Part shown: piece after piece, positions 1-64,000 of the stretch
How positions within the stretch are numbered: the first letter of the stretch is position 1
Layout: each line of letters starts with the position of its first letter
DNA from: an uncultured Luteitalea sp.
Lineage (GTDB): Bacteria > Acidobacteriota > Vicinamibacteria > Vicinamibacterales > Vicinamibacteraceae
DNA: 64,000 nt
Reading direction: 5' to 3'
Assembly: GCA_934541105.1 (NCBI GenBank)
Contig: CAKTDA010000005.1
Location: 155,245-219,244, forward strand
The notes under the pieces: generated by a model
The model's input: the letters and a program-made list of their open reading frames with translations, nothing else
Database searches by the model: none
What the model was told of the DNA's origin: nothing
Made by a program: the position numbers and the translations under genes

Positions 1-471
1 GAACCCCGACGAGTCCTTCCAGCCCACGACTACGCCGGTGGCCAGGTCCGGTGCGAAGCCGCCACCCGTCTTCACGCCGTTCGATCGCGTTTCCCACAGG
101 AGACCGTTCTTTCCGGCGCCATAGCCGTCACCGAGTTGGAACTCGAGCGCCTCGAACCGCGCACCATCGGTGGCCTTGATGGTCACGAAACTCGAATTGC
201 CGTCGTCCCCGTAGAAGAACCCGACGGTGCTCCCGTTGCCGAGCGCATCGAAGCCGATGAAGCTGGTATCCGGCGTGGTGATACTCAGGCCATCCTCGCT
301 GTAGGCCGACAGATCGATGCCGATGGCATCGAGGCCATCGAAGGTCGCCTTGCGATCGACGATGGTTACAGCGGAGCCGGCGCCAGTCGCGAAGATGGGT
401 GCGGCGCTTGCGTTGGCGGCAAGCCCGACGAACGTCAACGAGAGGACGAGTGCATTCGTAGTGAGCGACAT
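1..471 (-). CDS. secreted hypothetical protein, 3' part beyond window edge
   Basis: Absent from ORF track because it runs off the window. Reverse complement from ATG (comp. 469-471) reads MSLTTNALVLSLTFVGLAANASAAPIFATGAGS..., a signal peptide with an AxA site. AGGAG (comp. 479-483) lies 7 nt upstream. Frame is open to position 1 with G/C-rich third positions. Confidence 0.6.
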   Translation of the reverse strand, partial: MSLTTNALVLSLTFVGLAANASAAPIFATGAGSAVTIVDRKATFDGLDAIGIDLSAYSEDGLSITTPDTSFIGFDALGNGSTVGFFYGDDGNSSFVTIKATDGARFEALEFQLGDGYGAGKNGLLWETRSNGVKTGGGFAPDLATGVVVGWKDSSGF

Positions 472-792
472 CGTTGTGCTCCTGTTGGAGATGAAGGACC
501 GGACAGTTCGATCCGGGAACCACGCTGGATGAAGGCAAGCCGCTCGCGTTGTCGGAACGCGGGCCGGACATCGGTCGATGCTGACCTGAGCGGCAGCGCC
601 GCTGCGCTCAGCACCTGCGTCGCAACGAACCTCATGGGGAGGGGAACCGCAACGCCGCGGTCGGCTCGTGGACGTCGCGGTGCAGAAGAACACCGCTGCC
701 TTGACTAACGGAGAGCGCAGCGCGAGCGAACGGGAGCGCCGCACGTTCAGCGCCGAAACGACCGGACCTCACAGTTGGTAAGCGAGCCTGAC

Positions 793-819
793 GACTGACA
801 AACGACGGACAACGCGAGG
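793..819 (+). repeat. 27-nt direct repeat copy 1 (GACTGACAAACGACGGACAACGCGAGG)
   Basis: Matches 2389-2415 at 26/27 positions in the same orientation. The two copies bracket the TA module and the TIGR02391 pseudogene. Confidence 0.8.
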
Positions 820-962
820 CGGCGTCGAGCACCCTCCAGTGGTTTCACACGGAGACCGCCCGCTGGGAGCGCTTCGGTTGAGCACTCGCCGACGGCAGAA
901 GGCGGCGTTGCTTGGCTCCGCAGCAGACCGGCTTCCGCTTTTCAGCCGCACGGCGATTCCTC

Positions 963-995
963 TTGACCGTTCGTTGTAACGTTGTTATAACGAAC
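963..995 (+). promoter_or_regulatory. sigma70-like promoter with embedded palindromic operator upstream of the antitoxin/doc operon
   Basis: TTGACC (963-968), 17-nt spacer, TATAAC (986-991). Inverted repeat GTTCGTTGTAAC (969-980) / GTTATAACGAAC (984-995) matches 11/12 and lies between -35 and -10. It sits about 60 nt upstream of ATG 1056. Confidence 0.4.
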
Positions 996-1055
996 AGTGT
1001 CGCTGTTCTCGGTTTCAGGGCGCCGTACAAAGTCCTGCTGAAAGGGCGTCAAGCC

Positions 1056-1286
1056 ATGCCACACATCAAGGCGATCACCCGAATCGGAAACTCCGCGGGC
1101 CTGATCCTCGACCGTCCCATCATGAATCAGATGGGGTGGGACATCGCGACGGAGCTGGAGATCGTGAGTGACGGTGACCGCGTCATCCTGACGCGCCATC
1201 GACGCGCCACTGACGCGGAGGTAAGCGCCTCGGCCAAGCGAATGGTCGAGAAGCACCGAGCCTCCCTGGAGCGGTTGGGGCGCTAG
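1056..1286 (+). CDS. AbrB/MazE/SpoVT-family antitoxin
   Basis: Internal ATG at 1056 of ORF 912..1286. MPHIKAITRIGNSAGLILDRPIMNQMGWDIATELEIVSDGDRVILTR resembles a swapped-hairpin AbrB/SpoVT domain. It lies 24 nt upstream of a Doc toxin gene. Confidence 0.8.
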   Translation: MPHIKAITRIGNSAGLILDRPIMNQMGWDIATELEIVSDGDRVILTRHRRATDAEVSASAKRMVEKHRASLERLGR

Positions 1287-1310
1287 CCCACCGCAAGGAC
1301 CCGCACTTGG

Positions 1311-1712
1311 ATGGCTGACACCAACTATCTCTCGGCCGACCAAGTGCTCGAACTGCATCGTCTCGCCCTCACCGTCGGACCCAACCGTGGTGAGGGCACC
1401 CGATCCGAGCATCTGTTTCAATCGGCCGTCGCTCAGCCCCAACAGACATTTTGCGGCCAGGACCTGTACGAGACCGTCGGCCAGAAGGCGGCCGCGCTCG
1501 CGTTCTCGCTCGCCGAGAACCAACCGTTCGTAGACGGCAACAAGCGCACTGCCGCTCTTGCGATGACGGTGTTTCTCGACATCAACGGCCACACGCTCTG
1601 GCTGGAACACGACTTGGAACTTGCCGAAGTGTTCGAAGCGATCGGTCACAAGAGACTGGACCAGCCCGGCTTCTTCGCCTGGGTTGAAGAGCGGGTCAGG
1701 CTCAGCCACTAA
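1311..1712 (+). CDS. doc: Doc (death-on-curing) family Fic-fold toxin, catalytic His replaced by Gln
   Basis: ORF 1311..1712. Motif QPFVDGNKRTA matches the Doc signature HxFx[D/N][A/G]NKR except Q (CAA, 1521-1523) at the His position. Confidence 0.85.
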   Translation: MADTNYLSADQVLELHRLALTVGPNRGEGTRSEHLFQSAVAQPQQTFCGQDLYETVGQKAAALAFSLAENQPFVDGNKRTAALAMTVFLDINGHTLWLEHDLELAEVFEAIGHKRLDQPGFFAWVEERVRLSH

Positions 1713-1748
1713 CGCGCTCGTGTACCTTCTGCGTCAGGCACCCCGCTG

Positions 1749-2347
1749 ATGTCGCGCGTCCGCCTTTTCACGGGCCAGCAACTCGAGGCGATCGCGAAGG
1801 TGATTGCCGATACCGAGACCGGACTCAAAGGCTCGGAGATCGGCCACATCCTCGCCAGCGCTGGCATCAAGGACGTCTCCCCCGACAGCACGAAGTGGAT
1901 TCGCCTGTACAACGCCTGGGTCGAAGACCAGAACTCCGCCCGGATGGGAAACTGCGTGATCAAGGTCATCACGCGTGCGATGTCGCCGATCCGATACACC
2001 ACCAATACGACCTGTTCAGGCGACGGCAAACGGACCTGAATCAAGTCCTCGTGATGTGCGGGATGCGGCTGGGTGATGACGGTCAAGTGCGGAATCACGC
2101 GGCGGCGACGACGCTCACAGAGGCCCAAACTCGAGCCGGCCGGCTGCAATCTGCGTTGGAGTGGCGAGGAGTGCATCCGGACGTGCTCACGTACTGTCGC
2201 GCGGAGCTGCTGCAGGAGAACTACTTCCACGCGGTGCTCGAAGCGATGAAGAGCATCGCGGCGAAAATTCGAGCCATGACTGACCTCCCGTCGGACGGGG
2301 CGGCCCTTGCGCAGGAGGCGTTCGGCTTGTCTAGCCGTGATCGCTAG
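1749..2347 (+). pseudogene. TIGR02391 (Hypoth_Ymh) family gene, frameshifted and 3'-truncated
   Basis: Two overlapping ORFs in different frames (1749..2039, 1895..2347). The first carries FTGQQLEAIAKVIADTETGLKGSEIGHIL...TKWIRLYNAW. The second carries HPDVLTYCRAELLQENYFHAVLEAMKSIAAKIRAMTDLPSDGAALAQEAFG. The frame switch is near 1990-2010, and the ORF ends before the usual C-terminal third of the family. Confidence 0.7.
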
Positions 2348-2388
2348 CGATGCATTTCGAGGCTGGCCGAGCAGGACCACCGGTCTGG

Positions 2389-2415
2389 GACTGACAAACG
2401 ACTGACAACGCGAGG
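2389..2415 (+). repeat. 27-nt direct repeat copy 2 (GACTGACAAACGACTGACAACGCGAGG)
   Basis: 26/27 identity with 793-819. Lies 98 nt from the 3' end of tRNA-Arg. Confidence 0.8.
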
Positions 2416-2512
2416 TAGCCTCAAGTTGCCTCTGGCTGTCTCCAGACGGAAGGCGCTCGCCGAGCGCAATTTGGATGTGTTCTCGTAAATCTTTGTAGGT
2501 CAGGCACTTAGT

Positions 2513-2589
2513 TGGCACGCCCGGCAGGGCTCGAACCTGCGACCCCCGGCTTAGAAGGCCGGTGCTCTATCCAGCTGAGCTACGGGCGC
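2513..2589 (-). tRNA. tRNA-Arg (anticodon TCT), CCA encoded
   Basis: Reverse complement is GCGCCCGTAGCTCAGCTGGATAGAGCACCGGCCTTCTAAGCCGGGGGTCGCAGGTTCGAGCCCTGCCGGGCGTGCCA. It shows a cloverleaf, D-loop AGCTCAGCTGGATAGAGC, anticodon loop CTTCTAA and T-arm GGTTCGAGCCC. Confidence 0.93.
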
Positions 2590-2659
2590 ACTCCCGCCGA
2601 TTATCGCACCCGTCCGCCGTGACGGCTCCGCCACCCGGCGCGGCGATGCGATCACCGGC

Positions 2660-3268
2660 TCACGGTGCCGACGCGGCGCGTGCGAGGAACGCATCGCAGT
2701 GCGCACGCAGTGCCGGGAAGAACTCCGCGAAGTCGGCCGAGAACTCGCCGTACTGCGCGGCGAGGTCGTCGGCCGCACCGCCGATGCCCGCCGCGACGGG
2801 CGTGCGGCGGGCCATCCCGCGCAGGGCACTCGCCACGCCCTCGATGCTCGCGTAGCCGGTGAGCCAGCGGCCGCGCGTCATGGCGTGCACGAGCGGGTGC
2901 ACATCGCCGGGAAGGCGCGCGAGGTTCACGCGGAGCGTGCGATGGACGTCGTCTGCGAACGCGTCGAGGTCGCCCTGACCGTGCACCGGCCACTCACGCG
3001 CGAGCACGTGGTCGTAGTAGATGTCCACGAGCACGCCCGACAGCAGGCCGTACCGGCCGGCGATGCGCTGCTTGCTGCGGCGCACGACCGGGTGCCTGTC
3101 CGAGAACGAGTCGATCGTGCGGTGCAGCCGGATGCCCGTGCGCATCCGCTCGCTGACCCCCGGATGGTCGAACCGCTCGACGCGCCCCTTGACGGTGTCG
3201 CCGAGCAGGTTGCCCAGGCGGAGCTCGTCGTCGTCAGCCGACAGGAGGAAGTGCGCGAGGAAGTTCAC
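2660..3268 (-). CDS. acpH: acyl carrier protein phosphodiesterase
   Basis: ORF 2660..3268. N-terminus MNFLAHFLLS...LGNLLGDTVKG...GIRLHRTIDSFSD parallels E. coli AcpH (MNFLAHLHLA...GNLLADFVRG...HRRID). Confidence 0.85.
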   Translation of the reverse strand: MNFLAHFLLSADDDELRLGNLLGDTVKGRVERFDHPGVSERMRTGIRLHRTIDSFSDRHPVVRRSKQRIAGRYGLLSGVLVDIYYDHVLAREWPVHGQGDLDAFADDVHRTLRVNLARLPGDVHPLVHAMTRGRWLTGYASIEGVASALRGMARRTPVAAGIGGAADDLAAQYGEFSADFAEFFPALRAHCDAFLARAASAP

Positions 3269-3273
3269 ATGGG

Positions 3274-5423
<2,150 letters not shown>

Positions 5424-6446
5424 CCATCGGCCTGCCGCCGGCGCTGCAGGCCGCAATCGACGCCGAGCTCGACGCCCGTGCGACGGGCCGTCTCGGCGAG
5501 GCATCCGCCGCACTCACGCGCGAGTACGCGGCCGGGCGGGCGTCGGCCGTGGCCGACCCGCGCCAGCACGCCGCCTACCTTGCCGCGCGACTCCCGGCCA
5601 CGTATGCGGCAGTGAGCGCGACGCTTGCGATGATCCCGGCCGACGTCCGCGACAGGCTGCGGACGCTGCTCGACCTCGGTGCCGGTCCCGGCACGGCGAC
5701 ATGGGCCGCACGCGAGCGGTGCCCGAACCTCGAATCCGCCCTCCTCGTGGATCGCAGCGCCGACCTGCTCGCGACCGCTGCGCGCCTCGGGCGGACGAGC
5801 GGCGCCGACGCCGCGGTCGCCGTCACCACCCGGGTCGGCGATGCGTCGCGGGGCACCTGGCCACGGGCCGATCTCGTCATCGTCGCCTATGCCCTCGCCG
5901 AACTCGACGGCCCGTCGCGCACCGCGGCACTCGCGGCAGCGTGGGCCGCCACCGCGGACGTCCTCGTGCTCGTCGAGCCCGGCACGCCGGATGGGTTCGA
6001 GCGCCTGCGCGACGCCCGCAGCCGGATGCTCGCCGGCGGAGCCGCCCTCCTGGCACCGTGTCCGCACGCAGGGGACTGTCCGATGACGGGTGCCGACTGG
6101 TGCCACTTCGCGGTGCGCGTCCCGCGCACGCGCCGGCATCGACACGTGAAGGGCGGCACGCTCGGCTACGAGGACGAGAAGTTCGCGTGCCTCGTGATGG
6201 GGCGTGCTGCTGCGGCGCCGGGTGAGGAGGCTCGCGTGCTGCGGCATCCACGCATCGACAAGGGCCGCGTGGGACTGACGCTGTGTACGACCGACGGGAT
6301 CGCGCGCGTGACGATCACGCGCCGCGACGAGACGTATCGTGCCGCCCGGAAGGTGGGGTGGGGCGACGCCTGGGGCGCCGCCCCGATCAGGGCCGCCGAC
6401 GATGAGCCGTCGCAGGACGACGGCGGTGCGTGCCAGGCCTGACCGG

Positions 6447-6968
6447 CTAGCGGCCCTCGCTCGACGGGGGCACGATCCCCTTGAGCCGCATGTACGTGAC
6501 CATGTTGCCGTAGTGCTCCATGTTGTGGATGTTGTTGAACGCGAAGATGCCGAGCCGCGGCGTCGGGCCCGTGAAGAACTTCATCTCCTCGGCGGCGGTT
6601 GCGGGCGTGAGCTTCGTGAAGAGCCCCTCGCAGTACGCGAACGAGTCGGCAAGCGCCTTCTCGAGCGCAGCCTTGCCGGTCACCGTCTTCTCGATGTTGC
6701 CCGGCGCCGGGCTCTTCTCGCCCATCGCCGCGGCGCAGATCATGTAGTTGGCGTTGGCCACGTGGCCGACGAGTTCGCCGAAGCTGCGCACCTCGGGCGT
6801 CGGCTTGAACGCGTAATCGGCCTCCGACACTTTCGCCGCCGACTTCACCAGGTTGGACTTGATCATCTCGTGCTGGGCCCTGGTCGCGGCGATGAACCCG
6901 TCCTGCGCCGACGCCAGCCCGGCCGTACACACCACTGCCATCACTGCCATTGCCACACGTGTCACCAT
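6447..6968 (-). CDS. DinB-family protein with signal peptide
   Basis: Internal ATG (comp. 6966-6968) of ORF 6447..7286, preceded by GGGAGG. MVTRVAMAVMAVVCTAGLASAQ signal. HVANANY...HNMEHYGNMVTYMR shows the DinB helix-bundle His pattern. Confidence 0.8.
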   Translation of the reverse strand: MVTRVAMAVMAVVCTAGLASAQDGFIAATRAQHEMIKSNLVKSAAKVSEADYAFKPTPEVRSFGELVGHVANANYMICAAAMGEKSPAPGNIEKTVTGKAALEKALADSFAYCEGLFTKLTPATAAEEMKFFTGPTPRLGIFAFNNIHNMEHYGNMVTYMRLKGIVPPSSEGR

Positions 6969-7080
6969 GAGGTTCCTCCCACCGGGGATTCTACTCACGG
7001 ACACGGTCCGGTCGTCCCCTGCCATTTCTGCTAGCATCTCCGTGCCACCTGTGAGTGTTCGCTTGCGAAAGGACTCGTGC

Positions 7081-7659
7081 ATGCGCCGTGGGACCAGGTC
7101 CTTCCTCCTCTGTAGTGCTTTCGTCGCCGGACTGGCATGCTCCACCGGGGCCTCGCCGAACGAGAACATCCAGTTGCCGGCGAGCGCGCCTCCGGCCGAG
7201 CGCCGTCCCGACGTGATCTTCGTGCCCACTCGCGAAGCCGTCGTGGAGGCGATGCTGAAGGCGGCAAAGGTCGGCCCGAACGACATCGTCTACGACCTCG
7301 GCTGCGGCGACGGCCGCATCGTGATCGCGGCCGCGAAGCTCGGCGCGCGGGGCGTCGGCATCGACATCGATCCGCAGCGCATCAAGGAAGCCAACGCGAA
7401 TGCGGCGGAGGCCGGCGTCAGCGGCAAGGTGGACTTCCGGCTCGGCGACCTCTTCGAGGCCGACATCCGCGAGGCGACGGTCGTGACGCTCTACCTGCTG
7501 CCGAGCCTGAACGTGAAGCTCAAGCCGCGGCTGCTCGAGCAACTGCGACCCGGCACGCGCATCGTCTCGCACGACTTCGACATGGGTGACTGGCAGCCCG
7601 AGGAGACCATCCCGGTCGACGGCAAGACCGTCTATCTCTGGCGGATCCCGAAGAAGTAG
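7081..7659 (+). CDS. class I SAM-dependent methyltransferase with lipoprotein-like signal
   Basis: ATG 7081 inside ORF 6853..7659. MRRGTRSFLLCSAFVAGLACS signal and VYDLGCGDGRIVIAAAKLGARGVGIDID motif I. Confidence 0.8.
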   Translation: MRRGTRSFLLCSAFVAGLACSTGASPNENIQLPASAPPAERRPDVIFVPTREAVVEAMLKAAKVGPNDIVYDLGCGDGRIVIAAAKLGARGVGIDIDPQRIKEANANAAEAGVSGKVDFRLGDLFEADIREATVVTLYLLPSLNVKLKPRLLEQLRPGTRIVSHDFDMGDWQPEETIPVDGKTVYLWRIPKK

Positions 7660-7660
7660 C

Positions 7661-10072
7661 TCACGAGGCCACCGACGGCGCCAGGCGTTCGAGCGTGTCC
7701 ACGAGCACGCCTGGCTCCACCGGCTTGGCGAGGTGGGCGACGAAGCCGGCACTGAGCGCGCGCTCGCGATCGGCGGCGCGCGCGAGACCGCTGATCGCGA
7801 TGGCCTGCACGGGGACGCCGTCCGCCGTGCGGCCAATCGCCTCGAGCAATGCGTAGCCGTCCATCCCCGGCATGCTCAGGTCGGTGACGAGCACCTGTGC
7901 CGGCCGCACCGTCCAGGCCGAGAGCGCTTCCGGCGCGGACGTCGCCGTCCTGACCATCGCGCCCTCCCGGCGCAGCACGAACGCAATCAGCTCCACGGTG
8001 TCGAGGTGATCGTCCACGACGAGAAGATCGAAGCCTTCGAGGCGGCTCGTCCCTGGCCGCGGTGACTCGACACCCCCGTCGGCCATCTCTCCCCCGCGGT
8101 TTCGCGTCGGCGCAAGCGGCAGCGTCACCGTGAACGTCGCGCCGGTCCCCGGCCCCTCGCTCGCGACGTCGATGGCGCCCCCGAGGTGCTGGACGATGTG
8201 CCGGGTGATCGAGAGGCCGAGGCCGAGGCCCTCGTGCCGTCGCGTCGAGCCGGTGTCGGCCTGCCGGAAGCGCTCGAAGATGCGCGGCAGCATCTCCGCG
8301 GCGATGCCATCGCCAGTGTCGTGCACCACCAGGTGCGCGAAGCTGCCGTCCTCGCCGCACGTGACGCGGATGCGTCCGCCGGCCGGCGTGAACTTCACCG
8401 CGTTCGTGAAGAGGTTCGACACGACCTGCCGCATGCGCTCGCGATCGGCGACGACGAACGGGTCGGCCGTGAACGACGCCTCGACGCGCAGCTGCTTGGC
8501 GGCGGCAAGCGGCTGCAGTTCGTCGATCGTCTCGGCAACCACGCGCGCGAGCGGCAGCGTGGTGAGGTGGAACACAAGCTTGCCGGTGACGATGCGCGAG
8601 ACGTCGAGCATGTCGTTGATCAGCTGCGTCTGCTGGCGGAGATTGCGATCGATGGTGTCGAGCGCCCGGCGCGCCGAGTCGGTGTCGAGCGAGGTGCCGC
8701 GCAGCACCTGCACCCAGCCGAGCACGGACTGCATGGGCGAGCGCAGCTCGTGCGACAGCACCGCCAGGAACTCGTCCTTCGCGCGGCTCGATCGCTCCGC
8801 CGCCTCGCGTGAGGCCTCGGCCGCCTCCCGCGAGGCCTCGGCGGCCTCGAGCAGGGCCTGCCGCTCGGTCACCCGCTCCTGCAGGTCGACGTTCAGCCCG
8901 TGGATGCGCTGCTCGGTGGCCCGCTGCGTGGTGACGTCCTGCAGCACGCCCTGAATCATCGTCATCGTGCCGATGTTGTCGAACAGGATGCGGCCGCGGT
9001 CCTCGATCCAGACGGGTCCCGTGCGCCCGAACAGGTAGGCGTCGGCGAGCCGGTACTGCGACTGGTACTGGCCGTCGGCGGTACGGGACGCGCGCCGGAC
9101 CCGATCGGCATGGGCCGCGAAGTCCTCGGGATGCACCAGCGCTTCGCCGCCGGCCCGGCTCGCGGGCAGCATGTCCACGGGAATGCCGAGGACGTCGGCC
9201 GCCGACGGGCTGTAGGTGACGCGATCGGCGCGCGTGTCGTACTCCCAGGCGGCCATCCGCGCCGCCTCGAGCGATCGATGCAGCCGCTCCTGGTGGCGGA
9301 GGCTCGCCTCGCGCAGGCGGCGCGCCTCGGTGACGTCGTGGAAGGTCACCGAGATGCCCTCGGCGGTCGGCGAGATGCGCAGTTGCGTCCAGCGCCCGGG
9401 CGCGAGCAGGGCGGGCAGTTCGACGTCCACCGATTCCCGGTGCTCCATCACGTGCCGGAAATAGCTCTCGAGCGGCGTGCCGAGCGCCTGCGGAAAGACG
9501 TCCCAGCAAGTGCGGCCAATCAACTGGCCTTCCGTCCTGCCGAAGTACTCCTGCGCGGCGCCGTTCACGTACGTGTAGCGCCAGCCGAAGTCCACGGCGA
9601 CGAACGCGTCGGTGATGCTGTCGAGCACGGTCTGCACGCGATGCTCGGCGCGCTCGGCCTGCCGTCGCGCCGTGCTGGTGGCATGCGTGAGCCAGACGAT
9701 CAGGCCGCCGACGACGAGGAAGATGAGGACGGAGTTGGCGGCCGGCGCCGGCAGCGGGTCGGCCGGCGACCAGAACAGCAGGCTCGCCGCGGCCGACAAC
9801 ACGAGCGCCGCGATGCCGCCGCCGAGCCCGCCGACGAGCGCGGCAATGACGATCGCCGCGTAGAAGGGGCTGAACGTCGTGGTGCGCGCGTCGAAGCCGA
9901 TGGCGACGAGCGCGTCCCGGCACATCGCCGCGGCTGCGACGAGGAGCACACCCAGGCCGTATCGGCCGATCGGCGAATCGACACGCCAGCTGCGCACGGG
10001 AGGTTGGGGGTGCGGCGGGTGGACGCACCCTCCGGACGAGCGAGTTGACCCGAGTCGGCGGCCCCAGGTCAA
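7661..10072 (-). CDS. PAS-domain hybrid sensor histidine kinase / response regulator
   Basis: ORF 7661..10072. N-terminal membrane segment, two PAS-like regions, H-box LAVLSHELRSPM, HATPase N/G boxes (NAVKFTPAGG, DTGDGI, GLGLGLS) and a C-terminal receiver (LLVVDDH...TDLSMPGMDG...LAKP). The track start is TTG; GTG at comp. 9997 is an alternative. Confidence 0.9.
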   Translation of the reverse strand: MTWGRRLGSTRSSGGCVHPPHPQPPVRSWRVDSPIGRYGLGVLLVAAAAMCRDALVAIGFDARTTTFSPFYAAIVIAALVGGLGGGIAALVLSAAASLLFWSPADPLPAPAANSVLIFLVVGGLIVWLTHATSTARRQAERAEHRVQTVLDSITDAFVAVDFGWRYTYVNGAAQEYFGRTEGQLIGRTCWDVFPQALGTPLESYFRHVMEHRESVDVELPALLAPGRWTQLRISPTAEGISVTFHDVTEARRLREASLRHQERLHRSLEAARMAAWEYDTRADRVTYSPSAADVLGIPVDMLPASRAGGEALVHPEDFAAHADRVRRASRTADGQYQSQYRLADAYLFGRTGPVWIEDRGRILFDNIGTMTMIQGVLQDVTTQRATEQRIHGLNVDLQERVTERQALLEAAEASREAAEASREAAERSSRAKDEFLAVLSHELRSPMQSVLGWVQVLRGTSLDTDSARRALDTIDRNLRQQTQLINDMLDVSRIVTGKLVFHLTTLPLARVVAETIDELQPLAAAKQLRVEASFTADPFVVADRERMRQVVSNLFTNAVKFTPAGGRIRVTCGEDGSFAHLVVHDTGDGIAAEMLPRIFERFRQADTGSTRRHEGLGLGLSITRHIVQHLGGAIDVASEGPGTGATFTVTLPLAPTRNRGGEMADGGVESPRPGTSRLEGFDLLVVDDHLDTVELIAFVLRREGAMVRTATSAPEALSAWTVRPAQVLVTDLSMPGMDGYALLEAIGRTADGVPVQAIAISGLARAADRERALSAGFVAHLAKPVEPGVLVDTLERLAPSVAS

Positions 10073-10114
10073 GCTGAAGTTGCGTCGTATGCCGGGAGCA
10101 GCAGGGACCGTCCG

Positions 10115-10975
10115 TCAGGCAGGCACGACAGGCACCGGGTCGCGCGACGGCTGCATCGCGCGGATCGTCGTGGCGGCCAGGACGAGTGCGCCGCCGATGC
10201 CGCCGAGGAGTCCTGGTGTCTCGCCGTGGACGAGCCATGTCCACAGCGGATTGAGCGCGGGCTCGAGCAGCAGCAGCAACGACGCCTCGAGGGCCGTCAG
10301 CGTGCCGACGCCGCGCGTCAGGAGCAGGTAGGCGAGCGCGAGCTGGAAGCAGCCCAGGTACCCGACGACCACCCAGTCCACCACGGTCGTGCCCACCACG
10401 GGGAAGGCGAGTGGTGCGCACAGCAGGAACGCGAAGACGTTGCCGTAGAAGGTCGCCGCGATGGCGACCGCGGGACCGTCGGTCCGCGAGACGTGACGCA
10501 TGCCCGCGAGCACGAGCGCCCACGTCACGCCGCTTGCCGCGCCGATGATGTTGCCGGTGACCGGGTCGGGCGCCGTGACCGAGGGCGCCACCGATCCGGC
10601 AAAGAGCAGCAGCAGGCCGACGCCGACGACTCCGAGGAACGGCACGTCGCGCGCGTGCACGCGCTCGTGCAGCAGCCACGGCCCGAGCAGCACGAGGTAC
10701 AACGGCGCCGCCGCCTGCAGGAAGACCGCGTGTGCCGCAGTCGTGAGCTTGTTGGCGACGATGAAGCTGATGAAGGTGACGGCAATGACGAGCGCGATGA
10801 GCAGCGTGCGGCGGGTCGGCCGCAACGGCACGCGCGCGACGAGCAGCAGGAAGACCGCCGCGACTGCCGACCTGAAGCCCGCCACCTGCCACGACGTCAG
10901 CGTCGTGGCCTTGACCACGACGCCTGCCGTCGAGAAGAGCACTGCAGCGATGAGGACCTGGAGACGCGCCGGCAT
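10115..10975 (-). CDS. DMT-superfamily (EamA-like) transporter
   Basis: ORF 10115..10975, about 10 predicted TM helices with a two-fold EamA-like repeat. Lies 16 nt downstream of the MCP gene. Confidence 0.85.
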   Translation of the reverse strand: MPARLQVLIAAVLFSTAGVVVKATTLTSWQVAGFRSAVAAVFLLLVARVPLRPTRRTLLIALVIAVTFISFIVANKLTTAAHAVFLQAAAPLYLVLLGPWLLHERVHARDVPFLGVVGVGLLLLFAGSVAPSVTAPDPVTGNIIGAASGVTWALVLAGMRHVSRTDGPAVAIAATFYGNVFAFLLCAPLAFPVVGTTVVDWVVVGYLGCFQLALAYLLLTRGVGTLTALEASLLLLLEPALNPLWTWLVHGETPGLLGGIGGALVLAATTIRAMQPSRDPVPVVPA

Positions 10976-10991
10976 GAGCCGGCGGATCGTA

Positions 10992-12485
10992 TCAGGCCGC
11001 GGACCGAAGGCTCGAGGGCGGCGCGGGATCGAGGCGCGTGACGACGGGCTCCACTGCCTTGCCGCCGTCGAGCAGGCTGGCGAGTCGATTGACGACGTGC
11101 TGCGACTGCGAGGCCTGTGCGCTCAGTTCCTCGCTCGATGCCGCACTCTCTTCGGCGGTTGCCGCCGTCGACTGCGTGGTCCGTTCCATCTGCGAGATGG
11201 CCTGCGCGACCTGGTCGATGCCCTGCGCCTGCTGCCGGCTTGCGACGTGGACCTGATCCACGAGTCGCTTGATGGCCGCGGCGTTGTCGGTGATCGCGCC
11301 CATGGCCTCGCTCACCGACGCGACGCGCGTCTGGCCCTCGGTGGACCGCCCGAGCGATTCCTCGATCAGCGCCGCGGTGTCCTTTGCCGCCTGCGCGCTG
11401 CGGTGGGCGAGGGCGCGGACCTCGTCGGCCACGACGGCAAAGCCCATGCCGGCCTCGCCGGCACGTGCCGCCTCGACCGAGGCGTTGAGCGCGAGGATGT
11501 TGGTCTGGAAGGCAATCTCGTCGATCGTGCGGATGATGCGCGCGACCTTGTCGCTCGACGTGCGGATGGCTTCCATCGAGGCCACCATCTCGCCGAGGGC
11601 GACGTTTGCCGTGCCCACCACGCGGGTGGCTTCCTCGGTGAGCCGCTCGGCCTCCGCGGTGTTGCTGGCGGTCTGGCGGGTCATCGATGCCATCTCCTCG
11701 ATCGATGCGGCCGTCTGCTCGAGGGCGGCTGCCTGCGTGGCCGCGTCGCGAGCGAGCGACTGCGCCGACTCGGCCACCGACGACGAGGCGCCGCTCACCT
11801 GCGTCGAGGCGTTCGTGAGTTCGTCCACGATCTGCCGGACGGGGCCCACGATGGAGCGCCGGATCGTCAGCAACACGACGAGTCCCGAGACGAGCAGCGT
11901 CGCCGCGAAGGCCGCGAGCGACACCCAGCGCTGGCGCACCGACGTCGCCACCGACACCGCCAGGTCGCCCTGGAGGTCGGCGGCAAGCGCGGTGCGTGCG
12001 CCACTGAGCTCGCCGGCGAGCTGCTCCATGGCACCCGCGACGTCGCGGGTGCGCTGCATCAGTTCCGGCGTCAGGTCGCCGCCGGCCGCGAGCATCGCGC
12101 CGTAGGCGGCATGTCCGTCGCGCGCGGTGCCGCGCACCTGCGCGTCGAGCTGCCGGAGCGTGGCCGCGCGCGCGGCGTCGAGGCCGGGCAGGCGCGCCGC
12201 CGACGACAATGCGTCAGCGGCGGCCGACCCTTCTGCGACGGCCGCGTCGAGCGTCGAGGCATCCTCGAGCATCACCGCGTCCTTGAAGGCCTTGGCCATG
12301 CGCTGGAACGCGGCGTCGGCTTCCTGTCCGCGCTGGGCCGCCGGGAAGAGCACCTCGCTGATGTGCACCAGGCGCCCTTCGGACGAACGGGCCTGGAACT
12401 GTCCCACCAGCATGGCGATCGACGCACCGCCGGCGAACACCGCGATGCTGAGCCAGATACGTGCCGTGATTCCAAGATGTCGCAT
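10992..12485 (-). CDS. methyl-accepting chemotaxis protein (4-helix-bundle-type sensor)
   Basis: ORF 10992..12485. Two TM segments flank a helical periplasmic region. Highly conserved MCP tip: IDEIAFQTNILALNASVEAARAGEAGMGFAVVADEVRALA. Confidence 0.9.
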   Translation of the reverse strand: MRHLGITARIWLSIAVFAGGASIAMLVGQFQARSSEGRLVHISEVLFPAAQRGQEADAAFQRMAKAFKDAVMLEDASTLDAAVAEGSAAADALSSAARLPGLDAARAATLRQLDAQVRGTARDGHAAYGAMLAAGGDLTPELMQRTRDVAGAMEQLAGELSGARTALAADLQGDLAVSVATSVRQRWVSLAAFAATLLVSGLVVLLTIRRSIVGPVRQIVDELTNASTQVSGASSSVAESAQSLARDAATQAAALEQTAASIEEMASMTRQTASNTAEAERLTEEATRVVGTANVALGEMVASMEAIRTSSDKVARIIRTIDEIAFQTNILALNASVEAARAGEAGMGFAVVADEVRALAHRSAQAAKDTAALIEESLGRSTEGQTRVASVSEAMGAITDNAAAIKRLVDQVHVASRQQAQGIDQVAQAISQMERTTQSTAATAEESAASSEELSAQASQSQHVVNRLASLLDGGKAVEPVVTRLDPAPPSSLRSAA

Positions 12486-12494
12486 GGCGTGGCC

Positions 12495-12905
12495 TCAGCG
12501 AACCTGGAGCTTCCTGACGCCCGCCGCGTCGGCGCCGGCCGTGACGTAGCCGATGGCGCCCTTCGTGGCGGCAACGTACTTGATCACCTCGGCATCGGAC
12601 GCGAACGACTTGGGCATCGAGGCCTTGCCGGTGAACACGAGGCTCTTGAGGTGGTTGCGCAGGCCCTGGTCGGTCTTGCCGACGTATGCCTTGAGGAACG
12701 GCTCGTGCGCCGCGGCGCTCGAGAGCACCGGCTCGACGGCCGCGCCGCCGACCGATGTCTTGGCGCCGAGGAAGATCTCCTTGACGTCGGCGGCCGTGAG
12801 CTCGGCGGGCACCGCGGGATTGGCGATGACCTGGACGTCGGCGGCAAGGGCCGGCGTGCTCCAGAGGGCGCCGAGGACGAGGAGCGTGCGTGCGATGGTC
12901 TTCAT
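12495..12905 (-). CDS. small periplasmic PBP-like (phosphate-binding-protein-like) domain protein
   Basis: Internal ATG (comp. 12903-12905) of ORF 12495..14198, GAGGAG upstream. MKTIARTLLVLGALWSTPALA signal. LTAADVKEIFLGAKT...FTGKASMPKSF...VAATKGAIGYV resembles single-lobe PstS-like proteins. Confidence 0.7.
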   Translation of the reverse strand: MKTIARTLLVLGALWSTPALAADVQVIANPAVPAELTAADVKEIFLGAKTSVGGAAVEPVLSSAAAHEPFLKAYVGKTDQGLRNHLKSLVFTGKASMPKSFASDAEVIKYVAATKGAIGYVTAGADAAGVRKLQVR

Positions 12906-12919
12906 GGTCGTCGCGCTCC

Positions 12920-14116
12920 TCAGAAGTTGATGCCCGTGCGGATCACCAGCATCTTCGTCTTGGGCTCGAGGCCCTCCACGTTGTTGCGGGAGTAGAAGCC
13001 CTGCGTGAACGTGCGGCTGCCGTTGCCGTCCACGAAGTGGCCCTCGACCTTCACGTGCCACCAGCGATTGAGGTCCACGCGTCCGCTGATGGCGGTGTCG
13101 TAGATGTGGTTGTCCACGTCGGCGCTGGGCAGCGACGTGTCCGACACGAGGCGCGAGTGATACGTGCCGAGCTCGACGCGGTCGTGCACGCGCACGGTGC
13201 CCGAAGCGAACCAGCTGCGGCCCTTCCGCACCGAGGCCGGCAACAGGGCGGGCGAGAACTCCTGCTTCTGCGTGCTCAGACGCATCTCCGACGAGAGGCG
13301 CACGCGTCCGCGCTGGAAGTCGCCATACACGGCCTGCCGGTTCCAGGTCGGGATGTCCACGTCCAGTGCGCCGAGGGCCGGAATGGCGATGCGCGTGTCG
13401 GACGAGGTGCGGAGCAGCGAATAGCCGGCGACGAGGCCGTCGATCGGCGTCGACCACCGTGCGTCGAAGCCCGCGCCACGCGTCGAGATGCCATCGTCGA
13501 AGCGCATGCCGCTGTCCTCGACGCCATAGCGGTACCCGCCGCGCGTGTCGTCCTGGATGGAGCCGGCATACACCGTGTAGTGAAGCGATCCGGCCTGCCT
13601 GGTCTTCAGCGTGCCGTAGACGTCGGCCCCGATGTGCGCGATGGTCACGCTGCGGAGATCGAGCGGATACACCCCCTGCGGCAACAGCGCCCAGGTGTGG
13701 AGGAACTCCATGTCCTGCGTGTCGTTGAACAGACCGAGCGGCGTCTTGACCTTGCCGCCGCGAATGCCGATGGCGTCGTTGAACTTGTAGTCCGCGAACG
13801 CCCAGTCGAGCTGCACCTGCCCGTTCCCGAGTTGCCCGATGTTGCGCGAGTAGATCTGGGCGCCGACGCGCACCTTCGATCCGAACTGCGTGGACAGGTT
13901 GACGGCACCGTCGGTCATGGCGGCGCTGCCGCTGGCGGTGTCCATCGTCAGGAAGTTGTTGCCGTCGGAGACGACGAATCCCTGCTGGATGGAGCCGTGG
14001 ACCTGGACTTCCTGGGCCCCCACGGTGAAGGACGACTGCGCGCTGGCCGTGGATGCCGCCAGGGCGAGCCCGAGGCCGGCGGCTGCCAGCCGGGAAACAC
14101 GTGATGAGGTACGCAT
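12920..14116 (-). CDS. outer-membrane beta-barrel porin-like protein
   Basis: ORF 12920..14116. Signal peptide ending ASTASAQS, alternating hydrophobic/polar strands rich in G/Y/D, C-terminal RTGINF with terminal Phe. Confidence 0.7.
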   Translation of the reverse strand: MRTSSRVSRLAAAGLGLALAASTASAQSSFTVGAQEVQVHGSIQQGFVVSDGNNFLTMDTASGSAAMTDGAVNLSTQFGSKVRVGAQIYSRNIGQLGNGQVQLDWAFADYKFNDAIGIRGGKVKTPLGLFNDTQDMEFLHTWALLPQGVYPLDLRSVTIAHIGADVYGTLKTRQAGSLHYTVYAGSIQDDTRGGYRYGVEDSGMRFDDGISTRGAGFDARWSTPIDGLVAGYSLLRTSSDTRIAIPALGALDVDIPTWNRQAVYGDFQRGRVRLSSEMRLSTQKQEFSPALLPASVRKGRSWFASGTVRVHDRVELGTYHSRLVSDTSLPSADVDNHIYDTAISGRVDLNRWWHVKVEGHFVDGNGSRTFTQGFYSRNNVEGLEPKTKMLVIRTGINF

Positions 14117-14283
14117 GGAAAGAACTGCTCCTGGCGGCGGGGGGAAGAAGCCCTCCGACGGAGGGAAGTAGATGGCCCGCCGTTAGCACGATCGGCATCG
14201 AGTGGCGAGGCTTTAGCGAAATCGGCGACCCCGGGAGCCGTGCCTAACGGAAGGCAGGTCGTCACATGTGGTGAAATGACGCC

Positions 14284-15627
14284 ATGTTCAGGACCAGTAC
14301 CCGTTGCTCGCGCCGCTCGTTCGTGCGGAGCGGTCTCGTCGCGGCCGGAGCCCTCGGTGCCGCACCGCTTGCCGGCGTGGTCCGTGCGGCCTCGCTGCAG
14401 GGCGCCAACAATCGCATCGGCGTGGGTGTCATCGGCGCGGGAATCCGAGGCGAGATCCTCATCCGCGCCACGCAGTCGATTCCGGACACCCGCATCGTCG
14501 GTGTCGCCGACGTCTACGACGGGCACTTCGCGCGCACGCGGGAGATCCTCGGGGCCGGCGTGGTGACCACGCGCGACTATCGGCAGCTGCTCGACGACCG
14601 GAACGTGGACGCCGTGCTCATCGTCACGCCCGACCACTGGCACAAGACGATGGCGCTCGACGCCATGGCGGCGGGCAAGGACGTGTTCATCGAGAAGCCG
14701 ATGACGCACGCCTGGGACGAGGGCGAGGCGATCATCGAGGCCGCGAAGGCCTCCAGGCGGATCGTCGAAGTCGGCAGCCAGTGGGCGAGCATGCCCGGCA
14801 ACCCGCGCGCGATAGAGATCCTGAAGAGTGGCCGGATCGGCACGGTCACGCAGATCGATGGCACGTCGAATCGCAACACGGCGACGGGCGCGTGGTACTA
14901 CCCGGTGCCGCCCGACGCATCGCCCGCGACGATCGACTGGCCGCGTTTCCTCGGCCCGGCGAAGTCGGTGCCCTTCGATGCCGAGCGCTTCTTCCGCTGG
15001 CGCCTGTACTGGGACTACTCGGGCGGGCTGCCCACCGACCTCTTCGTCCACCTCGTCACCGCCACGCACACGCTGACGGGCGTGACGATGCCCAAGCGGG
15101 TCACGGGTATCGGCGGTACCTTCCGGTGGAAGGACCGCGAAGTGCCAGACCAGATGGCGGCAATCGTCGAGTACGACGACTTCACGCTGAACCTCAGCGG
15201 GACGGCGAACAACGCACACCCGGCGCCGCCCCTGACGTTTCACGGGACCGAGGGCACGCTCGAGTACTACCCGAACCGGCTCGTCGTGTACGACGAGCCG
15301 ATGCTGGAGAACTACACGTACTCCACCAACCACTTCGACGCGACCCAGAAGGATGCTTTCGCCAGGCGCCATGGTCTCGACAGGGCCTCGATGCGGCCGA
15401 CGGCGGACGCCGGCCGCAAGGCGGCGCCCCCCGAGGAGATCAAGGTCGAGGGCGGCGATTCGACCGTGACGCACCTGGCCGCGTTCTTCGACGCGATGCG
15501 TACGCGCAAGGAGCCGTTCGAGAACGCGGTGATGGGACACCAGTGCGCGACGGTCGGCCACATGGTGAACATCAGCCACCGACAGGGCACACATGTGCGC
15601 TGGGACGGCCGGCAGGTGGTGACGTGA
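14284..15627 (+). CDS. Gfo/Idh/MocA-family oxidoreductase, Tat-exported
   Basis: ORF 14284..15627. CSRRSFVRSGLVAAGALG twin-arginine signal. Rossmann IGVGVIGAGIRG and EKP motif (VFIEKPM). Confidence 0.9.
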   Translation: MFRTSTRCSRRSFVRSGLVAAGALGAAPLAGVVRAASLQGANNRIGVGVIGAGIRGEILIRATQSIPDTRIVGVADVYDGHFARTREILGAGVVTTRDYRQLLDDRNVDAVLIVTPDHWHKTMALDAMAAGKDVFIEKPMTHAWDEGEAIIEAAKASRRIVEVGSQWASMPGNPRAIEILKSGRIGTVTQIDGTSNRNTATGAWYYPVPPDASPATIDWPRFLGPAKSVPFDAERFFRWRLYWDYSGGLPTDLFVHLVTATHTLTGVTMPKRVTGIGGTFRWKDREVPDQMAAIVEYDDFTLNLSGTANNAHPAPPLTFHGTEGTLEYYPNRLVVYDEPMLENYTYSTNHFDATQKDAFARRHGLDRASMRPTADAGRKAAPPEEIKVEGGDSTVTHLAAFFDAMRTRKEPFENAVMGHQCATVGHMVNISHRQGTHVRWDGRQVVT

Positions 15628-15704
15628 CGACGCGATGACGTGACGTCACGACGTGACGCGGACCCGCCGGACGCGTCCGGCGGCTACACCCGGGGGAGGT
15701 CGAG

Positions 15705-16352
15705 ATGCGAATGCTGACGATGGCGACGACGATGGTGGTGTGTACGGTGCTGGCCGCGACTGCGGGCGCGCAAACGGTGCCGGAGGTGAAGCTGCAGGTG
15801 TCGCCGGCGGGGCAGGCCGCCATCCAGGTTGGCGGCACGTGGACAAAGACCGAGCAGGGCGGCCAGCGTTACGAGGGTGGCAAGTGGGTGGTCGTGGACT
15901 ACAGCCGGCCGATCCTTCGCGGGCGTACGAACATCTTCGGGAGTGGCGCCGACTACGGCAAGGGTGTAAGTGCCGGCTCACCGGTCTGGCGAGCGGGCGC
16001 CAACGCGACGACGACGCTGACCACGCAGGTACCGCTGACGGTGGCGGGCAAGACGCTCCAACCCGGCGTCTACAACGTGCTCGTGGACCTGAAGGCGGGC
16101 GGCTGGGACCTCGTGCTCTCCAGCCAGGAGCGGCTCGAGACGTTCGACCCCAACGAGAAGGTGAAGTTGTACGGCTCGACGAACTACGACCCGAAGTTCG
16201 ACGTCGTGCGCGCGCCGATGCGGATGGACACCCTCGACGTCAGCGTCGAGCAGTTCACGATCCTGTTCATCAACGCCACCGAGCGCGGCATCACGATGCT
16301 GATGGCGTGGGAGCGGACGGCGGGCTTCGTCGAGTTCTCCCTGGCAAACTGA
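15705..16352 (+). CDS. DUF2911-like secreted protein
   Basis: ORF 15705..16352, GGGGGAGG RBS at 15692-15699, signal peptide. The VWRAGANATTTL and GVYNVLVDL segments resemble DUF2911 as I recall it. Confidence 0.7.
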   Translation: MRMLTMATTMVVCTVLAATAGAQTVPEVKLQVSPAGQAAIQVGGTWTKTEQGGQRYEGGKWVVVDYSRPILRGRTNIFGSGADYGKGVSAGSPVWRAGANATTTLTTQVPLTVAGKTLQPGVYNVLVDLKAGGWDLVLSSQERLETFDPNEKVKLYGSTNYDPKFDVVRAPMRMDTLDVSVEQFTILFINATERGITMLMAWERTAGFVEFSLAN

Positions 16353-16358
16353 TCGGCA

Positions 16359-17372
16359 TCAGGCCGACGTCGCCTCGACGTACAGGCTGTAGAGGGACTG
16401 GCTGCCGGTCATGAACAGCCGGTTCCCCTTCGCGCCGCCGAAGCACAGGTTGCTGCAGATCTCGGGCAGGTCGATCTGCCCGATCGCCGTGCCATCCGGC
16501 GCAATCACGCGGACGCCGTCGTAGCCGGCGCCGGCCCATCCGGCGCTGGCCCAGACGTTGCCATCGCGGTCGCAGCGGATGCCGTCCGCGCCGCCCTTGC
16601 CCATGTCGTGGAACAGCCGTCCCGTCCCGAGCTTCGTGCCGCCGATCACGTCGAACACGTGGATGCCGCGCGGACGATCGGGAGTGGGGTTCTCCGTGTC
16701 GGCCACGTACAGCTTCGTATGGTCGGGCGAGAAGCACAGGCCGTTCGGCCGCCGCAGGGACTCGGTCATCGGTGCTGCCTGACGCGTCGCCGGGTCCCAG
16801 CGATACACGCGCGTCGGCAGTGCCTGCGCTTCGCGTCGTCCTTCGTAGAGCGACAGGATGCCGTAACCCGGGTCGGTGAACCACAGCGAACCGTCAGGGT
16901 GCGCGACGACGTCGTTCGGCGAGTTGAGCGGCTGTCCGTCGACCGCGTCGACGAGCGTGGTGATGGTCCCGTCGATTCCGGTCCGCGTCACGCGGCGCCG
17001 TTCGCAGGTCACGAGCCGGCCCTGCAGGTCGCGCGTGTTGCCGTTGCAGTTGTTGGACGGGCTCCGGAAGACGCTGACCTCGCCGGTCTCCTCGGTCCAG
17101 CGCAGGATGCGGTCGTTCGGGATGTCGCTCCAGAGCAGGCAGCGCACGTCGCCGAACCAGACGGGTCCCTCTGCCCAGCGGCAACCCGTGTAGAGGCGCT
17201 CGACGGCGGCGTTGCCGACGCGATACCTGTCGAAGCGGGGATCGAGAGACCGCACCGCCGGATCGGGGTAGCGGACGATGGTGCCGTCCCGGCGGGCGGG
17301 TTGCGCGTCGGCGCGTGCGATGGTGGCGCCGGCGGCGGCGACGGGCAGTGCGAGGAAGTGGCGGCGATCCAT
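16359..17372 (-). CDS. SMP-30/gluconolactonase/LRE-family lactonase, Tat signal
   Basis: ORF 16359..17372. MDRRHFLALPVAAAG signal. EGPVW...LLWSDIPNDRI...NGNTRD...SPNDVV...PNGLCFSPD are six-blade propeller lactonase motifs. Confidence 0.88.
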   Translation of the reverse strand: MDRRHFLALPVAAAGATIARADAQPARRDGTIVRYPDPAVRSLDPRFDRYRVGNAAVERLYTGCRWAEGPVWFGDVRCLLWSDIPNDRILRWTEETGEVSVFRSPSNNCNGNTRDLQGRLVTCERRRVTRTGIDGTITTLVDAVDGQPLNSPNDVVAHPDGSLWFTDPGYGILSLYEGRREAQALPTRVYRWDPATRQAAPMTESLRRPNGLCFSPDHTKLYVADTENPTPDRPRGIHVFDVIGGTKLGTGRLFHDMGKGGADGIRCDRDGNVWASAGWAGAGYDGVRVIAPDGTAIGQIDLPEICSNLCFGGAKGNRLFMTGSQSLYSLYVEATSA

Positions 17373-17391
17373 GGAAGCCTCGTGGCAGGTG

Positions 17392-17715
17392 CTATGTCAG
17401 CGTGAACATCTCGCGTAAGTGGACCTGGACGGGTGAATGATCCTCGTGCGTCTCCATGATGTCGCGCATCATCGTCCACCACCTGCGCATCACGGGGTGA
17501 TCGCGAAGCGGCCCGAGCGCGTGATCCGTGCGGCGGGTGAGCACGGCAAACAGCGCCTGCGTCTCTTCGTCGAGGAAGATGCGGTAGTCCACGACGCCGG
17601 CCTCGCGCAGCAGGGCGGCGAGTTCGGGCCAGATGGCGTCGTGCCGGCGGCGGTACTCGTCGGCGTGCCCAGCCAGCAGTCGCATCCGGAAGGCGACGGT
17701 CTCGGTGGCGGGCAT
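17392..17715 (-). CDS. rhaM: L-rhamnose mutarotase
   Basis: Internal ATG (comp. 17713-17715) of ORF 17392..17763. AFRMRLLAGHADEYRRRHDAIWPELAALLREAG...RRWW...SPV parallels E. coli RhaM. The start overlaps the upstream stop (TGATG). Confidence 0.85.
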   Translation of the reverse strand: MPATETVAFRMRLLAGHADEYRRRHDAIWPELAALLREAGVVDYRIFLDEETQALFAVLTRRTDHALGPLRDHPVMRRWWTMMRDIMETHEDHSPVQVHLREMFTLT

Positions 17716-18125
17716 CACAGCATCGGCACGGCGCGCCGCGCGAGCTGCAGCGGCAGGCCCCACGGATCGCGCAGCATGACGAGGTGCGAGCCGTCCGCGC
17801 CATGCTGGTGCTCGACGAGCATCGCCCCCGCCGCGACGAGGCGTGCGGTGTCGGCGTCGGGATCGGCCGACGTGAACGCGACGTGCAGTTGCGCAGGGTG
17901 CAGGTCCCGGTACATGTCGGCCCGCGCCGACGCGTTGGTGTAGATCTCGATCATCACGCGCCGCGAGGCGTCCGCCAGGAAGTGCATGTGGACGGGCGGC
18001 TCCCCGCGCCGCACCACCTGCATGCCGAGGTGCTCGACATACCAGGCGGCGACGCCGACGGGATCGGTGACGTTGATCGCGAGGTGCTCGAAAGCAAGGC
18101 CTGCCATGCCGGCAGGTTGTACCAC
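17715..18125 (-). CDS. VOC (glyoxalase/bleomycin-resistance) family protein
   Basis: ORF 17715..18125. FEHLAINVTDPVGVAAWYVEHLGM...HVAF...LRDPWGLPLQL is a paired beta-alpha-beta-beta-beta motif pattern. Confidence 0.8.
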   Translation of the reverse strand: MVQPAGMAGLAFEHLAINVTDPVGVAAWYVEHLGMQVVRRGEPPVHMHFLADASRRVMIEIYTNASARADMYRDLHPAQLHVAFTSADPDADTARLVAAGAMLVEHQHGADGSHLVMLRDPWGLPLQLARRAVPML

Positions 18126-18157
18126 GGAGAGCCTGAACGCCGCTCCTCGGGCCGTCG

Positions 18158-18290
18158 GCCTTTGACCTTCGACCTTCGCCTTCGACCTTCGCCTTCGACC
18201 TTCGCCTTCGACCTTCGCCTTCGACCTTCGCCTTCGTCCTTCGTCCTTCGTCCTTTCCTTCTGACTTCCGACTTCTGACTTCCGACTTTC
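18158..18290. repeat. tandem short-unit repeat array (13-mer x5, 7-mers, 14-mer x2)
   Basis: ACCTTCGCCTTCG is repeated exactly five times (18172-18236). It is preceded by a partial unit and followed by TCCTTCG x2 (18237-18250) and CTTCTGACTTCCGA x2 (18258-18285). The reverse complement gives CGAAGG/CGAAGGT units. Confidence 0.95.
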
Positions 18291-18305
18291 ACATACGCTC
18301 TCCCC

Positions 18306-20861
18306 ATGATCAGACGCACCTTCCTCGAAACGCTCCTGGCCGCGGGCATGCTGCCGCTCCTGCGCGCGCGGACCGGCGCGGCACAGGCGACGGCCCCCAA
18401 TCCGGCGGACGCGCTGACGCTGCGTTACGCGCGCGCCGCGCGCCAGTGGGTGGAGGCGCTGCCCGTCGGCAACGGGCGGCTCGGCGGGATGGTGTTCGGC
18501 GGCATCGGCGTCGAGCGTGTGCAGCTCAACGAAGACACGCTGTGGTCGGGCGGGCCGTCCGAGTGGAACAACCCCGGCGCGCGGCAGGCGCTGCCCGAGG
18601 TGCGCCGACTCGTTGCTGCCGGCCGCTTTGCCGACGCCGACGCGGCCATGCGGCAGATGATGGGCCCCTACACGCAGTCATACCTGCCCCTTGGCGACCT
18701 GCGGATCGTGATGGAGCACGGCGACGTGGCCCGCGACTACGAGCGGGCGCTCGACATCGGGACCGGCGAGGCGACGGTGCGGTACCGGCTCGGCGGGGCG
18801 ACCTTCACGCGGACGACAATCGCGACCTGGCCCGACCAGGTGATCGCAATCCACCTGGCCTGCGACCAGCCCGGCCTGCTGCGGTGTGCCGTGCGGCTCG
18901 ACAGCCCGCTGCGCGCGGTGGCACGCATCGACGAGGGGGAACTGGTGCTGCGCGGGCGTGCGCCGGCGCACGTCGAGCCGAACTACGAGGACAGGCCCGA
19001 CCCCGTCCGGTATGCCGACGATCGCGGCCTCCACTTCGAGGCGCGCATCGCCGTGCTGACCGACGGCCGCGTCGAGCCCGATGGCGCGCAGTTGCAGGTG
19101 CGTGCGGAGCGTCACGCGACACTGCTCGTTGCCATGGCCACGAGCTTCGCGGGCCCGGCGCGTACGGGAGTGAGCGACGGGCGCGACCCGTCGGCCCTGA
19201 CGCGCGCCCAAGTCGCAGCGGCACTCGCGCGGCCGTGGGACGCGCTGCGTGATCGGCACCGTGCCGATGTGGCGGCCCTGATGTCGCGCGTGACGCTCGA
19301 TCTCGGCGCGTCACCGGCAAGGCCCGGCACGCCGACGGACGTGAGGCTCGCCGACGGCGCCGCGGCCGATCCCGCACTGGCGACGCTGCTGTTCCAGTAC
19401 GGCCGCTACCTGCTCGTCGCGTGCAGCCGGCCCGGCACGCAGCCGGCCACGCTCCAGGGCCTGTGGAACGAGCAGGTACGGGCGCCGTGGAGCAGCAACT
19501 ACACGGTGAACATCAACACCGAGATGAACTACTGGCCGGCCGAGCCCGCCAACCTCGCGGAGTGCCACGAGCCCTTGCTTGCCGCCATGGGTGAGCTGGC
19601 GGTGACAGGTGCCGAGACCGCGCGCGTGAACTACGGCTTCGGCGGCTGGACGACGCACCACAACACCGACCTGTGGCGGCAGACGGCGCCCGTGGGCCGG
19701 TTCGGCGAGGGCGATCCCGTGTGGGCCTCGTGGCCCATGGGCGGGGCATGGCTCGCGCAGCACCTGTGGGAGCACTTCGCGTTCGGCGGCGATCGCGAGT
19801 GGCTGCGACGGACGGCGCTGCCGCTGATGACGGGCGCCGCGCAGTTCTGCCTCGACCTGCTCGTCGAGGACGCCGACGGTTTCCTCGTGCCGTCGCCGTC
19901 GACGTCGCCCGAGCACAAGTTCCGGCTTCCCGGCGGCGGGATGGCCGCCGTCAGTGCCGGCAGTGCGATGGATCTCGGCATCACGTGGGACGTGTGCACG
20001 AACGTCAGGCAGGCCGCACGGCTGCTCGGCGTGCACGATGCCCGGGTGGAGCGTGTTGCGCAGGCGCTGCCACGGCTGCGGCCGTACCGCATCGACGCGC
20101 AGGGCGCGCTCCAGGAGTGGGGCGTGGACCTGCCGCCGCAGGATCCGCACCATCGCCACTTCTCCCACCTGTTCGGCTTGCACCCGGGACGCCAGATCAC
20201 GCCCGAGGCCACACCGGCACTCTTCATGGCCTGCCGCCGCTCGCTCGAACTGCGGGGCGACGAGGGGACGGGGTGGTCGCTCGCGTGGAAGATCAACGCG
20301 TGGGCGCGGCTGCGCGACGGCAACCGGGCGCACCGCCTCGTCGTGCGCCTGCTCCGGCTCGTCGAGGACACCGGCGTGCGCATGAACAACGCGGGCGGGG
20401 TGTACGCGAACCTGTTCGACGCGCATCCGCCGTTCCAGATCGACGGCAACTTCGGGGCCACGTCCGGCATCGTCGAGATGCTGCTCCAGAGCCATGCCGG
20501 AGTGCTCGACCTGCTGCCCGCGTTGCCGGACGCCTGGCCGCGCGGTCGCGTGAGCGGGCTGCGCGCGCGGGGCGGATTCGAGATCGATCTCGAGTGGGAG
20601 CAGGGGCAGCCCGTGCACGTGCGCATCCGCTCGCGCCTCGGGGGCGTGTGCCGCGTCAGGAGTGCCGTGCCCCTGCGCGTGGACGGGACTGCCGTGGTGC
20701 GTCCTGCGGAGGGCCCGAACCCGAACCCGTTGCTTGCCGTCCATCCGGTGGCCGAGCCCCTTCGAGCGCCCGGCGTGGTCGTGCCCGCACCCCTGCCTCT
20801 GCCGACGCATGTGATCGACATCGACACGACGGCCGGCGCGGAGGTGAGGCTCCGCGCGTGA
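18306..20861 (+). CDS. glycoside hydrolase family 95 (alpha-L-fucosidase-like), Tat signal
   Basis: ORF 18306..20861. [14 protein letters not shown] signal. [35 protein letters not shown] and the later [12 protein letters not shown] and [11 protein letters not shown] are GH95 hallmarks. Confidence 0.9.
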
Positions 20862-20941
20862 GGAGGCTCCTGGCGGAACACCTGAGGTCCTGTCTCGTAT
20901 GTGGAGTGAAGGCCGCATGGTGCGGCGGGGCATGCGGACGT

Positions 20942-21808
20942 ATGGCGATGAATCTCTTACAGGTCGGTGCCGTGTGCGGCGTGCTGTGGCTCGGGACGGT
21001 GGCACCGGTCGTCGCGCAGGCACCGGCATCGGCGTCGGCGGCCGTGCCGCAGGACGAAGCCGCCAGCGCGGAACCCTACGCCTGGCGCGGCCACGAGGAC
21101 GCCATCGAGGCGTACCTGCGCGACGCACCAATCACGCACTTCAAGGACATCCCGGTCGGCATCACCAAGCCCCGCCGCGGGTACTTCGAGCCGGGCGGAC
21201 CGGTGCGGAGCATGGCGTGGAAGCCCATCCCCACAGGCATGCTCCACGGCAAGATGGAGAGCTACCGCTCGGAGATCGCGGCATACGAGCTCAGCCGCTA
21301 CCTCGGCCTCCACATGGTCCCGCCTGTCGTCGAGCGCCGGATCGGGTCGGCACGTGGCGCGGTCGTGTACTGGATCGACGGCGTGCGGCCCTGGACTCCC
21401 GGTGAGCCGCCCCGGATCGCGGGCGCGAAGTGGAGTCGCCAGACGAGCCGCATGCTGATGTTCGACCAGCTCATCGGCAACATCGATCGCAACCAGGGGA
21501 ACCTGCTGTACGACGACAACGGCCACCTGTACCTGATCGACCACTCGCGCGCGTTCGTGGTCCAGTCCATTCCCGGCACGATCAAGCCGCCGCGACAGTT
21601 CGAGCGGCGCCTGTGGGAGCGGATCGATGCGTTGACGCGTGCCGACCTCGAGGCCGCGGTCGGACCCTGGCTCGAGGGTGCCCAGATCTCGGCCATCCTC
21701 CATCGCCGCGATGCCATGCGCAAGCACATCGAGCGCGAGGTGCGCGAGCGCGGCGAGTCGGTGGTGTTCCTGCCGCCTGGCCCCGACCAAACCGACGCCG
21801 TCTCCTGA
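20942..21808 (+). CDS. secreted protein with PI3/PI4-kinase-like (HipA-like) catalytic-loop motif
   Basis: ATG 20942 inside ORF 19673..21808. Signal peptide MAMNLLQVGAVCGVLWLGTVAPVVAQA. Motif LIGNIDRNQGNLLYDDNGHLYLIDHSRAF resembles GNxDRHxxN...IDHG of atypical kinases. CDS confidence is higher than the product call. Confidence 0.65.
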   Translation: MAMNLLQVGAVCGVLWLGTVAPVVAQAPASASAAVPQDEAASAEPYAWRGHEDAIEAYLRDAPITHFKDIPVGITKPRRGYFEPGGPVRSMAWKPIPTGMLHGKMESYRSEIAAYELSRYLGLHMVPPVVERRIGSARGAVVYWIDGVRPWTPGEPPRIAGAKWSRQTSRMLMFDQLIGNIDRNQGNLLYDDNGHLYLIDHSRAFVVQSIPGTIKPPRQFERRLWERIDALTRADLEAAVGPWLEGAQISAILHRRDAMRKHIEREVRERGESVVFLPPGPDQTDAVS

Positions 21809-22011
21809 CCGTCTGCTCGGCCGCACGCCGGCGTGTCGTCACCGGTTCGTCACGGCGATTTCGCGTGTCCGTCACGGTCGTGGTCCATGCTGACGGTGCA
21901 TGTGTGCACGCCGGCTGACCCGGCGCATAATGTTTCGCCTCAGGCACACATGGCGTACCGTCCCGCCTGCGAACCCTCGTGGGATCCGGGACCGCGCAGA
22001 AGGATACTTGC

Positions 22012-25000
22012 ATGCAACGCGTCGTGATTCGCTTCCTCGCACTGCTGTGTGCGCTGCACCTGTGCAGCGCCCCCGCCCGTGCGCAGTTCGACAGTGCCAC
22101 AGTCCTCGGCTTCATCAGCGACCAGTCAGGGGCGGCGATGCCCGGGGTCACGGTCACGCTCACGAATCCCGCCACCGGCATTGCGACGACGGCGGTGACC
22201 GATGAGAGGGGCCAGTACCAGTTCCTGAACGTGCGCCCCGGCAGCTATTCGCTGAAGTCGGAGCTTCAGGGCTTCACGACGGCCGTGGCGAGCAACGTCA
22301 CCGTGACCGTGAACGCGCGCCAGCGCGTGGACCTCGCGATGTCGGTCGGCGGGGTCGGCGAGACCGTCGAAGTGAGTGGCGCGGCGCGACTGCTCGAGAG
22401 CGAGTCGAGCGATCGCGGCACGGTCATCACGCGGGAGCAGATCGTCAACCTGCCGCTCAACGGCCGCGCCTATGCCGACCTCGCGCTGCTCAGCCCGGGC
22501 GTCCGCCGCTCGAACATCGCCAACTCGCGCGACGCGTCGTTCAACGTCAACGGCCTCCGCAGCGCGCTGAACAACTTCATCCTCGACGGTGTGGACAACA
22601 ACTCGTACGGCACGAGCAACCAGGGGTTCTCCAACCAGGTCGTGCAGGTGTCGCCCGACGCGGTCGAGGAGTTCAAGGTCCAGACCAACAACTTCAGCGC
22701 GGAGTTCGGGAGGGCCGGCGGCGCGGTGATCAACGCGACGTTCCGCAGCGGGACCAACAGCTTCCGCGGGGCCGCCTGGGAGTACAACCGCAACACGAAG
22801 CTGAACTCGACCGGGTTCTTCAAGCCCTCGTCGGGCGTGAAGCCCGAGATGAACCGCAACCAGTTCGGCGGCGTGTTCGGCGGGCCGATCATCCGCGACC
22901 GCGCGTTCTTCTTCTTCAACTACGAGGGGTTCCGCGAGGTCAGCAAGCAGCTGACGTTTGCGAGCATCCCGACGATGGAGCAGCGGCAGGGCAATCTCGG
23001 CGTGCCGGTCCGCAATCCAATCACCGGCGAGGTGTACGCAAACGGCGTCATCCCGCAGTCGGCGATCAGCGACTTCGCGAGGGAGGTCCTCGCGGGCCTG
23101 CCGGCGCCGACGCGCGGCGGCAACTCCAACAACTTCGACTCGCTGCCGCGGCGTGAGGACTTCAACGACAAGTTCGACATCAAGTTCGACCAGAAGTTGA
23201 ACAACGCGACGTCCACGTTCCTGCGTTACAGCTGGCGCGACGTGGACAACTTCGAGCCCGGTTCCATCCCGGGCGCGATCAGTTCGCCGGCCAACAACTT
23301 CGTCAACGTCACGAACCACCAGTTCGCCGGCGGGCTGACGCGGACGTTGTCGTCCAACTCGCTGCTCGAACTGCGTGTCGGCGTCTCGAAGACCGACGCG
23401 GGCAAGTCGGCACTCGGCACGGGATCGCCGAACATGCTGGAGGCGTACGGGATCACGGGGCTGCCGACCGACACGTATTTCGCCGGCGGGCTGACGCAGC
23501 AGTCGGTGAGCGGCTGGACGGCGTGGGGCCGGCAGAACAGCAACCCGCAGTTCCAGAATCCGTTCGTCGTCGACATCCGCGCCAACTACTCGTGGATCAA
23601 GGGTGCGCACACGCTCAAGACCGGCTACGAGTACCAGTCGATCAACACCGAGGTGGACGACGTCAACCCGAAGTACGGCCACGACCAGTACGCGGGCCAG
23701 TTCTCCCGTCCGGCAGGCGCGCCGGCAAATGCGGCGATGTACAACCTGGCCGACTTCATGTTCGGCGCGCGCAGCACCTACGATCTCGTCAACCCGTACG
23801 TGTTCAACCTGCGGCAGCGGATGCACTTCGGCTACCTGCAGGACGACTGGAAGGTGGCGCCGAACCTCACGGTGAATCTCGGCGTGCGCTACGAGTTCGG
23901 GACGCCGCAGTGGGAGGAGGACAACTACCTCACCAACTTCGATCCGGCCACCAACACGCTGCTGCAGGCGCGAGACGGGTCGATCTACGACCGCGCGCTC
24001 GTCAATCCCGATCGCAACAACTGGGCGCCGCGCGTCGGCGTCGCCTACAGCCTCACGCCGAAGACGGTCATCCGGTCGGCCTACGGTTTGAGCTACATCC
24101 ACTTCAACCGCCTCGGCGGCGAGAACCTGCTCTCGTTCAACGGCCCGCACGTCGTGCCGATCTCGATCGCGCAGCAGCCGTCGCAGGGGCTCTGCACGAA
24201 CGATCTCGCGCCGACCACCTGCTTCCGTCCCACGCAGCAGGGATACCCGGCGGGCCTCAACGTGCCGGAGAACTACGATCCGATCAACGGCCGCGTGAAC
24301 CACATTCCCGCGGACCTGAAGACGGGACACGTCCAGAGCTGGCACGTCACGGTGCAGCGCGAACTGCTGCCCAACCTGATGGTGGATGTCGCCTACATCG
24401 GCAACAAGAGCGACAACCTGATGATCCTCGCCGACCTGAACCAGGCGCGGCCGAACAACCCCGGCGAGAACACGCTGCTGCAACTGCGGCGCCCGATCCA
24501 GGGGTACCAGTTCATCCAGACCGCGTTCGACGGCGGCCGCGCCGACTACCGCGCGCTCCAGATCAAGGTCGAACGCCGCTGGTCCGACGGGCTGTACCTG
24601 TTGAACTCGTTCACGTGGTCGCGCGCGCGCGACAACGCGTCGGGCCACCTCGAGACGGCAAACGGCGACAACAGCCGCGTCAACTACGCCAATGTCGCGG
24701 GTGAGTTCGGCCTGTCGGGGTACAACCAGCCGCTGAACAACACCACGTCGGTCGTGTGGGAACTGCCCTTCGGTGAAGGGCGGCGCTGGGGCAACGGCCT
24801 GCACCCGGTCGTCGAGGCACTTGCCGGCGGCTGGCGCGTGACGGCCATCAACACGATGACGAGCGGCCTGCCCGCCAACCTGACCTACTCGCCGTCGGCG
24901 CAGTTCTCGGTGAGCGGCGCGCCGACGTACCGGCCCAACATCTCGGGCGACATCTATGCGCCCGAAGGGCAGCAGACGATCGCCAACTGGTACAACCGCG

Positions 25001-25284
25001 ACAACATCACGGTGCCGACCAACCCGTCGGAGCCGTTCGGCAACGCGCCCCGCAACGCGGCCCGCGGCCCCGGCATCTACACGCTGGACCTCGGCCTGCA
25101 CAAGGGCTTCGGCCTCGGCGTGGGGCAGTCGCGGCTCGAGGTGCGGATCGAGGCGTTCAACGTGCTGAACAAGACGAACTTCGGTGCGCCCAACAGCAAC
25201 AGGACGTCCACGAACTTCGGCACCATCACGTCCCTGGCGACGACCCCGCGCCAGATTCAGCTCGGCGTCAGGTTCAGCTTCTGA
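22012..25284 (+). CDS. TonB-dependent receptor with N-terminal carboxypeptidase-regulatory-like domain
   Basis: ATG 22012 inside ORF 21979..25284. Signal ...[32 protein letters not shown]...[17 protein letters not shown] (CarboxypepD_reg), plug region and a C-terminal beta-barrel ending QLGVRFSF. Confidence 0.92.
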
Positions 25285-25291
25285 TGCCGCA

Positions 25292-25322
25292 CAGGCGGGC
25301 CGCTCGTCGAGCGACCCGCCTG
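25292..25322. terminator. strong GC hairpin between convergent genes (candidate bidirectional terminator)
   Basis: CAGGCGGGCCGCTCG-T-CGAGCGACCCGCCTG: 15-nt arms with one mismatch, 8 nt after the TonB-receptor stop. No U-tract. Confidence 0.5.
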
Positions 25323-25356
25323 CTCAATCGTTCGACGACGCACCCGGTCTCGGGCG

Positions 25357-26703
<1,347 letters not shown>

Positions 26704-26772
26704 GAGCGCGATTTCTCCAGGAGAGGGTGATGGAGCGCGCCCATCTTGCCACGAACGCTCGGGCTCCGGGCG

Positions 26773-27411
26773 TCAGGTCGACGGCCTGATCCCGGCGAGC
26801 AGCGCCAGTTCGCGCCACTTCCAGTGGCAATCGACGTCGGCAAACCCGATCGCGCGCAGCCAGCCCAGTTGCGTGGCCACGTCGAGCAGCTTGTTCGACG
26901 GATCGTCGTCTTCCGGGGCGACGCCGAGCGTCGCGAGGAACTGATCGTGGAGCCCGGGCGTCGGCGATGCGACATGCTCGAGGTTGCAGAACACGCCGCC
27001 CGGTGCGAGCGCGGCGTGGACCTCCTCGTACAGCGACCGCTTCCGCGGGTCGGTGAGGTGGTGAATCGCGAAGCTCGAGACCACGGCGTCGAACACGCCC
27101 AGGGACGGCAGGGGCGTCGAGAGGTCATGCGCCTGCACGCGCACCCGGGCGTCTCTGTCGAACCGCGCATGCAGCCTCGCCAGCATCTCGCCGGAGAAAT
27201 CGATGGCGACGCCCGTTGCATCCGGCAGCGCCTCGAGCACGCGCGCCAGCAGGCGCCCGTCACCGCTCCCGAGGTCCAGCACGCGGCGCGTGCGCGAGGG
27301 CACGCACTCGAGCAGCGCGTCCTCGCCCTCGCGGCGACGGGGAATGCCGTCGGCCCGCTGCAGGTAGGCGCGCGCGTGTGCGTCGGTCGACCAGAGGTTC
27401 ACGTCGGTCAT
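26773..27411 (-). CDS. class I SAM-dependent methyltransferase
   Basis: Internal ATG (comp. 27409-27411) of ORF 26773..27564. VLDLGSGDGRLL motif I and FDAVVSSFAIHHL. Confidence 0.85.
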   Translation of the reverse strand: MTDVNLWSTDAHARAYLQRADGIPRRREGEDALLECVPSRTRRVLDLGSGDGRLLARVLEALPDATGVAIDFSGEMLARLHARFDRDARVRVQAHDLSTPLPSLGVFDAVVSSFAIHHLTDPRKRSLYEEVHAALAPGGVFCNLEHVASPTPGLHDQFLATLGVAPEDDDPSNKLLDVATQLGWLRAIGFADVDCHWKWRELALLAGIRPST

Positions 27412-27430
27412 GCCACAGGCTAGCGCGTTC

Positions 27431-27466
27431 GAACGCCGAACGCCGAACGTCCAACTCCGGAACGCC
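27431..27466. repeat. heptamer tandem repeat (GAACGCC x2 exact plus 3 degenerate units)
   Basis: gaacgcc gaacgcc gaacgtc caactcc ggaacgcc, in the spacer between the methyltransferase start (27411) and the upstream gene stop (27473). Confidence 0.85.
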
Positions 27467-27472
27467 AGGGCA

Positions 27473-28261
27473 TCACCAGAGCGTGACGCTGATGAACACC
27501 GAGGCGTAGAAGAACAGGAACCGGATGATCCAGGGGCGCCACGCCAGCACATCTCCGGCGGCAATGCGCGGGCCGGCGACGAATATCGCGAACGGCAGCG
27601 CGGAGGCCACGACCATCAGGAGCAGCCTGGGCGACCACTCCGGCTGCCAGCCTGCGCCATCGACTGCGAGCCCGGCAAACGCGATCTGCTGCCGGAACAA
27701 TCCGTCGCCGAGCAGCGCCAGGGGAATGGCGGCCGTGCGCCGCACCACACCTGGCACGTACGGCCCGGGCCACGGCGGCAGCGCTCCGGGCGGCCGCTCG
27801 GGAAGTCCGAAGGCCATCTTCTGGATGCCCGTGGCAATGAGCGCGTAAATCGAGAGGAAGGGCAGCGAGAACATCAACATCGGCCAGCGTCGCTCGAGGG
27901 CGACGTCGCGATCGGTATCCTCGGGGCCGCGGGTGAGCAGGATGAACAGGAACAGGCCGACGACGACCCAGCCAAACCACGGCAGGGAACCGAACCACGC
28001 GCTCCAGCCGTCCGCGCTCGCGCTGGTCGTCATCGCCTGCGCGAGTTGCAGCGGCTCGCCAATCCAGCGCCGGACGACCGATTCACTCAGGAACACCCAC
28101 GCGACAAGGAGCACGTCCTCGACTTCCAGGACGTGCCGGGCGCGTCGTGCTCGCGGACCGTCGGCCGCCCGGGACTGGCGTTCGCCCTTGTACTGCGCCG
28201 CAGCGTCCGCCCCCCGATTCTCGGGGGTGGCCCTCGTGCCCTGCTGGGTCATGCGATGCAT
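27473..28261 (-). CDS. integral membrane protein, hypothetical
   Basis: ORF 27473..28501 trimmed to internal Met (comp. 28259-28261; alternative 28252), because the divergent gene starts at 28314. Several hydrophobic helices (WFGWVVVGLFLFILL, LMFSLPFLSIYALIATG, LLLMVVASALPFAIFVAG). Confidence 0.6.
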   Translation of the reverse strand: MHRMTQQGTRATPENRGADAAAQYKGERQSRAADGPRARRARHVLEVEDVLLVAWVFLSESVVRRWIGEPLQLAQAMTTSASADGWSAWFGSLPWFGWVVVGLFLFILLTRGPEDTDRDVALERRWPMLMFSLPFLSIYALIATGIQKMAFGLPERPPGALPPWPGPYVPGVVRRTAAIPLALLGDGLFRQQIAFAGLAVDGAGWQPEWSPRLLLMVVASALPFAIFVAGPRIAAGDVLAWRPWIIRFLFFYASVFISVTLW

Positions 28262-28313
28262 TATGGACGAGCCGGATGCACGCCCCAGCCAGTGCTGCGC
28301 GTAATATGCGCGC

Positions 28314-28787
28314 ATGCTGAAAACCGTCGCCGCCTCCGGTCTCGTCGTGTTCCTCGCCTGTTCTCCCTCGTTCGCCCAGACGCCGGCACCGGCAAGGGCT
28401 GGTGCCGCGGCCGTTGCCGGCAAGGACGCCGAGGCCGTGCGCAGCGCCGAACTTGCGCGGTTCAAGGCGATGACCACAAACGATCTCGCCACCCTGCGCA
28501 CGCTGCTCGGCGACGACCTGATCTACACGCACTCGAACGCGGCGCTCGACACCAAGGCGAGCTACGTCGGCAGCATCGAGAGCGGCGACCTGAAGTACGT
28601 GTCGATCGAACCGACAGACATGAAAGTTCGCACTTACGGGACTATGGCGGTGATCACGGCGGAGGCGGCAATCACGTCGGTGTCGAAGGGGCAGACGATG
28701 AGCAGCCGGCTGCGGTACACGGACGTCTGGGTGCAGCGCGACGGCCGCTGGCAGATGGTCGGCTGGCAGAGCACGCGGATCCCGTAG
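28314..28787 (+). CDS. NTF2-like (SnoaL/DUF4440-type) secreted protein
   Basis: ORF 28314..28787. Lipoprotein-like signal VVFLACS. ...DDLIYTHSNAALDTKASYV...YTDVWVQRDGRWQMVGWQST is typical of DUF4440/NTF2 folds. Confidence 0.75.
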   Translation: MLKTVAASGLVVFLACSPSFAQTPAPARAGAAAVAGKDAEAVRSAELARFKAMTTNDLATLRTLLGDDLIYTHSNAALDTKASYVGSIESGDLKYVSIEPTDMKVRTYGTMAVITAEAAITSVSKGQTMSSRLRYTDVWVQRDGRWQMVGWQSTRIP

Positions 28788-28795
28788 CGACCGAG

Positions 28796-28857
28796 GAACG
28801 CCGAACGTCGAACGCGTAGGCTGCAGGCTGCAGGCCCTAGGCTGTAGGCTGTAGGCC
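28796..28857. repeat. composite heptamer array: GAACGNC x3 then AGGCTGY x5-6
   Basis: gaacgcc gaacgtc gaacgcg (28796-28816), then t aggctgc aggctgc aggccct aggctgt aggctgt aggcc (28818-28857). It ends directly at ATG 28858. Confidence 0.9.
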
Positions 28858-29775
28858 ATGATGCACCTGGGCTTTGTCACCGCCATCCTGCCCGAGTTCG
28901 ACCTGGAGCAGGTGCTCGCCTTTGCCGCTGCCGAGCGGTTCTCGTGCGTGGAGGTCATGTGCTGGCCTGTCGGCAGGGCCGAACGCAAGTACGCCGGCGT
29001 CACGCACGTCGACGTGACCGATTTCACGCGCGCGCACGGGGAGGACGTGCTCGCGCTGTGCGCGAAGCACGGCGTGTCGATCTCCGCGCTCGGCTACTAC
29101 CCGAACCTGCTCGATCCCGATTCCGGCGTGGCGGAGGTCGCACGCGCGCAGCTCGCGCGGGTGATCACGGCGGCGCCGCTGCTCGGGCTCGACACGGTCA
29201 ACACGTTCGTCGGCCGCGACTGGCGGCGCAGTGTGGACGACAACTGGCCGCGCTTCCTCGAGGTGTGGCGGCCGCTGCTGCGCCTGGCCGAGGACCACGG
29301 CGTGCGCATCGGCATCGAGAACTGCCCGATGTCGTTCACGCAGGACGAGTGGCCGGGCGGCAAGAACCTCTTCACGACGCCCGCGATCTGGCGCCGGGCG
29401 TTCGAGGACCTCGCGTCGCCGAACCTCGGGCTCAACTACGACCCGTCGCACTTCGCGCTGCAGCACATGGACCCGTGCAGCCCCCTGCGCGAGTTCGAGG
29501 ACCGCCTGTTCCACGTCCATGCCAAGGACGTGAAGATCGACAGGCATCGCCTCGACCAGGTGGGCGTGTTTGCCCACCCGCTCGAGTGGCACCAGCCGCG
29601 CATCCCCGGCTACGGCGAGATCGACTGGGCGCACTTCATGGGGGCGCTGATGGAGACGAGCTACCGCGGCCCCGTCTGCATCGAGGTCGAGGACGGCACG
29701 TTCGGCACGACGCTCGAAGGGCGGCAACAGGCGCTGCGCGTCGCGCGCAACGTGCTGGAACCGTATTTCGGGTAG
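28858..29775 (+). CDS. sugar phosphate isomerase/epimerase (xylose-isomerase-like TIM barrel), cytoplasmic
   Basis: ORF 28858..29775. Motifs IGIENCP, HVHAKD and GPVCIEVED are typical of the AP-endonuclease-2/XylA-like TIM-barrel family. Confidence 0.88.
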   Translation: MMHLGFVTAILPEFDLEQVLAFAAAERFSCVEVMCWPVGRAERKYAGVTHVDVTDFTRAHGEDVLALCAKHGVSISALGYYPNLLDPDSGVAEVARAQLARVITAAPLLGLDTVNTFVGRDWRRSVDDNWPRFLEVWRPLLRLAEDHGVRIGIENCPMSFTQDEWPGGKNLFTTPAIWRRAFEDLASPNLGLNYDPSHFALQHMDPCSPLREFEDRLFHVHAKDVKIDRHRLDQVGVFAHPLEWHQPRIPGYGEIDWAHFMGALMETSYRGPVCIEVEDGTFGTTLEGRQQALRVARNVLEPYFG

Positions 29776-29928
29776 TGCCCGGATGGTCGAAGGGGACCGT
29801 CGACCTGAAGGTCGACGGCTACGAACTCACCTGCTCACCTACTACGAACTCACCTGCGAACAATCCGATCGATTCACCAGGAACGGGCCGAGCGATTCGT
29901 GGGCGTCGATGTTCACATCGACGCTCCC

Positions 29929-30831
29929 CTACGCGATCGCGGTGCGGAACTCGTCGAGGAAGCGCCGCACCTTGTCCTTCGCGTCGCCGGGACCGAGCGT
30001 CTCGATGGGCACGTAGCCGCGGTAGCGCGCCTCGCGGAGGATGCGCGCGATCTGCTTCAGGTCGACGCGCTCCTCCCGGCCACGCCGGTACACGAGTTCC
30101 TTCACCTGCCACGTGTAGGCATGCGGCGCGAGCCGCGCGATCTCGGCATACGGATCGTCGGTCGTGCGCAGGCTGCCGATGTCCACGTTGAGGCCGAACC
30201 ATGGCGACGTGATCCGCCGGCGAATCTCCAGGTAGTCGTCGGCGACCTTCAGGGCATCGTTGTGGTTCTGGAGGACGATGGCTACGCCGCGAACTGCGCC
30301 GGCGTCCACGCAGCGCTGAATCCCGTCGACGATCCAGTCCATCACGGCCGCCTTCGGATGGCCGTCCGGCATCACGCGCCCGTCGAACACGCGCAGCACC
30401 GGTGCACCAAGCTTCGCAGCCACGTCCACCCACTCGGTGACGAGCCCGACGTCGGCGTCGCGCTTCGCGGCGTCAGGGACGGCAAAGTCGTTGCGCACGC
30501 CGGTCCCGCTGATGCCGAGCCCGAGGCTGAAGGCCAGGTGCTTGATGCGGTAGATCCGCGCGTCGTCCGGCACCGCGGGGTAGCCGGTGAAGTAGTACCC
30601 GGTCGGGTCCACGGCGTCGAACCCGATCTGCGCGCAGTACTCGATGACCTGCTCGAGCGACATCTCGCCGCGCGTGAGCGGCCCGTTGAACGAATAGAGA
30701 TTGCAGCTGGTCTTGATGCGCGACGGAAATCCGGGCACCACCGACGCCCGCGCACGTGTGCCTGCCGTCGTTGCCGCCGTTGCCGTGAGTGCGGCCAGCC
30801 ATGCGCGCCTGCTGATGGTCATGATTCGCAT
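29929..30831 (-). CDS. xylose-isomerase-like TIM-barrel protein, Tat-exported
   Basis: Internal ATG (comp. 30829-30831) of ORF 29929..32019. MRIMTISRRAWLAALTATAATTAG Tat signal. FDAVD..., LQNHND and YRGYVPIET motifs. Confidence 0.88.
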   Translation of the reverse strand: MRIMTISRRAWLAALTATAATTAGTRARASVVPGFPSRIKTSCNLYSFNGPLTRGEMSLEQVIEYCAQIGFDAVDPTGYYFTGYPAVPDDARIYRIKHLAFSLGLGISGTGVRNDFAVPDAAKRDADVGLVTEWVDVAAKLGAPVLRVFDGRVMPDGHPKAAVMDWIVDGIQRCVDAGAVRGVAIVLQNHNDALKVADDYLEIRRRITSPWFGLNVDIGSLRTTDDPYAEIARLAPHAYTWQVKELVYRRGREERVDLKQIARILREARYRGYVPIETLGPGDAKDKVRRFLDEFRTAIA

Positions 30832-30888
30832 CCCGATTCCGGAACTCCTGGCAACCAGTCTCCGGCGCAGTATAGTGTCCCGCAAGCC

Positions 30889-31608
30889 ATGCGTGCCCTC
30901 CTCGTTGCCTCGATCTGCCTGCTCGTCCCGCTCGCTGCCGGCGCACAGCCGCGGCCGGAATGGGCGCCACTGTTCAACGGCAAGGACTTCACCGGCTGGA
31001 CCAACATCAACACCGCGCCCGACACATGGAGCATCCGCGACGGCATGGTGGTGACGACGGGCAAGCCGCTCGGCGTGCTGTGCAGCGATCGCATGTACGA
31101 GAACTTCGTGCTGCACGTCGAGTGGATGCACCTCGAGCCGGGTGGCAACTCCGGGATGTTCATCTGGAGTGCGGCGCGGGCCGACGAGGAGGACCGCCTG
31201 CCGGACGGCCTGGAGGTGCAGATGCTCGAGCTCGACTGGCCGACGCTCAACGTGCGCAACGGCGTGACGCCGACCGACGACTACGTCCACGGCGAGTTGT
31301 TCGGCGTCGGCGGCGTGAAGATCGTCCCCGACAACCCGCGCGGATCGCGCAGCAAGTCGATCGAGAAGCGCGCAATCGGCCGCGGCAACTGGAACACCTA
31401 CGACCTCGTGGCGGTCGACGGCGTCGCGAAGCTGTCGGTGAACGGGAAGTTCGTCAACGGCATCAGCAAGTCGTCCCGACGCAAGGGCTACATCTGCATG
31501 GAGGCCGAGGGTGCGGAGATCCACTTCCGCAACCTCTGGATCATGGAACTGCCCGGGGGCGTCACCACGCCCGATCAGATTGCCCCTGAGCGCGAGGTGC
31601 GCCGATGA
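30889..31608 (+). CDS. DUF1080 (3-keto-disaccharide hydrolase-like) secreted protein
   Basis: ATG 30889 inside ORF 29899..31608, with signal peptide. WAPLFNGKDFTGWT...WSIRDGMVV...YENFVLHVEW...NSGMFIW...IHFRNLWI is the canonical DUF1080 pattern. Confidence 0.85.
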   Translation: MRALLVASICLLVPLAAGAQPRPEWAPLFNGKDFTGWTNINTAPDTWSIRDGMVVTTGKPLGVLCSDRMYENFVLHVEWMHLEPGGNSGMFIWSAARADEEDRLPDGLEVQMLELDWPTLNVRNGVTPTDDYVHGELFGVGGVKIVPDNPRGSRSKSIEKRAIGRGNWNTYDLVAVDGVAKLSVNGKFVNGISKSSRRKGYICMEAEGAEIHFRNLWIMELPGGVTTPDQIAPEREVRR

Positions 31609-32273
31609 CACGACGCGAGATCCTGCTGCTCGGCCTCGTTGCCGGCACGCTGACGACGAGAGCCGAAGGCCGGCAGGCGCCTGCCGCCGACGACCGGTGG
31701 GCCGCCGACATGGCCGCCTTCGCCAGCGAGGACGCGGCCAGGCCGTTTGCGAAGGGCGGCATTGTCTTCGTGGGGAGTTCGAGCATCCGCTTGTGGAAGA
31801 CCGCGGAGGCGTTCCCGGGCCTGCCGATCCTGAATCGCGGCTTCGGCGGTTCCCGGATTCCCGATTCCGTGCAGCACGTCGAGAGGCTCGTGCTGCGGCA
31901 TGCCCCGCGGACCGTCGTGCTCTACGCCGGCGACAACGACATCGCCGCCGGCCACACCCCGCAGCAGGTGGGGGAGAGCTTCGATGCGTTCGTGGGCAAG
32001 GTCCACGCAGCGCTGCCACAGGCGCGCATCGCCTTTGTCGCCATCAAGCCGAGCCTCGCGCGCTGGAACCTCGTGGACAAGGTCCGTGAAGCCAATCGCC
32101 TGATTCGCGCACGCTGCGACGCCGACGACCGACTGGGCTTCATCGACGTGGACGGGCCGATGATCGGCTGGAACGGCAAGCCCCGCGCCGACCTGTTCGT
32201 CAAGGACGGCCTCCACCTCTCGGAGAAGGGGTACGCGCTCTGGAACGTCCTCACGCGGCCGTTCCTGGACTAG
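31605..32273 (+). CDS. SGNH/GDSL-family hydrolase
   Basis: ORF 31605..32273, ATGA overlap with the DUF1080 gene. Block I VFVGSSSI, block II GFGGS, block III YAGDND, block V DGLHLS. Confidence 0.85.
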   Translation: MTRREILLLGLVAGTLTTRAEGRQAPAADDRWAADMAAFASEDAARPFAKGGIVFVGSSSIRLWKTAEAFPGLPILNRGFGGSRIPDSVQHVERLVLRHAPRTVVLYAGDNDIAAGHTPQQVGESFDAFVGKVHAALPQARIAFVAIKPSLARWNLVDKVREANRLIRARCDADDRLGFIDVDGPMIGWNGKPRADLFVKDGLHLSEKGYALWNVLTRPFLD

Positions 32274-32280
32274 AACCCGC

Positions 32281-32378
32281 CGAACGCCGAACGTGGACGG
32301 ACGAGGGCCGGAGGCCGACCGACGAGGGCCGACGGCCGACCGACGAAGGCCGAAGGCCGACCGACGAAGGCCGAAGAC
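32281..32378. repeat. 14 heptamer units in unbroken register with a 21-nt super-repeat
   Basis: cgaacgc cgaacgt ggacgga cgagggc cggaggc cgaccga cgagggc cgacggc cgaccga cgaaggc cgaaggc cgaccga cgaaggc cgaagac. The super-repeat is CGACCGA-CGARGGC-CGAMGGC x3 (32316-32378). It ends 7 nt before ATG 32386. Confidence 0.95.
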
Positions 32379-32385
32379 CACTGTG

Positions 32386-33438
32386 ATGCCCCACAAGACC
32401 TACCGCGTGGCCGTCCTCGGCCTCGGACACTGGTACTCCGCCTACGGGCTCGCGCGGGCGCTGCCCGAATACCCGCACGCCGAACTGGTGGCGGTTGCCG
32501 AGCCCGATCGCGCCCGCCGCGAGGAGTACGCCGGGACGTTCCGCATCGACGCCGCAGCCGACTACGCGGACGTGATTGCCCGCCGCGACGTCGACATCGT
32601 CCACATCGCATCGCCGGTGGGCGACATCCCGGCGCTGGCGATCGCGGCGGCCCGTGCCGGCAAGCACATCGTGCTCGGCAAGCCGATGGCGATGACGCTC
32701 GACGAGGCCGACGACATGGTGCGCGCCGTCGAGGCCGCGGGCGTGCTGTGCGTGCCGTTCCAGGGCATCATGCGGCTCCGGCACCAGCACCTGAAGGCGC
32801 GCCTCGATGCCGGCGCGATCGGCGATCTCGCGGTGCTGCACCAGGCGGGGCGCTGGTCGATTGCCGAAGATTGGTACCGCTCGGGCCAGCCGGGATGGTT
32901 CGTGGATCCGGCGCAGGTGCCCGGCGGCGCGTTGATCGACGAGGGCATCTACTGGATGGATCTGTTCCGGTGGCTTGCCGGCAGTGAGGTCGTCGAGGTC
33001 GACGCGCGCACGCGCAACATCGTCCACACCGACATCCCGGTCGAGGACTGGGGCTTTGCGATCTTCACCTTCGCCAACGGCATCACGGCTACGCTCGAAG
33101 CGTCGTGGACCATCAACGCGCCCCGACGGACCGCACCCTCTCCCAAGCACAACAGCGTTGTCCGCCTCGAGTTGATCGGCACGCGTGGCGAGTTGATGGA
33201 GCAGTGGTTCCGATCGCCTGGTGGTGCGGCACTCACCGCAGGTGCCGAGGACTGGGTGTACGAGCGGCGCAGCGACGAGCCGTTTGCCGCTCCCGCGCCG
33301 TTCCCGCTGAATCACCTCGTGGAGTGCCTGGCAGGCCGGGCCACCCCGCTTGCGACGATCCGGGATGCGCGGGCGTCGCTGGCGATGGCCCTTGCGGCCT
33401 ACGAATCCGCACGCACGGGCCGTCCGGCCAGACCGTGA
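32386..33438 (+). CDS. Gfo/Idh/MocA-family oxidoreductase (no signal peptide)
   Basis: ATG 32386 inside ORF 32293..33438. YRVAVLGLGHWYS Rossmann motif, VLGKPM. The track N-terminal extension is a translation of the repeat array. Confidence 0.9.
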   Translation: MPHKTYRVAVLGLGHWYSAYGLARALPEYPHAELVAVAEPDRARREEYAGTFRIDAAADYADVIARRDVDIVHIASPVGDIPALAIAAARAGKHIVLGKPMAMTLDEADDMVRAVEAAGVLCVPFQGIMRLRHQHLKARLDAGAIGDLAVLHQAGRWSIAEDWYRSGQPGWFVDPAQVPGGALIDEGIYWMDLFRWLAGSEVVEVDARTRNIVHTDIPVEDWGFAIFTFANGITATLEASWTINAPRRTAPSPKHNSVVRLELIGTRGELMEQWFRSPGGAALTAGAEDWVYERRSDEPFAAPAPFPLNHLVECLAGRATPLATIRDARASLAMALAAYESARTGRPARP

Positions 33439-33471
33439 CTCCACGAGTCTTCTGCGGCTGAGGTTCGTTTC

Positions 33472-33498
33472 GAACCCTGCCATTCGTTTTGATCGTCT
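33472..33498 (+). promoter_or_regulatory. candidate ECF-type promoter (GAACC-N17-CGTCT)
   Basis: GAACC (33472-33476) and CGTCT (33494-33498), about 60 nt upstream of the ECF sigma start. Spacing is at the long end for AAC...CGT promoters. Motif match only. Confidence 0.25.
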
Positions 33499-33557
33499 AG
33501 CACCAGCATCCCCGTCGAACGTCCGGTCTGTCTCGTTGTCGATGAGGCAAGTGGATC

Positions 33558-34166
33558 GTGAGCGCAGTCACCAATCCGCGGCCCGGTGCGATGCGCGCCG
33601 GCTCGATCACGCGTGAAACGTTCGGGCGCCTCATGGTGATGGCGCGCGACGGCGACACGGCAGCGCTGCACGACCTCTTCGCGCGGCACATGGCGCCGCT
33701 GCGTCGATGGGCCCGCGGCCGGTTGCCCCGGTGGGCGCGCACGGTGGCCGACACGGCCGATCTCGTGCAGGAGGCGCTCGTGCACACCCTGCGCCGCCTG
33801 GGCGAGTTCGAGCCGCAGGGCCACGGTGCACTGCAGGCCTACCTGCGCCGCGCGGTGGACAACCGCATCAACGACGAGTTCCGCAGGATCGCGCGGCGCG
33901 GGCTTGCCTCCGCGCTCGACGACGGGCAGGCCGACGCACGGCCCTCGCCACTCGACGAGGCGATGGCGCAGCAGACCGAGGCCCGCTATCGCGCAGCGCT
34001 GGCGCGGCTGCGTCCCGGGGATCGACGCCTCGTCGTGGCGCGCGTGGAACTCGGGTACTCGCTCGAACAACTGGCCCTGCTTACCGGACGCCAGCGCGTG
34101 GACACCGCTCGCGTGGCACTGCGCCGGGCCATCGAGCGGCTGGCCGCCGAGATGGCGCGTGGCTGA
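33558..34166 (+). CDS. ECF-family RNA polymerase sigma factor
   Basis: ORF 33558..34166 (GTG start, GAGG 10 nt upstream). Region 2: LFARHMAPLRRWARGRL...ADTADLVQEALVHTLRRLGEF. Region 4 HTH: YSLEQLALLTGRQRVDTARVALRRAIERL. Confidence 0.88.
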   Translation: MSAVTNPRPGAMRAGSITRETFGRLMVMARDGDTAALHDLFARHMAPLRRWARGRLPRWARTVADTADLVQEALVHTLRRLGEFEPQGHGALQAYLRRAVDNRINDEFRRIARRGLASALDDGQADARPSPLDEAMAQQTEARYRAALARLRPGDRRLVVARVELGYSLEQLALLTGRQRVDTARVALRRAIERLAAEMARG

Positions 34167-36627
34167 CGCCGGCATCGCCGCGCCTTTGCGGCGTGCGGGC
34201 CTTGCCGGTTCCCGCACGCGGGCCATTCGGACGATCGCCGATGCGCTCGTCCACGATGAGCCGATTCACTGGGACGGGGCCGACGCACTCGGCAGCACGC
34301 CGCACGAGCGCCTGCTGACCCGCGAGTTGCGGAGCCTGGCGTGGCTGTCCGCACACGCGGCCGATCCCACACCTCCGGTCAGGTCGCGCGCCGGCAGCCG
34401 TCGGGATCTCCTCGGCCTCGTGCTTGTCATGCTGGCCGCTGCGCAGATCCTCGGTGCCCTGGCGCTGCTGGTGCCTGGTCCGATCGCGGTGCCCATCGCG
34501 TCGTGGATCGCCATGGCCTCGTGTGTCATCGCGGCCGCCACGCTGCTCGGGCGCGGACGCGACGACGCGGCTGCGTGGTCGGTTGGCGTCGTCCTGCTGC
34601 TCGTGGCTACGCTGGAGGGCCGGGCGCTGGTCATGTCCGCAGGGCCGGCTGCGTCGGCATGGTGGCAGGACCTGTGGCACGTCGTCCACGCGGAGGCATT
34701 CATCCCGGTGGCGGCCTGGCGTGCAGCGCGGGCATGTCCGGGCGTGGTGCGGTTCAGCCGGTTCGACGCATGCTCGCGTGTGATGCGGGCCGTGGCGTTC
34801 GCCACGAGCATCGGGCTGGTGGTCGTGCACGATCGTGCGGTCCTGATGCCGCGTGATGCGTCCGGCGTCGTGCTGACGGCCTGGGTGGTTGCCGCGGTCC
34901 TGACAATTGCCGTTCGCAGCGGATCGTCGCGGCGGGTCGCGTGGCAGTCCGGTGCGTTGGCAGCGGCGCTTGCGACGTACGCGGCGCTGCAGGTCGGCGT
35001 GTGGCCGCCGACAGTCGATGCGCTCGCGGCGACAATCTGGCCATGGCTCGTGGCCACGCCGTGGTTGTGGCGCACCGGCCGCGCCGGACGCCGGACACCG
35101 GAAGCCGCGGCGCTGGACCTGATGGCGCACGCGCTGCGTCCGGTGCGCGCCGCGCTCATGCGGCGGCGCGACCGCAAGCGCGGCTCCGGCCTCGCGCGAG
35201 TGGCCGCGTGTGTGGCGTGTGGTCGCACCACGGGGGAGATCGCCGCGACCCTGCTCGAGCACATGATGAAGGGGCTCGACGTCGCGGACGGTGCCGTGCT
35301 GGTGCCGTCGGGCGCGACGTGGGTTCCGCTCGCCGGCGTGGCTCCGGCGCTCCCTTGCGATTCGGGTGTCGCCGCGTTGCTCGCCACGGCGGGACCGCCG
35401 CTCCGTGTGCGGGCTGGCGACGGGCTCTTCGGCCTGTTACCGGCTCGCGACCGTGCGTGGCTGCAGGGGGCCGGGCTCGAGGTCGTGGCACCACTGACGG
35501 CGGCGGATGGACGACCGCTTGCGGCGCTGGCACTCGGAGCCCGCCGCGACGGCAGGCCGCACACCTCACGTGACCTTGCGTTCGTCGCGGCAGCGGCGAG
35601 TACGGCGACGATTGCGCTGCAGGCCGAAGCCAGGCGGATGGCGTTCCCGGGCGCATCAGATGACTGCGAGCAGGAACTGGCGCTCGAGTGCGTCGCGTGC
35701 GGCGGCGTGGCAACGGCCGTCGCGCCGTGCGGCTGTGGCGCTGCGTCAATGCTCGCGTCGCTGCCGGCCCGGCTTGCCGACAAGTTCGTGGTCGAGCGAC
35801 GCATCGGTCGCGGCGGCATGGGCGTGGTGTATCTCGCGCGCGACGAGCGCCTCGGCCGCCAGGTCGCCCTCAAGACGCTGCCGCGCCTGCGGCACGCCGA
35901 TGCGGCCGGGATGCACGCCGAGGCGCGCGCGATGGCTGCCGTGGCGCATCCCGCCGTGGCGGTGCTCTATGAACTGCACGTCTGGCGCGATACCCCGGTG
36001 CTCGTGACCGAGTACCTGGCCGGGGGCACGCTCGCGGCGCGGCTCACGCACGGCCCCATGGCTCCGGTCGAGGCCGTTGCCCTTGCCACGTCGCTTGCCG
36101 ACGCGCTCGCCGACCTGCACGCGGACGGCTGGATGCACGGCGACATCAAGCCGAGCAACATCGGCTTCGGTCGGGCGGGCACGCCGAAGCTCCTCGACTT
36201 CGGGCTCGCGCGGCTCGTCGCCGGCGCGCGCACGCCCCCCGGAGCCGCGTGCCCGGCCGCCCGCTGCACCGACAGCAGCGTCGCCCTCGCCGGCACGCCG
36301 CGATACCTCTCACCCCAGGCGCTCGAAGGGCGCGGCGTGGGCGCGCATGCCGACGCCTGGGCGCTGTCGGTCGTGTTGTTCGAGATGGTGGCTGGCGTGC
36401 ATCCGTTCCGCACGACGTCGCTTGCCGCCATGCTGCGCGACATGCACCGGCGGGTGCCAGACGTCCGCGACGTCGCGCCACACGTCCCGGCCGTCCTCGC
36501 CCTGACGTTGCAGCAGGCGCTGCATCCGGATCCGTCGCGGCGGATTGTCACCGCGGCCGAGTGCGCTGCCGCGTTACGCCAGGTCTCGGTGCAGATCGGG
36601 ACGGATGTCAGTTCGCGACGCGCGTGA
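34159..36627 (+). CDS. multi-pass membrane Ser/Thr protein kinase (N-terminal cytoplasmic segment, TM block, GAF-like region, Cys-rich ribbon, C-terminal kinase)
   Basis: Frame of ORF 33826..36627. GTG 34159 overlaps the sigma stop by 8 nt (GTGGCTGA). About 8 hydrophobic helices at 34400-35050. CVACGG...CGCG near 35690-35740. Kinase motifs GRGGMGVVYLA, VALK, HGDIKPSNIGF, DFGLA. Confidence 0.85.
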   Translation: MADAGIAAPLRRAGLAGSRTRAIRTIADALVHDEPIHWDGADALGSTPHERLLTRELRSLAWLSAHAADPTPPVRSRAGSRRDLLGLVLVMLAAAQILGALALLVPGPIAVPIASWIAMASCVIAAATLLGRGRDDAAAWSVGVVLLLVATLEGRALVMSAGPAASAWWQDLWHVVHAEAFIPVAAWRAARACPGVVRFSRFDACSRVMRAVAFATSIGLVVVHDRAVLMPRDASGVVLTAWVVAAVLTIAVRSGSSRRVAWQSGALAAALATYAALQVGVWPPTVDALAATIWPWLVATPWLWRTGRAGRRTPEAAALDLMAHALRPVRAALMRRRDRKRGSGLARVAACVACGRTTGEIAATLLEHMMKGLDVADGAVLVPSGATWVPLAGVAPALPCDSGVAALLATAGPPLRVRAGDGLFGLLPARDRAWLQGAGLEVVAPLTAADGRPLAALALGARRDGRPHTSRDLAFVAAAASTATIALQAEARRMAFPGASDDCEQELALECVACGGVATAVAPCGCGAASMLASLPARLADKFVVERRIGRGGMGVVYLARDERLGRQVALKTLPRLRHADAAGMHAEARAMAAVAHPAVAVLYELHVWRDTPVLVTEYLAGGTLAARLTHGPMAPVEAVALATSLADALADLHADGWMHGDIKPSNIGFGRAGTPKLLDFGLARLVAGARTPPGAACPAARCTDSSVALAGTPRYLSPQALEGRGVGAHADAWALSVVLFEMVAGVHPFRTTSLAAMLRDMHRRVPDVRDVAPHVPAVLALTLQQALHPDPSRRIVTAAECAAALRQVSVQIGTDVSSRRA

Positions 36628-37453
36628 AGCCGACGCCGACACCACGCCCCGGGATTGCCATCGGCGTCATCGCGAAGCGCGTCGGGCCGCGCCCGATCGT
36701 CACCGCGCGGCCTGCCACGATGCCGATGCCCGCGCCGAGGATCACGTCGCTCGCGAAGTGCCGCCTCTCGGCAAGCCGCGAGCCGGCCACGTAGGCGGCC
36801 ACGGCATACGCCGGAACCCCGGCCTTCCAGCCGTAGTGCCGCTGCAGCACGGTCGCCGAGGCGAACGTCCCCGAACTGTGGCCGGATGGAAGCGACCAGT
36901 TGTCGCCGTCAGGCCGCTGTCTGTTGATGCTCAGCTTGAGCGCCTGCGTCAGGCCCTGGGCAACCACCTGGGCGCGCACGAGATCCGCACCGAGTTGGGT
37001 GCCGCGGCCGTGACCGGCAAGACGGGCGATGGCGTACGTGGCGACCGCGCCGCCGAACTGCACACCGAAACCGCCGACGATCTCGCCTGGCCCGAAGATC
37101 CGGGTCAGCGTGGGCGATGTCGCCATGTGCTGCGTGAGCCTGGCGTCGTGCGGATGGACGAGGGCCGCCGATGCACCAGCCGCGAGCAGGAGCCCGATGT
37201 TCTCCGCGCGGGCCACATGCGCGACCCGCCCGGGCAGCGCGCCGACGAGGGACGAGACTGTCGGCAGCGCCGGGGCGGCGTGTGGTCGCGATGGCGGCAC
37301 ACGGGTGATCGGCGGTGGCTGGCCGTCGCCCGTCGGCAGGGGAGCTGTCGTGTGGGCCGCAAGCGTCTCGATCGCCGCCGCATCCTGCGCGAAGGCGACG
37401 GGCGACGACATGCAGAGGACCACGGCGAACGGCGCGATGAGCCGGATGCGCAT
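36608..37453 (-). CDS. PAP2-family phosphatase, secreted/membrane
   Basis: ORF 36608..37453. Motifs KLSINRQRP, PSGHS and SRLAERRHFASD match KxxxxxxRP / PSGH / SRxxxxxHxxxD. The 3' end overlaps the convergent kinase gene by 20 nt. Confidence 0.85.
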   Translation of the reverse strand: MRIRLIAPFAVVLCMSSPVAFAQDAAAIETLAAHTTAPLPTGDGQPPPITRVPPSRPHAAPALPTVSSLVGALPGRVAHVARAENIGLLLAAGASAALVHPHDARLTQHMATSPTLTRIFGPGEIVGGFGVQFGGAVATYAIARLAGHGRGTQLGADLVRAQVVAQGLTQALKLSINRQRPDGDNWSLPSGHSSGTFASATVLQRHYGWKAGVPAYAVAAYVAGSRLAERRHFASDVILGAGIGIVAGRAVTIGRGPTRFAMTPMAIPGRGVGVGFTRVAN

Positions 37454-37564
37454 GCAGAATCCTGTTCGGGGCGCGACGGGCGCTCCTGATGAATCGGTCT
37501 GGACGCGCTACTCTACAGCAACTCGTCCGGGAACGGCGTCGTCCTCCGGGCGTCTGAACAACCA

Positions 37565-38044
37565 ATGGACAGCCGACACCTCCTGCTCGACACCTTCGTC
37601 CACCTCGCACCGTTGCGCATGCTCGAGGATCTGTCGGGCGACCAGGCGGTGCGTCCGCCGGCGCCGATGATGCACAGCGTGGCGGGCCTCGTGGCCCATA
37701 TGGACTTCTGGCAGCAGTGGTTCCTGCAGCGATGCCGCGGCGTGGCCGTGCCCATGGCGGCGCGTGCGGCCGACGGCTGGCCGGACGTCACCGCGGTGGG
37801 CTGGCCGACCCTCGTGGCCCGCTTCGAAGAGGGGCTTCGTGAGGTCGCCGGGCTCGGTGGCGATGCCGAGGCGCGGGCCACGCCAATCCGTCCGACCATC
37901 GAACTGCCGGCGATGGCCGGCTACACGCAGCACGACGCCGTCGTGCACGTCGCGCAGCACAACTCGCATCACCTCGGGCAGGTCGTCTCGGCGCGGCAGG
38001 TGTTGGGCCTGTGGCCCCCGCGGGCCGGCAGCTGGACGTGGTGA
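37565..38044 (+). CDS. DinB-family protein
   Basis: ORF 37565..38044. HMDFWQQWF ... HVAQHNSHHLGQV shows the DinB_2-type His triad pattern. Confidence 0.8.
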   Translation: MDSRHLLLDTFVHLAPLRMLEDLSGDQAVRPPAPMMHSVAGLVAHMDFWQQWFLQRCRGVAVPMAARAADGWPDVTAVGWPTLVARFEEGLREVAGLGGDAEARATPIRPTIELPAMAGYTQHDAVVHVAQHNSHHLGQVVSARQVLGLWPPRAGSWTW

Positions 38045-38051
38045 GCCGGCT

Positions 38052-38087
38052 CGAGCCGAACACCGAACGTCGAACGCCGAACGCCGG
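38052..38087. repeat. heptamer tandem repeat filling a convergent intergenic spacer
   Basis: cgagc cgaacac cgaacgt cgaacgc cgaacgc cgg. It occupies nearly all of the 43 nt between stop 38042-38044 (+) and stop 38088-38090 (-). Confidence 0.9.
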
Positions 38088-39416
38088 TCAGGGCGCCATC
38101 CAGCCGGAGCGGCCGTCCGGCGTGCGGACGAAGGCATACGCGCCGAATCGTCCGAGGACTTCGGCGTCTCGAGCGTCGGCAATCGTGAGCACGACTGGCG
38201 CCGAGTCCTCAGGCGATTCCAGCAACACGTCACCCGGGTCGAGCCGCTGTCGGCCCACAGCCGTCGTGGCATCTGTCACTGCTGACGCGTCGACGTAGCC
38301 GACCTCGTCGTCGGGCAGCCGGATCCGATAGGCCCGAGCGGTCGCGCCGCTGACCTCGGCGCGCGTGCCCTGCGGGAGTTCACGCACGCGCGCGGTTGCT
38401 GGTGCAGGCCCGGCGCGCAGCGACGCGCGGCGACTCGAGACCCGCACGAACCTGCCGAGTCGATCGGGCGCCTGTGGTGCGGGCGGGATCGGGTCGTCGG
38501 GCAGGACGTATGGCAGCGGGTCCACGGCGCCGCGCGCGTAGAGCCCGAAGTGCAGGTGCGGAGCGGTCGAGCGTGCGTTTCCCGTGTTGCCGACATACCC
38601 GAGAACGTCTCCGGGTCGCGCCGTCATCGTGCCGTCGAACGCCCAGCGATCCAGGTGTGCGTAGTAGAACGTGCGGCCGGCGCCCGGCTCGTGCAGCCAC
38701 ACGACGTTGCCGCCCAGCGCAGTGGTGCCGGTCTGGGCGATGCCCGACACGACCGCGACGACGGGCGTGCCGCGCGACGCGAAGATGTCGATCCCTTCGT
38801 GCTCGCGGCGGCCGGCGTCGCGCGTCGCCCCGAACAGGCTCTGCACCGCGCTGGCGGTGAGATCGGGCACGGGGAACGGCAGCGATGCGAGGGTGCGCTG
38901 CGTCAGCACGAACCGGCCCGATCGCAACAGTTCCGACTGCACGCGGACGATGAACGAGCCGCTGCGGTCGACGGCGTACGTGAGTGTGGTGGTTCCCGGC
39001 TCGAGCGATGCGACGCGGTGCACGCCGTCCTCTCCGGGCCGCACCTCGAACAGGTCCAGGAAGACGAGCGCCGGCGTCGCGCTCTCGAACACGACGTCGA
39101 GCGACAGTCGGCGTCCTTCGATTGCGTCGAACCTGAACGCCCGGGCTTCGGGGGCTTCGGCCGGGAAGTAGCCGGTTTCCGAGAAGGGGAGCGTGACCGG
39201 CGTTGGTCGATCGAGCGACTGCCGGCCTGCCGCCACCCAGTCCCGGCCGAGGGCCGTCTCGTGAAGGCCAGCATCCTGGAGCGCCTCCACGTAGCGCTCG
39301 TATGGCGACGTCACTCGCGTCAGCCGCGTCAACGGCCCGGTGGCGGTGCATCCCTCGAAAGCCACGAACGATGACGCGACGACGGCCAGGCGCATCGTGC
39401 GCGAGAGGCGGGCCAT
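38088..39416 (-). CDS. M23-family metallopeptidase with C-terminal SH3-like domains
   Basis: ORF 38088..39416. HEGIDIFASRGTPVVAV, GGNVVWL, YYAHLD and GNTGNARSTAPHLHFGLY are M23 motifs. The C-terminal about 130 aa look like bacterial SH3 repeats. Confidence 0.88.
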   Translation of the reverse strand: MARLSRTMRLAVVASSFVAFEGCTATGPLTRLTRVTSPYERYVEALQDAGLHETALGRDWVAAGRQSLDRPTPVTLPFSETGYFPAEAPEARAFRFDAIEGRRLSLDVVFESATPALVFLDLFEVRPGEDGVHRVASLEPGTTTLTYAVDRSGSFIVRVQSELLRSGRFVLTQRTLASLPFPVPDLTASAVQSLFGATRDAGRREHEGIDIFASRGTPVVAVVSGIAQTGTTALGGNVVWLHEPGAGRTFYYAHLDRWAFDGTMTARPGDVLGYVGNTGNARSTAPHLHFGLYARGAVDPLPYVLPDDPIPPAPQAPDRLGRFVRVSSRRASLRAGPAPATARVRELPQGTRAEVSGATARAYRIRLPDDEVGYVDASAVTDATTAVGRQRLDPGDVLLESPEDSAPVVLTIADARDAEVLGRFGAYAFVRTPDGRSGWMAP

Positions 39417-39455
39417 GTCCCAGCATGGCCCCGACTCCCGTGCGTCACAAGCTGG

Positions 39456-40067
39456 TCAGGGCCGGTGGCGGTGCGCCGTTGCGCGCAGGCGCCGACGCAG
39501 CAGGCCGAGGCCCGCCACTCCGAACAGCGCGAGCGTGGTCGGCTCGGGGACGGCGAAATTGTCCGACTCGATCTCCGGGAACGCGGCGAATCCCTCCGGT
39601 CCGGCAATGTTCGTGAACCGGGCCAGCACGGCGAGGTCGGATGTCGCCTCGGAGAGATCGGGCGAGTACACGAGCCGCGCGAGCTGCAGGTTGGTGTTGA
39701 AGTAGATGAAGAAGCCCGGCGCACTCGTCGTGACCTGCGCGGCAATCAGGTTGGCGGCGTTCCCCGCGCCGAACGGCGCGCCCGTGTCCTGGACGACGAC
39801 GATGTCGGCGCCTCCGGGTGCCAGGTCGGCAACGAGGCCGTTGAAGAAGCTCAGTGGATTGGCGACGCCGAACTGCGCCGCATCGAACTCGAGCACGTCG
39901 GCGGCGATGTCGAACACGATCGATGGTTCACCGCCGACGACCTGACGTCCCGGCGTGGTCTCTGCGGCATTGCCGATGAGCGGGTTCGTGTCGAAGCGGA
40001 TGACGGCTGCGTGCGCGGCGGGACTCGCCATCATGACGGCGAGCAGTGCGAACAGGAGACGACGCAT
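39456..40067 (-). CDS. PEP-CTERM sorting-domain protein
   Basis: Internal ATG (comp. 40065-40067) with GGAGG upstream. Signal MRRLLFALLAVMMASPAAHA. C-terminal VPEPTTLALFGVAGLGLLRRRLR is PEP, a TM helix and a basic tail. Confidence 0.8.
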   Translation of the reverse strand: MRRLLFALLAVMMASPAAHAAVIRFDTNPLIGNAAETTPGRQVVGGEPSIVFDIAADVLEFDAAQFGVANPLSFFNGLVADLAPGGADIVVVQDTGAPFGAGNAANLIAAQVTTSAPGFFIYFNTNLQLARLVYSPDLSEATSDLAVLARFTNIAGPEGFAAFPEIESDNFAVPEPTTLALFGVAGLGLLRRRLRATAHRHRP

Positions 40068-40196
40068 ACGGACCTCCAGGCAGAACGAGAGGGCACGGAC
40101 GACTCTGTGTGGGAGGGGGAAGGGCGACACGTTGGCACGTCCTGCGCGCCACTGCAAGCTGAGCGGCGATACGGCGGAGCTGCCGCATGTGCGTGA

Positions 40197-40970
40197 TCAG
40201 CGCGGCCGCAACACCGCGAGGTAGCCGCGGAACACGACGTCGCGATCGCGATGCCCGAAGACGGCGGGCAGCGTTGCCGCACACCACGCGCGAATCTCGT
40301 CGAGGGGCGTGCCGCGTCGGACGGCGTCCTGCACGTTCGTCTCGGTGAGCATGTACTCGACGTGGAACGACGGCGACAGCGGCAGGGGGATGGCAAAGTC
40401 TCCGGCCCGCACGATGCCGAAGCCGCGTGCAGTCGCGGCGATGATGTCCGGCGAGAGTGCGCGCGCCTGGCCGGCGGGCGGGGGATAGCGCGAGACGAAT
40501 GTCTCGAACCAGCGGTCGAGGCCGTCATCGTCGCCGAACGACCTCCCGGCCGAGAAGTCGTAAACCGCGAGCGTCCCGGTTTGCTTCAGCACCCGCCCCG
40601 CCTCATGCCATGCGGCGCCGATGTCAGGTACGTAGTTGAGGGAACCGGCGGCCGTCAGGAGGTCAACGCAGGTCGCCCGCAGCGGGACAGCCTCGGCACT
40701 GCCGACGGTGACGTGAGCCTCCGGCACGGCGGTGCGCGCGGCACGTACCATCGCGGCTGCGGGATCGATCCCGATGCAGGTATCGGCCATCGCGAGGAGG
40801 GGGCGCAGGGACAAGCCGGCGCCGCAGCCGAGATCGGCGGCGACGCCCACATGGGCGGTGCCGAGCCACTCGCGCAGCAGCGCGATGACGTGCGCGTGAA
40901 CGGGTGGACGGGCCGCTGCATAGCCAGCGGCCATCGCGTCATCGCTGAAGGGATTGGGCATGGGCTGCAC
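40197..40970 (-). CDS. class I SAM-dependent methyltransferase
   Basis: ORF 40197..40970 (GTG; ATG alternative at comp. 40961). VAADLGCGAGLS motif I and VDLLTAAGSLNYV. Confidence 0.85.
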   Translation of the reverse strand: MQPMPNPFSDDAMAAGYAAARPPVHAHVIALLREWLGTAHVGVAADLGCGAGLSLRPLLAMADTCIGIDPAAAMVRAARTAVPEAHVTVGSAEAVPLRATCVDLLTAAGSLNYVPDIGAAWHEAGRVLKQTGTLAVYDFSAGRSFGDDDGLDRWFETFVSRYPPPAGQARALSPDIIAATARGFGIVRAGDFAIPLPLSPSFHVEYMLTETNVQDAVRRGTPLDEIRAWCAATLPAVFGHRDRDVVFRGYLAVLRPR

Positions 40971-40991
40971 GTAGCGTACAGCCCAAGGGGA

Positions 40992-41642
40992 TCAGCGCTT
41001 CCGTGCACCGTTGCGGGACGACGCGGATCGCGAACGACTCGTCCCGCCGTTCGAGCGGGCTGCGGAGGCTCGACCCGTCGACCGCGTGGACGTCTTACGG
41101 CGCGCGGCGGGTGCCGATTCCGTCCCCTCGCCCTCCTCGCCGTTGCCGTGCGCCAGTCGGGCGGCCTGCTGGTTGATGCCGCCTTCGGCAATCGACGTCA
41201 GCGTCTCGTCGGTCGCCTTCTCCTCGTCGAGGTTCGCCTGGAGCAGACGTGCTGCCTCGGAGTGGCCCATGGCCTGCGCCCAGGAGACGAGCGTGCCGTA
41301 CGCCGCCATCTCGTAGTGTTCCGCGCGTTGCGCCGAGGCGATCAGCAGCGCGTCCATCGTCGCGTCGTCGGCATCCTCCTCGAGCGCGCTCTTGGCTTCC
41401 TCGATGATGCCGGCCATGCCGTCGCAGTGCTTGCCGCGCGGCCGTTCGCCGATCGACTCGAAGGCGCGCGTCAGGCGATCCACGTGCCCGCGGGTCTCCT
41501 GGATGTGCTTTTCGACGGCAGCACGCAGTTTGGGCGAGTTGGCCGCCCGCGCGACCTTGGGCAGTGACTTCAGCAGTTGCTTCTCGGCATCGTACGTGTC
41601 GCGGAGTTCGTCGATGAACGCGTCGTGAAGGGTTCCTGACAT
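40992..41642 (-). CDS. DUF892 (YciE/YciF-like ferritin-fold) protein with basic low-complexity tail
   Basis: Internal ATG (comp. 41640-41642) with AAGGAG upstream. LHDAFIDELRDTYDAEKQLLKSLPK...EKHIQETRGHVDRL...EHYEMAAYGTL. The C-terminus is a Ser/Arg/Gly-rich tail. Confidence 0.85.
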   Translation of the reverse strand: MSGTLHDAFIDELRDTYDAEKQLLKSLPKVARAANSPKLRAAVEKHIQETRGHVDRLTRAFESIGERPRGKHCDGMAGIIEEAKSALEEDADDATMDALLIASAQRAEHYEMAAYGTLVSWAQAMGHSEAARLLQANLDEEKATDETLTSIAEGGINQQAARLAHGNGEEGEGTESAPAARRKTSTRSTGRASAARSNGGTSRSRSASSRNGARKR

Positions 41643-41841
41643 GACTGTGGCTCCTTGGGGCTGAATGCAGCCGCTCACCGCCGCACCATGTGCAAGGCAA
41701 GGGCCAGCGTTGCGGGTGCGGCGCCGACCACGGCGCGAGCGCACAATCGCGCTGGAAGGCTGCAGCGGAGACACGTGCGCAACACGTGACGCGTTGCCGC
41801 CTGCCCTCCCGACCGACAGGGTGTATCCGTTCGAAACGGCG

Positions 41842-42357
41842 TCAGTCGACGGCGGGGAGCCGCAGGACGTGACGGAAGCCGTCCGTGCCGACGCTGACCT
41901 CGATCCGCTGCGCCCGGCGCGTCGTCGAGACGACGAGGCGGCCGCGCCGTGCCGGGGGGCAGCCGTCCCGCTCGCGGATCACGCCGACGACGTCGAGGAC
42001 GACACGCGCGCAGGTTCGCGCGAGCTGGCGTGCGTCGGCCTGCACACACGAGACGCGATCGTCGAGCCGGATCGCGACGTCGGCGTGGTCCTGCCACGAC
42101 GGACGGGTCGCGCTGAGGGTCTGATGGAGCAACGGGTGGATCTCGACGACATCCGTCGGTGCGCCGCCGGTGGCGTCGCCGCCGACGTCGAGGCAGGCAT
42201 CGGCCGCGAGCGCCGATGCCGACTGGTACGCGGTCACGTCGGGGTAATCGGCCGCCGGAATCCGGACTTGAACGGAAGCCCATCCACTCCGGGGTCCGGA
42301 CGCGTAGAATCGTGCGCGTCGATCCGCGCGGACCCCGCGCCAGAGGAGCCACTGCAT
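41842..42357 (-). CDS. hypothetical protein (start unresolved)
   Basis: Part of ORF 41842..42621. This is the only frame in the 41.8-42.35 kb gap with G/C-rich third positions. The ATG at comp. 42355-42357 overlaps the divergent amidohydrolase ATG by 2 nt, so the true start is probably internal (for example GTG at comp. 42237). No recognised domain. Confidence 0.3.
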   Translation of the reverse strand: MQWLLWRGVRADRRARFYASGPRSGWASVQVRIPAADYPDVTAYQSASALAADACLDVGGDATGGAPTDVVEIHPLLHQTLSATRPSWQDHADVAIRLDDRVSCVQADARQLARTCARVVLDVVGVIRERDGCPPARRGRLVVSTTRRAQRIEVSVGTDGFRHVLRLPAVD

Positions 42358-43681
42358 GCCGACCCGATCCAGCTGGCGGGCCGTGATTGGGCTCGCCACG
42401 CTCGTGGCCTGTCTCGTCCCGGTCCGTCTCGCCGCCCAGGACCAGCCGCACGCGTTCGTCAACGCGCGCATCATTCCGATCTCGGGTCCCGAGATTCCGA
42501 CGGGCACGCTCGTCGTCCACAAGGGGCGCATCGTCGCCGTCGGGGCCACGGCCGCCATACCGGCCGGCGCGGTGCGCATCGACGCAGCGGGCAAGACGCT
42601 GATGCCCGGCCTCGTGGACACGCACAGCCATATCGGTGGCGGTCAGGGTGGCGACAGTTCCGCGGCGCTCCACCCGGACGTCCGCCTCCTCGACTCGTTC
42701 GACGCCCGCCACTCGGGATTGCAGCGCGCACGCGCCGGCGGCATCACGACCGTGAACGTGATGCCGGGCTCCGGCCACCTGATGAGCGGCCAGACGCTGT
42801 ATCTGAAGCTGCGCAGCGTGACGACAATCGACGGCCTCGTCATCACGCTGGATGACGGGCGCATCGCCGGCGGCCTGAAGATGGCAAACGGCACCAACCC
42901 CATGCGGCCCACCGGTCCGTTCCCGGGGACGCGGGCGCGATCGGCGGCCATGGCGCGCGACCTGTTCGTGAAGGCGCAGGCCTACCGCGAGAAGGTGAAA
43001 GCCGCAGGCGGCGACGCGGCAAAGCGTCCGGCCCGCGACCTCGGGATGGAAGCCCTCGTCGAGGTGCTCGACGGCACGCGCACCGTCCACTTCCACACGC
43101 ACCGCCATGACGACATCCTGACGGCCATCCGCATCGCGAAGGAGTTCGGCTTCACGCCCGTGCTCCAGCACGTGTCCGAGGGCTGGAAGGTCTCCGAGGA
43201 GATCAAGGCCGCCGGCTTCCCGGCGTCGGTCATCGTGATCGACGCGCCCGGCGGCAAGCTGGAAGCCGTGGACCTGTCGATGACCACGGCGCCGGTCCTC
43301 GACAAGGCGGGCGTCCTCACCGGGTTCCACACGGATGACTACGTGACCGACTCGCGCTTCTTCCTGCGCTCGGGTGCGCTTGCCGTCCGGGCGGGCATGC
43401 CGCGCGACCGCGCGCTGCATGCGCTCACGCTTGCCGGCGCGCAGATGCTGAAGCTCGACGCCCGCGTGGGCTCGCTCGAGCCCGGCAAGGACGCCGACGT
43501 GCTCGTGCTCTCGGGCGATCCGCTGAGCGTCTACACGAAGGTCGAACAGACGTGGGTGGAAGGCCGCAAGGTCTTCGACCTCGCCAACCCCGGGGATCGG
43601 CTCGTCGCGTTCGGCGGCCAGGGTGCCACGCGCGGCGGTGAGACGCTGCACGTCCACGCAGAAGAGGAAGGCCATCGATGA
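42356..43681 (+). CDS. amidohydrolase-family protein, secreted
   Basis: ORF 42356..43681, GAGGAG RBS at 42343-42348, signal peptide. ARIIPISG...HKGRIVAVG...LMPGLVDTHSHIGG metal-binding motif. Confidence 0.88.
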   Translation: MPTRSSWRAVIGLATLVACLVPVRLAAQDQPHAFVNARIIPISGPEIPTGTLVVHKGRIVAVGATAAIPAGAVRIDAAGKTLMPGLVDTHSHIGGGQGGDSSAALHPDVRLLDSFDARHSGLQRARAGGITTVNVMPGSGHLMSGQTLYLKLRSVTTIDGLVITLDDGRIAGGLKMANGTNPMRPTGPFPGTRARSAAMARDLFVKAQAYREKVKAAGGDAAKRPARDLGMEALVEVLDGTRTVHFHTHRHDDILTAIRIAKEFGFTPVLQHVSEGWKVSEEIKAAGFPASVIVIDAPGGKLEAVDLSMTTAPVLDKAGVLTGFHTDDYVTDSRFFLRSGALAVRAGMPRDRALHALTLAGAQMLKLDARVGSLEPGKDADVLVLSGDPLSVYTKVEQTWVEGRKVFDLANPGDRLVAFGGQGATRGGETLHVHAEEEGHR

Positions 43682-44934
43682 ACGCCGAACGGAGGAACGC
43701 CGAGCGGAGGCACGTGAGTGGCGCCCTGCGCGTCATGGCCCTGTGCGCGGCCGGTCTGTTCGTGCTCGGCAGCGGCACGGCGCGTGCGCAGATCGCCGTG
43801 CGGGCAGACACGATCCACACGATGGCTGGTGCACGCATCACCGACGGGGTCGTGCTCGTACGCGACGGCCGGATCGAACGCGTGGGGCCGGCATCGCAGG
43901 TCGCCGTGCCTGCCGGGTACAGGGAGGTGCGCGCGAAGGTCGTGACGCCGGGCCTCATCGACGCCCACACCGTCGTCGGCCTCTCCGGGTACCTGAACCA
44001 GCCGCACGACCAGGATCAGGTCGAGCGGTCGGCGCCGATGCAGCCGGAGCTTCGTGCCGTTGACGCGTACAACCCGCAGGATCGGCTCGTCGAGTGGATT
44101 CGGCAGCACGGGGTCACGACCATGCACACGGGTCACGGGCCGGGTGCGCTGATCTCCGGCCAGACCATGGTCGTCAAGACGGTGTCGCCGCTTGCGGCCG
44201 AGGCGATCCTCGTGCCCGAGGCGATGGTCGCCGCGACGCTTGGCGACGGGGCCGTGGCGCAGGGTCGTGCGCCCGGCACGCGCTCGAAGGCCGTCGCGAT
44301 GCTGCGCGCCGAGTTGATCAAGGCGCGCGACTACGCCGACAAGATGGCCGGGCCCGAGGACAAGCGGCCGTCGCGTGACCTACGGCTCGAGGTGCTCGCC
44401 CGCGTGATCCGCAAGGAGACGCCGCTCCTCGTCACGGTGCAGCGTGCCGTGGACATCCAGGCCGCGCTCCGCGTGGCGAAGGAGTTCGACATCCGCGTGA
44501 TCCTCGACGGCGCGGCCGAGGCGCACCTGCTCGTGGACGCGATCAAGGCCGCGGGCGTGCCCGTGATCGTCCACCCGACGATGGCGCGGGCCAATGGCGA
44601 GACCGAGAACCTGTCGCAGGAGAACGCCGCGGTGTTGCGCCGTGCGGGCATCCCGGTGGCGCTCCAGAGCGGGTTCGAGGGCTACGTGCCGAAGACGCGC
44701 GTCGTGTTGTTCGAGGCCGGCGTGGCGGCAAGCCGCGGGCTCACGTTCGACCAGGCGCTGGCGACCGTCACGATCGACGCGGCGAGGCTCCTTGGCGTGG
44801 ACAAGCGGGTGGGATCGATCGAGGCCGGCAAGGACGCCGATCTCGCGCTCTTCGACGGCGATCCCTTCGAGTACGCGACGCACGTGACGGGCGTGTTCAT
44901 CGGCGGCCGGCAGGTGAGCGACACGGTGCGCTGA
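43678..44934 (+). CDS. amidohydrolase-family protein, secreted (tandem paralogue)
   Basis: ORF 43678..44934, ATGA overlap with the upstream paralogue. ...ALRVMALCAAGLFVLGSGTARAQ signal and PGLIDAHTVVGL. The first 11 codons are encoded by a 15-nt tandem repeat. An alternative start is the Met of MALCAAG. Confidence 0.85.
   Translation: MNAERRNAERRHVSGALRVMALCAAGLFVLGSGTARAQIAVRADTIHTMAGARITDGVVLVRDGRIERVGPASQVAVPAGYREVRAKVVTPGLIDAHTVVGLSGYLNQPHDQDQVERSAPMQPELRAVDAYNPQDRLVEWIRQHGVTTMHTGHGPGALISGQTMVVKTVSPLAAEAILVPEAMVAATLGDGAVAQGRAPGTRSKAVAMLRAELIKARDYADKMAGPEDKRPSRDLRLEVLARVIRKETPLLVTVQRAVDIQAALRVAKEFDIRVILDGAAEAHLLVDAIKAAGVPVIVHPTMARANGETENLSQENAAVLRRAGIPVALQSGFEGYVPKTRVVLFEAGVAASRGLTFDQALATVTIDAARLLGVDKRVGSIEAGKDADLALFDGDPFEYATHVTGVFIGGRQVSDTVR
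43680..43709. repeat. 15-nt tandem duplication built from GAACGCC-type units, in frame with the CDS start
   Basis: gaacgccgaacggag / gaacgccgagcggag (14/15 identity). It translates as NAERR NAERR directly after ATG 43678. Confidence 0.85.
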
Positions 44935-44946
44935 CATTCCCCGCGT

Positions 44947-44964
44947 GCGCGGAGAATTCCGCGC
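44947..44964 (+). terminator. short GC hairpin after the amidohydrolase pair
   Basis: GCGCGGA-GAAT-TCCGCGC (7-bp stem, 4-nt loop), 13 nt after the stop at 44934. No U-tract. Confidence 0.3.
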
Positions 44965-45042
44965 TCGCGGCTTGCGCGCCGCCCGATTTGCCAGCGGTTT
45001 CGAGCAGATCGGGCGTGGCCCCGGCCTTGCACCGCGGGCAGC

Positions 45043-46458
45043 GTGCCCCGTGGTCCCTCGACCGACGTCCCGACAGCGCCGCAGCCGGTCACCCTCGACC
45101 TGCTGCGGCGCTACGACCGTCCCGGTCCCCGCTACACGTCATATCCCACCGCCGTCGAGTTCCATGGCGGCTTCGACGGCGACGCCTACGCCGCCCGGCT
45201 CCGCGAGGCCGCGTGCCGGCCCGCCGAGCCCCTCTCGCTCTACCTCCACCTGCCGTTCTGCGAGTCGCGCTGCGGGTTCTGCGGCTGCTCGGTGATCATC
45301 ACGCGGAAGCGGCACGTCGCCGCGCAGTATCTCGAGTACCTCGCACGCGAGATCGCGATGGTGGCCGCTGCACTCGGCAGCCGCCGGCGCGTGGTGCAGT
45401 ACCACTGGGGCGGCGGCACGCCCACATACCTGTCGGTCCCGCAGATGCGTGCGCTGCACGACGCCGTGCAGCGTCACTTCGACGTGGACGCGACCGGCGA
45501 ACTCGCCCTCGAGGTGGACCCGCGCGTCACGACCACCGATCACCTTGATGCAGTGCGCGCGCTCGGCTTCAATCGGCTGTCGCTCGGCGTGCAGGACTTC
45601 GACGCCGACGTGCAGCAGGCCGTCAACCGCATCCAGGGCGTGGACCAGACCCGCGCGCTCGTGGACCACGCGCGCGGCCTGGGGTTCACGTCGATCAACG
45701 TGGACCTGATCTACGGCCTCCCGCGGCAGACGCCCGGCTCGTTCGCCGCCACGGTCGACACCGTCATCGGCGTGCGGCCCGATCGCATCGCGGCCTACTC
45801 GTTTGCGCACGTCCCGTGGATCCGCGCACACCAGAAGCTGCTGAAGGTCGAGGAACTGCCGACGGCCGACCGCAAGCTGCAGCTGCTCCTCGATGCCAGG
45901 GCGCGCCTGCTCGCCGCCGGGTATGCGCCGCTCGGCATCGATCATTTCGCGCTCCCCGAGGACGACCTCGCGCGTGCCGCGGCCTCGGGGAGGCTCCATC
46001 GCAACTTCATGGGCTACACGACACGGCCGGCCGCGGACCTCGTCGGGCTCGGGGTCTCGGCCATCGGTGACGTCGCCGGGGCCTTCGCGCAGAACACGAG
46101 GAAGCTCAGTGCCTACTACGCGGCACTCGACGCCGGCCGCTTCCCGATCGAACGCGGCTACGCGCTCGATGCCGACGATGCGATCAGGCGCCATGTCATC
46201 GCGCAGTTGATGTGCAACATGCAGGTGGACACGCGCGACGTCGCGAGCCGCTTCGGCATCACGTTCGACGAGTACTTCGCCCACGAGCGCCGTGAACTCG
46301 CCGATGGGCCCATCGCCGACGGCTTCCTGCGCGACGAGGACGGCTGGCTGCGCGCCACGCCGGCCGGGCGGTTCTTCGTCCGCAACGTCTGCATGATCTT
46401 CGACCGCCACCTGCGCCGGAAGCGCGCCGAGGCGCCGGTCTTCTCGAGGACGATCTGA
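45043..46458 (+). CDS. hemN: oxygen-independent coproporphyrinogen III oxidase (radical SAM)
   Basis: ORF 45043..46458 (GTG). LLRRYDRPGPRYTSYPTA, radical-SAM CESRCGFCGC, HWGGGTPTYL. Confidence 0.9.
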   Translation: MPRGPSTDVPTAPQPVTLDLLRRYDRPGPRYTSYPTAVEFHGGFDGDAYAARLREAACRPAEPLSLYLHLPFCESRCGFCGCSVIITRKRHVAAQYLEYLAREIAMVAAALGSRRRVVQYHWGGGTPTYLSVPQMRALHDAVQRHFDVDATGELALEVDPRVTTTDHLDAVRALGFNRLSLGVQDFDADVQQAVNRIQGVDQTRALVDHARGLGFTSINVDLIYGLPRQTPGSFAATVDTVIGVRPDRIAAYSFAHVPWIRAHQKLLKVEELPTADRKLQLLLDARARLLAAGYAPLGIDHFALPEDDLARAAASGRLHRNFMGYTTRPAADLVGLGVSAIGDVAGAFAQNTRKLSAYYAALDAGRFPIERGYALDADDAIRRHVIAQLMCNMQVDTRDVASRFGITFDEYFAHERRELADGPIADGFLRDEDGWLRATPAGRFFVRNVCMIFDRHLRRKRAEAPVFSRTI

Positions 46459-46459
46459 C

Positions 46460-47515
46460 GTGACGCTGCCTGCCTCCTCCTCCGTGCTCGACGCCCGCGA
46501 TGTGCGAATGGTCAGTCGGGTTGTCGAGCCGCCGCCAGTCGGCGTCCTGCTGTTCAACATGGGCGGCCCCGATACGCTCGACGACGTCGAGCCGTTCCTC
46601 GTGCGGCTGTTCTCGGACCGCAACATCATCGAGCTGCCGCTCGGGGCGCTCCTGCAGCCCGTCGTGGCGCGCGTCATCGCGAAGTCGCGCGGCCCCGGCG
46701 TGCGCCGCAACTATGCCGCCATCGGCGGCGGATCGCCGCAACTGGCCCTCACGCGACAGCAGGCCTCGGCACTGGCAGCGCGGCTCGAGGCCGCGACCGG
46801 ACGCCGGCACGTCGTCGAGATCGCGATGAGGTACTGGCAGCCCGACACCGAGCGCGCGCTGCGGCGGCTGGCCGCCGAGCGGGTCTCGCGCATCGTCACG
46901 CTCACGCTGTATCCGCACTACTCCCGGGCGACGACCGGGTCATCACGGCGCGAGTTCGAGCGCGTGGTGTCGCAGCCGGCATGGCGCGATCGATTCGAGG
47001 TGTCGCACGTGGACGCCTATCCGGACCATCCGCTGTACCTGGATGCGATGGCCGACACCGTGCGGCGCGCGCTGATGGCGTACCCGGCCGGGCTGCGCGA
47101 CACGGTGACCTTGCTGTTCAGCGCCCACGGCCTTCCGCAGTCGTTCGTGGACGAGGGCGACCCCTACGTCGAGCACACGGAGATGACGGTGCGCGGCATC
47201 CTCGAGCGCCTTGGCGCGCCGAACCCGCATGCCATCGGGTTCCAGTCCCGCACGGGGCCCGTGAAGTGGATCGGGCCCGGCACCGAGGATGTGCTGCGCG
47301 GGCTCGGGCGCCGTGGCGTGACGTCCGTGCTGATGGTGCCCGTCAGCTTCGTCTGCGATCACATCGAGACGCTGTACGAGGTCGATCAGCTGTTCCGGGA
47401 GGACGCGCACGCGGCCGGCATCACGGACTACCGGCGCAGCGAGGCCCTCAACACGCACCCGCTCTTCATCGAGGCGCTTGCCGATCTCGTGCAGCGGCGG
47501 CTCGTCCCGGCGTGA
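46460..47515 (+). CDS. hemH: ferrochelatase
   Basis: ORF 46460..47515 (GTG, 1 nt after the hemN stop). VGVLLFNMGGPDTLDDVEPFLVRLFSD, LTLYPHYS, FSAHGLP, VSFVCDHIETLYE. Confidence 0.9.
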   Translation: MTLPASSSVLDARDVRMVSRVVEPPPVGVLLFNMGGPDTLDDVEPFLVRLFSDRNIIELPLGALLQPVVARVIAKSRGPGVRRNYAAIGGGSPQLALTRQQASALAARLEAATGRRHVVEIAMRYWQPDTERALRRLAAERVSRIVTLTLYPHYSRATTGSSRREFERVVSQPAWRDRFEVSHVDAYPDHPLYLDAMADTVRRALMAYPAGLRDTVTLLFSAHGLPQSFVDEGDPYVEHTEMTVRGILERLGAPNPHAIGFQSRTGPVKWIGPGTEDVLRGLGRRGVTSVLMVPVSFVCDHIETLYEVDQLFREDAHAAGITDYRRSEALNTHPLFIEALADLVQRRLVPA

Positions 47516-48891
47516 AACGCGTCGCGATAGTCGGCGCAGGCATCGGCGGGCTGGCCGTGGCTCACGCCCTGCTGAAGCAGGCGCATCGCGACCGCAGGCT
47601 CGACGTGGTCGTCCTCGAACGCGCACCGCGGGCCGGGGGCAACATCCGCACCGAGTCGATCGACGGGTTCCTCTGCGAGTGGGGACCGAACGGCTTCCTC
47701 GACAACGCGCCGGCAACGCTCGACCTCGTCCGCGACATCGGGCTGGCGCCGCGGCTCCAGCCGAGCGACGACCGCGCACGCCGCCGCTACGTGTTCCGCT
47801 ACGGGGCGCTCCACCCCCTGCCAGGCGGCCCGATCGACTTTGCGCGCAGCGGCCTGCTTTCGTGGCCCGGCAAGCTGCGGCTTGCGGCGGAGCCGTTCGC
47901 TCGGCGTCGGCCCGACGGCGACGAGACCATCCATGCATTCGCCGCGCGGCGCATCGGCGCGGAGGCGGCCGATGTCCTCATCGATGCCATGGTGTCGGGC
48001 GTGTTCGCCGGCGACGCACGCGCGCTGTCGCTGCACGCGTGCTTTCCCGCGATGTGGCAGATGGAAGATGCGCACGGCGGCCTGTTCCGCGCGCTGCTTG
48101 CCCGCCGGCGGCGCGGGGGGCGCCGGGATGGTGAGGCGATCGGATCTCCACTCGGGCGCCTCACGTCGTTCCGTGGCGGCGCCGAGGAGCTCGTCCGCGG
48201 CCTCGTCGGCGCCCTCGGCACCGCGCTGCGGACCGGGACCGAGGTGCAGGGCATGGCCCGCGTCGGCAACCGGTATCGGCTTGCCGTGACGGGCGGTGCG
48301 GCCGTCGATGCGGATGCCGTCGTCTTCGCGGCCGGCCCCGCCACGACGGCCCGGATCGTCCGCGACATCGACGTACCGCTCGCCGAGACGCTCGAGGGCC
48401 TGTCGCAGGCGGCCCCAATCGCGGTGATCTGCCTGGGATACCGCGCCGATCGGCTGCCGCGGCCGCTCGACGGCTTCGGCTTCCTCGTGCCGCGCAGCGA
48501 GGGCGTGCGCACGCTCGGCGTGCTGTGGGACTCGTCGATCTATCCGGGGCGGGCTCCTGAAGGCTCCGTGCTGCTGCGCGCGATGATCGGCGGCGCGACC
48601 GATCCCGGCGCGGCGACGCTCGACGATGCGCAGCTGCTCGACGTGGTGCGGAAGGACCTCCGCACCACGATGGGTCTCGACGCGATGCCCGAGCTCGTCC
48701 GCATCATCCGGCATCACGCGGGGATACCGCAGTACACCGTCGGGCACCTGGATCGGCTCCGGCTGGCGGAGCAGCGCCTTGCCGCGCTCCCCGGCCTCGC
48801 GCTTGCGGGCAATGGTTACCGCGGCGTGTCCATCAACACCTGCATCGCCGACGCCATCCCGCTGGCCGACCGCCTGCTGGCGGGTCGGTAG
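47512..48891 (+). CDS. hemY: HemY-type FAD-dependent protoporphyrinogen/coproporphyrinogen oxidase
   Basis: GTG 47512 in the frame of ORF 46981..48891, GTGA overlap with the hemH stop. VAIVGAGIGGLAVAH dinucleotide fold, ...GFLCEWGPNGF..., and C-terminal GNGYRGVSINTCI. Confidence 0.88.
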   Translation: MKRVAIVGAGIGGLAVAHALLKQAHRDRRLDVVVLERAPRAGGNIRTESIDGFLCEWGPNGFLDNAPATLDLVRDIGLAPRLQPSDDRARRRYVFRYGALHPLPGGPIDFARSGLLSWPGKLRLAAEPFARRRPDGDETIHAFAARRIGAEAADVLIDAMVSGVFAGDARALSLHACFPAMWQMEDAHGGLFRALLARRRRGGRRDGEAIGSPLGRLTSFRGGAEELVRGLVGALGTALRTGTEVQGMARVGNRYRLAVTGGAAVDADAVVFAAGPATTARIVRDIDVPLAETLEGLSQAAPIAVICLGYRADRLPRPLDGFGFLVPRSEGVRTLGVLWDSSIYPGRAPEGSVLLRAMIGGATDPGAATLDDAQLLDVVRKDLRTTMGLDAMPELVRIIRHHAGIPQYTVGHLDRLRLAEQRLAALPGLALAGNGYRGVSINTCIADAIPLADRLLAGR

Positions 48892-48968
48892 GTCCAATCG
48901 CTCGACGCACCTGCGTTGCGTCGCGCCGTGGCGGTCGCGATGACGGCCGATGCGGTACAGTCCGCGGC

Positions 48969-49865
48969 ATGCATCGCCGAGACTTCCTCTCCCACGCGGC
49001 GGCCATGGCCGCCGCCACGGTGCCGGCACGCGCGCTGGCGCAGGCCCCAGACGCCAACCCGTCGCCTGCCGGTCTCCCGCTCCCGGTCAGGGTCGGCATG
49101 ACCGACTGGAACCTGGGGCGGCGGGGCGACATCACGAAGATCGCGCTCGCCCGCGAGCTCGGCCTCGACGGCATCCAGGTGAGCCTGACGTTCCCGACCG
49201 ACGACAGTCCGCACCTGCGTCAACCGGAAACGCAGGCGGCCTTCAAGCGTGCGGCGCTGACGCACGGGATCCAGATCTGCTCGCTGGCCATCGGCAACCC
49301 GGGGAAGACGCGGCTGCCGTTCCACACGAACCCGGCGTCGGCGGTGCTGCTCGTCGAAGCGGTCGAGGTGGCACGCAACCTCGGCACGACGAACATCCTG
49401 CTGCCGATTCTCGGCACCAGCCACATCGACATGTCGAGCCAGGCCCAGGTGGACACGTTCGTGGCGATGATGAAGGAGGTCTCGCGCTACGCGGAGAAGG
49501 CCGGCGTCGTCATCGCGCTCGAGGACTGGATTTCGGCCGAGGACAACCTGCGGCTGCTCGACGCGATCGGCTCCGAGGCCGTCGGCGTGTACTACGACGC
49601 GCGCAACATCAAATCACGGCTGCACGACCCGTACGGCGAGCCCGCCAAGCTCAACAAGTGGATTGACCAGATTCACGTCAAGAACGGGCAGAAGCTGCTG
49701 CGCGAGCCGGAGCTGCTCGACTGGCCGCGACTCGCTCAGGAGTACGTGGACATCGGGTACCGCGGCTGGTACGTCCTCGAGACCGGCTCACCGACAGGTA
49801 ATTTCGCGGCCGATACACGGGCAAACATCGAGTACGTGCGCCGGACGTTCCGCATGCCTGGCTGA
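48969..49865 (+). CDS. xylose-isomerase-like TIM-barrel protein, Tat-exported
   Basis: ORF 48969..49865. MHRRDFLSHAAAMAAATVPARALA signal. IALEDW..., HVKNG and YRGWYVLET motifs. Confidence 0.88.
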   Translation: MHRRDFLSHAAAMAAATVPARALAQAPDANPSPAGLPLPVRVGMTDWNLGRRGDITKIALARELGLDGIQVSLTFPTDDSPHLRQPETQAAFKRAALTHGIQICSLAIGNPGKTRLPFHTNPASAVLLVEAVEVARNLGTTNILLPILGTSHIDMSSQAQVDTFVAMMKEVSRYAEKAGVVIALEDWISAEDNLRLLDAIGSEAVGVYYDARNIKSRLHDPYGEPAKLNKWIDQIHVKNGQKLLREPELLDWPRLAQEYVDIGYRGWYVLETGSPTGNFAADTRANIEYVRRTFRMPG

Positions 49866-49928
49866 TGAGTTCGGGGGCGCAGCGGGCGAAGGTGGAACCT
49901 TCTGACCCCTTCCCGTCGGAGGCACATC

Positions 49929-50224
49929 ATGGTTCCCGCACGCCGGCTGAAGCCGCTCGTTGGCTGTCTGCTGTCCACCCTTCTCTGTTTCACGCCCCTG
50001 CCCGCAGCGGCACAGGCGATTTACGGTACGGTCACCGGCCAGGTCGAGGACGACTCCGGTGCGGCCGTCCCCGGCGCCACGGTCCAACTCGCGAACGAAG
50101 CGACCGGTCTTCAACTCGATGGCGTGAGTGACGAGAACGGCACGTACACGATCCGCAACGTCACGGCAGGTCCGTACACGCTGCGCGCGTCGCTGCAAGG
50201 CTTCAAGGAGTTCGTCCAGACCGG
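49929..50224 (+). pseudogene. 5' fragment of a CarboxypepD_reg/TonB-dependent receptor gene
   Basis: ORF 49929..50534 has a GGAGG RBS and a signal peptide. GTVTGQVEDDSGAAVPGATVQLANEATG...ENGTYTIRNVTAGPYTLRASLQGFKEF parallels the N-terminus of the 22012 receptor. After about codon 98 the frame becomes Arg/Ala-rich with no coding character. Confidence 0.65.
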
Positions 50225-50352
50225 ACGCGTACTACGCGGGGACCTCGCCACTCGACTACGGTGGCACGCGCGTCGAGGCGCTCGGCCTGCCGCGCGAGGT
50301 GCTGGAGAAGTTCTACTTCCGCAACGCGCAGCGGTTGATTGGCGTGCAGTAG
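50225..50352 (+). pseudogene. 3' fragment of an amidohydrolase-2-type gene
   Basis: Frame of ORF 50128..50352 ends ...YYAGTSPLDYGGTRVEALGLPREVLEKFYFRNAQRLIGVQ. This resembles the C-terminus of the 61006 amidohydrolase (...VYGLHLPDDVLEKVYRTNADRVLGW). No N-terminal part is present. Confidence 0.5.
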
Positions 50353-50391
50353 CCGGCCCTCGGCACCCGGCCCGCCTTCCCGGGGTTGCCG

Positions 50392-51690
50392 TCAGGAGCC
50401 TCTTGCCCATTCGGGCGGCTGGCGGAGCCGATGGAGCATCTCGCCGGCCTTTCGCACGAGCAGGACGCCCTCGTCCTTCCTGTTGGCGAACGACTCGACG
50501 TCGATCGTCGCCGGATCGCGGTAGCCGAGGTTGATCTGGTGGCAGATCGCCTCGGGGATCTGGCTCGCGACGGTGACCTTGATGCGGCAGCGCTCGACGC
50601 CGTCCTCGTAGGTGCCGATGCCGCGCACATGGGTCGAGTGGGCCAGCACGCCCCACGGCAGGTGGCCGAAGCGGTCCCATTGCGCGCGGAAGTAGTCGCG
50701 GCAGTGGTAGCCGATCTCGAGCAGCAGCCGGCCATGCGTCACCGACACCTCACGGATGTGCGGGGCGTAGATGATCAACTCGCCCCCGTCGGCCACGACG
50801 GGCTCGAGCTTGTACATGCCCTTGCCGCCGGTCCAGAGGTCCTCGTACATCGGCGGGACGCACGACAGCACCGTGTGATACGGGCGCTCCTCGTAGACGA
50901 TGTGCGTGCGCCGCGAGAGTTCGCTGGCCTCGGTCCACGCGGCCTCCGGCGTCCCGCCGAAGATCCCCGCGAGCGCGCCGTCAGGGCGCACGACGAGGCA
51001 GAAGCACGTGCGCGGGGTGGAGACGAGCGCGCCGGCGGCGTCCACGATCCGGCGCACCGGCGTCCACTTGCTCCCGATGATCATCGGGTTGGTGACGACG
51101 GCGCCGAGCCAGTGGAAGAAGTTGAGGATCTCGGGACCGCTCACGCCGGGGAACAGGTACTTGTTCCCGCCGGAGAACCCGACGACCTCGTGCGGGAACA
51201 CGGGGCCGATGATGACCACCTGGTCGTACTCGAGGACGCGGCGGTTGATGGCGACCGGCACGTCGGTGTCGAACGCGCCGTCGGTGAGTTCGGCCACGCG
51301 GGCGCCGTCGAGCACGCCGATGCGCTCGAGCGCCGCCGGGTTGTCCCACTCGTGGTTGAAGAACCCGACGTCCCGATACGTCCCCTGCCGCTCCTCCATC
51401 GTCATGTCGAGGCGCCGGCAGATGGCCTCCTCGCTCATCGGCTGGTGCGTCCCGAGCGCGATCAGCACGTCGAGCCGCGCCACGGTGCCGGCCAGTTGCT
51501 CGTGCAGCAGGCGGAAGACCGTGCCGACGGGTGCCGTGCGCGTGCCGTCTGGCACGATGGCCAGCACGCGCTGGCCGCGCCAGCGATCGGCAGGACAGGT
51601 GCGCGCGAGGACGTCGGCAACCGACGCCGGCGTCACCGCCGCATCAGCGCCGGCAACGGCGGAGTGGCAGGGTGCGGAGGGAGCGTTCAC
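50392..51690 (-). CDS. LarA-like (DUF2088, nickel-pincer-dependent 2-hydroxyacid racemase/epimerase family) protein
   Basis: ORF 50392..51690 (GTG start). VLAIVPDGTRT, LIALGTHQPM, PHEVVGFSGGNKYLFPG (the Lys-containing GG.K motif used for cofactor tethering in LarA), and AHSTH. Confidence 0.85.
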   Translation of the reverse strand: MNAPSAPCHSAVAGADAAVTPASVADVLARTCPADRWRGQRVLAIVPDGTRTAPVGTVFRLLHEQLAGTVARLDVLIALGTHQPMSEEAICRRLDMTMEERQGTYRDVGFFNHEWDNPAALERIGVLDGARVAELTDGAFDTDVPVAINRRVLEYDQVVIIGPVFPHEVVGFSGGNKYLFPGVSGPEILNFFHWLGAVVTNPMIIGSKWTPVRRIVDAAGALVSTPRTCFCLVVRPDGALAGIFGGTPEAAWTEASELSRRTHIVYEERPYHTVLSCVPPMYEDLWTGGKGMYKLEPVVADGGELIIYAPHIREVSVTHGRLLLEIGYHCRDYFRAQWDRFGHLPWGVLAHSTHVRGIGTYEDGVERCRIKVTVASQIPEAICHQINLGYRDPATIDVESFANRKDEGVLLVRKAGEMLHRLRQPPEWARGS

Positions 51691-51704
51691 GGAGGGGAGA
51701 TCTT

Positions 51705-51732
51705 AACGCCGAACGCCGAACGCCGAACGCCG
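51705..51732. repeat. AACGCCG x4 exact tandem heptamers
   Basis: aacgccg aacgccg aacgccg aacgccg, between the LarA-like start (51690) and the GNAT stop (51735). Confidence 0.95.
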
Positions 51733-51734
51733 CA

Positions 51735-52628
51735 CTACCCGAACTCGGGGCCGATGCTGGCAAACGAGCGGGTGGGATCGGCGAGGGGGCGCCAGTCGCC
51801 CTTGTACATGCGTGCGAACGGACGCTGCGCGGTGAAGCCGAGCGACTCGACGGTCGCTCGCCAGTGGGGTTGCGCGTCCGCGATGTCGAGGATCAGCGGC
51901 TGGCTCGCGTGCGCGGTGACGCAGGCGCGGAGCAGGTGTCCGGCGATGTCGAGCGAGTCGGCAACGAGCGGGCCGAGGTGGGTGAACCGATGGCCGCGTC
52001 GGCCGAGCAGCATGCCCTGGATGTCAGGGCCCGACGAAGCGACCCATGCGAGGTTGGCCGCACCCTCGAGCAGCCACGTGAGCATCACGCGCCGATCGAG
52101 TCCGGTTGCCCGAGCGTCGAGTGCGCCAATCGCGTCGAGATCCGACAGCGTGGCAGGGCAGACGCCGATGGTCGCGGCAGAGTGATCGGCAGGAGAGTCC
52201 GGTGCCGCCGGTGCGTCGGGTTCACGCGCCATGCGCGTCAGCGTTGCGTCCGGACGGAACCCGAGCTTCTCGTAGAGCGGCTGCCCGAGCGGCGTGGCGT
52301 CGAGGCCCACCGTCGCGGCGTCGGCGACTGCGTCGAGTCCACGCGCAAGCAGTGCGCCGCCGACACCCTGCCCGCGCGCGGCCGGATCGACAAGGACCAT
52401 CGCCAGCCATGCCAACGTGGGGCCGCCCGGCCTCGCCCCCGCCGCGTCGTAGCGCATCGTCGCCACCGAGCCGATCACGGTCCCGGCGTCATCGACGGCA
52501 ACCGTGGCCGTCCCGGCGGGGACGAAGCGATCCCAGTCGCGCGCGACCTGGTTCCAGTGGCTCAGCCGACAGAGGCGCAGGCCGGCCTCGACATCGCCGG
52601 GCGTCATCGCACGCAGGCTCATCGCCAT
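51735..52628 (-). CDS. GNAT-family N-acetyltransferase (two-domain type)
   Basis: Internal ATG (comp. 52626-52628; alternative 52637) of ORF 51735..53858. VLVDPAARGQGVGGALL acetyl-CoA motif and YEKLGF. Confidence 0.8.
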   Translation of the reverse strand: MAMSLRAMTPGDVEAGLRLCRLSHWNQVARDWDRFVPAGTATVAVDDAGTVIGSVATMRYDAAGARPGGPTLAWLAMVLVDPAARGQGVGGALLARGLDAVADAATVGLDATPLGQPLYEKLGFRPDATLTRMAREPDAPAAPDSPADHSAATIGVCPATLSDLDAIGALDARATGLDRRVMLTWLLEGAANLAWVASSGPDIQGMLLGRRGHRFTHLGPLVADSLDIAGHLLRACVTAHASQPLILDIADAQPHWRATVESLGFTAQRPFARMYKGDWRPLADPTRSFASIGPEFG

Positions 52629-52739
52629 CGCGACCATTGTGAACGCACCCGGCCATCCCGCGAAGCATTCGACGCCGCCGCGCAGTCCTTGCCCGGAGGC
52701 CGCCCACCGAAGCAGGGCGGAGGGTAGAATGCGGCCGAC

Positions 52740-53795
52740 ATGCCCGCCCCGCACCACGATTCCGGCCTGCCCGACACCATCGCCGATCGCGAACACCTCG
52801 AGGACCTCCTCAGTACGCCGTCCGCCGCCGCCGTGGACGCGCTCGGCCGTGTGCCGGGCGACATCGTGGTGCTTGGCGTGGCAGGGAAGATGGGCCCGAC
52901 GCTGGCCCGCATGGCGCGCCGGGCAGCCGATGCGGCCGGCACGCCGCGCCGCGTGATTGGCGTCTCGCGCTTCAGCGAAGCCGGGCAGGACGTCGCCCTG
53001 CAGGCGCACGGGGTCGAGACGATTGCCTGCGACCTGCTCGACGAAGCGGCGCTTGCCGCACTGCCCGACGCGCCGCTCGTCGTCTACATGGCCGGCCGCA
53101 AGTTCGGGTCGTCCGGTCAGGAATCGCTTACATGGGCCATGAACGCGTACCTGCCGGCCGTCGTCGCGCGCCGGTACGCCGGCAGCCGCATTGCCGCCTT
53201 CTCGACCGGCAACGTCTACGGGCTCACGGCAGCCGGTCGCGGCGGGTCGCAGGAGGGCGATGCCCCGATGCCGGTGGGCGAGTACGCGATGAGCTGCCTC
53301 GGCCGCGAACGCATGTTCGAGCACATGAGCCGGACGCACGGCACGCCCCTCGCGATCCTGCGGCTCAACTACGCGACGGAGATGCGGTACGGCCTGCTCG
53401 TCGATCTCGCGCGCAAGGTCGCGGCTGGCGAGGTCATCGATCTCGCCATGGGCTACGCCAACGTGATCTGGCAGGGCGATGCGAATGCGATGGCGATTGC
53501 CGCACTCGCGCACGCCGCGTCGCCGCCGTACGTGGTGAACCTCGCCGGCCGCGAGGAGTTCGCGGTGCGCGACGTGTGCGTGGCGCTCGGCAGGCGCCTC
53601 GGGCGTGAGCCGCAGTTCACGGGGACCGAAGCGGGTGATGCGCTCCTGAGCAACGGCAGCCGCGGGTGGACGGATCTTGGCGCGCCGCAGGTGAGCCTCG
53701 AACGGCTGATCGACTGGACGGCAGACTGGGTGGCCCGCGGCGGATCGAGCCTCGGCAAGCCGACCCACTTCGAGTCGCGGGACGGGAGGTTCTGA
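52740..53795 (+). CDS. NAD-dependent epimerase/dehydratase-family protein
   Basis: ORF 52740..53795. VVLGVAGKMGPTLA glycine-rich motif and YAMSCLGRE (YxxxK-like region). SDR-extended size. Confidence 0.85.
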   Translation: MPAPHHDSGLPDTIADREHLEDLLSTPSAAAVDALGRVPGDIVVLGVAGKMGPTLARMARRAADAAGTPRRVIGVSRFSEAGQDVALQAHGVETIACDLLDEAALAALPDAPLVVYMAGRKFGSSGQESLTWAMNAYLPAVVARRYAGSRIAAFSTGNVYGLTAAGRGGSQEGDAPMPVGEYAMSCLGRERMFEHMSRTHGTPLAILRLNYATEMRYGLLVDLARKVAAGEVIDLAMGYANVIWQGDANAMAIAALAHAASPPYVVNLAGREEFAVRDVCVALGRRLGREPQFTGTEAGDALLSNGSRGWTDLGAPQVSLERLIDWTADWVARGGSSLGKPTHFESRDGRF

Positions 53796-54838
53796 TGGAC
53801 ACGCGCGTACGCCAGGCATTCGACCGCGGGCTCGCGATTCCGGCCCATCCCCTTGCACTCACGGAGTCCGGCGCGTTCGACGAGCGCCGCCAGCGCGCGC
53901 TGACGCGCTACTACGTCGCGGCCGGCGCCGGCGGGCTTGCGGTGGGCGTCCACACGACGCAGTTCGCGATTCGCCGCGCCGACGTCGGGCTCTTCGAGCC
54001 GGTGCTGTCGCTTGCGCGCGAGGAGATGGACCGTGCCGATGCCGGACGTGACGTCCCGCTCGTGCGCATCGGTGGCGTCGTCGGCGACACGGCGCAGGCG
54101 TGTGCGGAGGCCGAACTGCTGGCGTCGCTCGGCTACCATGCCGGCCTGCTGAGCCTTGCCGCGTTGCGCGGTGCCGACGATGACGCACTCGTCGCGCACT
54201 GCCGCGCGGTGGCCGAACGCATCCCGGTCGTCGGGTTCTACCTGCAGCCCTCGGTGGGGGGGCGGCGCCTCTCGTATGCGTTCTGGCGACGCTTTGCCGG
54301 GATCCCCGGCGTCATCGGCATCAAGATCGCGCCGTTCAATCGTTACCAGACGCTCGACGTCGTCCGTGGCGTCGTGGACGCCGGGCGCGACGACATCGCG
54401 CTCTACACCGGCAACGACGATGCGATCGTCGCCGATCTCGTGACGGCATTCCCCGCGGGCGACGGCCGCGAGCGCCGCATCGTCGGCGGCCTGCTGGGGC
54501 ACTGGGCGGTCTGGACCTCGTCGGCCGTGCAGCTGCTCGGAGAGTGCCAGGCCGCGGCGCGCGACACGCACGTCCCGGCCGCGCTGCTGCGACGCGGGAT
54601 CGAAGTCACCGATGCCAACGCGGCATTCTTCGACGCGGCGAACGACTTTGCCGGATGCATTGCCGGCATCCACGAGGTGCTCCGCCGGCAGGGCCTGCTC
54701 ACCACGACGCGCTGCCTCGATCCGGACGAGACGTTCGGCCCCGGCCAGCTGGCCGAGATCGATCGCGTGTATGCCGCCTACCCGCACCTGGCCGACGACG
54801 CGTTCGTCGCGCAGCACCTCGACGAGTGGCTGCGGTAG
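53795..54838 (+). CDS. dihydrodipicolinate-synthase-like (class I aldolase fold) family protein
   Basis: ATG 53795 in the frame of ORF 53666..54838. TGATG overlap with the epimerase stop, GGGAGG upstream. TIM-barrel pattern ...GGLAVGVHTTQF..., VVGFYLQP and IGIKIAPF. Confidence 0.75.
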   Translation: MDTRVRQAFDRGLAIPAHPLALTESGAFDERRQRALTRYYVAAGAGGLAVGVHTTQFAIRRADVGLFEPVLSLAREEMDRADAGRDVPLVRIGGVVGDTAQACAEAELLASLGYHAGLLSLAALRGADDDALVAHCRAVAERIPVVGFYLQPSVGGRRLSYAFWRRFAGIPGVIGIKIAPFNRYQTLDVVRGVVDAGRDDIALYTGNDDAIVADLVTAFPAGDGRERRIVGGLLGHWAVWTSSAVQLLGECQAAARDTHVPAALLRRGIEVTDANAAFFDAANDFAGCIAGIHEVLRRQGLLTTTRCLDPDETFGPGQLAEIDRVYAAYPHLADDAFVAQHLDEWLR

Positions 54839-54872
54839 CTGCGTCGCCGGCGGCCGTGCGTGGGGCCGGTGC

Positions 54873-56363
54873 TCACGCCGGCTGCACGTTGGCGTTCAGG
54901 CGGAACAGGTTCTGCGGGTCGTACTGCCGCTTCACGGCACCCATCCGCGGGAAGTTCTCGCGGTAGTTGGCGTCGAGCACGGCCCGCGATTCGTCGGCGA
55001 CCTCGTTGACGTAGAACCCGCTCGTCAACGGCTCGAGCGTCGCCCAGTATTTCCTCGCCGCGGCGATGTGGGCGGATCCGTCGTCGCCCGTCTTCCATCC
55101 GACGGCGTGCATCAGGCTCAGCGCTGCGTGACGGTGCGGGAACGCGCACGCCGTGACGGGCACGCGAGAAATCGCACCGCCTGCCTGCTGCGAGAAGACC
55201 ATCGTCAACCGCGACGGATCGGGATTGAACCCGTCGAGGATGCCGGCGATGAGTTCGTCGCTGATACCCGTCGTGAAGCCGCTCTTGAGGTAGAGCGCAA
55301 GCGCGCGCGGGTCGGTGCGGTCGCCCGATCGCTGGAACGCGACGTAGTCGGTGGCCTTCACGGAATCGGCAAGCGGCGTCCCGAGCGTGCGCAGCGGTGC
55401 GAGATCGCGATCGGCGTTCGTGCCGCAATAGCAGGCCTGGATCACCATGACGCCGGGCTCGTTGCCGGGCGGCTGCTGCATCGAGAAGTCGAGCTGCAAC
55501 TGGTCGGGTGCCTGCGGTCCGAAGTCGCCGAGGAAGCGCAGGACGTCGCGCGACTTCGCGATCGGATACACGAGGTTGCCCGCGACGAACTGCGCGGGTC
55601 GCGGGTGCAACTGGAACTCGAACGTCGTGACGATGCCGAAGTTGCCGCCGCCACCGCGCACGCCCCAATAGAGGTCGGCGTTGTCGGTCGCATCGGCGTG
55701 TCGCAACTGGCCGTCGGCATTGACGACGTCCACCGACATCACGTTGTCCACGGCAAGGCCCAGCGTGCGGGCGAGCCTGCCGAAGCCGCCGCCGGTGGTG
55801 AGCCCGCCGACGCCTGTGTGCGACACCGTGCCGAGCGTCGTGACGAGGTTGTAGGCGGCCGTCTCGTGATCGACGAGCCCGAGCAGGGAGCCGCCCTCGA
55901 CCCACGCACGCCTCGCCCGGGGATCGATGCGGATGCCCCGCATGCCCGAGAGGTCGATCATCATGCCGCGTTCGCAGGTCGACATGCCCGAGAAGCTGTG
56001 TCCGCCGCACTTCACGGCCAGGAGCACACCGTGCGCTGCGGCAAACGACACGGCCCGGCGCACGTCGGCGGTGCAGGTCGGCTGCACGATGAGCGCCGGG
56101 TGGCGATCGATGGCGCCGTTGAGGACGTGGCGCGCCGTCTCGTAGCCGGCGCTGTTCGGGAGGAGCACGGGACCACGCAGCCCGGCCGACAAGTCCTTGA
56201 TGGCCCCTGCGGCAATCGTGACGTGCGATCCGTCGCCGCGAACCGCCTCGATGGCGCTGTCGAATGCCGAGCCGATCCGGCTGAATGCAGACGACGTGCG
56301 GGGTGAGAACGACAGCAATCCTGTGGCAGCGACAGCCGTGTGCAGGAACGCGCGTCGGCGCAT
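54873..56363 (-). CDS. FAD-linked oxidase with BBE-like C-terminus, Tat-exported
   Basis: ORF 54873..56363, GGGAGG RBS. MRRRAFLHTAVAATG signal. GGHSFSG, GVGGLTTGGGFG and C-terminal KRQYDPQNLFRLNANV (berberine-bridge-type tail). Confidence 0.88.
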   Translation of the reverse strand: MRRRAFLHTAVAATGLLSFSPRTSSAFSRIGSAFDSAIEAVRGDGSHVTIAAGAIKDLSAGLRGPVLLPNSAGYETARHVLNGAIDRHPALIVQPTCTADVRRAVSFAAAHGVLLAVKCGGHSFSGMSTCERGMMIDLSGMRGIRIDPRARRAWVEGGSLLGLVDHETAAYNLVTTLGTVSHTGVGGLTTGGGFGRLARTLGLAVDNVMSVDVVNADGQLRHADATDNADLYWGVRGGGGNFGIVTTFEFQLHPRPAQFVAGNLVYPIAKSRDVLRFLGDFGPQAPDQLQLDFSMQQPPGNEPGVMVIQACYCGTNADRDLAPLRTLGTPLADSVKATDYVAFQRSGDRTDPRALALYLKSGFTTGISDELIAGILDGFNPDPSRLTMVFSQQAGGAISRVPVTACAFPHRHAALSLMHAVGWKTGDDGSAHIAAARKYWATLEPLTSGFYVNEVADESRAVLDANYRENFPRMGAVKRQYDPQNLFRLNANVQPA

Positions 56364-56413
56364 GGATACCTCCCATGCGTAGAACGCTCGGGAGGGCGAT
56401 CGAGAACGGCGTC

Positions 56414-58042
56414 CTAGCGGGAGTACGGCGGAGGGCCGAGGGGCTCGATGACCCAGTCACCGGCGGCGAACGGCTCGCCGCGCATCAGTTCGGCGCCAAG
56501 CCGCGCGCGTTCGGGTGACGCGCCGCCGGTGATCCGGTACAGCCACGTCGGCTCGACGACGAACCACTCCGGAAACTCGTTCAGGCGGACATAGTTGCGG
56601 GCAAGGTTCACGACACGCCGGTGCCTGGCGAAGTCGAACTGCAGCCGCGTCGCCTGCACGCCACCGACGTGCAGGCGGAGCCGATCGCCGTCGCGCACGG
56701 CGCCGAGACGAAGGCCGGGCGACTTCTCGGCCGGCATCACGCCTTGCGAGTGCATCAGCGCATGGAGCAGCAGCGTGCGGTTGAAGTTGCCTTCGCCGTA
56801 CCAGTCCTCGATGTGTCCGTCGGGCCGCTGCATGCCGAGCATCACCGTCGTCTCGGACTCGATCCAGTCGAGCGCCTCCGGCACGGGTTCACGATTCACG
56901 AGATACAGCGCGCTCTCGATGGCGTCCGCGTAGCCGTCGAACGACCCGAGCGGCAGGCCGGCCGCGGCGGGACGCGGTTCCCACACGTGACGCCGGTACT
57001 TCGGCAGGTTCGCGAGCACCCGCCGCACCGCATCGCGGTACGTGGTCTCGCCCGTGACCTGGTAGAACGTGTAGACGGCGCCGTACACGTAGCCCCAGTT
57101 GTCCGAGAGGCGGTCGTCGATCGGGGCGAGCGTGCGCGCGTCGACCTGGTTGAACAGCATGCCGTCGGGATTTGCCGACGCCAGCACGCGGTCGAGCATG
57201 CGGCGCACGACGGGTGCGTACCGCGCCGCGCGCTCCGACTGCAGGTCGGCCTCGAGGGCATACAGCAGCGTGAGCCCGACGACGAGTTCGTTGCCGTGAT
57301 CGCGCAGGCGCAGGTGGGGCTCGCCGGTGTGCGTGGCGAAGTCCCATTTCGTGGACGGCACGCCGAAGTTGCCGGGCAGCACCTCCTCCACGTAGGCGTC
57401 GCCGATGCGGCGCGCCCAGGCGAGATACCGCGGGTCGCCCGTCATCGTCGCGAGCCGGACGAGCACCTGGAGGAAGTCGCCGTTCAGTTCGCTGTCGCTT
57501 GCCGGCAGGTTGCCGTAGCGCGACGCGACCGGCGCGCGCTCCATGGCATCGGCCACCATGTCGGCCATGCGGTGGAACCACGGCGTGCGCCCGAGCAGTT
57601 CGGTGACCGTGACGAGGCCGTCCTTCGCGTACTCACCTGCGCCGAAGAGGCTCGCCGGGCCGAGGACCCCGGTGCGGAGGTCCAGCGGACCAGGCACCGA
57701 GGCATCGGCCGTCATGTGGCGGACTTCATGGCGCAGCATCTCGAGCATGCGCCCTTCGTAGAGTGCCGGATCCGTGAGGCGCGCCGTGAGGATCAGGTAG
57801 GGGTAGAGGTCGGCCGCGAAGTTGTGCGGCGTCGCCACGCGGGCCTCGGTGCCGAGACGATCGGGCATCAGGCCGGTCGCTGGATCGGCTGCCCGCAGCC
57901 AGGCGTGCATCAGGCGTTCGGCAGCGGCAATCGATCGCGCGTACGCGTCTGCATTGCGTTCGGGCGTCTGCGCCGCGGCCACGCCGCCCGCCGCCAGCAC
58001 CATGACGATTGCAACAGCCGCCGGCCATCCGCCTGCCCGCAT
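56414..58042 (-). CDS. secreted hypothetical protein (helical-repeat, possibly glycan-active)
   Basis: ORF 56414..58042 with consistent codon bias and a signal peptide ...AAGGVAAAQT. No motif I can assign. Sits between the oxidase and the BNR protein. Confidence 0.7.
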   Translation of the reverse strand: MRAGGWPAAVAIVMVLAAGGVAAAQTPERNADAYARSIAAAERLMHAWLRAADPATGLMPDRLGTEARVATPHNFAADLYPYLILTARLTDPALYEGRMLEMLRHEVRHMTADASVPGPLDLRTGVLGPASLFGAGEYAKDGLVTVTELLGRTPWFHRMADMVADAMERAPVASRYGNLPASDSELNGDFLQVLVRLATMTGDPRYLAWARRIGDAYVEEVLPGNFGVPSTKWDFATHTGEPHLRLRDHGNELVVGLTLLYALEADLQSERAARYAPVVRRMLDRVLASANPDGMLFNQVDARTLAPIDDRLSDNWGYVYGAVYTFYQVTGETTYRDAVRRVLANLPKYRRHVWEPRPAAAGLPLGSFDGYADAIESALYLVNREPVPEALDWIESETTVMLGMQRPDGHIEDWYGEGNFNRTLLLHALMHSQGVMPAEKSPGLRLGAVRDGDRLRLHVGGVQATRLQFDFARHRRVVNLARNYVRLNEFPEWFVVEPTWLYRITGGASPERARLGAELMRGEPFAAGDWVIEPLGPPPYSR

Positions 58043-58069
58043 CGCGCCCCCAATCCCGCTACCCGGCCC

Positions 58070-59203
58070 TTACGGTTCCCAGATGGTCGCGCCGATGAAC
58101 CGCTCGGCGTCGCCGACGTTGTAGTAGTACACCGTCACGAGCTTGCCGTCGGGGCGCTGCACGGTCCGCGTATACCCCAGATCCCACGTGCCGCCATCGT
58201 CACGCAGCACGATGTCGTCACTCCACGTGCGGCCGTCGTCGGTGCTGACCCGTGCGCGAATGCCGTAGGGCTCGGCGCGATAGCCATACGTGAGCACGAG
58301 GCGGCCGTCCTTCAGCTTCACGAGGCTCGACGGGTTGCCGCGTCCCGTGTCGGGCACCGCGCGCGTGAGGTGCTGCCACGTGGCGCCGTTGTCGTCGGAT
58401 CGATACGCCTCGATCCAGCGCCGGAACCTCACGGTCGTGACGAGGGACGTCGGTGAGAGCCGCACGGTGGACGGCATGATGCCGTAGTCGTTGTCGGCTG
58501 GCTCGGGGTGCACGTCGCCGACCTTCTGCCAGGTCTTGCCGCCATCGGTCGTGCGCGCGGCAATCACGCGTCCCTCACGCCCGTTGGATTTGGCTGCCGT
58601 GAGCAGCAGCGTCATCGCCTGCGGACCATCGACGATGTAGTCGGTGCGGGCGGCGATGCCGGGCGTGCCGAAGTCGGGCAGCGCGTAGGGGCCCTGCCAC
58701 CGCTTGCCGCGGTCGGTGGAGTAGTAGAAGCGCGACGGTCCGGTGTGGATGCTGGCCATCCGCGCGGTGAACACGAAGTCGGGATGCGTGAACGGGATGT
58801 TGCCAGGGCTCTCGGTCACCGGCCGCCCGCCGGCTTCCACGGGCACGCCCGCCTGCTGCACGCCCGGAGGCGGCTTGAGGTCGTCAGGACGCTCGATGCT
58901 CCACGTCGCGCCGCCATCGAGGCTGCGGGCGAGCAGGTGCTCGGCCGGCCGCGTGTAGTCGATGGAGTGGCCGCGCTGGCTGTCCTTGAAGTAGCCGGAC
59001 TCGAAGCCGACGAGGATCTCGTTGTTCCACGACCAGATGCCGTGGTTGGCGGGCCAGCCGCCGTATCGGCCGGCGACCTTGTAGACGTCGATGTGCTGGA
59101 CGCTGCGCGCTTGACGCGGTGCAGCCAACAGGAGCGCGGATGCCGCCACGGGCACCAGCGCACAGGCGAGGAGGGTGCGATGCATGCGAGATGGTCGCAC
59201 CAT
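58070..59203 (-). CDS. BNR-repeat (sialidase-like) beta-propeller protein, secreted
   Basis: ORF 58070..59203. Five Asp-box repeats: SLDGGATW, STDRGKRW, TTDGGKTW, SDDNGATW, STDDGRTW. Confidence 0.85.
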   Translation of the reverse strand: MVRPSRMHRTLLACALVPVAASALLLAAPRQARSVQHIDVYKVAGRYGGWPANHGIWSWNNEILVGFESGYFKDSQRGHSIDYTRPAEHLLARSLDGGATWSIERPDDLKPPPGVQQAGVPVEAGGRPVTESPGNIPFTHPDFVFTARMASIHTGPSRFYYSTDRGKRWQGPYALPDFGTPGIAARTDYIVDGPQAMTLLLTAAKSNGREGRVIAARTTDGGKTWQKVGDVHPEPADNDYGIMPSTVRLSPTSLVTTVRFRRWIEAYRSDDNGATWQHLTRAVPDTGRGNPSSLVKLKDGRLVLTYGYRAEPYGIRARVSTDDGRTWSDDIVLRDDGGTWDLGYTRTVQRPDGKLVTVYYYNVGDAERFIGATIWEP

Positions 59204-59220
59204 TTGAAACTCGTTTCAAA
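59203..59220. promoter_or_regulatory. AT-rich perfect palindrome TTTGAAAC-TC-GTTTCAAA
   Basis: 8-bp arms in the 25-nt spacer between the CGNR gene stop (59229) and the BNR gene start (59203). The local sequence catttgaaactcgtttcaaaattttgattca is strikingly AT-rich for this genome. Confidence 0.35.
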
Positions 59221-59228
59221 ATTTTGAT

Positions 59229-59951
59229 TCACGCACGGTGACGACCCGTGTTCCGGGCCCGCTGTCGTTCCCTGAACCGGCGGACCTTGTCCGCGTTGCC
59301 GCACACGGCCATGTCGCACCAGTGGCGGCGCCCGGACCGGCTCGTGTCGAGGAACAGCCATCCGCAGGTCGAGGCGGGGCAGCGCCCGATGCGGCGGACG
59401 CGATCGCTCGCAAACAGGTCGGCCGCCGACAGGGCGATGGGCCACAGCATCGCGTCGAGCGCCGTCGGGTCGTCGAAGGCGACGGCGTACCGGCCTGCGC
59501 CCGCGCGCCCGTCGACGAAGACGAGGTGCTCGTGCCGGCGGGCGGCACGGACCTCCTGGTTCAACAGTGCGAGGTCTTCGAGCGCGGGCGCACGTTGCTC
59601 GGCCGCGGCTCCGCCCAGGGCGTAGATCGCGGCACGGAGGCGAATCGCGCGGCGCAGCACGCCGGCCGCGGCGCGGCGGTTCGCACGCCCCCGCGCGGCG
59701 GCTTCCCGCGCCCGGTCCTCGTCCATCACGCCAATCCAGCCCGCCCACTCGACGAGCCGCTCGTACGTCGTCAGACGCTCGCTCCGCACGACGTCCCGCG
59801 GGTGCAGCGTTCGGTCGTCGCCTGCTGCAGGGCTCCAGCCTCCGGTCGTGTTCACAAAATCGAGGCAGGCCACGCCGCCGACGGCATTGCTGAAGATCGG
59901 GTGCGCCGCGGGTGCAGGCGGTGCAGCTGATGCGTGGCGTGCTGTAACCAT
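59229..59951 (-). CDS. CGNR zinc-finger (ABATE domain) putative regulator
   Basis: ORF 59229..59951. C-terminal CPASTCGWLFLDTSRSGRRHWCDMAVCGNADKVRRFRER is a zf-CGNR signature. Confidence 0.85.
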   Translation of the reverse strand: MVTARHASAAPPAPAAHPIFSNAVGGVACLDFVNTTGGWSPAAGDDRTLHPRDVVRSERLTTYERLVEWAGWIGVMDEDRAREAAARGRANRRAAAGVLRRAIRLRAAIYALGGAAAEQRAPALEDLALLNQEVRAARRHEHLVFVDGRAGAGRYAVAFDDPTALDAMLWPIALSAADLFASDRVRRIGRCPASTCGWLFLDTSRSGRRHWCDMAVCGNADKVRRFRERQRARNTGRHRA

Positions 59952-60006
59952 GGATTCGGCCTTGACAGGTTACGCGGCGTCGCGAATGATGTAACCCGGA
60001 TTCGCC
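59944..60006. promoter_or_regulatory. divergent control region: GTAACC..GGATTCG direct repeats, central GGTTAC, TTGACA-17-AATGAT promoter
   Basis: GTAACCATGGATTCGGCC (59944-59961, overlapping the CGNR start codon) and GTAACCCGGATTCGCC (59991-60006, abutting ATG 60007). Inverted GGTTAC at 59968-59973. TTGACA at 59962-59967, 17-nt spacer, AATGAT at 59985-59990. Confidence 0.4.
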
Positions 60007-60972
60007 ATGACACAGGTTACACCACTCGTCGTCCTCGGCGCACCAAGCGCCATCGGCATCCGCCCCTACGACGATGGCCGTCCGAGGCGGCTCGATCGCG
60101 CGCCGGCGATGCTGCGCGCCCAGCGGCTCATCGGGCGGCTCGGTGCGCAGTATCTCGGCGAGGTCGCCCCGCCGCCCTACCGGGATGTCGAACGTCCGGC
60201 GTCCGGCGTGCGCAACGAGCGGGAACTCGACACCTACAGCCACCGGCTTGCCGCGCGCGTCGGCGACGTCCTCGCCGCGAGCCCACGCCCCTTTCTCCTG
60301 CTGCTCGGCGGCGACTGCAGCATCCTGCTCGGCGCGCTCCTCGGCGCGTCACGCGGCGGACGGCGCATCGGGCTTGCGTACGTGGACGCGCACGCCGACT
60401 TCGCCACGCCGGGGGAGGCCCTCACCGGATCGGCGGCCAGTTCGGCGCTTGCCATGGCCGTGGGTCGCGGCGACACGCCGCTCGCACGCCTCGCCGGCAC
60501 GCACCCGCTCGTCCAGAGCCGCGACGTCGCACTCGTCGCGCGTCGCGACGGCCACGAACCAGCGTACGGACACGCGGCCCTCGCCACGTCGCCCGTGCGC
60601 GACCTGACGGCCAACGACCTGCTCGCACGCGGGCCCGCGTGGACCGCCGCGGCCGTGCTCGATCGCGTCGCGGCGCCCGGCGTGGACGGGTTCTGGATCC
60701 ATTTCGATGCCGACGTCCTCGATCCCGCATTCATGCCGGCCGTGGACTCGCCCGAGCCCGACGGTCTCGGCCCGGACACCGCGATCGCGCTCCTGCGTCC
60801 GCTCGTGTCGCACCCGCGCGCGCTTGGTCTGCAGGTGACGATCTACGACCCGGGCCTCGATGCCGACGGCACGAGTGCGCGCCGTCTCGTGGACCTGCTC
60901 TGCGCCGTCCTCGATGGGGCGCAGCCGGTGCCGCACGCCGAGGATGTCGACGCCGTGCCGGCAGGGGCCTGA
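60007..60972 (+). CDS. arginase/agmatinase/formiminoglutamase-family hydrolase
   Basis: ORF 60007..60972. LLLGGDCS, YVDAHADF and IHFDADVLDP are ureohydrolase Mn-binding motifs. Confidence 0.85.
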   Translation: MTQVTPLVVLGAPSAIGIRPYDDGRPRRLDRAPAMLRAQRLIGRLGAQYLGEVAPPPYRDVERPASGVRNERELDTYSHRLAARVGDVLAASPRPFLLLLGGDCSILLGALLGASRGGRRIGLAYVDAHADFATPGEALTGSAASSALAMAVGRGDTPLARLAGTHPLVQSRDVALVARRDGHEPAYGHAALATSPVRDLTANDLLARGPAWTAAAVLDRVAAPGVDGFWIHFDADVLDPAFMPAVDSPEPDGLGPDTAIALLRPLVSHPRALGLQVTIYDPGLDADGTSARRLVDLLCAVLDGAQPVPHAEDVDAVPAGA

Positions 60973-61005
60973 CGCCGGCAGCCGGGAACCGCTACGATCG
61001 GGGCC

Positions 61006-62154
61006 ATGATCCGGCCCCTGATCGTGCTGGCGGTCCTCGCGACCGTGGGTGGAGTGGCGACGTGGACGATGGCGCAGCCGGACGCCCGGGAGCCGCCGAT
61101 GGGCCAGGCGATCTTCGTGGGCGACACCGTGCTGAAGCCGTACGACCCGACGCCCGCGCTCGTCACCGACGAGACGCCAATCGCGCGCGCGAAGTACCCG
61201 GCCACCGACATCCACGCGCACTGGCCCGCGAGCATCGAGCCCGCGGCGCTGCTGAAGGCGATGGACGATCTCGGCGTCGAGCGCGCGGTGAACCTCAGTG
61301 GCGGTTTCGGCGAGCCGCTCGATCGCATGCTCGCGCGCTATCACGACGCGGCTCCCGGCCGGCTCGTCATCTTTGCGAACATCGACTTCTCGCGCATCGA
61401 CGAACCGGGCTTCGGTTCCGCCGCGGTGGCGATGCTCGAACGCGCGAAGGCGCGCGGAGCCGCCGGAGTGAAGATCTTCAAGAGCCTCGGCCTCACGATC
61501 AAGGACCGCAGCGGGCGCATCGTGCCCATCGACGATGCGCGGATCGATCCGATCTGGGATGCGTGCGGCCGGCTCGGACTGCCGGTGTTGATCCACTCGG
61601 CGGATCCGGTGGCGTTCTTCCAGCCGATCGATGCGCGCAACGAGCGCTGGCTGCAGTTGAAGCGGCACCCCGACTGGAGCTTCCACGGTCCGGCATTCCC
61701 TGCCCGCGACGAGGTGCTCGCCCAGCGCGATCGCGTGATTGCGCGTCACCCGCGCACGACGTTCATCGGCGCACACTTCGGCGACAACGCCGAGGACCTC
61801 GCCGCGCTCTCGCAGCGGCTCGAGCGGATGCCCAACTTCGTCGTCGATCTCTCGGCGCGCGAGGCCGAGATCGGCCGGCAGCCGTACACGGCGCGACGCT
61901 TCTTCCTGCGCTGGCAGGACCGCGTGCTGTTTGGCACGGACCGCTATCCGGGACGCCCCGATCAGCCGCGCCATCGCCTGTACTACCGGCTGCTCGAGAC
62001 CGACGACGAGTACTTCAAGTACTACGACCATGCGTTCCCGCCGACCGGAGAGTGGCGGGTGTACGGGCTCCACCTGCCCGACGACGTCCTCGAGAAGGTC
62101 TACCGGACCAATGCCGATCGCGTGCTCGGCTGGCGCGTCGCCGACCGTCGATAG
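61006..62154 (+). CDS. amidohydrolase-2-type metal-dependent hydrolase, secreted
   Basis: ORF 61006..62154 with signal peptide. TDIHAHW, LIHSADP, FGTDRYP, and a C-terminus similar to the 50225-50352 remnant. Confidence 0.85.
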   Translation: MIRPLIVLAVLATVGGVATWTMAQPDAREPPMGQAIFVGDTVLKPYDPTPALVTDETPIARAKYPATDIHAHWPASIEPAALLKAMDDLGVERAVNLSGGFGEPLDRMLARYHDAAPGRLVIFANIDFSRIDEPGFGSAAVAMLERAKARGAAGVKIFKSLGLTIKDRSGRIVPIDDARIDPIWDACGRLGLPVLIHSADPVAFFQPIDARNERWLQLKRHPDWSFHGPAFPARDEVLAQRDRVIARHPRTTFIGAHFGDNAEDLAALSQRLERMPNFVVDLSAREAEIGRQPYTARRFFLRWQDRVLFGTDRYPGRPDQPRHRLYYRLLETDDEYFKYYDHAFPPTGEWRVYGLHLPDDVLEKVYRTNADRVLGWRVADRR

Positions 62155-62192
62155 GGTGACGACGCGGGCCGGCCCAGCCGCGGCGGTGGATG

Positions 62193-63581
62193 TCAGGCGT
62201 CGAAGATCTTGCCGGGGTTCATGATGCCGTGCGGATCGAGCGCGCGCTTGATGGCGCGCATCATCGCCACCGCGTCGTCTCCGGCCTCCTCGACGAGGAA
62301 TCCCTTCTTGTGCAGGCCGATCCCGTGCTCGCCCGAGCAGGTGCCGCCCATCGACAGCGCACGGCGCACGAGCGCGTGATTGAGCCGCTCGGCCACCTCC
62401 CAGTCGGCGGCGCTGTGCGGATCGATCAGGTACCCGAAATGGAAGTTGCCGTCGCCGACGTGCCCGAGGACGTAGTGCGGCAGCCCCGTCGCGTCGGCTT
62501 CCGCGGCTGACGCGAGCAGGCAGTCGGCAAGGCGCGACATCGGCACGCACGTGTCCGTGGACACGACGCGGCGGCCGGGATGCGCCTGGAGCGCCGCGAA
62601 GTACGCGTGGTGGCGGGCCGTCCACAATCGTGCGCGTTCCTCCGGCGTGCGCGCCCACGCGAACGCGGTGCCGCCCTCGTCTGCCGCGATCTGCTGGGCG
62701 ATGCGCGACTGGTCCGCGACATCGGCGGCCGACCCGTGGAACTCCATCAGCAGCATCGGCTCCTCGGGCAGCGTCAGCGCGGAGTGCGCGTTGACCATGC
62801 GCACCGTGTGCCGATCCACGAGTTCGCAGCGCGCGATGGGGACTCCGGCCTGGATGACCGCCATCGCCGTGCGGACAGCGCGGCCGACATCCGCGAACGA
62901 GCAGGTCGCGGCGGCCATGGCGTCGGGCAGCGGGTGCAGCTTCAGCGTCGCCTCGGTGATCACGCCGAGCGTACCTTCGCTGCCGATCAACAGCCGCGTG
63001 AGGTCGTAGCCGGCGCTGCTCTTGCGCGCGCGCGTGCCCGTGCGGATGACGTCCCCCGTCGCGGTCACCACTTCGAGCGCCAGCACGTTGTCGCGCATCG
63101 TGCCGTAGCGGACGGCGTTGGTCCCACTCGCGCGCGTCGCGCACATGCCGCCAATCGTCGCGTCCGCGCCGGGATCGACGGGGAAGAACAGGCCGCGGCC
63201 CTCGAGCGCGCGATTGACCGCCGACCGCGTCACGCCCGCCTGCACGGTGATCGTCATGTCGTCGCCGTGGACGGCGACGATGCGTGCCATGCGGCTGAGG
63301 TCGAGGCTGATGCCGCCGTGCACGGCGAGAAGGTGGCCTTCGAGCGACGATCCCGCCCCGTACGGAATGATCGGCGTCCCGTGGGCGAGCGCGATCCGCA
63401 CGGCATCGCGGACGTCGCCGGTGGACTCGGCGTAGACGACCGCAGCAGGCGGCGGAACGTCGACGAACGCCGACTCGTCCCGCCCGTGCTGCTCGCGCAC
63501 CGATCGCACGGTGGAACAGCGTTCGCCGAAACGGGCCCTGAACGCATCGATCGCGGCATCCGCAACCGGCGATTCGATCAT
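62193..63581 (-). CDS. FAD-binding oxidoreductase (GlcD / D-lactate dehydrogenase-like)
   Basis: Internal ATG (comp. 63579-63581) of ORF 62193..63806, ATGA overlap with the upstream gene stop. IIPYGAGSSLEGH, GMCATRASG and C-terminal SGEHGIGLHKK...DPHGIMNPGKIF. Confidence 0.88.
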   Translation of the reverse strand: MIESPVADAAIDAFRARFGERCSTVRSVREQHGRDESAFVDVPPPAAVVYAESTGDVRDAVRIALAHGTPIIPYGAGSSLEGHLLAVHGGISLDLSRMARIVAVHGDDMTITVQAGVTRSAVNRALEGRGLFFPVDPGADATIGGMCATRASGTNAVRYGTMRDNVLALEVVTATGDVIRTGTRARKSSAGYDLTRLLIGSEGTLGVITEATLKLHPLPDAMAAATCSFADVGRAVRTAMAVIQAGVPIARCELVDRHTVRMVNAHSALTLPEEPMLLMEFHGSAADVADQSRIAQQIAADEGGTAFAWARTPEERARLWTARHHAYFAALQAHPGRRVVSTDTCVPMSRLADCLLASAAEADATGLPHYVLGHVGDGNFHFGYLIDPHSAADWEVAERLNHALVRRALSMGGTCSGEHGIGLHKKGFLVEEAGDDAVAMMRAIKRALDPHGIMNPGKIFDA

Positions 63582-64000
63582 TCCGGTGATCCGGAGGGAG
63601 GCGTCCCGGCGGCCCCGGCCGCTGCCGGGCGCAGGATCACGTACGTCGGCAGTCCGACCGACTTGAAGCGCGCAAGCAGCGCGCGCGCGGGTTCCTCGTC
63701 GGGCTGCTCGGCCTGCACCTTCACCTTGACGTACGTCGCGAGCGCTGCCGTCACCGAGGGATCCTCGAACGTCGTCGAGTCCATCGTCAGGCAGTTCTTG
63801 CACCACGTTGCCCAGAAGTCGATCAGCACGGGGCGCTGTTCACGCTCCGCCAGGGCAAGCCCTTCGCCGAGCGACGCGGTCCAGCCTTCCTGCAGCTTGT
63901 CGGCCACGCTGCGGCTCACGGCACCGGCATCGACCCAGCGGTTCTCGAAGAGCGTGTAGGCCAGGTAGCCGTAGTATGCGGCCGTGGCGAGGATGAGCAG
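63578..64000 (-). CDS. DsbD-like thiol:disulfide interchange protein, C-terminal thioredoxin domain (5' part beyond window)
   Basis: The frame of ORF 63578..63919 stays open to the window end (upstream residues LLILATAAYYGYLAYTLFENRW look like a TM helix). PVLIDFWATWCKNC is a thioredoxin CxxC motif. Confidence 0.8.
   Translation of the reverse strand: MLILATAAYYGYLAYTLFENRWVDAGAVSRSVADKLQEGWTASLGEGLALAEREQRPVLIDFWATWCKNCLTMDSTTFEDPSVTAALATYVKVKVQAEQPDEEPARALLARFKSVGLPTYVILRPAAAGAAGTPPSGSPE

Follow-up and report, generated by a model that had tools for sequence, protein, structure and literature searches.

A tandem array of 6- and 7-nt units takes up most of the gap between a glyoxalase/VOC-family gene and a GH95 alpha-L-fucosidase-family gene in the window, as we call the whole 64,000-nt stretch of DNA analyzed here. 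Our reading, which we hold to be probable, is that the array is a hypermutable compound SSR of the heptamer family, grown by slippage, that acts as filler between two probably leaderless core promoters and is one of many arrays of this kind. The features on which this reading rests, including the orthologous spacers of relatives, are collected in Table 1.

With [N]CCTTCG (6 or 7 nt) taken as the unit, the array holds 13 consecutive copies at 18165-18250, and four CTTCYGA units follow; it therefore has the head-to-tail arrangement of ~7-nt units that characterizes the LSSR class. TRF assigned period 13 to positions 18166-18255 (6.8 copies, 97% matches), with a score of 157 that was the highest in the window, and period 14 to positions 18258-18288 (2.2 copies, 100% matches); period 7 with 15.1 copies was an alternative call for the array. 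When the window was shuffled 30 times with dinucleotides preserved, the maximal TRF score averaged 57 and reached 92 at best, versus 157 in the real sequence, and CCTTCGNCCTTCG with at most one mismatch occurred 10 times versus 0.61 expected. The array is thus far beyond chance. Its GC content is 56% (70% for the window), and 78% of its plus strand is pyrimidine. The units and coordinates given in the original prediction (ACCTTCGCCTTCG x5, TCCTTCG x2 and CTTCTGACTTCCGA x2) were confirmed from the sequence. Its view that the repeat has no hairpin potential also held, as an inverted-repeat search of the array found none and the spacer, folded as single-stranded DNA, scored poorer than its own shuffles (z = +1.9). 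By the same search and fold, readings as a terminator, a cruciform or an hmw-type hairpin were ruled out, and a rut-like C-rich RNA was rejected because no plus-strand gene upstream could transcribe through the array. A scan with Rfam 15 at gathering scores found no family at the locus; the only match in the window was a tRNA gene at 2516-2589 (minus strand, 68 bits).

Table 1. Coordinates of the features around the array, other arrays in the window, and orthologous VOC/GH95 spacers of relatives
Feature	Position	Strand	Description	Basis
SMP-30/gluconolactonase-like (SGL) gene	16359..17372	-		Pfam
rhaM	17392..17715	-	L-rhamnose mutarotase, 107 aa	gene call, PF05336
Glyoxalase/VOC-family gene	17715..18107	-	130 aa, first in VOC-rhaM-lactonase operon	Pfam, gene calls
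Putative VOC core promoter element	18116..18125	-	GTGGTACAAC, 8 nt before VOC ATG, resembles extended -10	conserved GTGATACAAC block
Whole tandem array	18155..18288	.	compound 6/7-nt units	TRF, sequence, composition
Copy-variable block	18172..18236	.	ACCTTCGCCTTCG x5 exact	sequence and second assembly
TCCTTCG part	18237..18257	.	TCCTTCG x2 at 18237-18250, then degenerate third copy TCCTTTC	
CTTCYGA part	18258..18288	.	CTTCYGA x4 (= CTTCTGACTTCCGA x2 exact, 18258-18285)	TRF, sequence
Putative GH95 leaderless core promoter element	18294..18299	+	TACGCT, -10-like TAnnnT hexamer, 6 nt before GH95 ATG	
GH95 alpha-L-fucosidase-family gene	18306..20861	+	851 aa	Pfam, E = 5e-168
Array	27430..27466	.	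CGAACGC x5.1, tandem minus-strand spacer	
Array	28796..28857	.	GAACGCC x2.9 then GTAGGCT/GCAGGCT x6, fills 70-nt SnoaL>AP_endo tandem spacer	
Array	32277..32376	.	CCGAACG/CCGAAGG/CCGACCG heptamers, period 7/21, fills GDSL>GFO350 tandem spacer	
Array	38055..38086	.	GCCGAAC x4.6, fills 43-nt convergent stop-to-stop spacer	
Array	51705..51732	.	AACGCCG x4 exact, tandem minus-strand spacer	
Orthologous locus L087			70-nt spacer, no array	VOC 73% aa identity
Orthologous locus L076			81-nt spacer, no array, only CCGGTTG/CCGGTTC doublet	GH95 76% aa identity
Orthologous loci L006 / L086			86-nt spacer, small GAATGCCGC x3.7 array	GH95 73%, VOC 82% aa identity
Orthologous locus L171			NCGAACG x22, GGTATCG/GGAATCG x5.6, GC-rich hairpin, degenerate CCCTTCG array	GH95 90%, VOC 95% nt identity
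Orthologous locus L172			GGCCTTC-type heptamers	in 90% aa cluster of window's VOC (~80% nt identity)
Orthologous locus L085			CAAGGGA x7.7, then its inverse	VOC 83% aa identity
Orthologous locus L092			CGGCAAC/CGGCGAC x8 and CGGCATT x4	VOC 82% aa identity
Orthologous locus L107			CGGGAAC-like units and GCATGAG x5.9	VOC 80% aa identity
Orthologous locus L091			CGGCATT x4	VOC 78% aa identity
Orthologous locus L090			CATGNNT x4; downstream gene may not be GH95	VOC 70% aa identity

That the array fills a divergent control region, as had been proposed, is supported by the coordinates: the spacer between the VOC gene (minus strand) and the GH95 gene (plus strand) measures 198 nt, and without the array only 64 nt would be left. 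The proposal had used a GTG start at 18125 on the minus strand, and with it a spacer of 180 nt. We place the VOC start at the ATG at 18107 instead, because it is the gene caller's choice, all orthologues conserve it, and the 6 to 8 nt upstream vary by non-multiples of 3; the spacer is therefore 198 nt and not 180 nt. The minus-strand unit had been called the rhaM operon, and it does contain rhaM, but its first gene encodes the glyoxalase/VOC protein and rhaM comes second. On the other side, the GH95 protein has a twin-arginine-like N-terminus, and the nearest relatives of its gene, at 73-76% identity, are in Acidobacteriota MAGs including Luteitalea sp. (Vicinamibacteria). The same species was not found in the scans of genomes and metagenome contigs, in which the nearest matches were 76% (GH95) and 83% (VOC) identical; proteins identical to both are also encoded on two further large contigs.

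Next, we considered where transcription of the two units might begin. A strict sigma-70 consensus scan of 17900-18500 matched no promoter, and promoter positions were placed by conservation. As seen among the orthologues, a TAnnnT hexamer stands 6-7 nt ahead of the GH95 ATG or GTG in all of them (8/8), and on the VOC side about 10 of 13 orthologous loci have the GTGATACAAC block, 6-8 nt ahead of the ATG. A Shine-Dalgarno motif is absent ahead of both starts; among the 48 called genes of the window, Shine-Dalgarno cores lie 5-12 nt ahead of the start in about 21, and TANNNT hexamers cluster 5-12 nt upstream of starts (9 of 20 occurrences). This conservation suggests that GH95 and VOC probably have leaderless or near-leaderless core promoters hugging their start codons. 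In the window, GH95 lacks an evident -35 at a suitable spacing. The CTTCYGA part, inside which two CTGACT motifs occur, would overlap the expected -35 zone, and the distance from CTGACT to the -10 is 17 nt in the relative L171 but only 13 nt in the window.

Measured from the start codon, the copy-variable 13-mer block spans -70 to -134 for GH95 and -65 to -129 for VOC. With the promoters placed as above, it would lie outside the conserved -10-like blocks, not between a -10 and a -35, and probably not in a leader. It had been predicted that slippage by one unit would alter promoter spacing or leader length. That part of the prediction is not sustained: since the block sits some 65-134 nt upstream of both starts, outside the -10-like blocks, and the genes look leaderless, slippage would change neither the -35/-10 spacing nor the leader length. 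Transcription starts within the array or farther upstream would, however, make it part of a 5' UTR and weaken the case for its having little effect. A promoter-like repeat is seen at another site in the window, 28816-28857, where the unit GTAGGCT/GCAGGCT contains a -10-like TAGGCT, the last copy of which lies 7 nt before the AP_endonuc_2 ATG at 28858; this array may supply or multiply the -10 box of a leaderless promoter.

An independent assembly that encodes the same proteins (contig k141_181041 of ENA ERZ27286916) carries two copies of the 13-mer, versus five in the window. Across 11973-35284 of the window (~23 kb) the two sequences have no mismatch, and over ~53.5 kb (2920-56458) they differ by 2 SNPs, about 4 in 100,000 bases; the sole indel between them is a gap of 39 nt (3 x 13) that falls in the array. 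The seven other arrays, which are shorter or less perfect, are identical in the two assemblies. Copy number therefore differs between near-identical sequences, each of which comes from a short-read metagenome assembly. The two SNPs are an A>C change at 36962, in a PAP2 gene, and a C>T change at 42182, in a gene for a 131-aa hypothetical protein. The Logan contigs of run ERR7738460 are 100% identical to the window, break at arrays and carry no copy-number information; they have the window alleles at 36962 and 42182, and two of them meet near 42170-42186.

A length change confined to the longest perfect array is the pattern expected of a hypermutable SSR, although mis-sizing by an assembler would look alike. 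We therefore weighed the possibility that the array is real and the difference of five versus two copies is an artefact of a de Bruijn assembler that collapsed the period-13 block or expanded it. Short-read metagenomes are the source of both contigs (with MEGAHIT-style k141 names), the difference sits exactly in the longest perfectly periodic stretch, and the Logan contigs of ERR7738460 break at such arrays, one of them (L166) starting at 32345 inside the array at 32277-32376. Nevertheless, the periodic stretch of 78 nt is shorter than k = 141 and shorter than typical reads and should be resolved, the 2 SNPs between the assemblies point to slightly different populations, and the large differences in the 90%-identical L171 indicate a locus that changes quickly. 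On balance we regard an artefact as somewhat unlikely, and rapid gain and loss of units in the exact 13-mer block is plausible. In practical terms, assemblies with k=31 break at arrays of this kind, whose length in metagenome-assembled genomes may be wrong.

The VOC/GH95 arrangement is conserved in relatives, with spacers of 70, 81, 86, 138, 159, 182, 198, 313 and 408 nt. Alignment of these spacers, which the original prediction had suggested, showed that the sequence of the unit and the length of the spacer turn over rapidly, while short blocks next to the starts are conserved. Spacers without an array, or nearly so, measure 70-86 nt; because of these and of the 64 nt that the window would retain without its array, about 70-80 nt would seem to suffice as a control region. 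In the comparison with L171, only the ~100 nt of spacer nearest GH95 are alignable. There, the TCCTTCG part aligns with the degenerate CCCTTCG array of that sister lineage, and the CTTCYGA part is partly conserved. The arrays thus appear to be lineage-specific expansions within the control region, with whole arrays replaced by other units over longer times, and the spacers of this one gene pair show the variation of length and sequence among close relatives that marks the LSSR class.

Two of these relatives show further arrays around the VOC gene. In L171, the 22-copy NCGAACG array (3823-3977, 155 nt) adjoins the VOC promoter block, a site where the window has no such array; its GAACGCC-family heptamer recurs as arrays in five other intergenic spacers of the window. 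In L085, a rearranged locus, the spacer between rhaM and VOC (5795-5990) holds CAAGGGA x7.7 followed by the inverse TCCCTTG and folds as a ~190-nt hairpin or cruciform (-56 kcal/mol, z = -7.5), and a CCGGAAA x10.6 array lies between VOC and GH95. Inverted pairs of arrays were also seen in Planctomycetota, Bacteroidota and other unrelated contigs, where 7-8-nt arrays near GH95/VOC are followed by their reverse complement within ~100 nt (L072 3596-3710, L031 21566-21632, L131 4421-4546, L016 981-1053 and L044 7135-7253); examples are AGAAGGGG/TCTCCCCT, TAGTTGT/ACAACTA and ACGCAAAG/CTTTGCGT.

The turnover of units bears directly on the proposal, made in the original prediction, that the array is a multimeric binding platform, in which the CCTTCG/CGAAGG units would be iterated sites for a regulator, a nucleoid protein or an RNA-binding protein that coordinates both transcription units. 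Thirteen phased copies of one core would suit such a role. A related CGAAGG array lies at 32344-32377 upstream of another oxidoreductase gene, the heptads of the ctx promoter are known to recruit ToxT and H-NS, and CspB binds heptamer repeats with one protein per heptamer (PMC4679880). However, the unit is not conserved even at 90-95% identity, and orthologues carry unrelated units or none; many different array units occur across the genome, none of the six called genes nearest the array encodes a regulator, and neither an Rfam match nor secondary structure was found. With its unit sequence so poorly kept in orthologues, the array is very improbable as a binding platform.

Rather than being peculiar to this locus, arrays are common in the window. 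The non-coding share of the annotated span (3274-56363) is 6.3%, and of its 3350 non-coding nt about 413, or ~12% of the intergenic DNA, belong to arrays. Five exact period-7 runs reach 2.5 copies or more, and each of them is intergenic, as is the period-13 run. The spacers that bear arrays are divergent (18155-18288), tandem (four arrays) and convergent (38055-38086), and GAACGCC is a recurrent unit among them. Doublets of CCTTCG are found elsewhere in the window only at 32344-32377, on the opposite strand. Close relatives, sampled as fragments totaling 157 kb, have an array density of 15.3 per 100 kb, with 7, 14 and 21 as the main periods, versus 2.3 per 100 kb in other phyla (1.45 Mb); period 7 accounts for 13 of the 24 arrays in the close relatives, a count that refers to these fragments and not to whole genomes. 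The intergenic confinement typical of the LSSR class is thus seen in the window, and its period-7 excess in the close-relative fragments.

Two other origins of the GAACGCC arrays were considered and discarded. A strand-polarized signal of the KOPS or Chi type was rejected because single-copy counts of the heptamer are balanced between the strands (for example, 20 versus 14 with array copies included), and no shared flanks of a MITE or REP-like element were seen around the arrays. One repeat built from the genome's favorite heptamer lies in coding sequence, namely, a 15-nt repeat at 43680-43714 (GAACGCCGAACGGAG x2.3), which is in frame in the 5' end of an amidohydrolase gene (43678-44934) and encodes NAERR twice. 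Two other spots among the gene calls of the window deserve mention. A CarboxypepD_reg-domain gene (49929-50534, plus strand) and a LarN-like gene (50392-51567, minus strand) overlap by 143 nt, and one call or start is probably wrong. The start of a gene for an 822-aa Ser/Thr protein kinase shares 8 nt with an ECF sigma factor gene (33558-36627); the two are a possible sigma/kinase signaling pair.

The distribution of the arrays also matters for the suggestion that the array is a contingency or rheostat locus, in which slippage of the 13-mer would shift promoter distance, helical phase or an upstream element and so tune GH95, the VOC-rhaM-lactonase unit or both in subpopulations. One half of this suggestion is plausible, as the difference of five versus two 13-mers between near-identical assemblies, which differ by only 2 SNPs over ~53.5 kb, would be the behavior of an unstable locus; the other half is not supported, as such arrays are not specific to the sugar locus. 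The array does lie in the control region of two units that resemble sugar-utilization genes by their Pfam families, a change of 39 bp (~3.7 helical turns) would alter the relative face of the two promoters, and expression is known to change with copy number for the hmw ATCTTTC repeats of H. influenzae and the ctx TTTTGAT repeats of V. cholerae. Against these points, orthologous spacers of 70-408 nt suggest that the two promoters tolerate almost any distance, equivalent arrays occupy convergent and tandem spacers that lack promoter logic, period 13 with mixed units gives no defined on/off register, and the variable block would lie outside the promoter-proximal blocks as placed by conservation. 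Contingency loci act through a reading frame, the -35/-10 spacing or a functional leader; the array is non-coding and, with the promoters placed as they are here, would fall in none of these. Because of the range of spacer lengths, the arrays where no promoter exists, and the position of the variable block outside the promoter-proximal elements, we do not favor a rheostat and consider it unlikely.

What we favor is filler. The array would have grown by replication slippage within a divergent control region for which ~70-80 nt are enough, and each gene would keep its own core promoter elements right beside its start codon, so that the array between and upstream of them would be expandable. An effect on expression, if any, would act through the distance or helical phase of the back-to-back promoters or through properties of the upstream DNA, and would probably be small. 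Since it is one of many arrays that fill gaps in this lineage, the array looks like an ordinary slippage-prone repeat and not like a switch dedicated to sugar genes. One observation runs against the reading as filler: most relatives have some array in the same spacer, so that a long or variable spacer may be under selection and the array not neutral. A more far-reaching alternative, which we consider distinctly unlikely, holds that the arrays are hypermutable spacers, placed between back-to-back or leaderless promoters and at gene ends, that by expanding and contracting tune many ordinary metabolic genes lineage-wide in a free-living soil bacterium, and that the strict preference for 7 nt reflects a specific slippage or repair mechanism; if it were true, the GH95/rhaM array, with five versus two copies, would be the first example caught in the act.

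If the difference in copy number is real, an uncultured soil acidobacterium would have, between a fucosidase gene and a rhamnose-related operon, a control region shared by both whose repeat is naturally polymorphic. The array might then serve as a marker for strain typing and as a test case for long-unit SSRs that tune metabolism outside pathogens. The findings add a high-GC soil phylum to the lineages with an unexplained excess of heptamers (Xanthomonas, Nostoc, Burkholderia and Beggiatoaceae), and this heptamer-rich window and its relatives bear on why 7 nt is favored. Arrays of this class are apparently undescribed before in Vicinamibacteria-like Acidobacteriota, for which our search found no published description of them.

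Repeats of similar size upstream of genes are known from several bacteria. The ATCTTTC repeats of hmw1/hmw2 in Haemophilus influenzae (PMC12721329) are, like the present array, heptamer-class SSRs upstream of a gene, with variable copies and a pyrimidine-rich unit. However, the hmw repeats are transcribed as part of a 5' UTR, where pairing with a G-rich segment makes a hairpin cleaved by RNase III, whereas the array described here has no complementary segment or hairpin and its genes look leaderless. The TTTTGAT heptads of ctxAB in Vibrio cholerae (bioRxiv 10.1101/2021.05.14.444153) also lie upstream of the core promoter and vary in copy number by strain, but they are conserved AT-rich sites for ToxT, ToxR and H-NS, while here relatives do not share the units, and nothing points to a binding protein. 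The array therefore fails the defining features of both hmw-type hairpins and conserved binding-site arrays.

The closer parallels are with intergenic heptamer arrays. Among long SSRs, heptamers have been reported to be the most abundant class in many bacterial genomes, with polymerase slippage proposed as an explanation (Mrazek et al. 2007, as cited in PMC4692102 and PMC4679880). The TAACTGA direct-repeat arrays of marine Beggiatoaceae, Cyanobacteria and some Bacteroidetes (MacGregor 2015, PMC4679880) are likewise intergenic and often directly ahead of start codons, and the corresponding spacers of close relatives are shorter and free of repeats. Those genomes favor one heptamer, in forward orientation and in presumed 5' UTRs, whereas diverse units are found here, in either orientation and in all spacer types. 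In Xanthomonas and Nostoc, the GGGAATC and GGGGA(T/C)T arrays, respectively, are intergenic, sometimes inverted, and of lengths and sequences that differ, for a given gene pair, from one close relative to another (Rehm et al. 2015, PMC4692102). Together with the cyanobacterial STRR heptamers, they share with the arrays described here the tandem units of ~7 nt, the intergenic location, the many arrays per genome and slippage as the proposed origin; the wide variation among close relatives and the occasional inversion, as in L085, are also alike. The differences are the high-GC, Vicinamibacteria-like host, the use of many units instead of one dominant G-rich unit, the lack of G-quadruplex potential, and the 7+6 compound unit with its period of 13. 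Overall, the array belongs with the LSSR class, of which it is a compound member in a high-GC host.

Follow-up and report, generated by a model that had tools for sequence, protein, structure and literature searches.

Results

Heptanucleotide arrays in the spacers of an acidobacterial contig

The window analyzed is a 64,000-nt stretch of a metagenomic contig (70% GC) from a Luteitalea-like acidobacterium. Tandem Repeats Finder (TRF) identified eight period-7 arrays across seven non-coding sites of the window. A first-pass annotation of this DNA had described a dispersed family of CGAACGC/CGAAGGC tandem repeats in spacers or at the extreme edges of coding sequences, and each site that it listed was recovered as a period-7 array with the exception of 43680-43714, which TRF scored as period 15. 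Gene positions were taken from independent gene calls that accompany the public contigs. By these calls every array is intergenic except, again, 43680-43714, which lies at a coding sequence edge with an in-frame 15-nt period.

The leftmost site is a divergent spacer between a glyoxalase gene (− strand) and a GH95 gene (+ strand). Here, an array of CGAAGGT, CGAAGG, and CGAAGGA units on the − strand (CCTTCGA CCTTCG on the + strand) extends from 18155 to 18255 (TRF period 7, 15.1 copies; repeat family D1), in which a 13-nt super-unit is iterated 6.8 times at 97% identity (score 157) and is followed by (CCTTCGT)3. A + strand CTTCTGA/CTTCCGA array at 18258-18288 (14-nt super-unit, 2.2 copies, 100% identity) ends 2 nt before a −10-like TACGCT hexamer located 6 nt upstream of the GH95 ATG (18306). 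At 27430-27466, ∼5 GAACGCC units on the + strand (TRF) run antisense to transcription; the stop codon of the − strand gene upstream is 6 nt away, and a methyltransferase gene (− strand) starts at a distance of 19 nt. The left edge of this array forms the palindrome GCGTTCGAACGC (27425-27436). A sense array of ∼3 GAACGCC units (28796-28815, + strand) begins 8 nt past the stop codon of a DUF4440 gene. It is joined directly by a second heptamer family, ∼6 units of GTAGGCT/GCAGGCT at 28816-28857 (+ strand, 21-nt super-unit by TRF), which abuts an ATG at 28858 and carries a −10-like TAGGCT inside each GTAGGCT unit. This second array had been missing from the first-pass list.

The remaining arrays are likewise on the + strand. 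A compound array of ∼14 units (32277-32378; TRF, 32277-32376; 21-nt super-unit, 4.8 copies, TRF score 130; family D3) constitutes the whole spacer from a GDSL lipase gene to a GFO/IDH/MocA oxidoreductase gene; it starts with two copies of CGAACGC and then drifts to CGAGGGC, CGACGGC, CGACCGA, and CGAAGGC. Approximately five CGAACGC units at 38052-38087 (TRF, 38055-38086) fill a 43-nt convergent spacer flanked by stop codons at 38044 and 38088. At 43680-43714, 2.3 copies of GAACGCCGAACGGAG, with a 15-nt period (that is, 7 + 8; TRF), overlap the stop codon of an upstream amidohydrolase gene and continue in frame within the predicted N terminus of the next gene (MNAERRNAERRH...), also an amidohydrolase. 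Finally, four exact copies of AACGCCG (51705-51732, TRF) lie antisense to transcription, 2 nt from the stop codon of an acetyltransferase gene (− strand) and upstream of a Lar_N gene (− strand), where they abut a − strand −10-like TAAGAT.

Enrichment of the 7-nt period and of a single unit

A period scan of the window returned six strict period-7 runs, all non-coding, and between zero and one run for every other period from 4 to 12. The mean number of period-7 runs in one hundred dinucleotide shuffles was 0.03. The 12-mer GAACGCCGAACG, allowing up to one mismatch, occurred 14 times in the window (1.26 expected), with 13 of the 14 occurrences on the + strand. CGAAGGNCGAAGG occurred 10 times (0.39 expected); 18159-18250 accounts for the − strand copies and 32344-32377 for those on the + strand. 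The use of both strands upholds the earlier description of 18158-18290 as a reverse-complement variant of the family.

The unit GAACGCC is common to six of about nine arrays, on the + strand in every case (two-sided p ∼ 0.03), and these six, together with CGAAGGN derivatives, fall within 34 kb. Rotations of GAACGCC rank between 152 and 2391 among the heptamers of the window and are not among the commonest. All arrays are found at 18-52 kb, with none in the remaining 47 kb examined; the favorite-unit count covers 81 kb of this genome. Unit number ranges from 3 to about 20 per array. The super-units detected by TRF measure 13, 14, 15, and 21 nt, with block identities of 97% (13 nt), 100% (14 nt), and 83-90% (21 nt). 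This spread of super-periods gives no consistent helical phasing, contrary to the suggestion that a 21-nt super-period would place repeated contacts on one face of the DNA.

Gene context and structure

Arrays occur in divergent, convergent, and co-directional spacers of the window and have no fixed orientation to transcription: three sites are transcribed as GAACGCC, two as GGCGUUC, and one is convergent. In four cases an array abuts a −10-like TANNNT hexamer that precedes a start codon by 5-9 nt (18291-18296, 27417-27422 (−), 28845-28850, and 51700-51705 (−)). These four arrays therefore occupy the −35 and upstream DNA of what are probably leaderless promoters.

Single-strand folding of the GAACGCC arrays was weaker than that of shuffled sequences (z of +0.7 to +1.6). 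For 28796-28857, which comprises the GAACGCC and GTAGGCT arrays, a hairpin was predicted in the GTAGGCT part (z = −2.9). No flanks common to the arrays were found in the window. In a search of Rfam 15 at or above the gathering score no array was matched, the sole match in the window being a tRNA-Arg at 2513-2589. The window genes offered no candidate binding protein linked to the arrays.

Several known element types could be discounted. REP/BIME palindromes, which form a stable hairpin within a conserved 20-40 nt, do not fit arrays of GAACGCC that have neither inverted symmetry nor shared flanks, and CRISPR arrays consist of 24-48-nt repeats with unique spacers, as opposed to 7-nt units that directly abut one another. 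Intrinsic terminators are equally inappropriate, as the GAACGCC arrays possess no hairpin or T-run and the GTAGGCT hairpin is not followed by a T-run. G-quadruplex heptamers of the GGGNATC type can also be set aside, since GAACGCC contains no G-run and folds more weakly than shuffles. The first-pass view that the repeats occur in every gene context, lack inverted symmetry, and are not terminators, REP elements, or CRISPR is thus in agreement with the gene calls, the folding, flank, and unit-length evidence, and the Rfam result.

Arrays in relatives and in other phyla

In 842 kb of sequence from relatives, 25 period-7 arrays were detected, compared with at most 8 for any other period. In syntenic relatives (marker protein 85-88% identical) the same spacers retain arrays, but their units and copy numbers have changed. 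The spacer upstream of the methyltransferase gene contains (AACGCAG)7(AACGCCG)3-4 in L123, GGGTACG/GGGAACC in L125, and ACCGGCA in L126. After the DUF4440 ortholog, L124 carries (CGAACGC)5, the same unit at the same position as in the window, and L125 carries (ACGAACG)2.7. Orthologous-spacer arrays extend across relatives with protein identities of only 55-88% and were found in unrelated metagenomes. Three ACCCGGT-type arrays lie within 8 kb in L125, and L126 and L140 each contain several different units within one genome. GAACGCC is a favorite unit common to the window and the relatives L123 and L124. Among 75 independent arrays at other loci, no unit was seen more than twice.

The family had been suspected to be peculiar to this lineage, a view that is no longer tenable: (GAACGCC)4 was present at at least 120 loci in more than ten phyla, its hosts including Actinomycetota, Burkholderiales, Verrucomicrobiota, Planctomycetota, Chloroflexota, Myxococcota, and Acidobacteriota. 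Arrays of GAACGCC occur in finished isolate chromosomes, for example those of Streptomyces okerensis and Burkholderia lata, and in unrelated genomes of Planctomycetota, Chloroflexota, Verrucomicrobiota, and Myxococcota this is the array unit that predominates. In the cross-phylum set, 17 arrays were in sense orientation to genes, 16 antisense, 13 convergent, and 5 divergent; the downstream start lay farther from the arrays than the upstream stop codon, and 5 of 152 were called coding by a rough gene model. In viral contigs, composition-matched permuted control units gave 8, 3, and 12 loci, compared with 6 for GAACGCC.

Recovery of the arrays in independent assemblies

The window and an ENA (MEGAHIT) assembly of the same strain differ by 2 SNPs over about 42 kb, and six arrays are identical in the two. 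Those at 27431 and 28796 are additionally complete and identical in Logan contigs (run ERR7738460), and Logan contig L237 (window 42186-50718) carries the 43680 array complete and identical; the 38052 and 51705 arrays were confirmed in the ENA contig only. Logan short-read contigs end inside both of the two longest arrays, the contig over 32281 being identical up to 32370, where it terminates. The 18155 array is 39 nt (3 × 13) shorter in ENA contig k141_181041. This difference could reflect collapse by the assembler at k = 141 instead of true polymorphism, and the exact copy number is uncertain for this array only. The length difference and the interrupted Logan contigs are what might be expected of an assembly or sequencing artifact. 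However, the recurrence of the arrays in both assemblies, the orthologous arrays in unrelated metagenomes, and the same unit in the finished S. okerensis and B. lata genomes rule out such an origin for the arrays themselves.

Discussion

Relation to known heptanucleotide repeats

Intergenic heptanucleotide simple sequence repeats (SSRs) with genome-specific favorite units have been described previously (Mrazek et al. 2007, as related in PMC4692102 and PMC4679880). The arrays of the window belong to this known bacterial microsatellite class and most likely arose by replication slippage, and what is new is the unit GAACGCC and the Vicinamibacterales host. In the class of long SSRs with 5-11-nt units (LSSR5-11; Mrazek, Guo and Shah 2007), as presented in PMC4679880 and PMC4692102, tandem 7-nt units are concentrated in non-coding DNA, far exceed chance length, are typical of the large genomes of free-living bacteria, vary in length, and have been proposed to arise by slippage. 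In several respects the window arrays match this description. They are head-to-tail iterations in the 5-11-nt range that are longer than composition predicts, units that are not multiples of 3 are confined to non-coding DNA, and one unit dominates many arrays. Copy number clearly differs among the orthologous arrays of relatives, and the 39-nt difference between near-identical assemblies may reflect variation between strains. The described examples include neither GAACGCC nor a Vicinamibacterales (Acidobacteriota) host. The statement that no described element has this unit therefore stands for the exact unit, which is absent from the searchable literature, but not for the class, which PMC4679880 and PMC4692102 describe.

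The GGGAATC arrays of Xanthomonas and the GGGGA(T/C)T arrays of Nostoc PCC 7120 (Rehm et al. 2015, PMC4692102) resemble those of the window in having one favorite heptamer at many intergenic sites, 2 to 26 units, use of both strands with inverted pairs, and a position that is conserved between related species while length and sequence vary. By contrast, these units contain G-runs and form G-quadruplexes, whereas GAACGCC has no G-run. The TAACTGA repeats of marine Beggiatoaceae, cyanobacteria, and some Bacteroidetes (MacGregor 2015, PMC4679880) and the cyanobacterial short tandemly repeated repetitive (STRR) heptamers of Calothrix PCC 7601 are also dispersed intergenic arrays in which, as with GAACGCC, one unit is found across distant lineages. 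TAACTGA lies for the most part immediately before start codons and has been suggested to act in translation (PMC4679880); the GAACGCC arrays differ in having a GC-rich unit, a location nearer to stop codons, and variable orientation. Upstream of hmw1A/hmw2A in Haemophilus influenzae, phase-variable 7-bp repeats slip in copy number, as does the neuO heptanucleotide repeat (PMC8262952, PMC12721329, PMC13001214), and some window arrays share with those of hmw1A/hmw2A a location in promoter-proximal DNA. However, hmw1A/hmw2A and neuO are single surface or virulence loci with demonstrated effects on expression, as opposed to many loci beside metabolic genes, convergent spacers among them.

Origin of the arrays

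It is probable that the arrays are heptanucleotide SSRs of one genome- or clade-specific unit family, comprising GAACGCC together with CGAAGGC and CGAAGGT, which derive from it in one or two steps, and that they are made by slippage and are near-neutral. Of the three candidate roles raised at first pass, the hypermutable microsatellite or slippage footprint is thus the one favored. Origin and turnover would proceed by slipped-strand mispairing or unequal exchange during replication or repair, such that a single unit altered by a substitution or a 1-nt indel could then be multiplied into a block of 2-3 units. Because a 7-nt repeat would throw coding sequence out of frame, arrays would be retained only where DNA is non-coding or, at CDS edges, as 15- or 21-nt derivatives that keep the frame. 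In this compact genome they could come to form most of the short spacers that they occupy, most likely as near-neutral filler whose effects on promoters or translation initiation would be incidental.

This reading is supported by the unique enrichment of period 7 in the window and in the 842 kb from relatives, the super-units with their recent block amplification, the 3 × 13-nt difference within the longest array of two near-identical assemblies, and the altered units and copy numbers in orthologous spacers. The confinement of the other arrays to non-coding DNA, the in-frame 15-nt period of the one that reaches into a CDS, and the interruption of Logan contigs within the two longest arrays are also consistent with slippage, as are the lack of shared flanks, structure (z about +1.5), or an Rfam family, the balanced cross-phylum orientation, and the equal frequency of permuted control units in viral contigs. 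In the literature, heptanucleotides are the long SSRs present in greatest numbers in many bacteria, and slippage has been proposed (PMC4679880 and PMC4692102, citing Mrazek et al. 2007). Certain observations nonetheless argue against purely random slippage. One unit accounts for 6 of about 9 arrays although its rotations are not common, no unit recurs more than twice among the 75 independent arrays, and the six GAACGCC arrays all lie on the + strand in a set limited to 18-52 kb. Persistence at spacers across 55-88% protein identity is long for a neutral microsatellite and would fit one only if mutation bias keeps regenerating the arrays.

The arrays might be double-stranded DNA platforms for a sequence-specific protein present in abundance (a nucleoid-associated protein or a regulator, for example), with one protomer per 7-bp unit; selection for binding, or replication stalling at the bound protein, would then explain a single favorite unit per genome. 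The six arrays with one unit on one strand, the recurrence of favorite units within relatives such as L125, persistence at orthologous spacers, and published cases with the same pattern (PMC4692102, PMC4679880) are in keeping with this idea, which the first-pass annotation had also put forward. It is nevertheless unlikely, because units vary within L126 and L140 and between orthologous spacers, copy number runs from 3 to about 20, convergent stop-to-stop spacers are occupied as readily as promoter-near ones, super-periods show no helical phasing, and no window gene is a candidate binder linked to the arrays. Sites recognized in single-stranded RNA by an OB-fold or cold-shock-type protein, one monomer per heptamer, as proposed for TAACTGA, would alter translation or mRNA stability. 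The unusually unstructured single strands (z of +1.1 to +1.6), the position of arrays inside likely co-transcribed spacers, and heptamer binding by CspB (cited in PMC4679880) are compatible with such a role. However, a strand-specific element should be orientation-biased, and the mixed transcribed strands in the window and the near-equal sense and antisense counts across phyla render it very improbable.

Copy number could alternatively tune downstream expression, with the arrays acting as promoter or 5′-region contingency loci like those of hmw1A/hmw2A (precedent in PMC8262952 and PMC12721329). The four abutting TANNNT hexamers, the −10-like hexamer in the GTAGGCT unit, and the length difference in the longest array would accord with this, but −10 adjacency is expected anyway because the spacers are just 40-110 nt. 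In addition, the 38052 array lies between two convergent stop codons, the cross-phylum arrays favor convergent over divergent spacers and upstream stops over downstream starts, gain or loss of units leaves the −35 sequence unchanged if the promoter-proximal junction is fixed, and the neighbors are ordinary metabolic enzyme genes, not surface or virulence genes; tuning of this kind is accordingly doubtful. There is also a small chance that GAACGCC is spread and kept by an active, sequence-directed process and not by passive slippage. Possible forms are a protein that reads the heptamer and, by stalling replication, expands the sites that it recognizes, or a route through repair or templated insertion by which existing arrays seed new ones. 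If true, the arrays would constitute a class of self-propagating elements with chromosome-strand polarity.

Significance

Heptanucleotide SSRs were first noticed nearly twenty years ago, and the arrays bear on two questions about them, namely why bacteria favor a 7-nt unit and why each genome has one favorite. The only published suggestion for the 7-nt preference is that the footprint of the polymerase active site is also 7 nt. To these questions the window contributes a GC-rich, structure-free example from the Acidobacteria (Vicinamibacterales), together with evidence from relatives that array positions outlast unit sequences. In practical terms, short-read assemblies break at the arrays, which could find use as markers for strain typing. 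Current understanding is unchanged by these arrays, which are a useful but ordinary data point; they are evidence that entire spacers of a compact genome can consist of such repeats, the −35 region of what are probably leaderless promoters among them.

Occurrence and position of the heptamer arrays

The short heptamer tandem repeats of the window are built mainly on the unit GAACGCC (rotations CGAACGC and AACGCCG), with CGAAGGC and CGAAGGT as derivatives. Tandem Repeats Finder (TRF) returned period-7 arrays at all coordinates at which the first-pass annotation had placed a dispersed family (starts at 18155, 18258, 27431, 28796, 32281, 38052, 43680, and 51705), together with a GTAGGCT/GCAGGCT heptamer array at 28816–28857 that was absent from that annotation. 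The latter comprises ∼6 units with a 21-nt super-unit and follows immediately after the GAACGCC array at 28796. A strict self-similarity scan of the window (G+C ∼70%) gave six period-7 runs, all non-coding, compared with 0–1 runs for other periods from 4 to 12 and 0.03 period-7 runs in the shuffled window. At ≤1 mismatch, GAACGCCGAACG occurred 14 times against an expectation of 1.26, with 13 of the 14 occurrences on the plus strand. The proposed reverse-complement variant was also recovered: CGAAGGNCGAAGG joins the minus strand array at 18159–18250 to the plus strand tail of the 32281 array. TRF, the period scan, the shuffles, and the independent assemblies described below agree that the dispersed family is real.

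By independent gene calls, the arrays start or end 0–8 nt from a stop codon (positions of array edge and stop codon, paired in either order: 27466/27473, 28787/28796, 32273/32281, 38044/38052, 38087/38088, 43681/43680, and 51732/51735), such that the spacers are tightly filled. With respect to genes, three arrays have a sense and two an antisense orientation, whereas one sits in a convergent and one in a divergent context. All six GAACGCC arrays lie on the plus strand (p ∼0.03). Every array falls within a 34-kb stretch (18155–51732). None was found in the other 47 kb examined, consisting of the window flanks and 17 kb beyond its ends (−7341 to 18154 and 51733 to 73581, of which 7.3 kb lies left and 9.6 kb right of the window). 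The neighboring genes encode ordinary enzymes and domains, namely glyoxalase, GH95, methyltransferase, DUF4440, xylose-isomerase-like, GDSL lipase, GFO/IDH/MocA, DinB, M23 peptidase, amidohydrolase, Lar_N, and GNAT acetyltransferase proteins. The 90%-identity cluster of the sugar-phosphate isomerase (28858–29775) includes proteins labeled Luteitalea sp., which most likely places the organism in the Vicinamibacterales (Acidobacteriota). A tRNA-Arg (TCT) at 2513–2589 on the minus strand was the sole RNA gene detected in the window.

The arrays are present in independent assemblies, which excludes the possibility, raised in the first-pass annotation, of an assembly artifact. The 308.9-kb ENA metagenome contig k141_181041 (ERZ27286916) matches the window apart from two SNPs and one indel, and its arrays at 27431, 28796, 32281, 38052, 43680, and 51705 are identical. 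Logan contigs of run ERR7738460 also match the window; the 27431, 28796, and 43680 arrays were confirmed in full, and the contig across 32281 is identical up to its end. The longest array, at 18155, lacks exactly 39 nt in the ENA contig, equivalent to three 13-nt super-units CCTTCGACCTTCG (window 18198–18236). This difference is either a real length polymorphism or a collapse by the k=141 assembler, and the arrays exist whichever is the cause. Two Logan contigs stop inside the two longest arrays (L233 at window 18195 and L235 at 32370); these simple sequence repeats (SSRs) fragment short-read assemblies.

Internal anatomy and folding of the arrays

TRF resolved higher-order blocks of 13 nt (7+6; 6.8 copies at 97%), 14 nt (2.2 copies at 100%), 15 nt (7+8; 2.3 copies), and 21 nt (4.8 copies at 83% and a further 2 copies at 90%). 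Within the 32281 array, the unit drifts from CGAACGC at the start through CGAGGGC, CGACGGC, and CGACCGA to CGAAGGC at the end. Higher-order blocks combined with unit drift are a classic sign that units first mutated and were then copied by multi-unit slippage or unequal exchange. Given that the super-periods vary, the earlier suggestion that a 21-nt period places repeated contacts on one face of the helix is disfavored.

The 15-nt array at 43680 is in frame within the predicted N terminus MNAERRNAERRH..., which is what selection against frameshifts would permit. The 21-nt super-period at 32293–32385 preserves an open reading frame through the array that shares the frame of the GFO/IDH/MocA gene downstream (VDGRGPEADRRGPTADRRRPKADRRRPKTTVM...). 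Since both the public gene calls and the ortholog in the relative L124 start at the ATG at 32386, the reading frame through the 32281 array is probably not translated.

As single strands, the GAACGCC arrays fold more weakly than shuffles (z of +0.7 to +1.6), and an Rfam search found no family matching the arrays. On these two results, a hairpin, a terminator, and a known RNA family were rejected for the GAACGCC arrays. A hairpin is possible only in the GTAGGCT array, and the fold of 28796–28857, spanning both arrays, gave a z of −2.9. A perfect 12-bp palindrome, GCGTTCGAACGC, lies at 27425–27436, where the 27431 array is abutted on its left side by one inverted unit. A Chloroflexia metagenome-assembled genome (L110) carries full inverted GAACGCC array pairs at 2031–2099 and 3242–3330, from which long hairpins are possible. 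Comparison of the array flanks revealed no sequence in common, and on this basis larger mobile elements, MITEs included, were rejected.

Conservation in related loci

Syntenic relatives (L123–L126) were obtained by a protein-anchored metagenome scan; the marker protein is 85–88% identical and neighboring proteins are 55–88% identical. In 842 kb of related loci, 25 period-7 arrays of diverse unit were found, compared with ≤8 arrays for any other period. Codon-model gene calls placed 8 of 22 period-7 arrays in coding sequence, although these calls, with only 67% of the sequence called as coding, are too rough for the split to carry weight.

The spacer upstream of the methyltransferase gene contains ∼5 GAACGCC units in the window, (AACGCAG)7 followed by (AACGCCG)3–4 in L123, GGGTACG/GGGAACC in L125, and ACCGGCA/ACTGGCA in L126. 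The spacer after the DUF4440 gene contains (GAACGCC)3 in the window, ∼5 CGAACGC units beginning 3 nt past the stop codon in L124, (ACGAACG)2.7 in L125, and ACGCATG/GCGCATA with GCCGAACGCA remnants in L123. Judged from these orthologous spacers, array position and the 7-nt period persist longer than the unit sequence, and the GAACGCC family is older than the window genome. Some relatives have a favorite unit of their own, as in L125, where three ACCCGGT-type arrays occur within 8 kb in both orientations. Intergenic arrays with 8-, 9-, and 20-nt units were observed in L123 (1325–1380) and L126 (885–974, 4115–4146, and 3382–3492), including the 8-nt units CTGAAATT/TGAAATTC and the 9-nt unit AAAGGGCGA followed by its inverted copy; short-array spacers in this clade thus extend beyond period 7.

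Distribution of the unit and described heptamer repeats

An element peculiar to this lineage had been among the candidates first put forward, a view that a scan of representative genomes (one per species) overturned: (GAACGCC)4 occurs at at least 120 loci across many phyla. Hosts among the matches listed include Streptomyces, Nocardia, Burkholderia, Paraburkholderia, Verrucomicrobiota, Planctomycetota, Chloroflexota, Myxococcota, Acidobacteriota, Armatimonadota, and others, and several genomes carry many arrays, some as inverted pairs. The arrays among these matches are non-coding, and the upstream stop codon is nearer than the downstream start. Their orientation to genes (17 sense, 16 antisense, 13 convergent, and 5 divergent among the matches listed) excludes a transcription-strand rule. 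A general replication-strand rule was also rejected, since neighboring arrays in other genomes, among the matches listed, were on the same strand in 11 cases and on opposite strands in 12, despite the uniform orientation in the window. In viral contigs, (GAACGCC)3 matched 6 loci and permuted units of the same composition matched 8, 3, and 12; within the limited power of such small counts, GAACGCC is not globally special. Seeding from the commonest heptamers was discarded, as rotations of GAACGCC rank only 152–2391 in the window. Among units with two A/T bases, these were adjacent in 14 of 25 compared with one third expected, a weak and uninformative trend.

As summarized in PMC4679880 and PMC4692102, heptanucleotides outnumber every other class of long SSR in many bacterial genomes (Mrazek, Guo and Shah 2007), with Burkholderia, Actinobacteria, Xanthomonas, and cyanobacteria as examples. 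According to the same summaries, units of length not divisible by 3 avoid coding DNA, and a 7-nt polymerase footprint has been proposed to favor slippage. Xanthomonas GGGAATC forms ∼185 arrays per genome, conserved in position and variable in length across species (PMC4692102). Other genome-specific favorites are Nostoc GGGGAYT (PMC4692102), Calothrix heptamers, and Beggiatoaceae TAACTGA (PMC4679880), and in Haemophilus influenzae the hmw promoter carries a heptamer SSR with a function (PMC8262952, PMC12721329). The searchable literature contained no GAACGCC dimer, whatever the rotation, and heptamers go unmentioned in a survey from 2025 that covered short tandem repeats over the tree of life.

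Promoter-like hexamers

In 9 of 55 genes, the called start codon is preceded at a distance of 5–10 nt by a −10-like TANNNT hexamer, an approximately nine-fold density over other offsets. The starts include 10975(−), 18306, 27411(−), 28858, 30889, 48969, 52740, and 61006, among others, with examples such as TACGCT-6-ATG, TAGCCT-5-ATG, TAGGCT-7-ATG, TACAGT-7-ATG, and TAGAAT-9-ATG. No Shine-Dalgarno sequence was found between hexamer and start codon. This arrangement suggests that many transcripts of this organism are leaderless. Given that the GTAGGCT unit includes the −10-like TAGGCT, the array at 28816–28857 constitutes a phased row of −10 hexamers, the last of which stops 7 nt short of the ATG. 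Ahead of the 3-keto-disaccharide hydrolase-like gene, a (C/G)AGTATAGTGT motif, with the variant TCTATAGTTG in L124, is conserved in all relatives at 10–14 nt from the ATG (window 30866–30876; L123 ∼19640; L125 ∼6925; L124 ∼4848) and probably represents a −10 region. A (CATTCGG)3.7 array directly adjoins TCTATAGTTG in L124.

Interpretation

The arrays are best explained, with fair though incomplete confidence, as a slippage-driven heptanucleotide SSR family that is restricted to non-coding DNA by frameshift selection and is largely neutral. The mechanism we infer is one in which slipped-strand turnover would proceed by unit mutation and then multi-unit slippage or unequal exchange, and frameshift selection would sort heptamer arrays into non-coding DNA. 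Four features are unaccounted for by slippage, namely the single dominant unit, the uniform plus strand orientation, the clustering at 18–52 kb while the other 47 kb examined is free of arrays, and the long persistence at orthologous spacers, and for this reason functional explanations keep some weight.

These features would leave some room for an array of sites for a DNA-binding protein; the variable super-periods speak against the helical-face form of this idea, and we consider it improbable. Four arrays adjoin TANNNT hexamers, where they would form the −35 region and might tune promoters. Such adjacency is expected anyway in spacers of 40–110 nt, and a promoter-tuning role is similarly improbable. 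Action at the RNA level seems very improbable. The arrays of the window belong to a known kind of heptanucleotide SSR but differ from described families in unit and host, and add a new unit and a new host clade to that kind.
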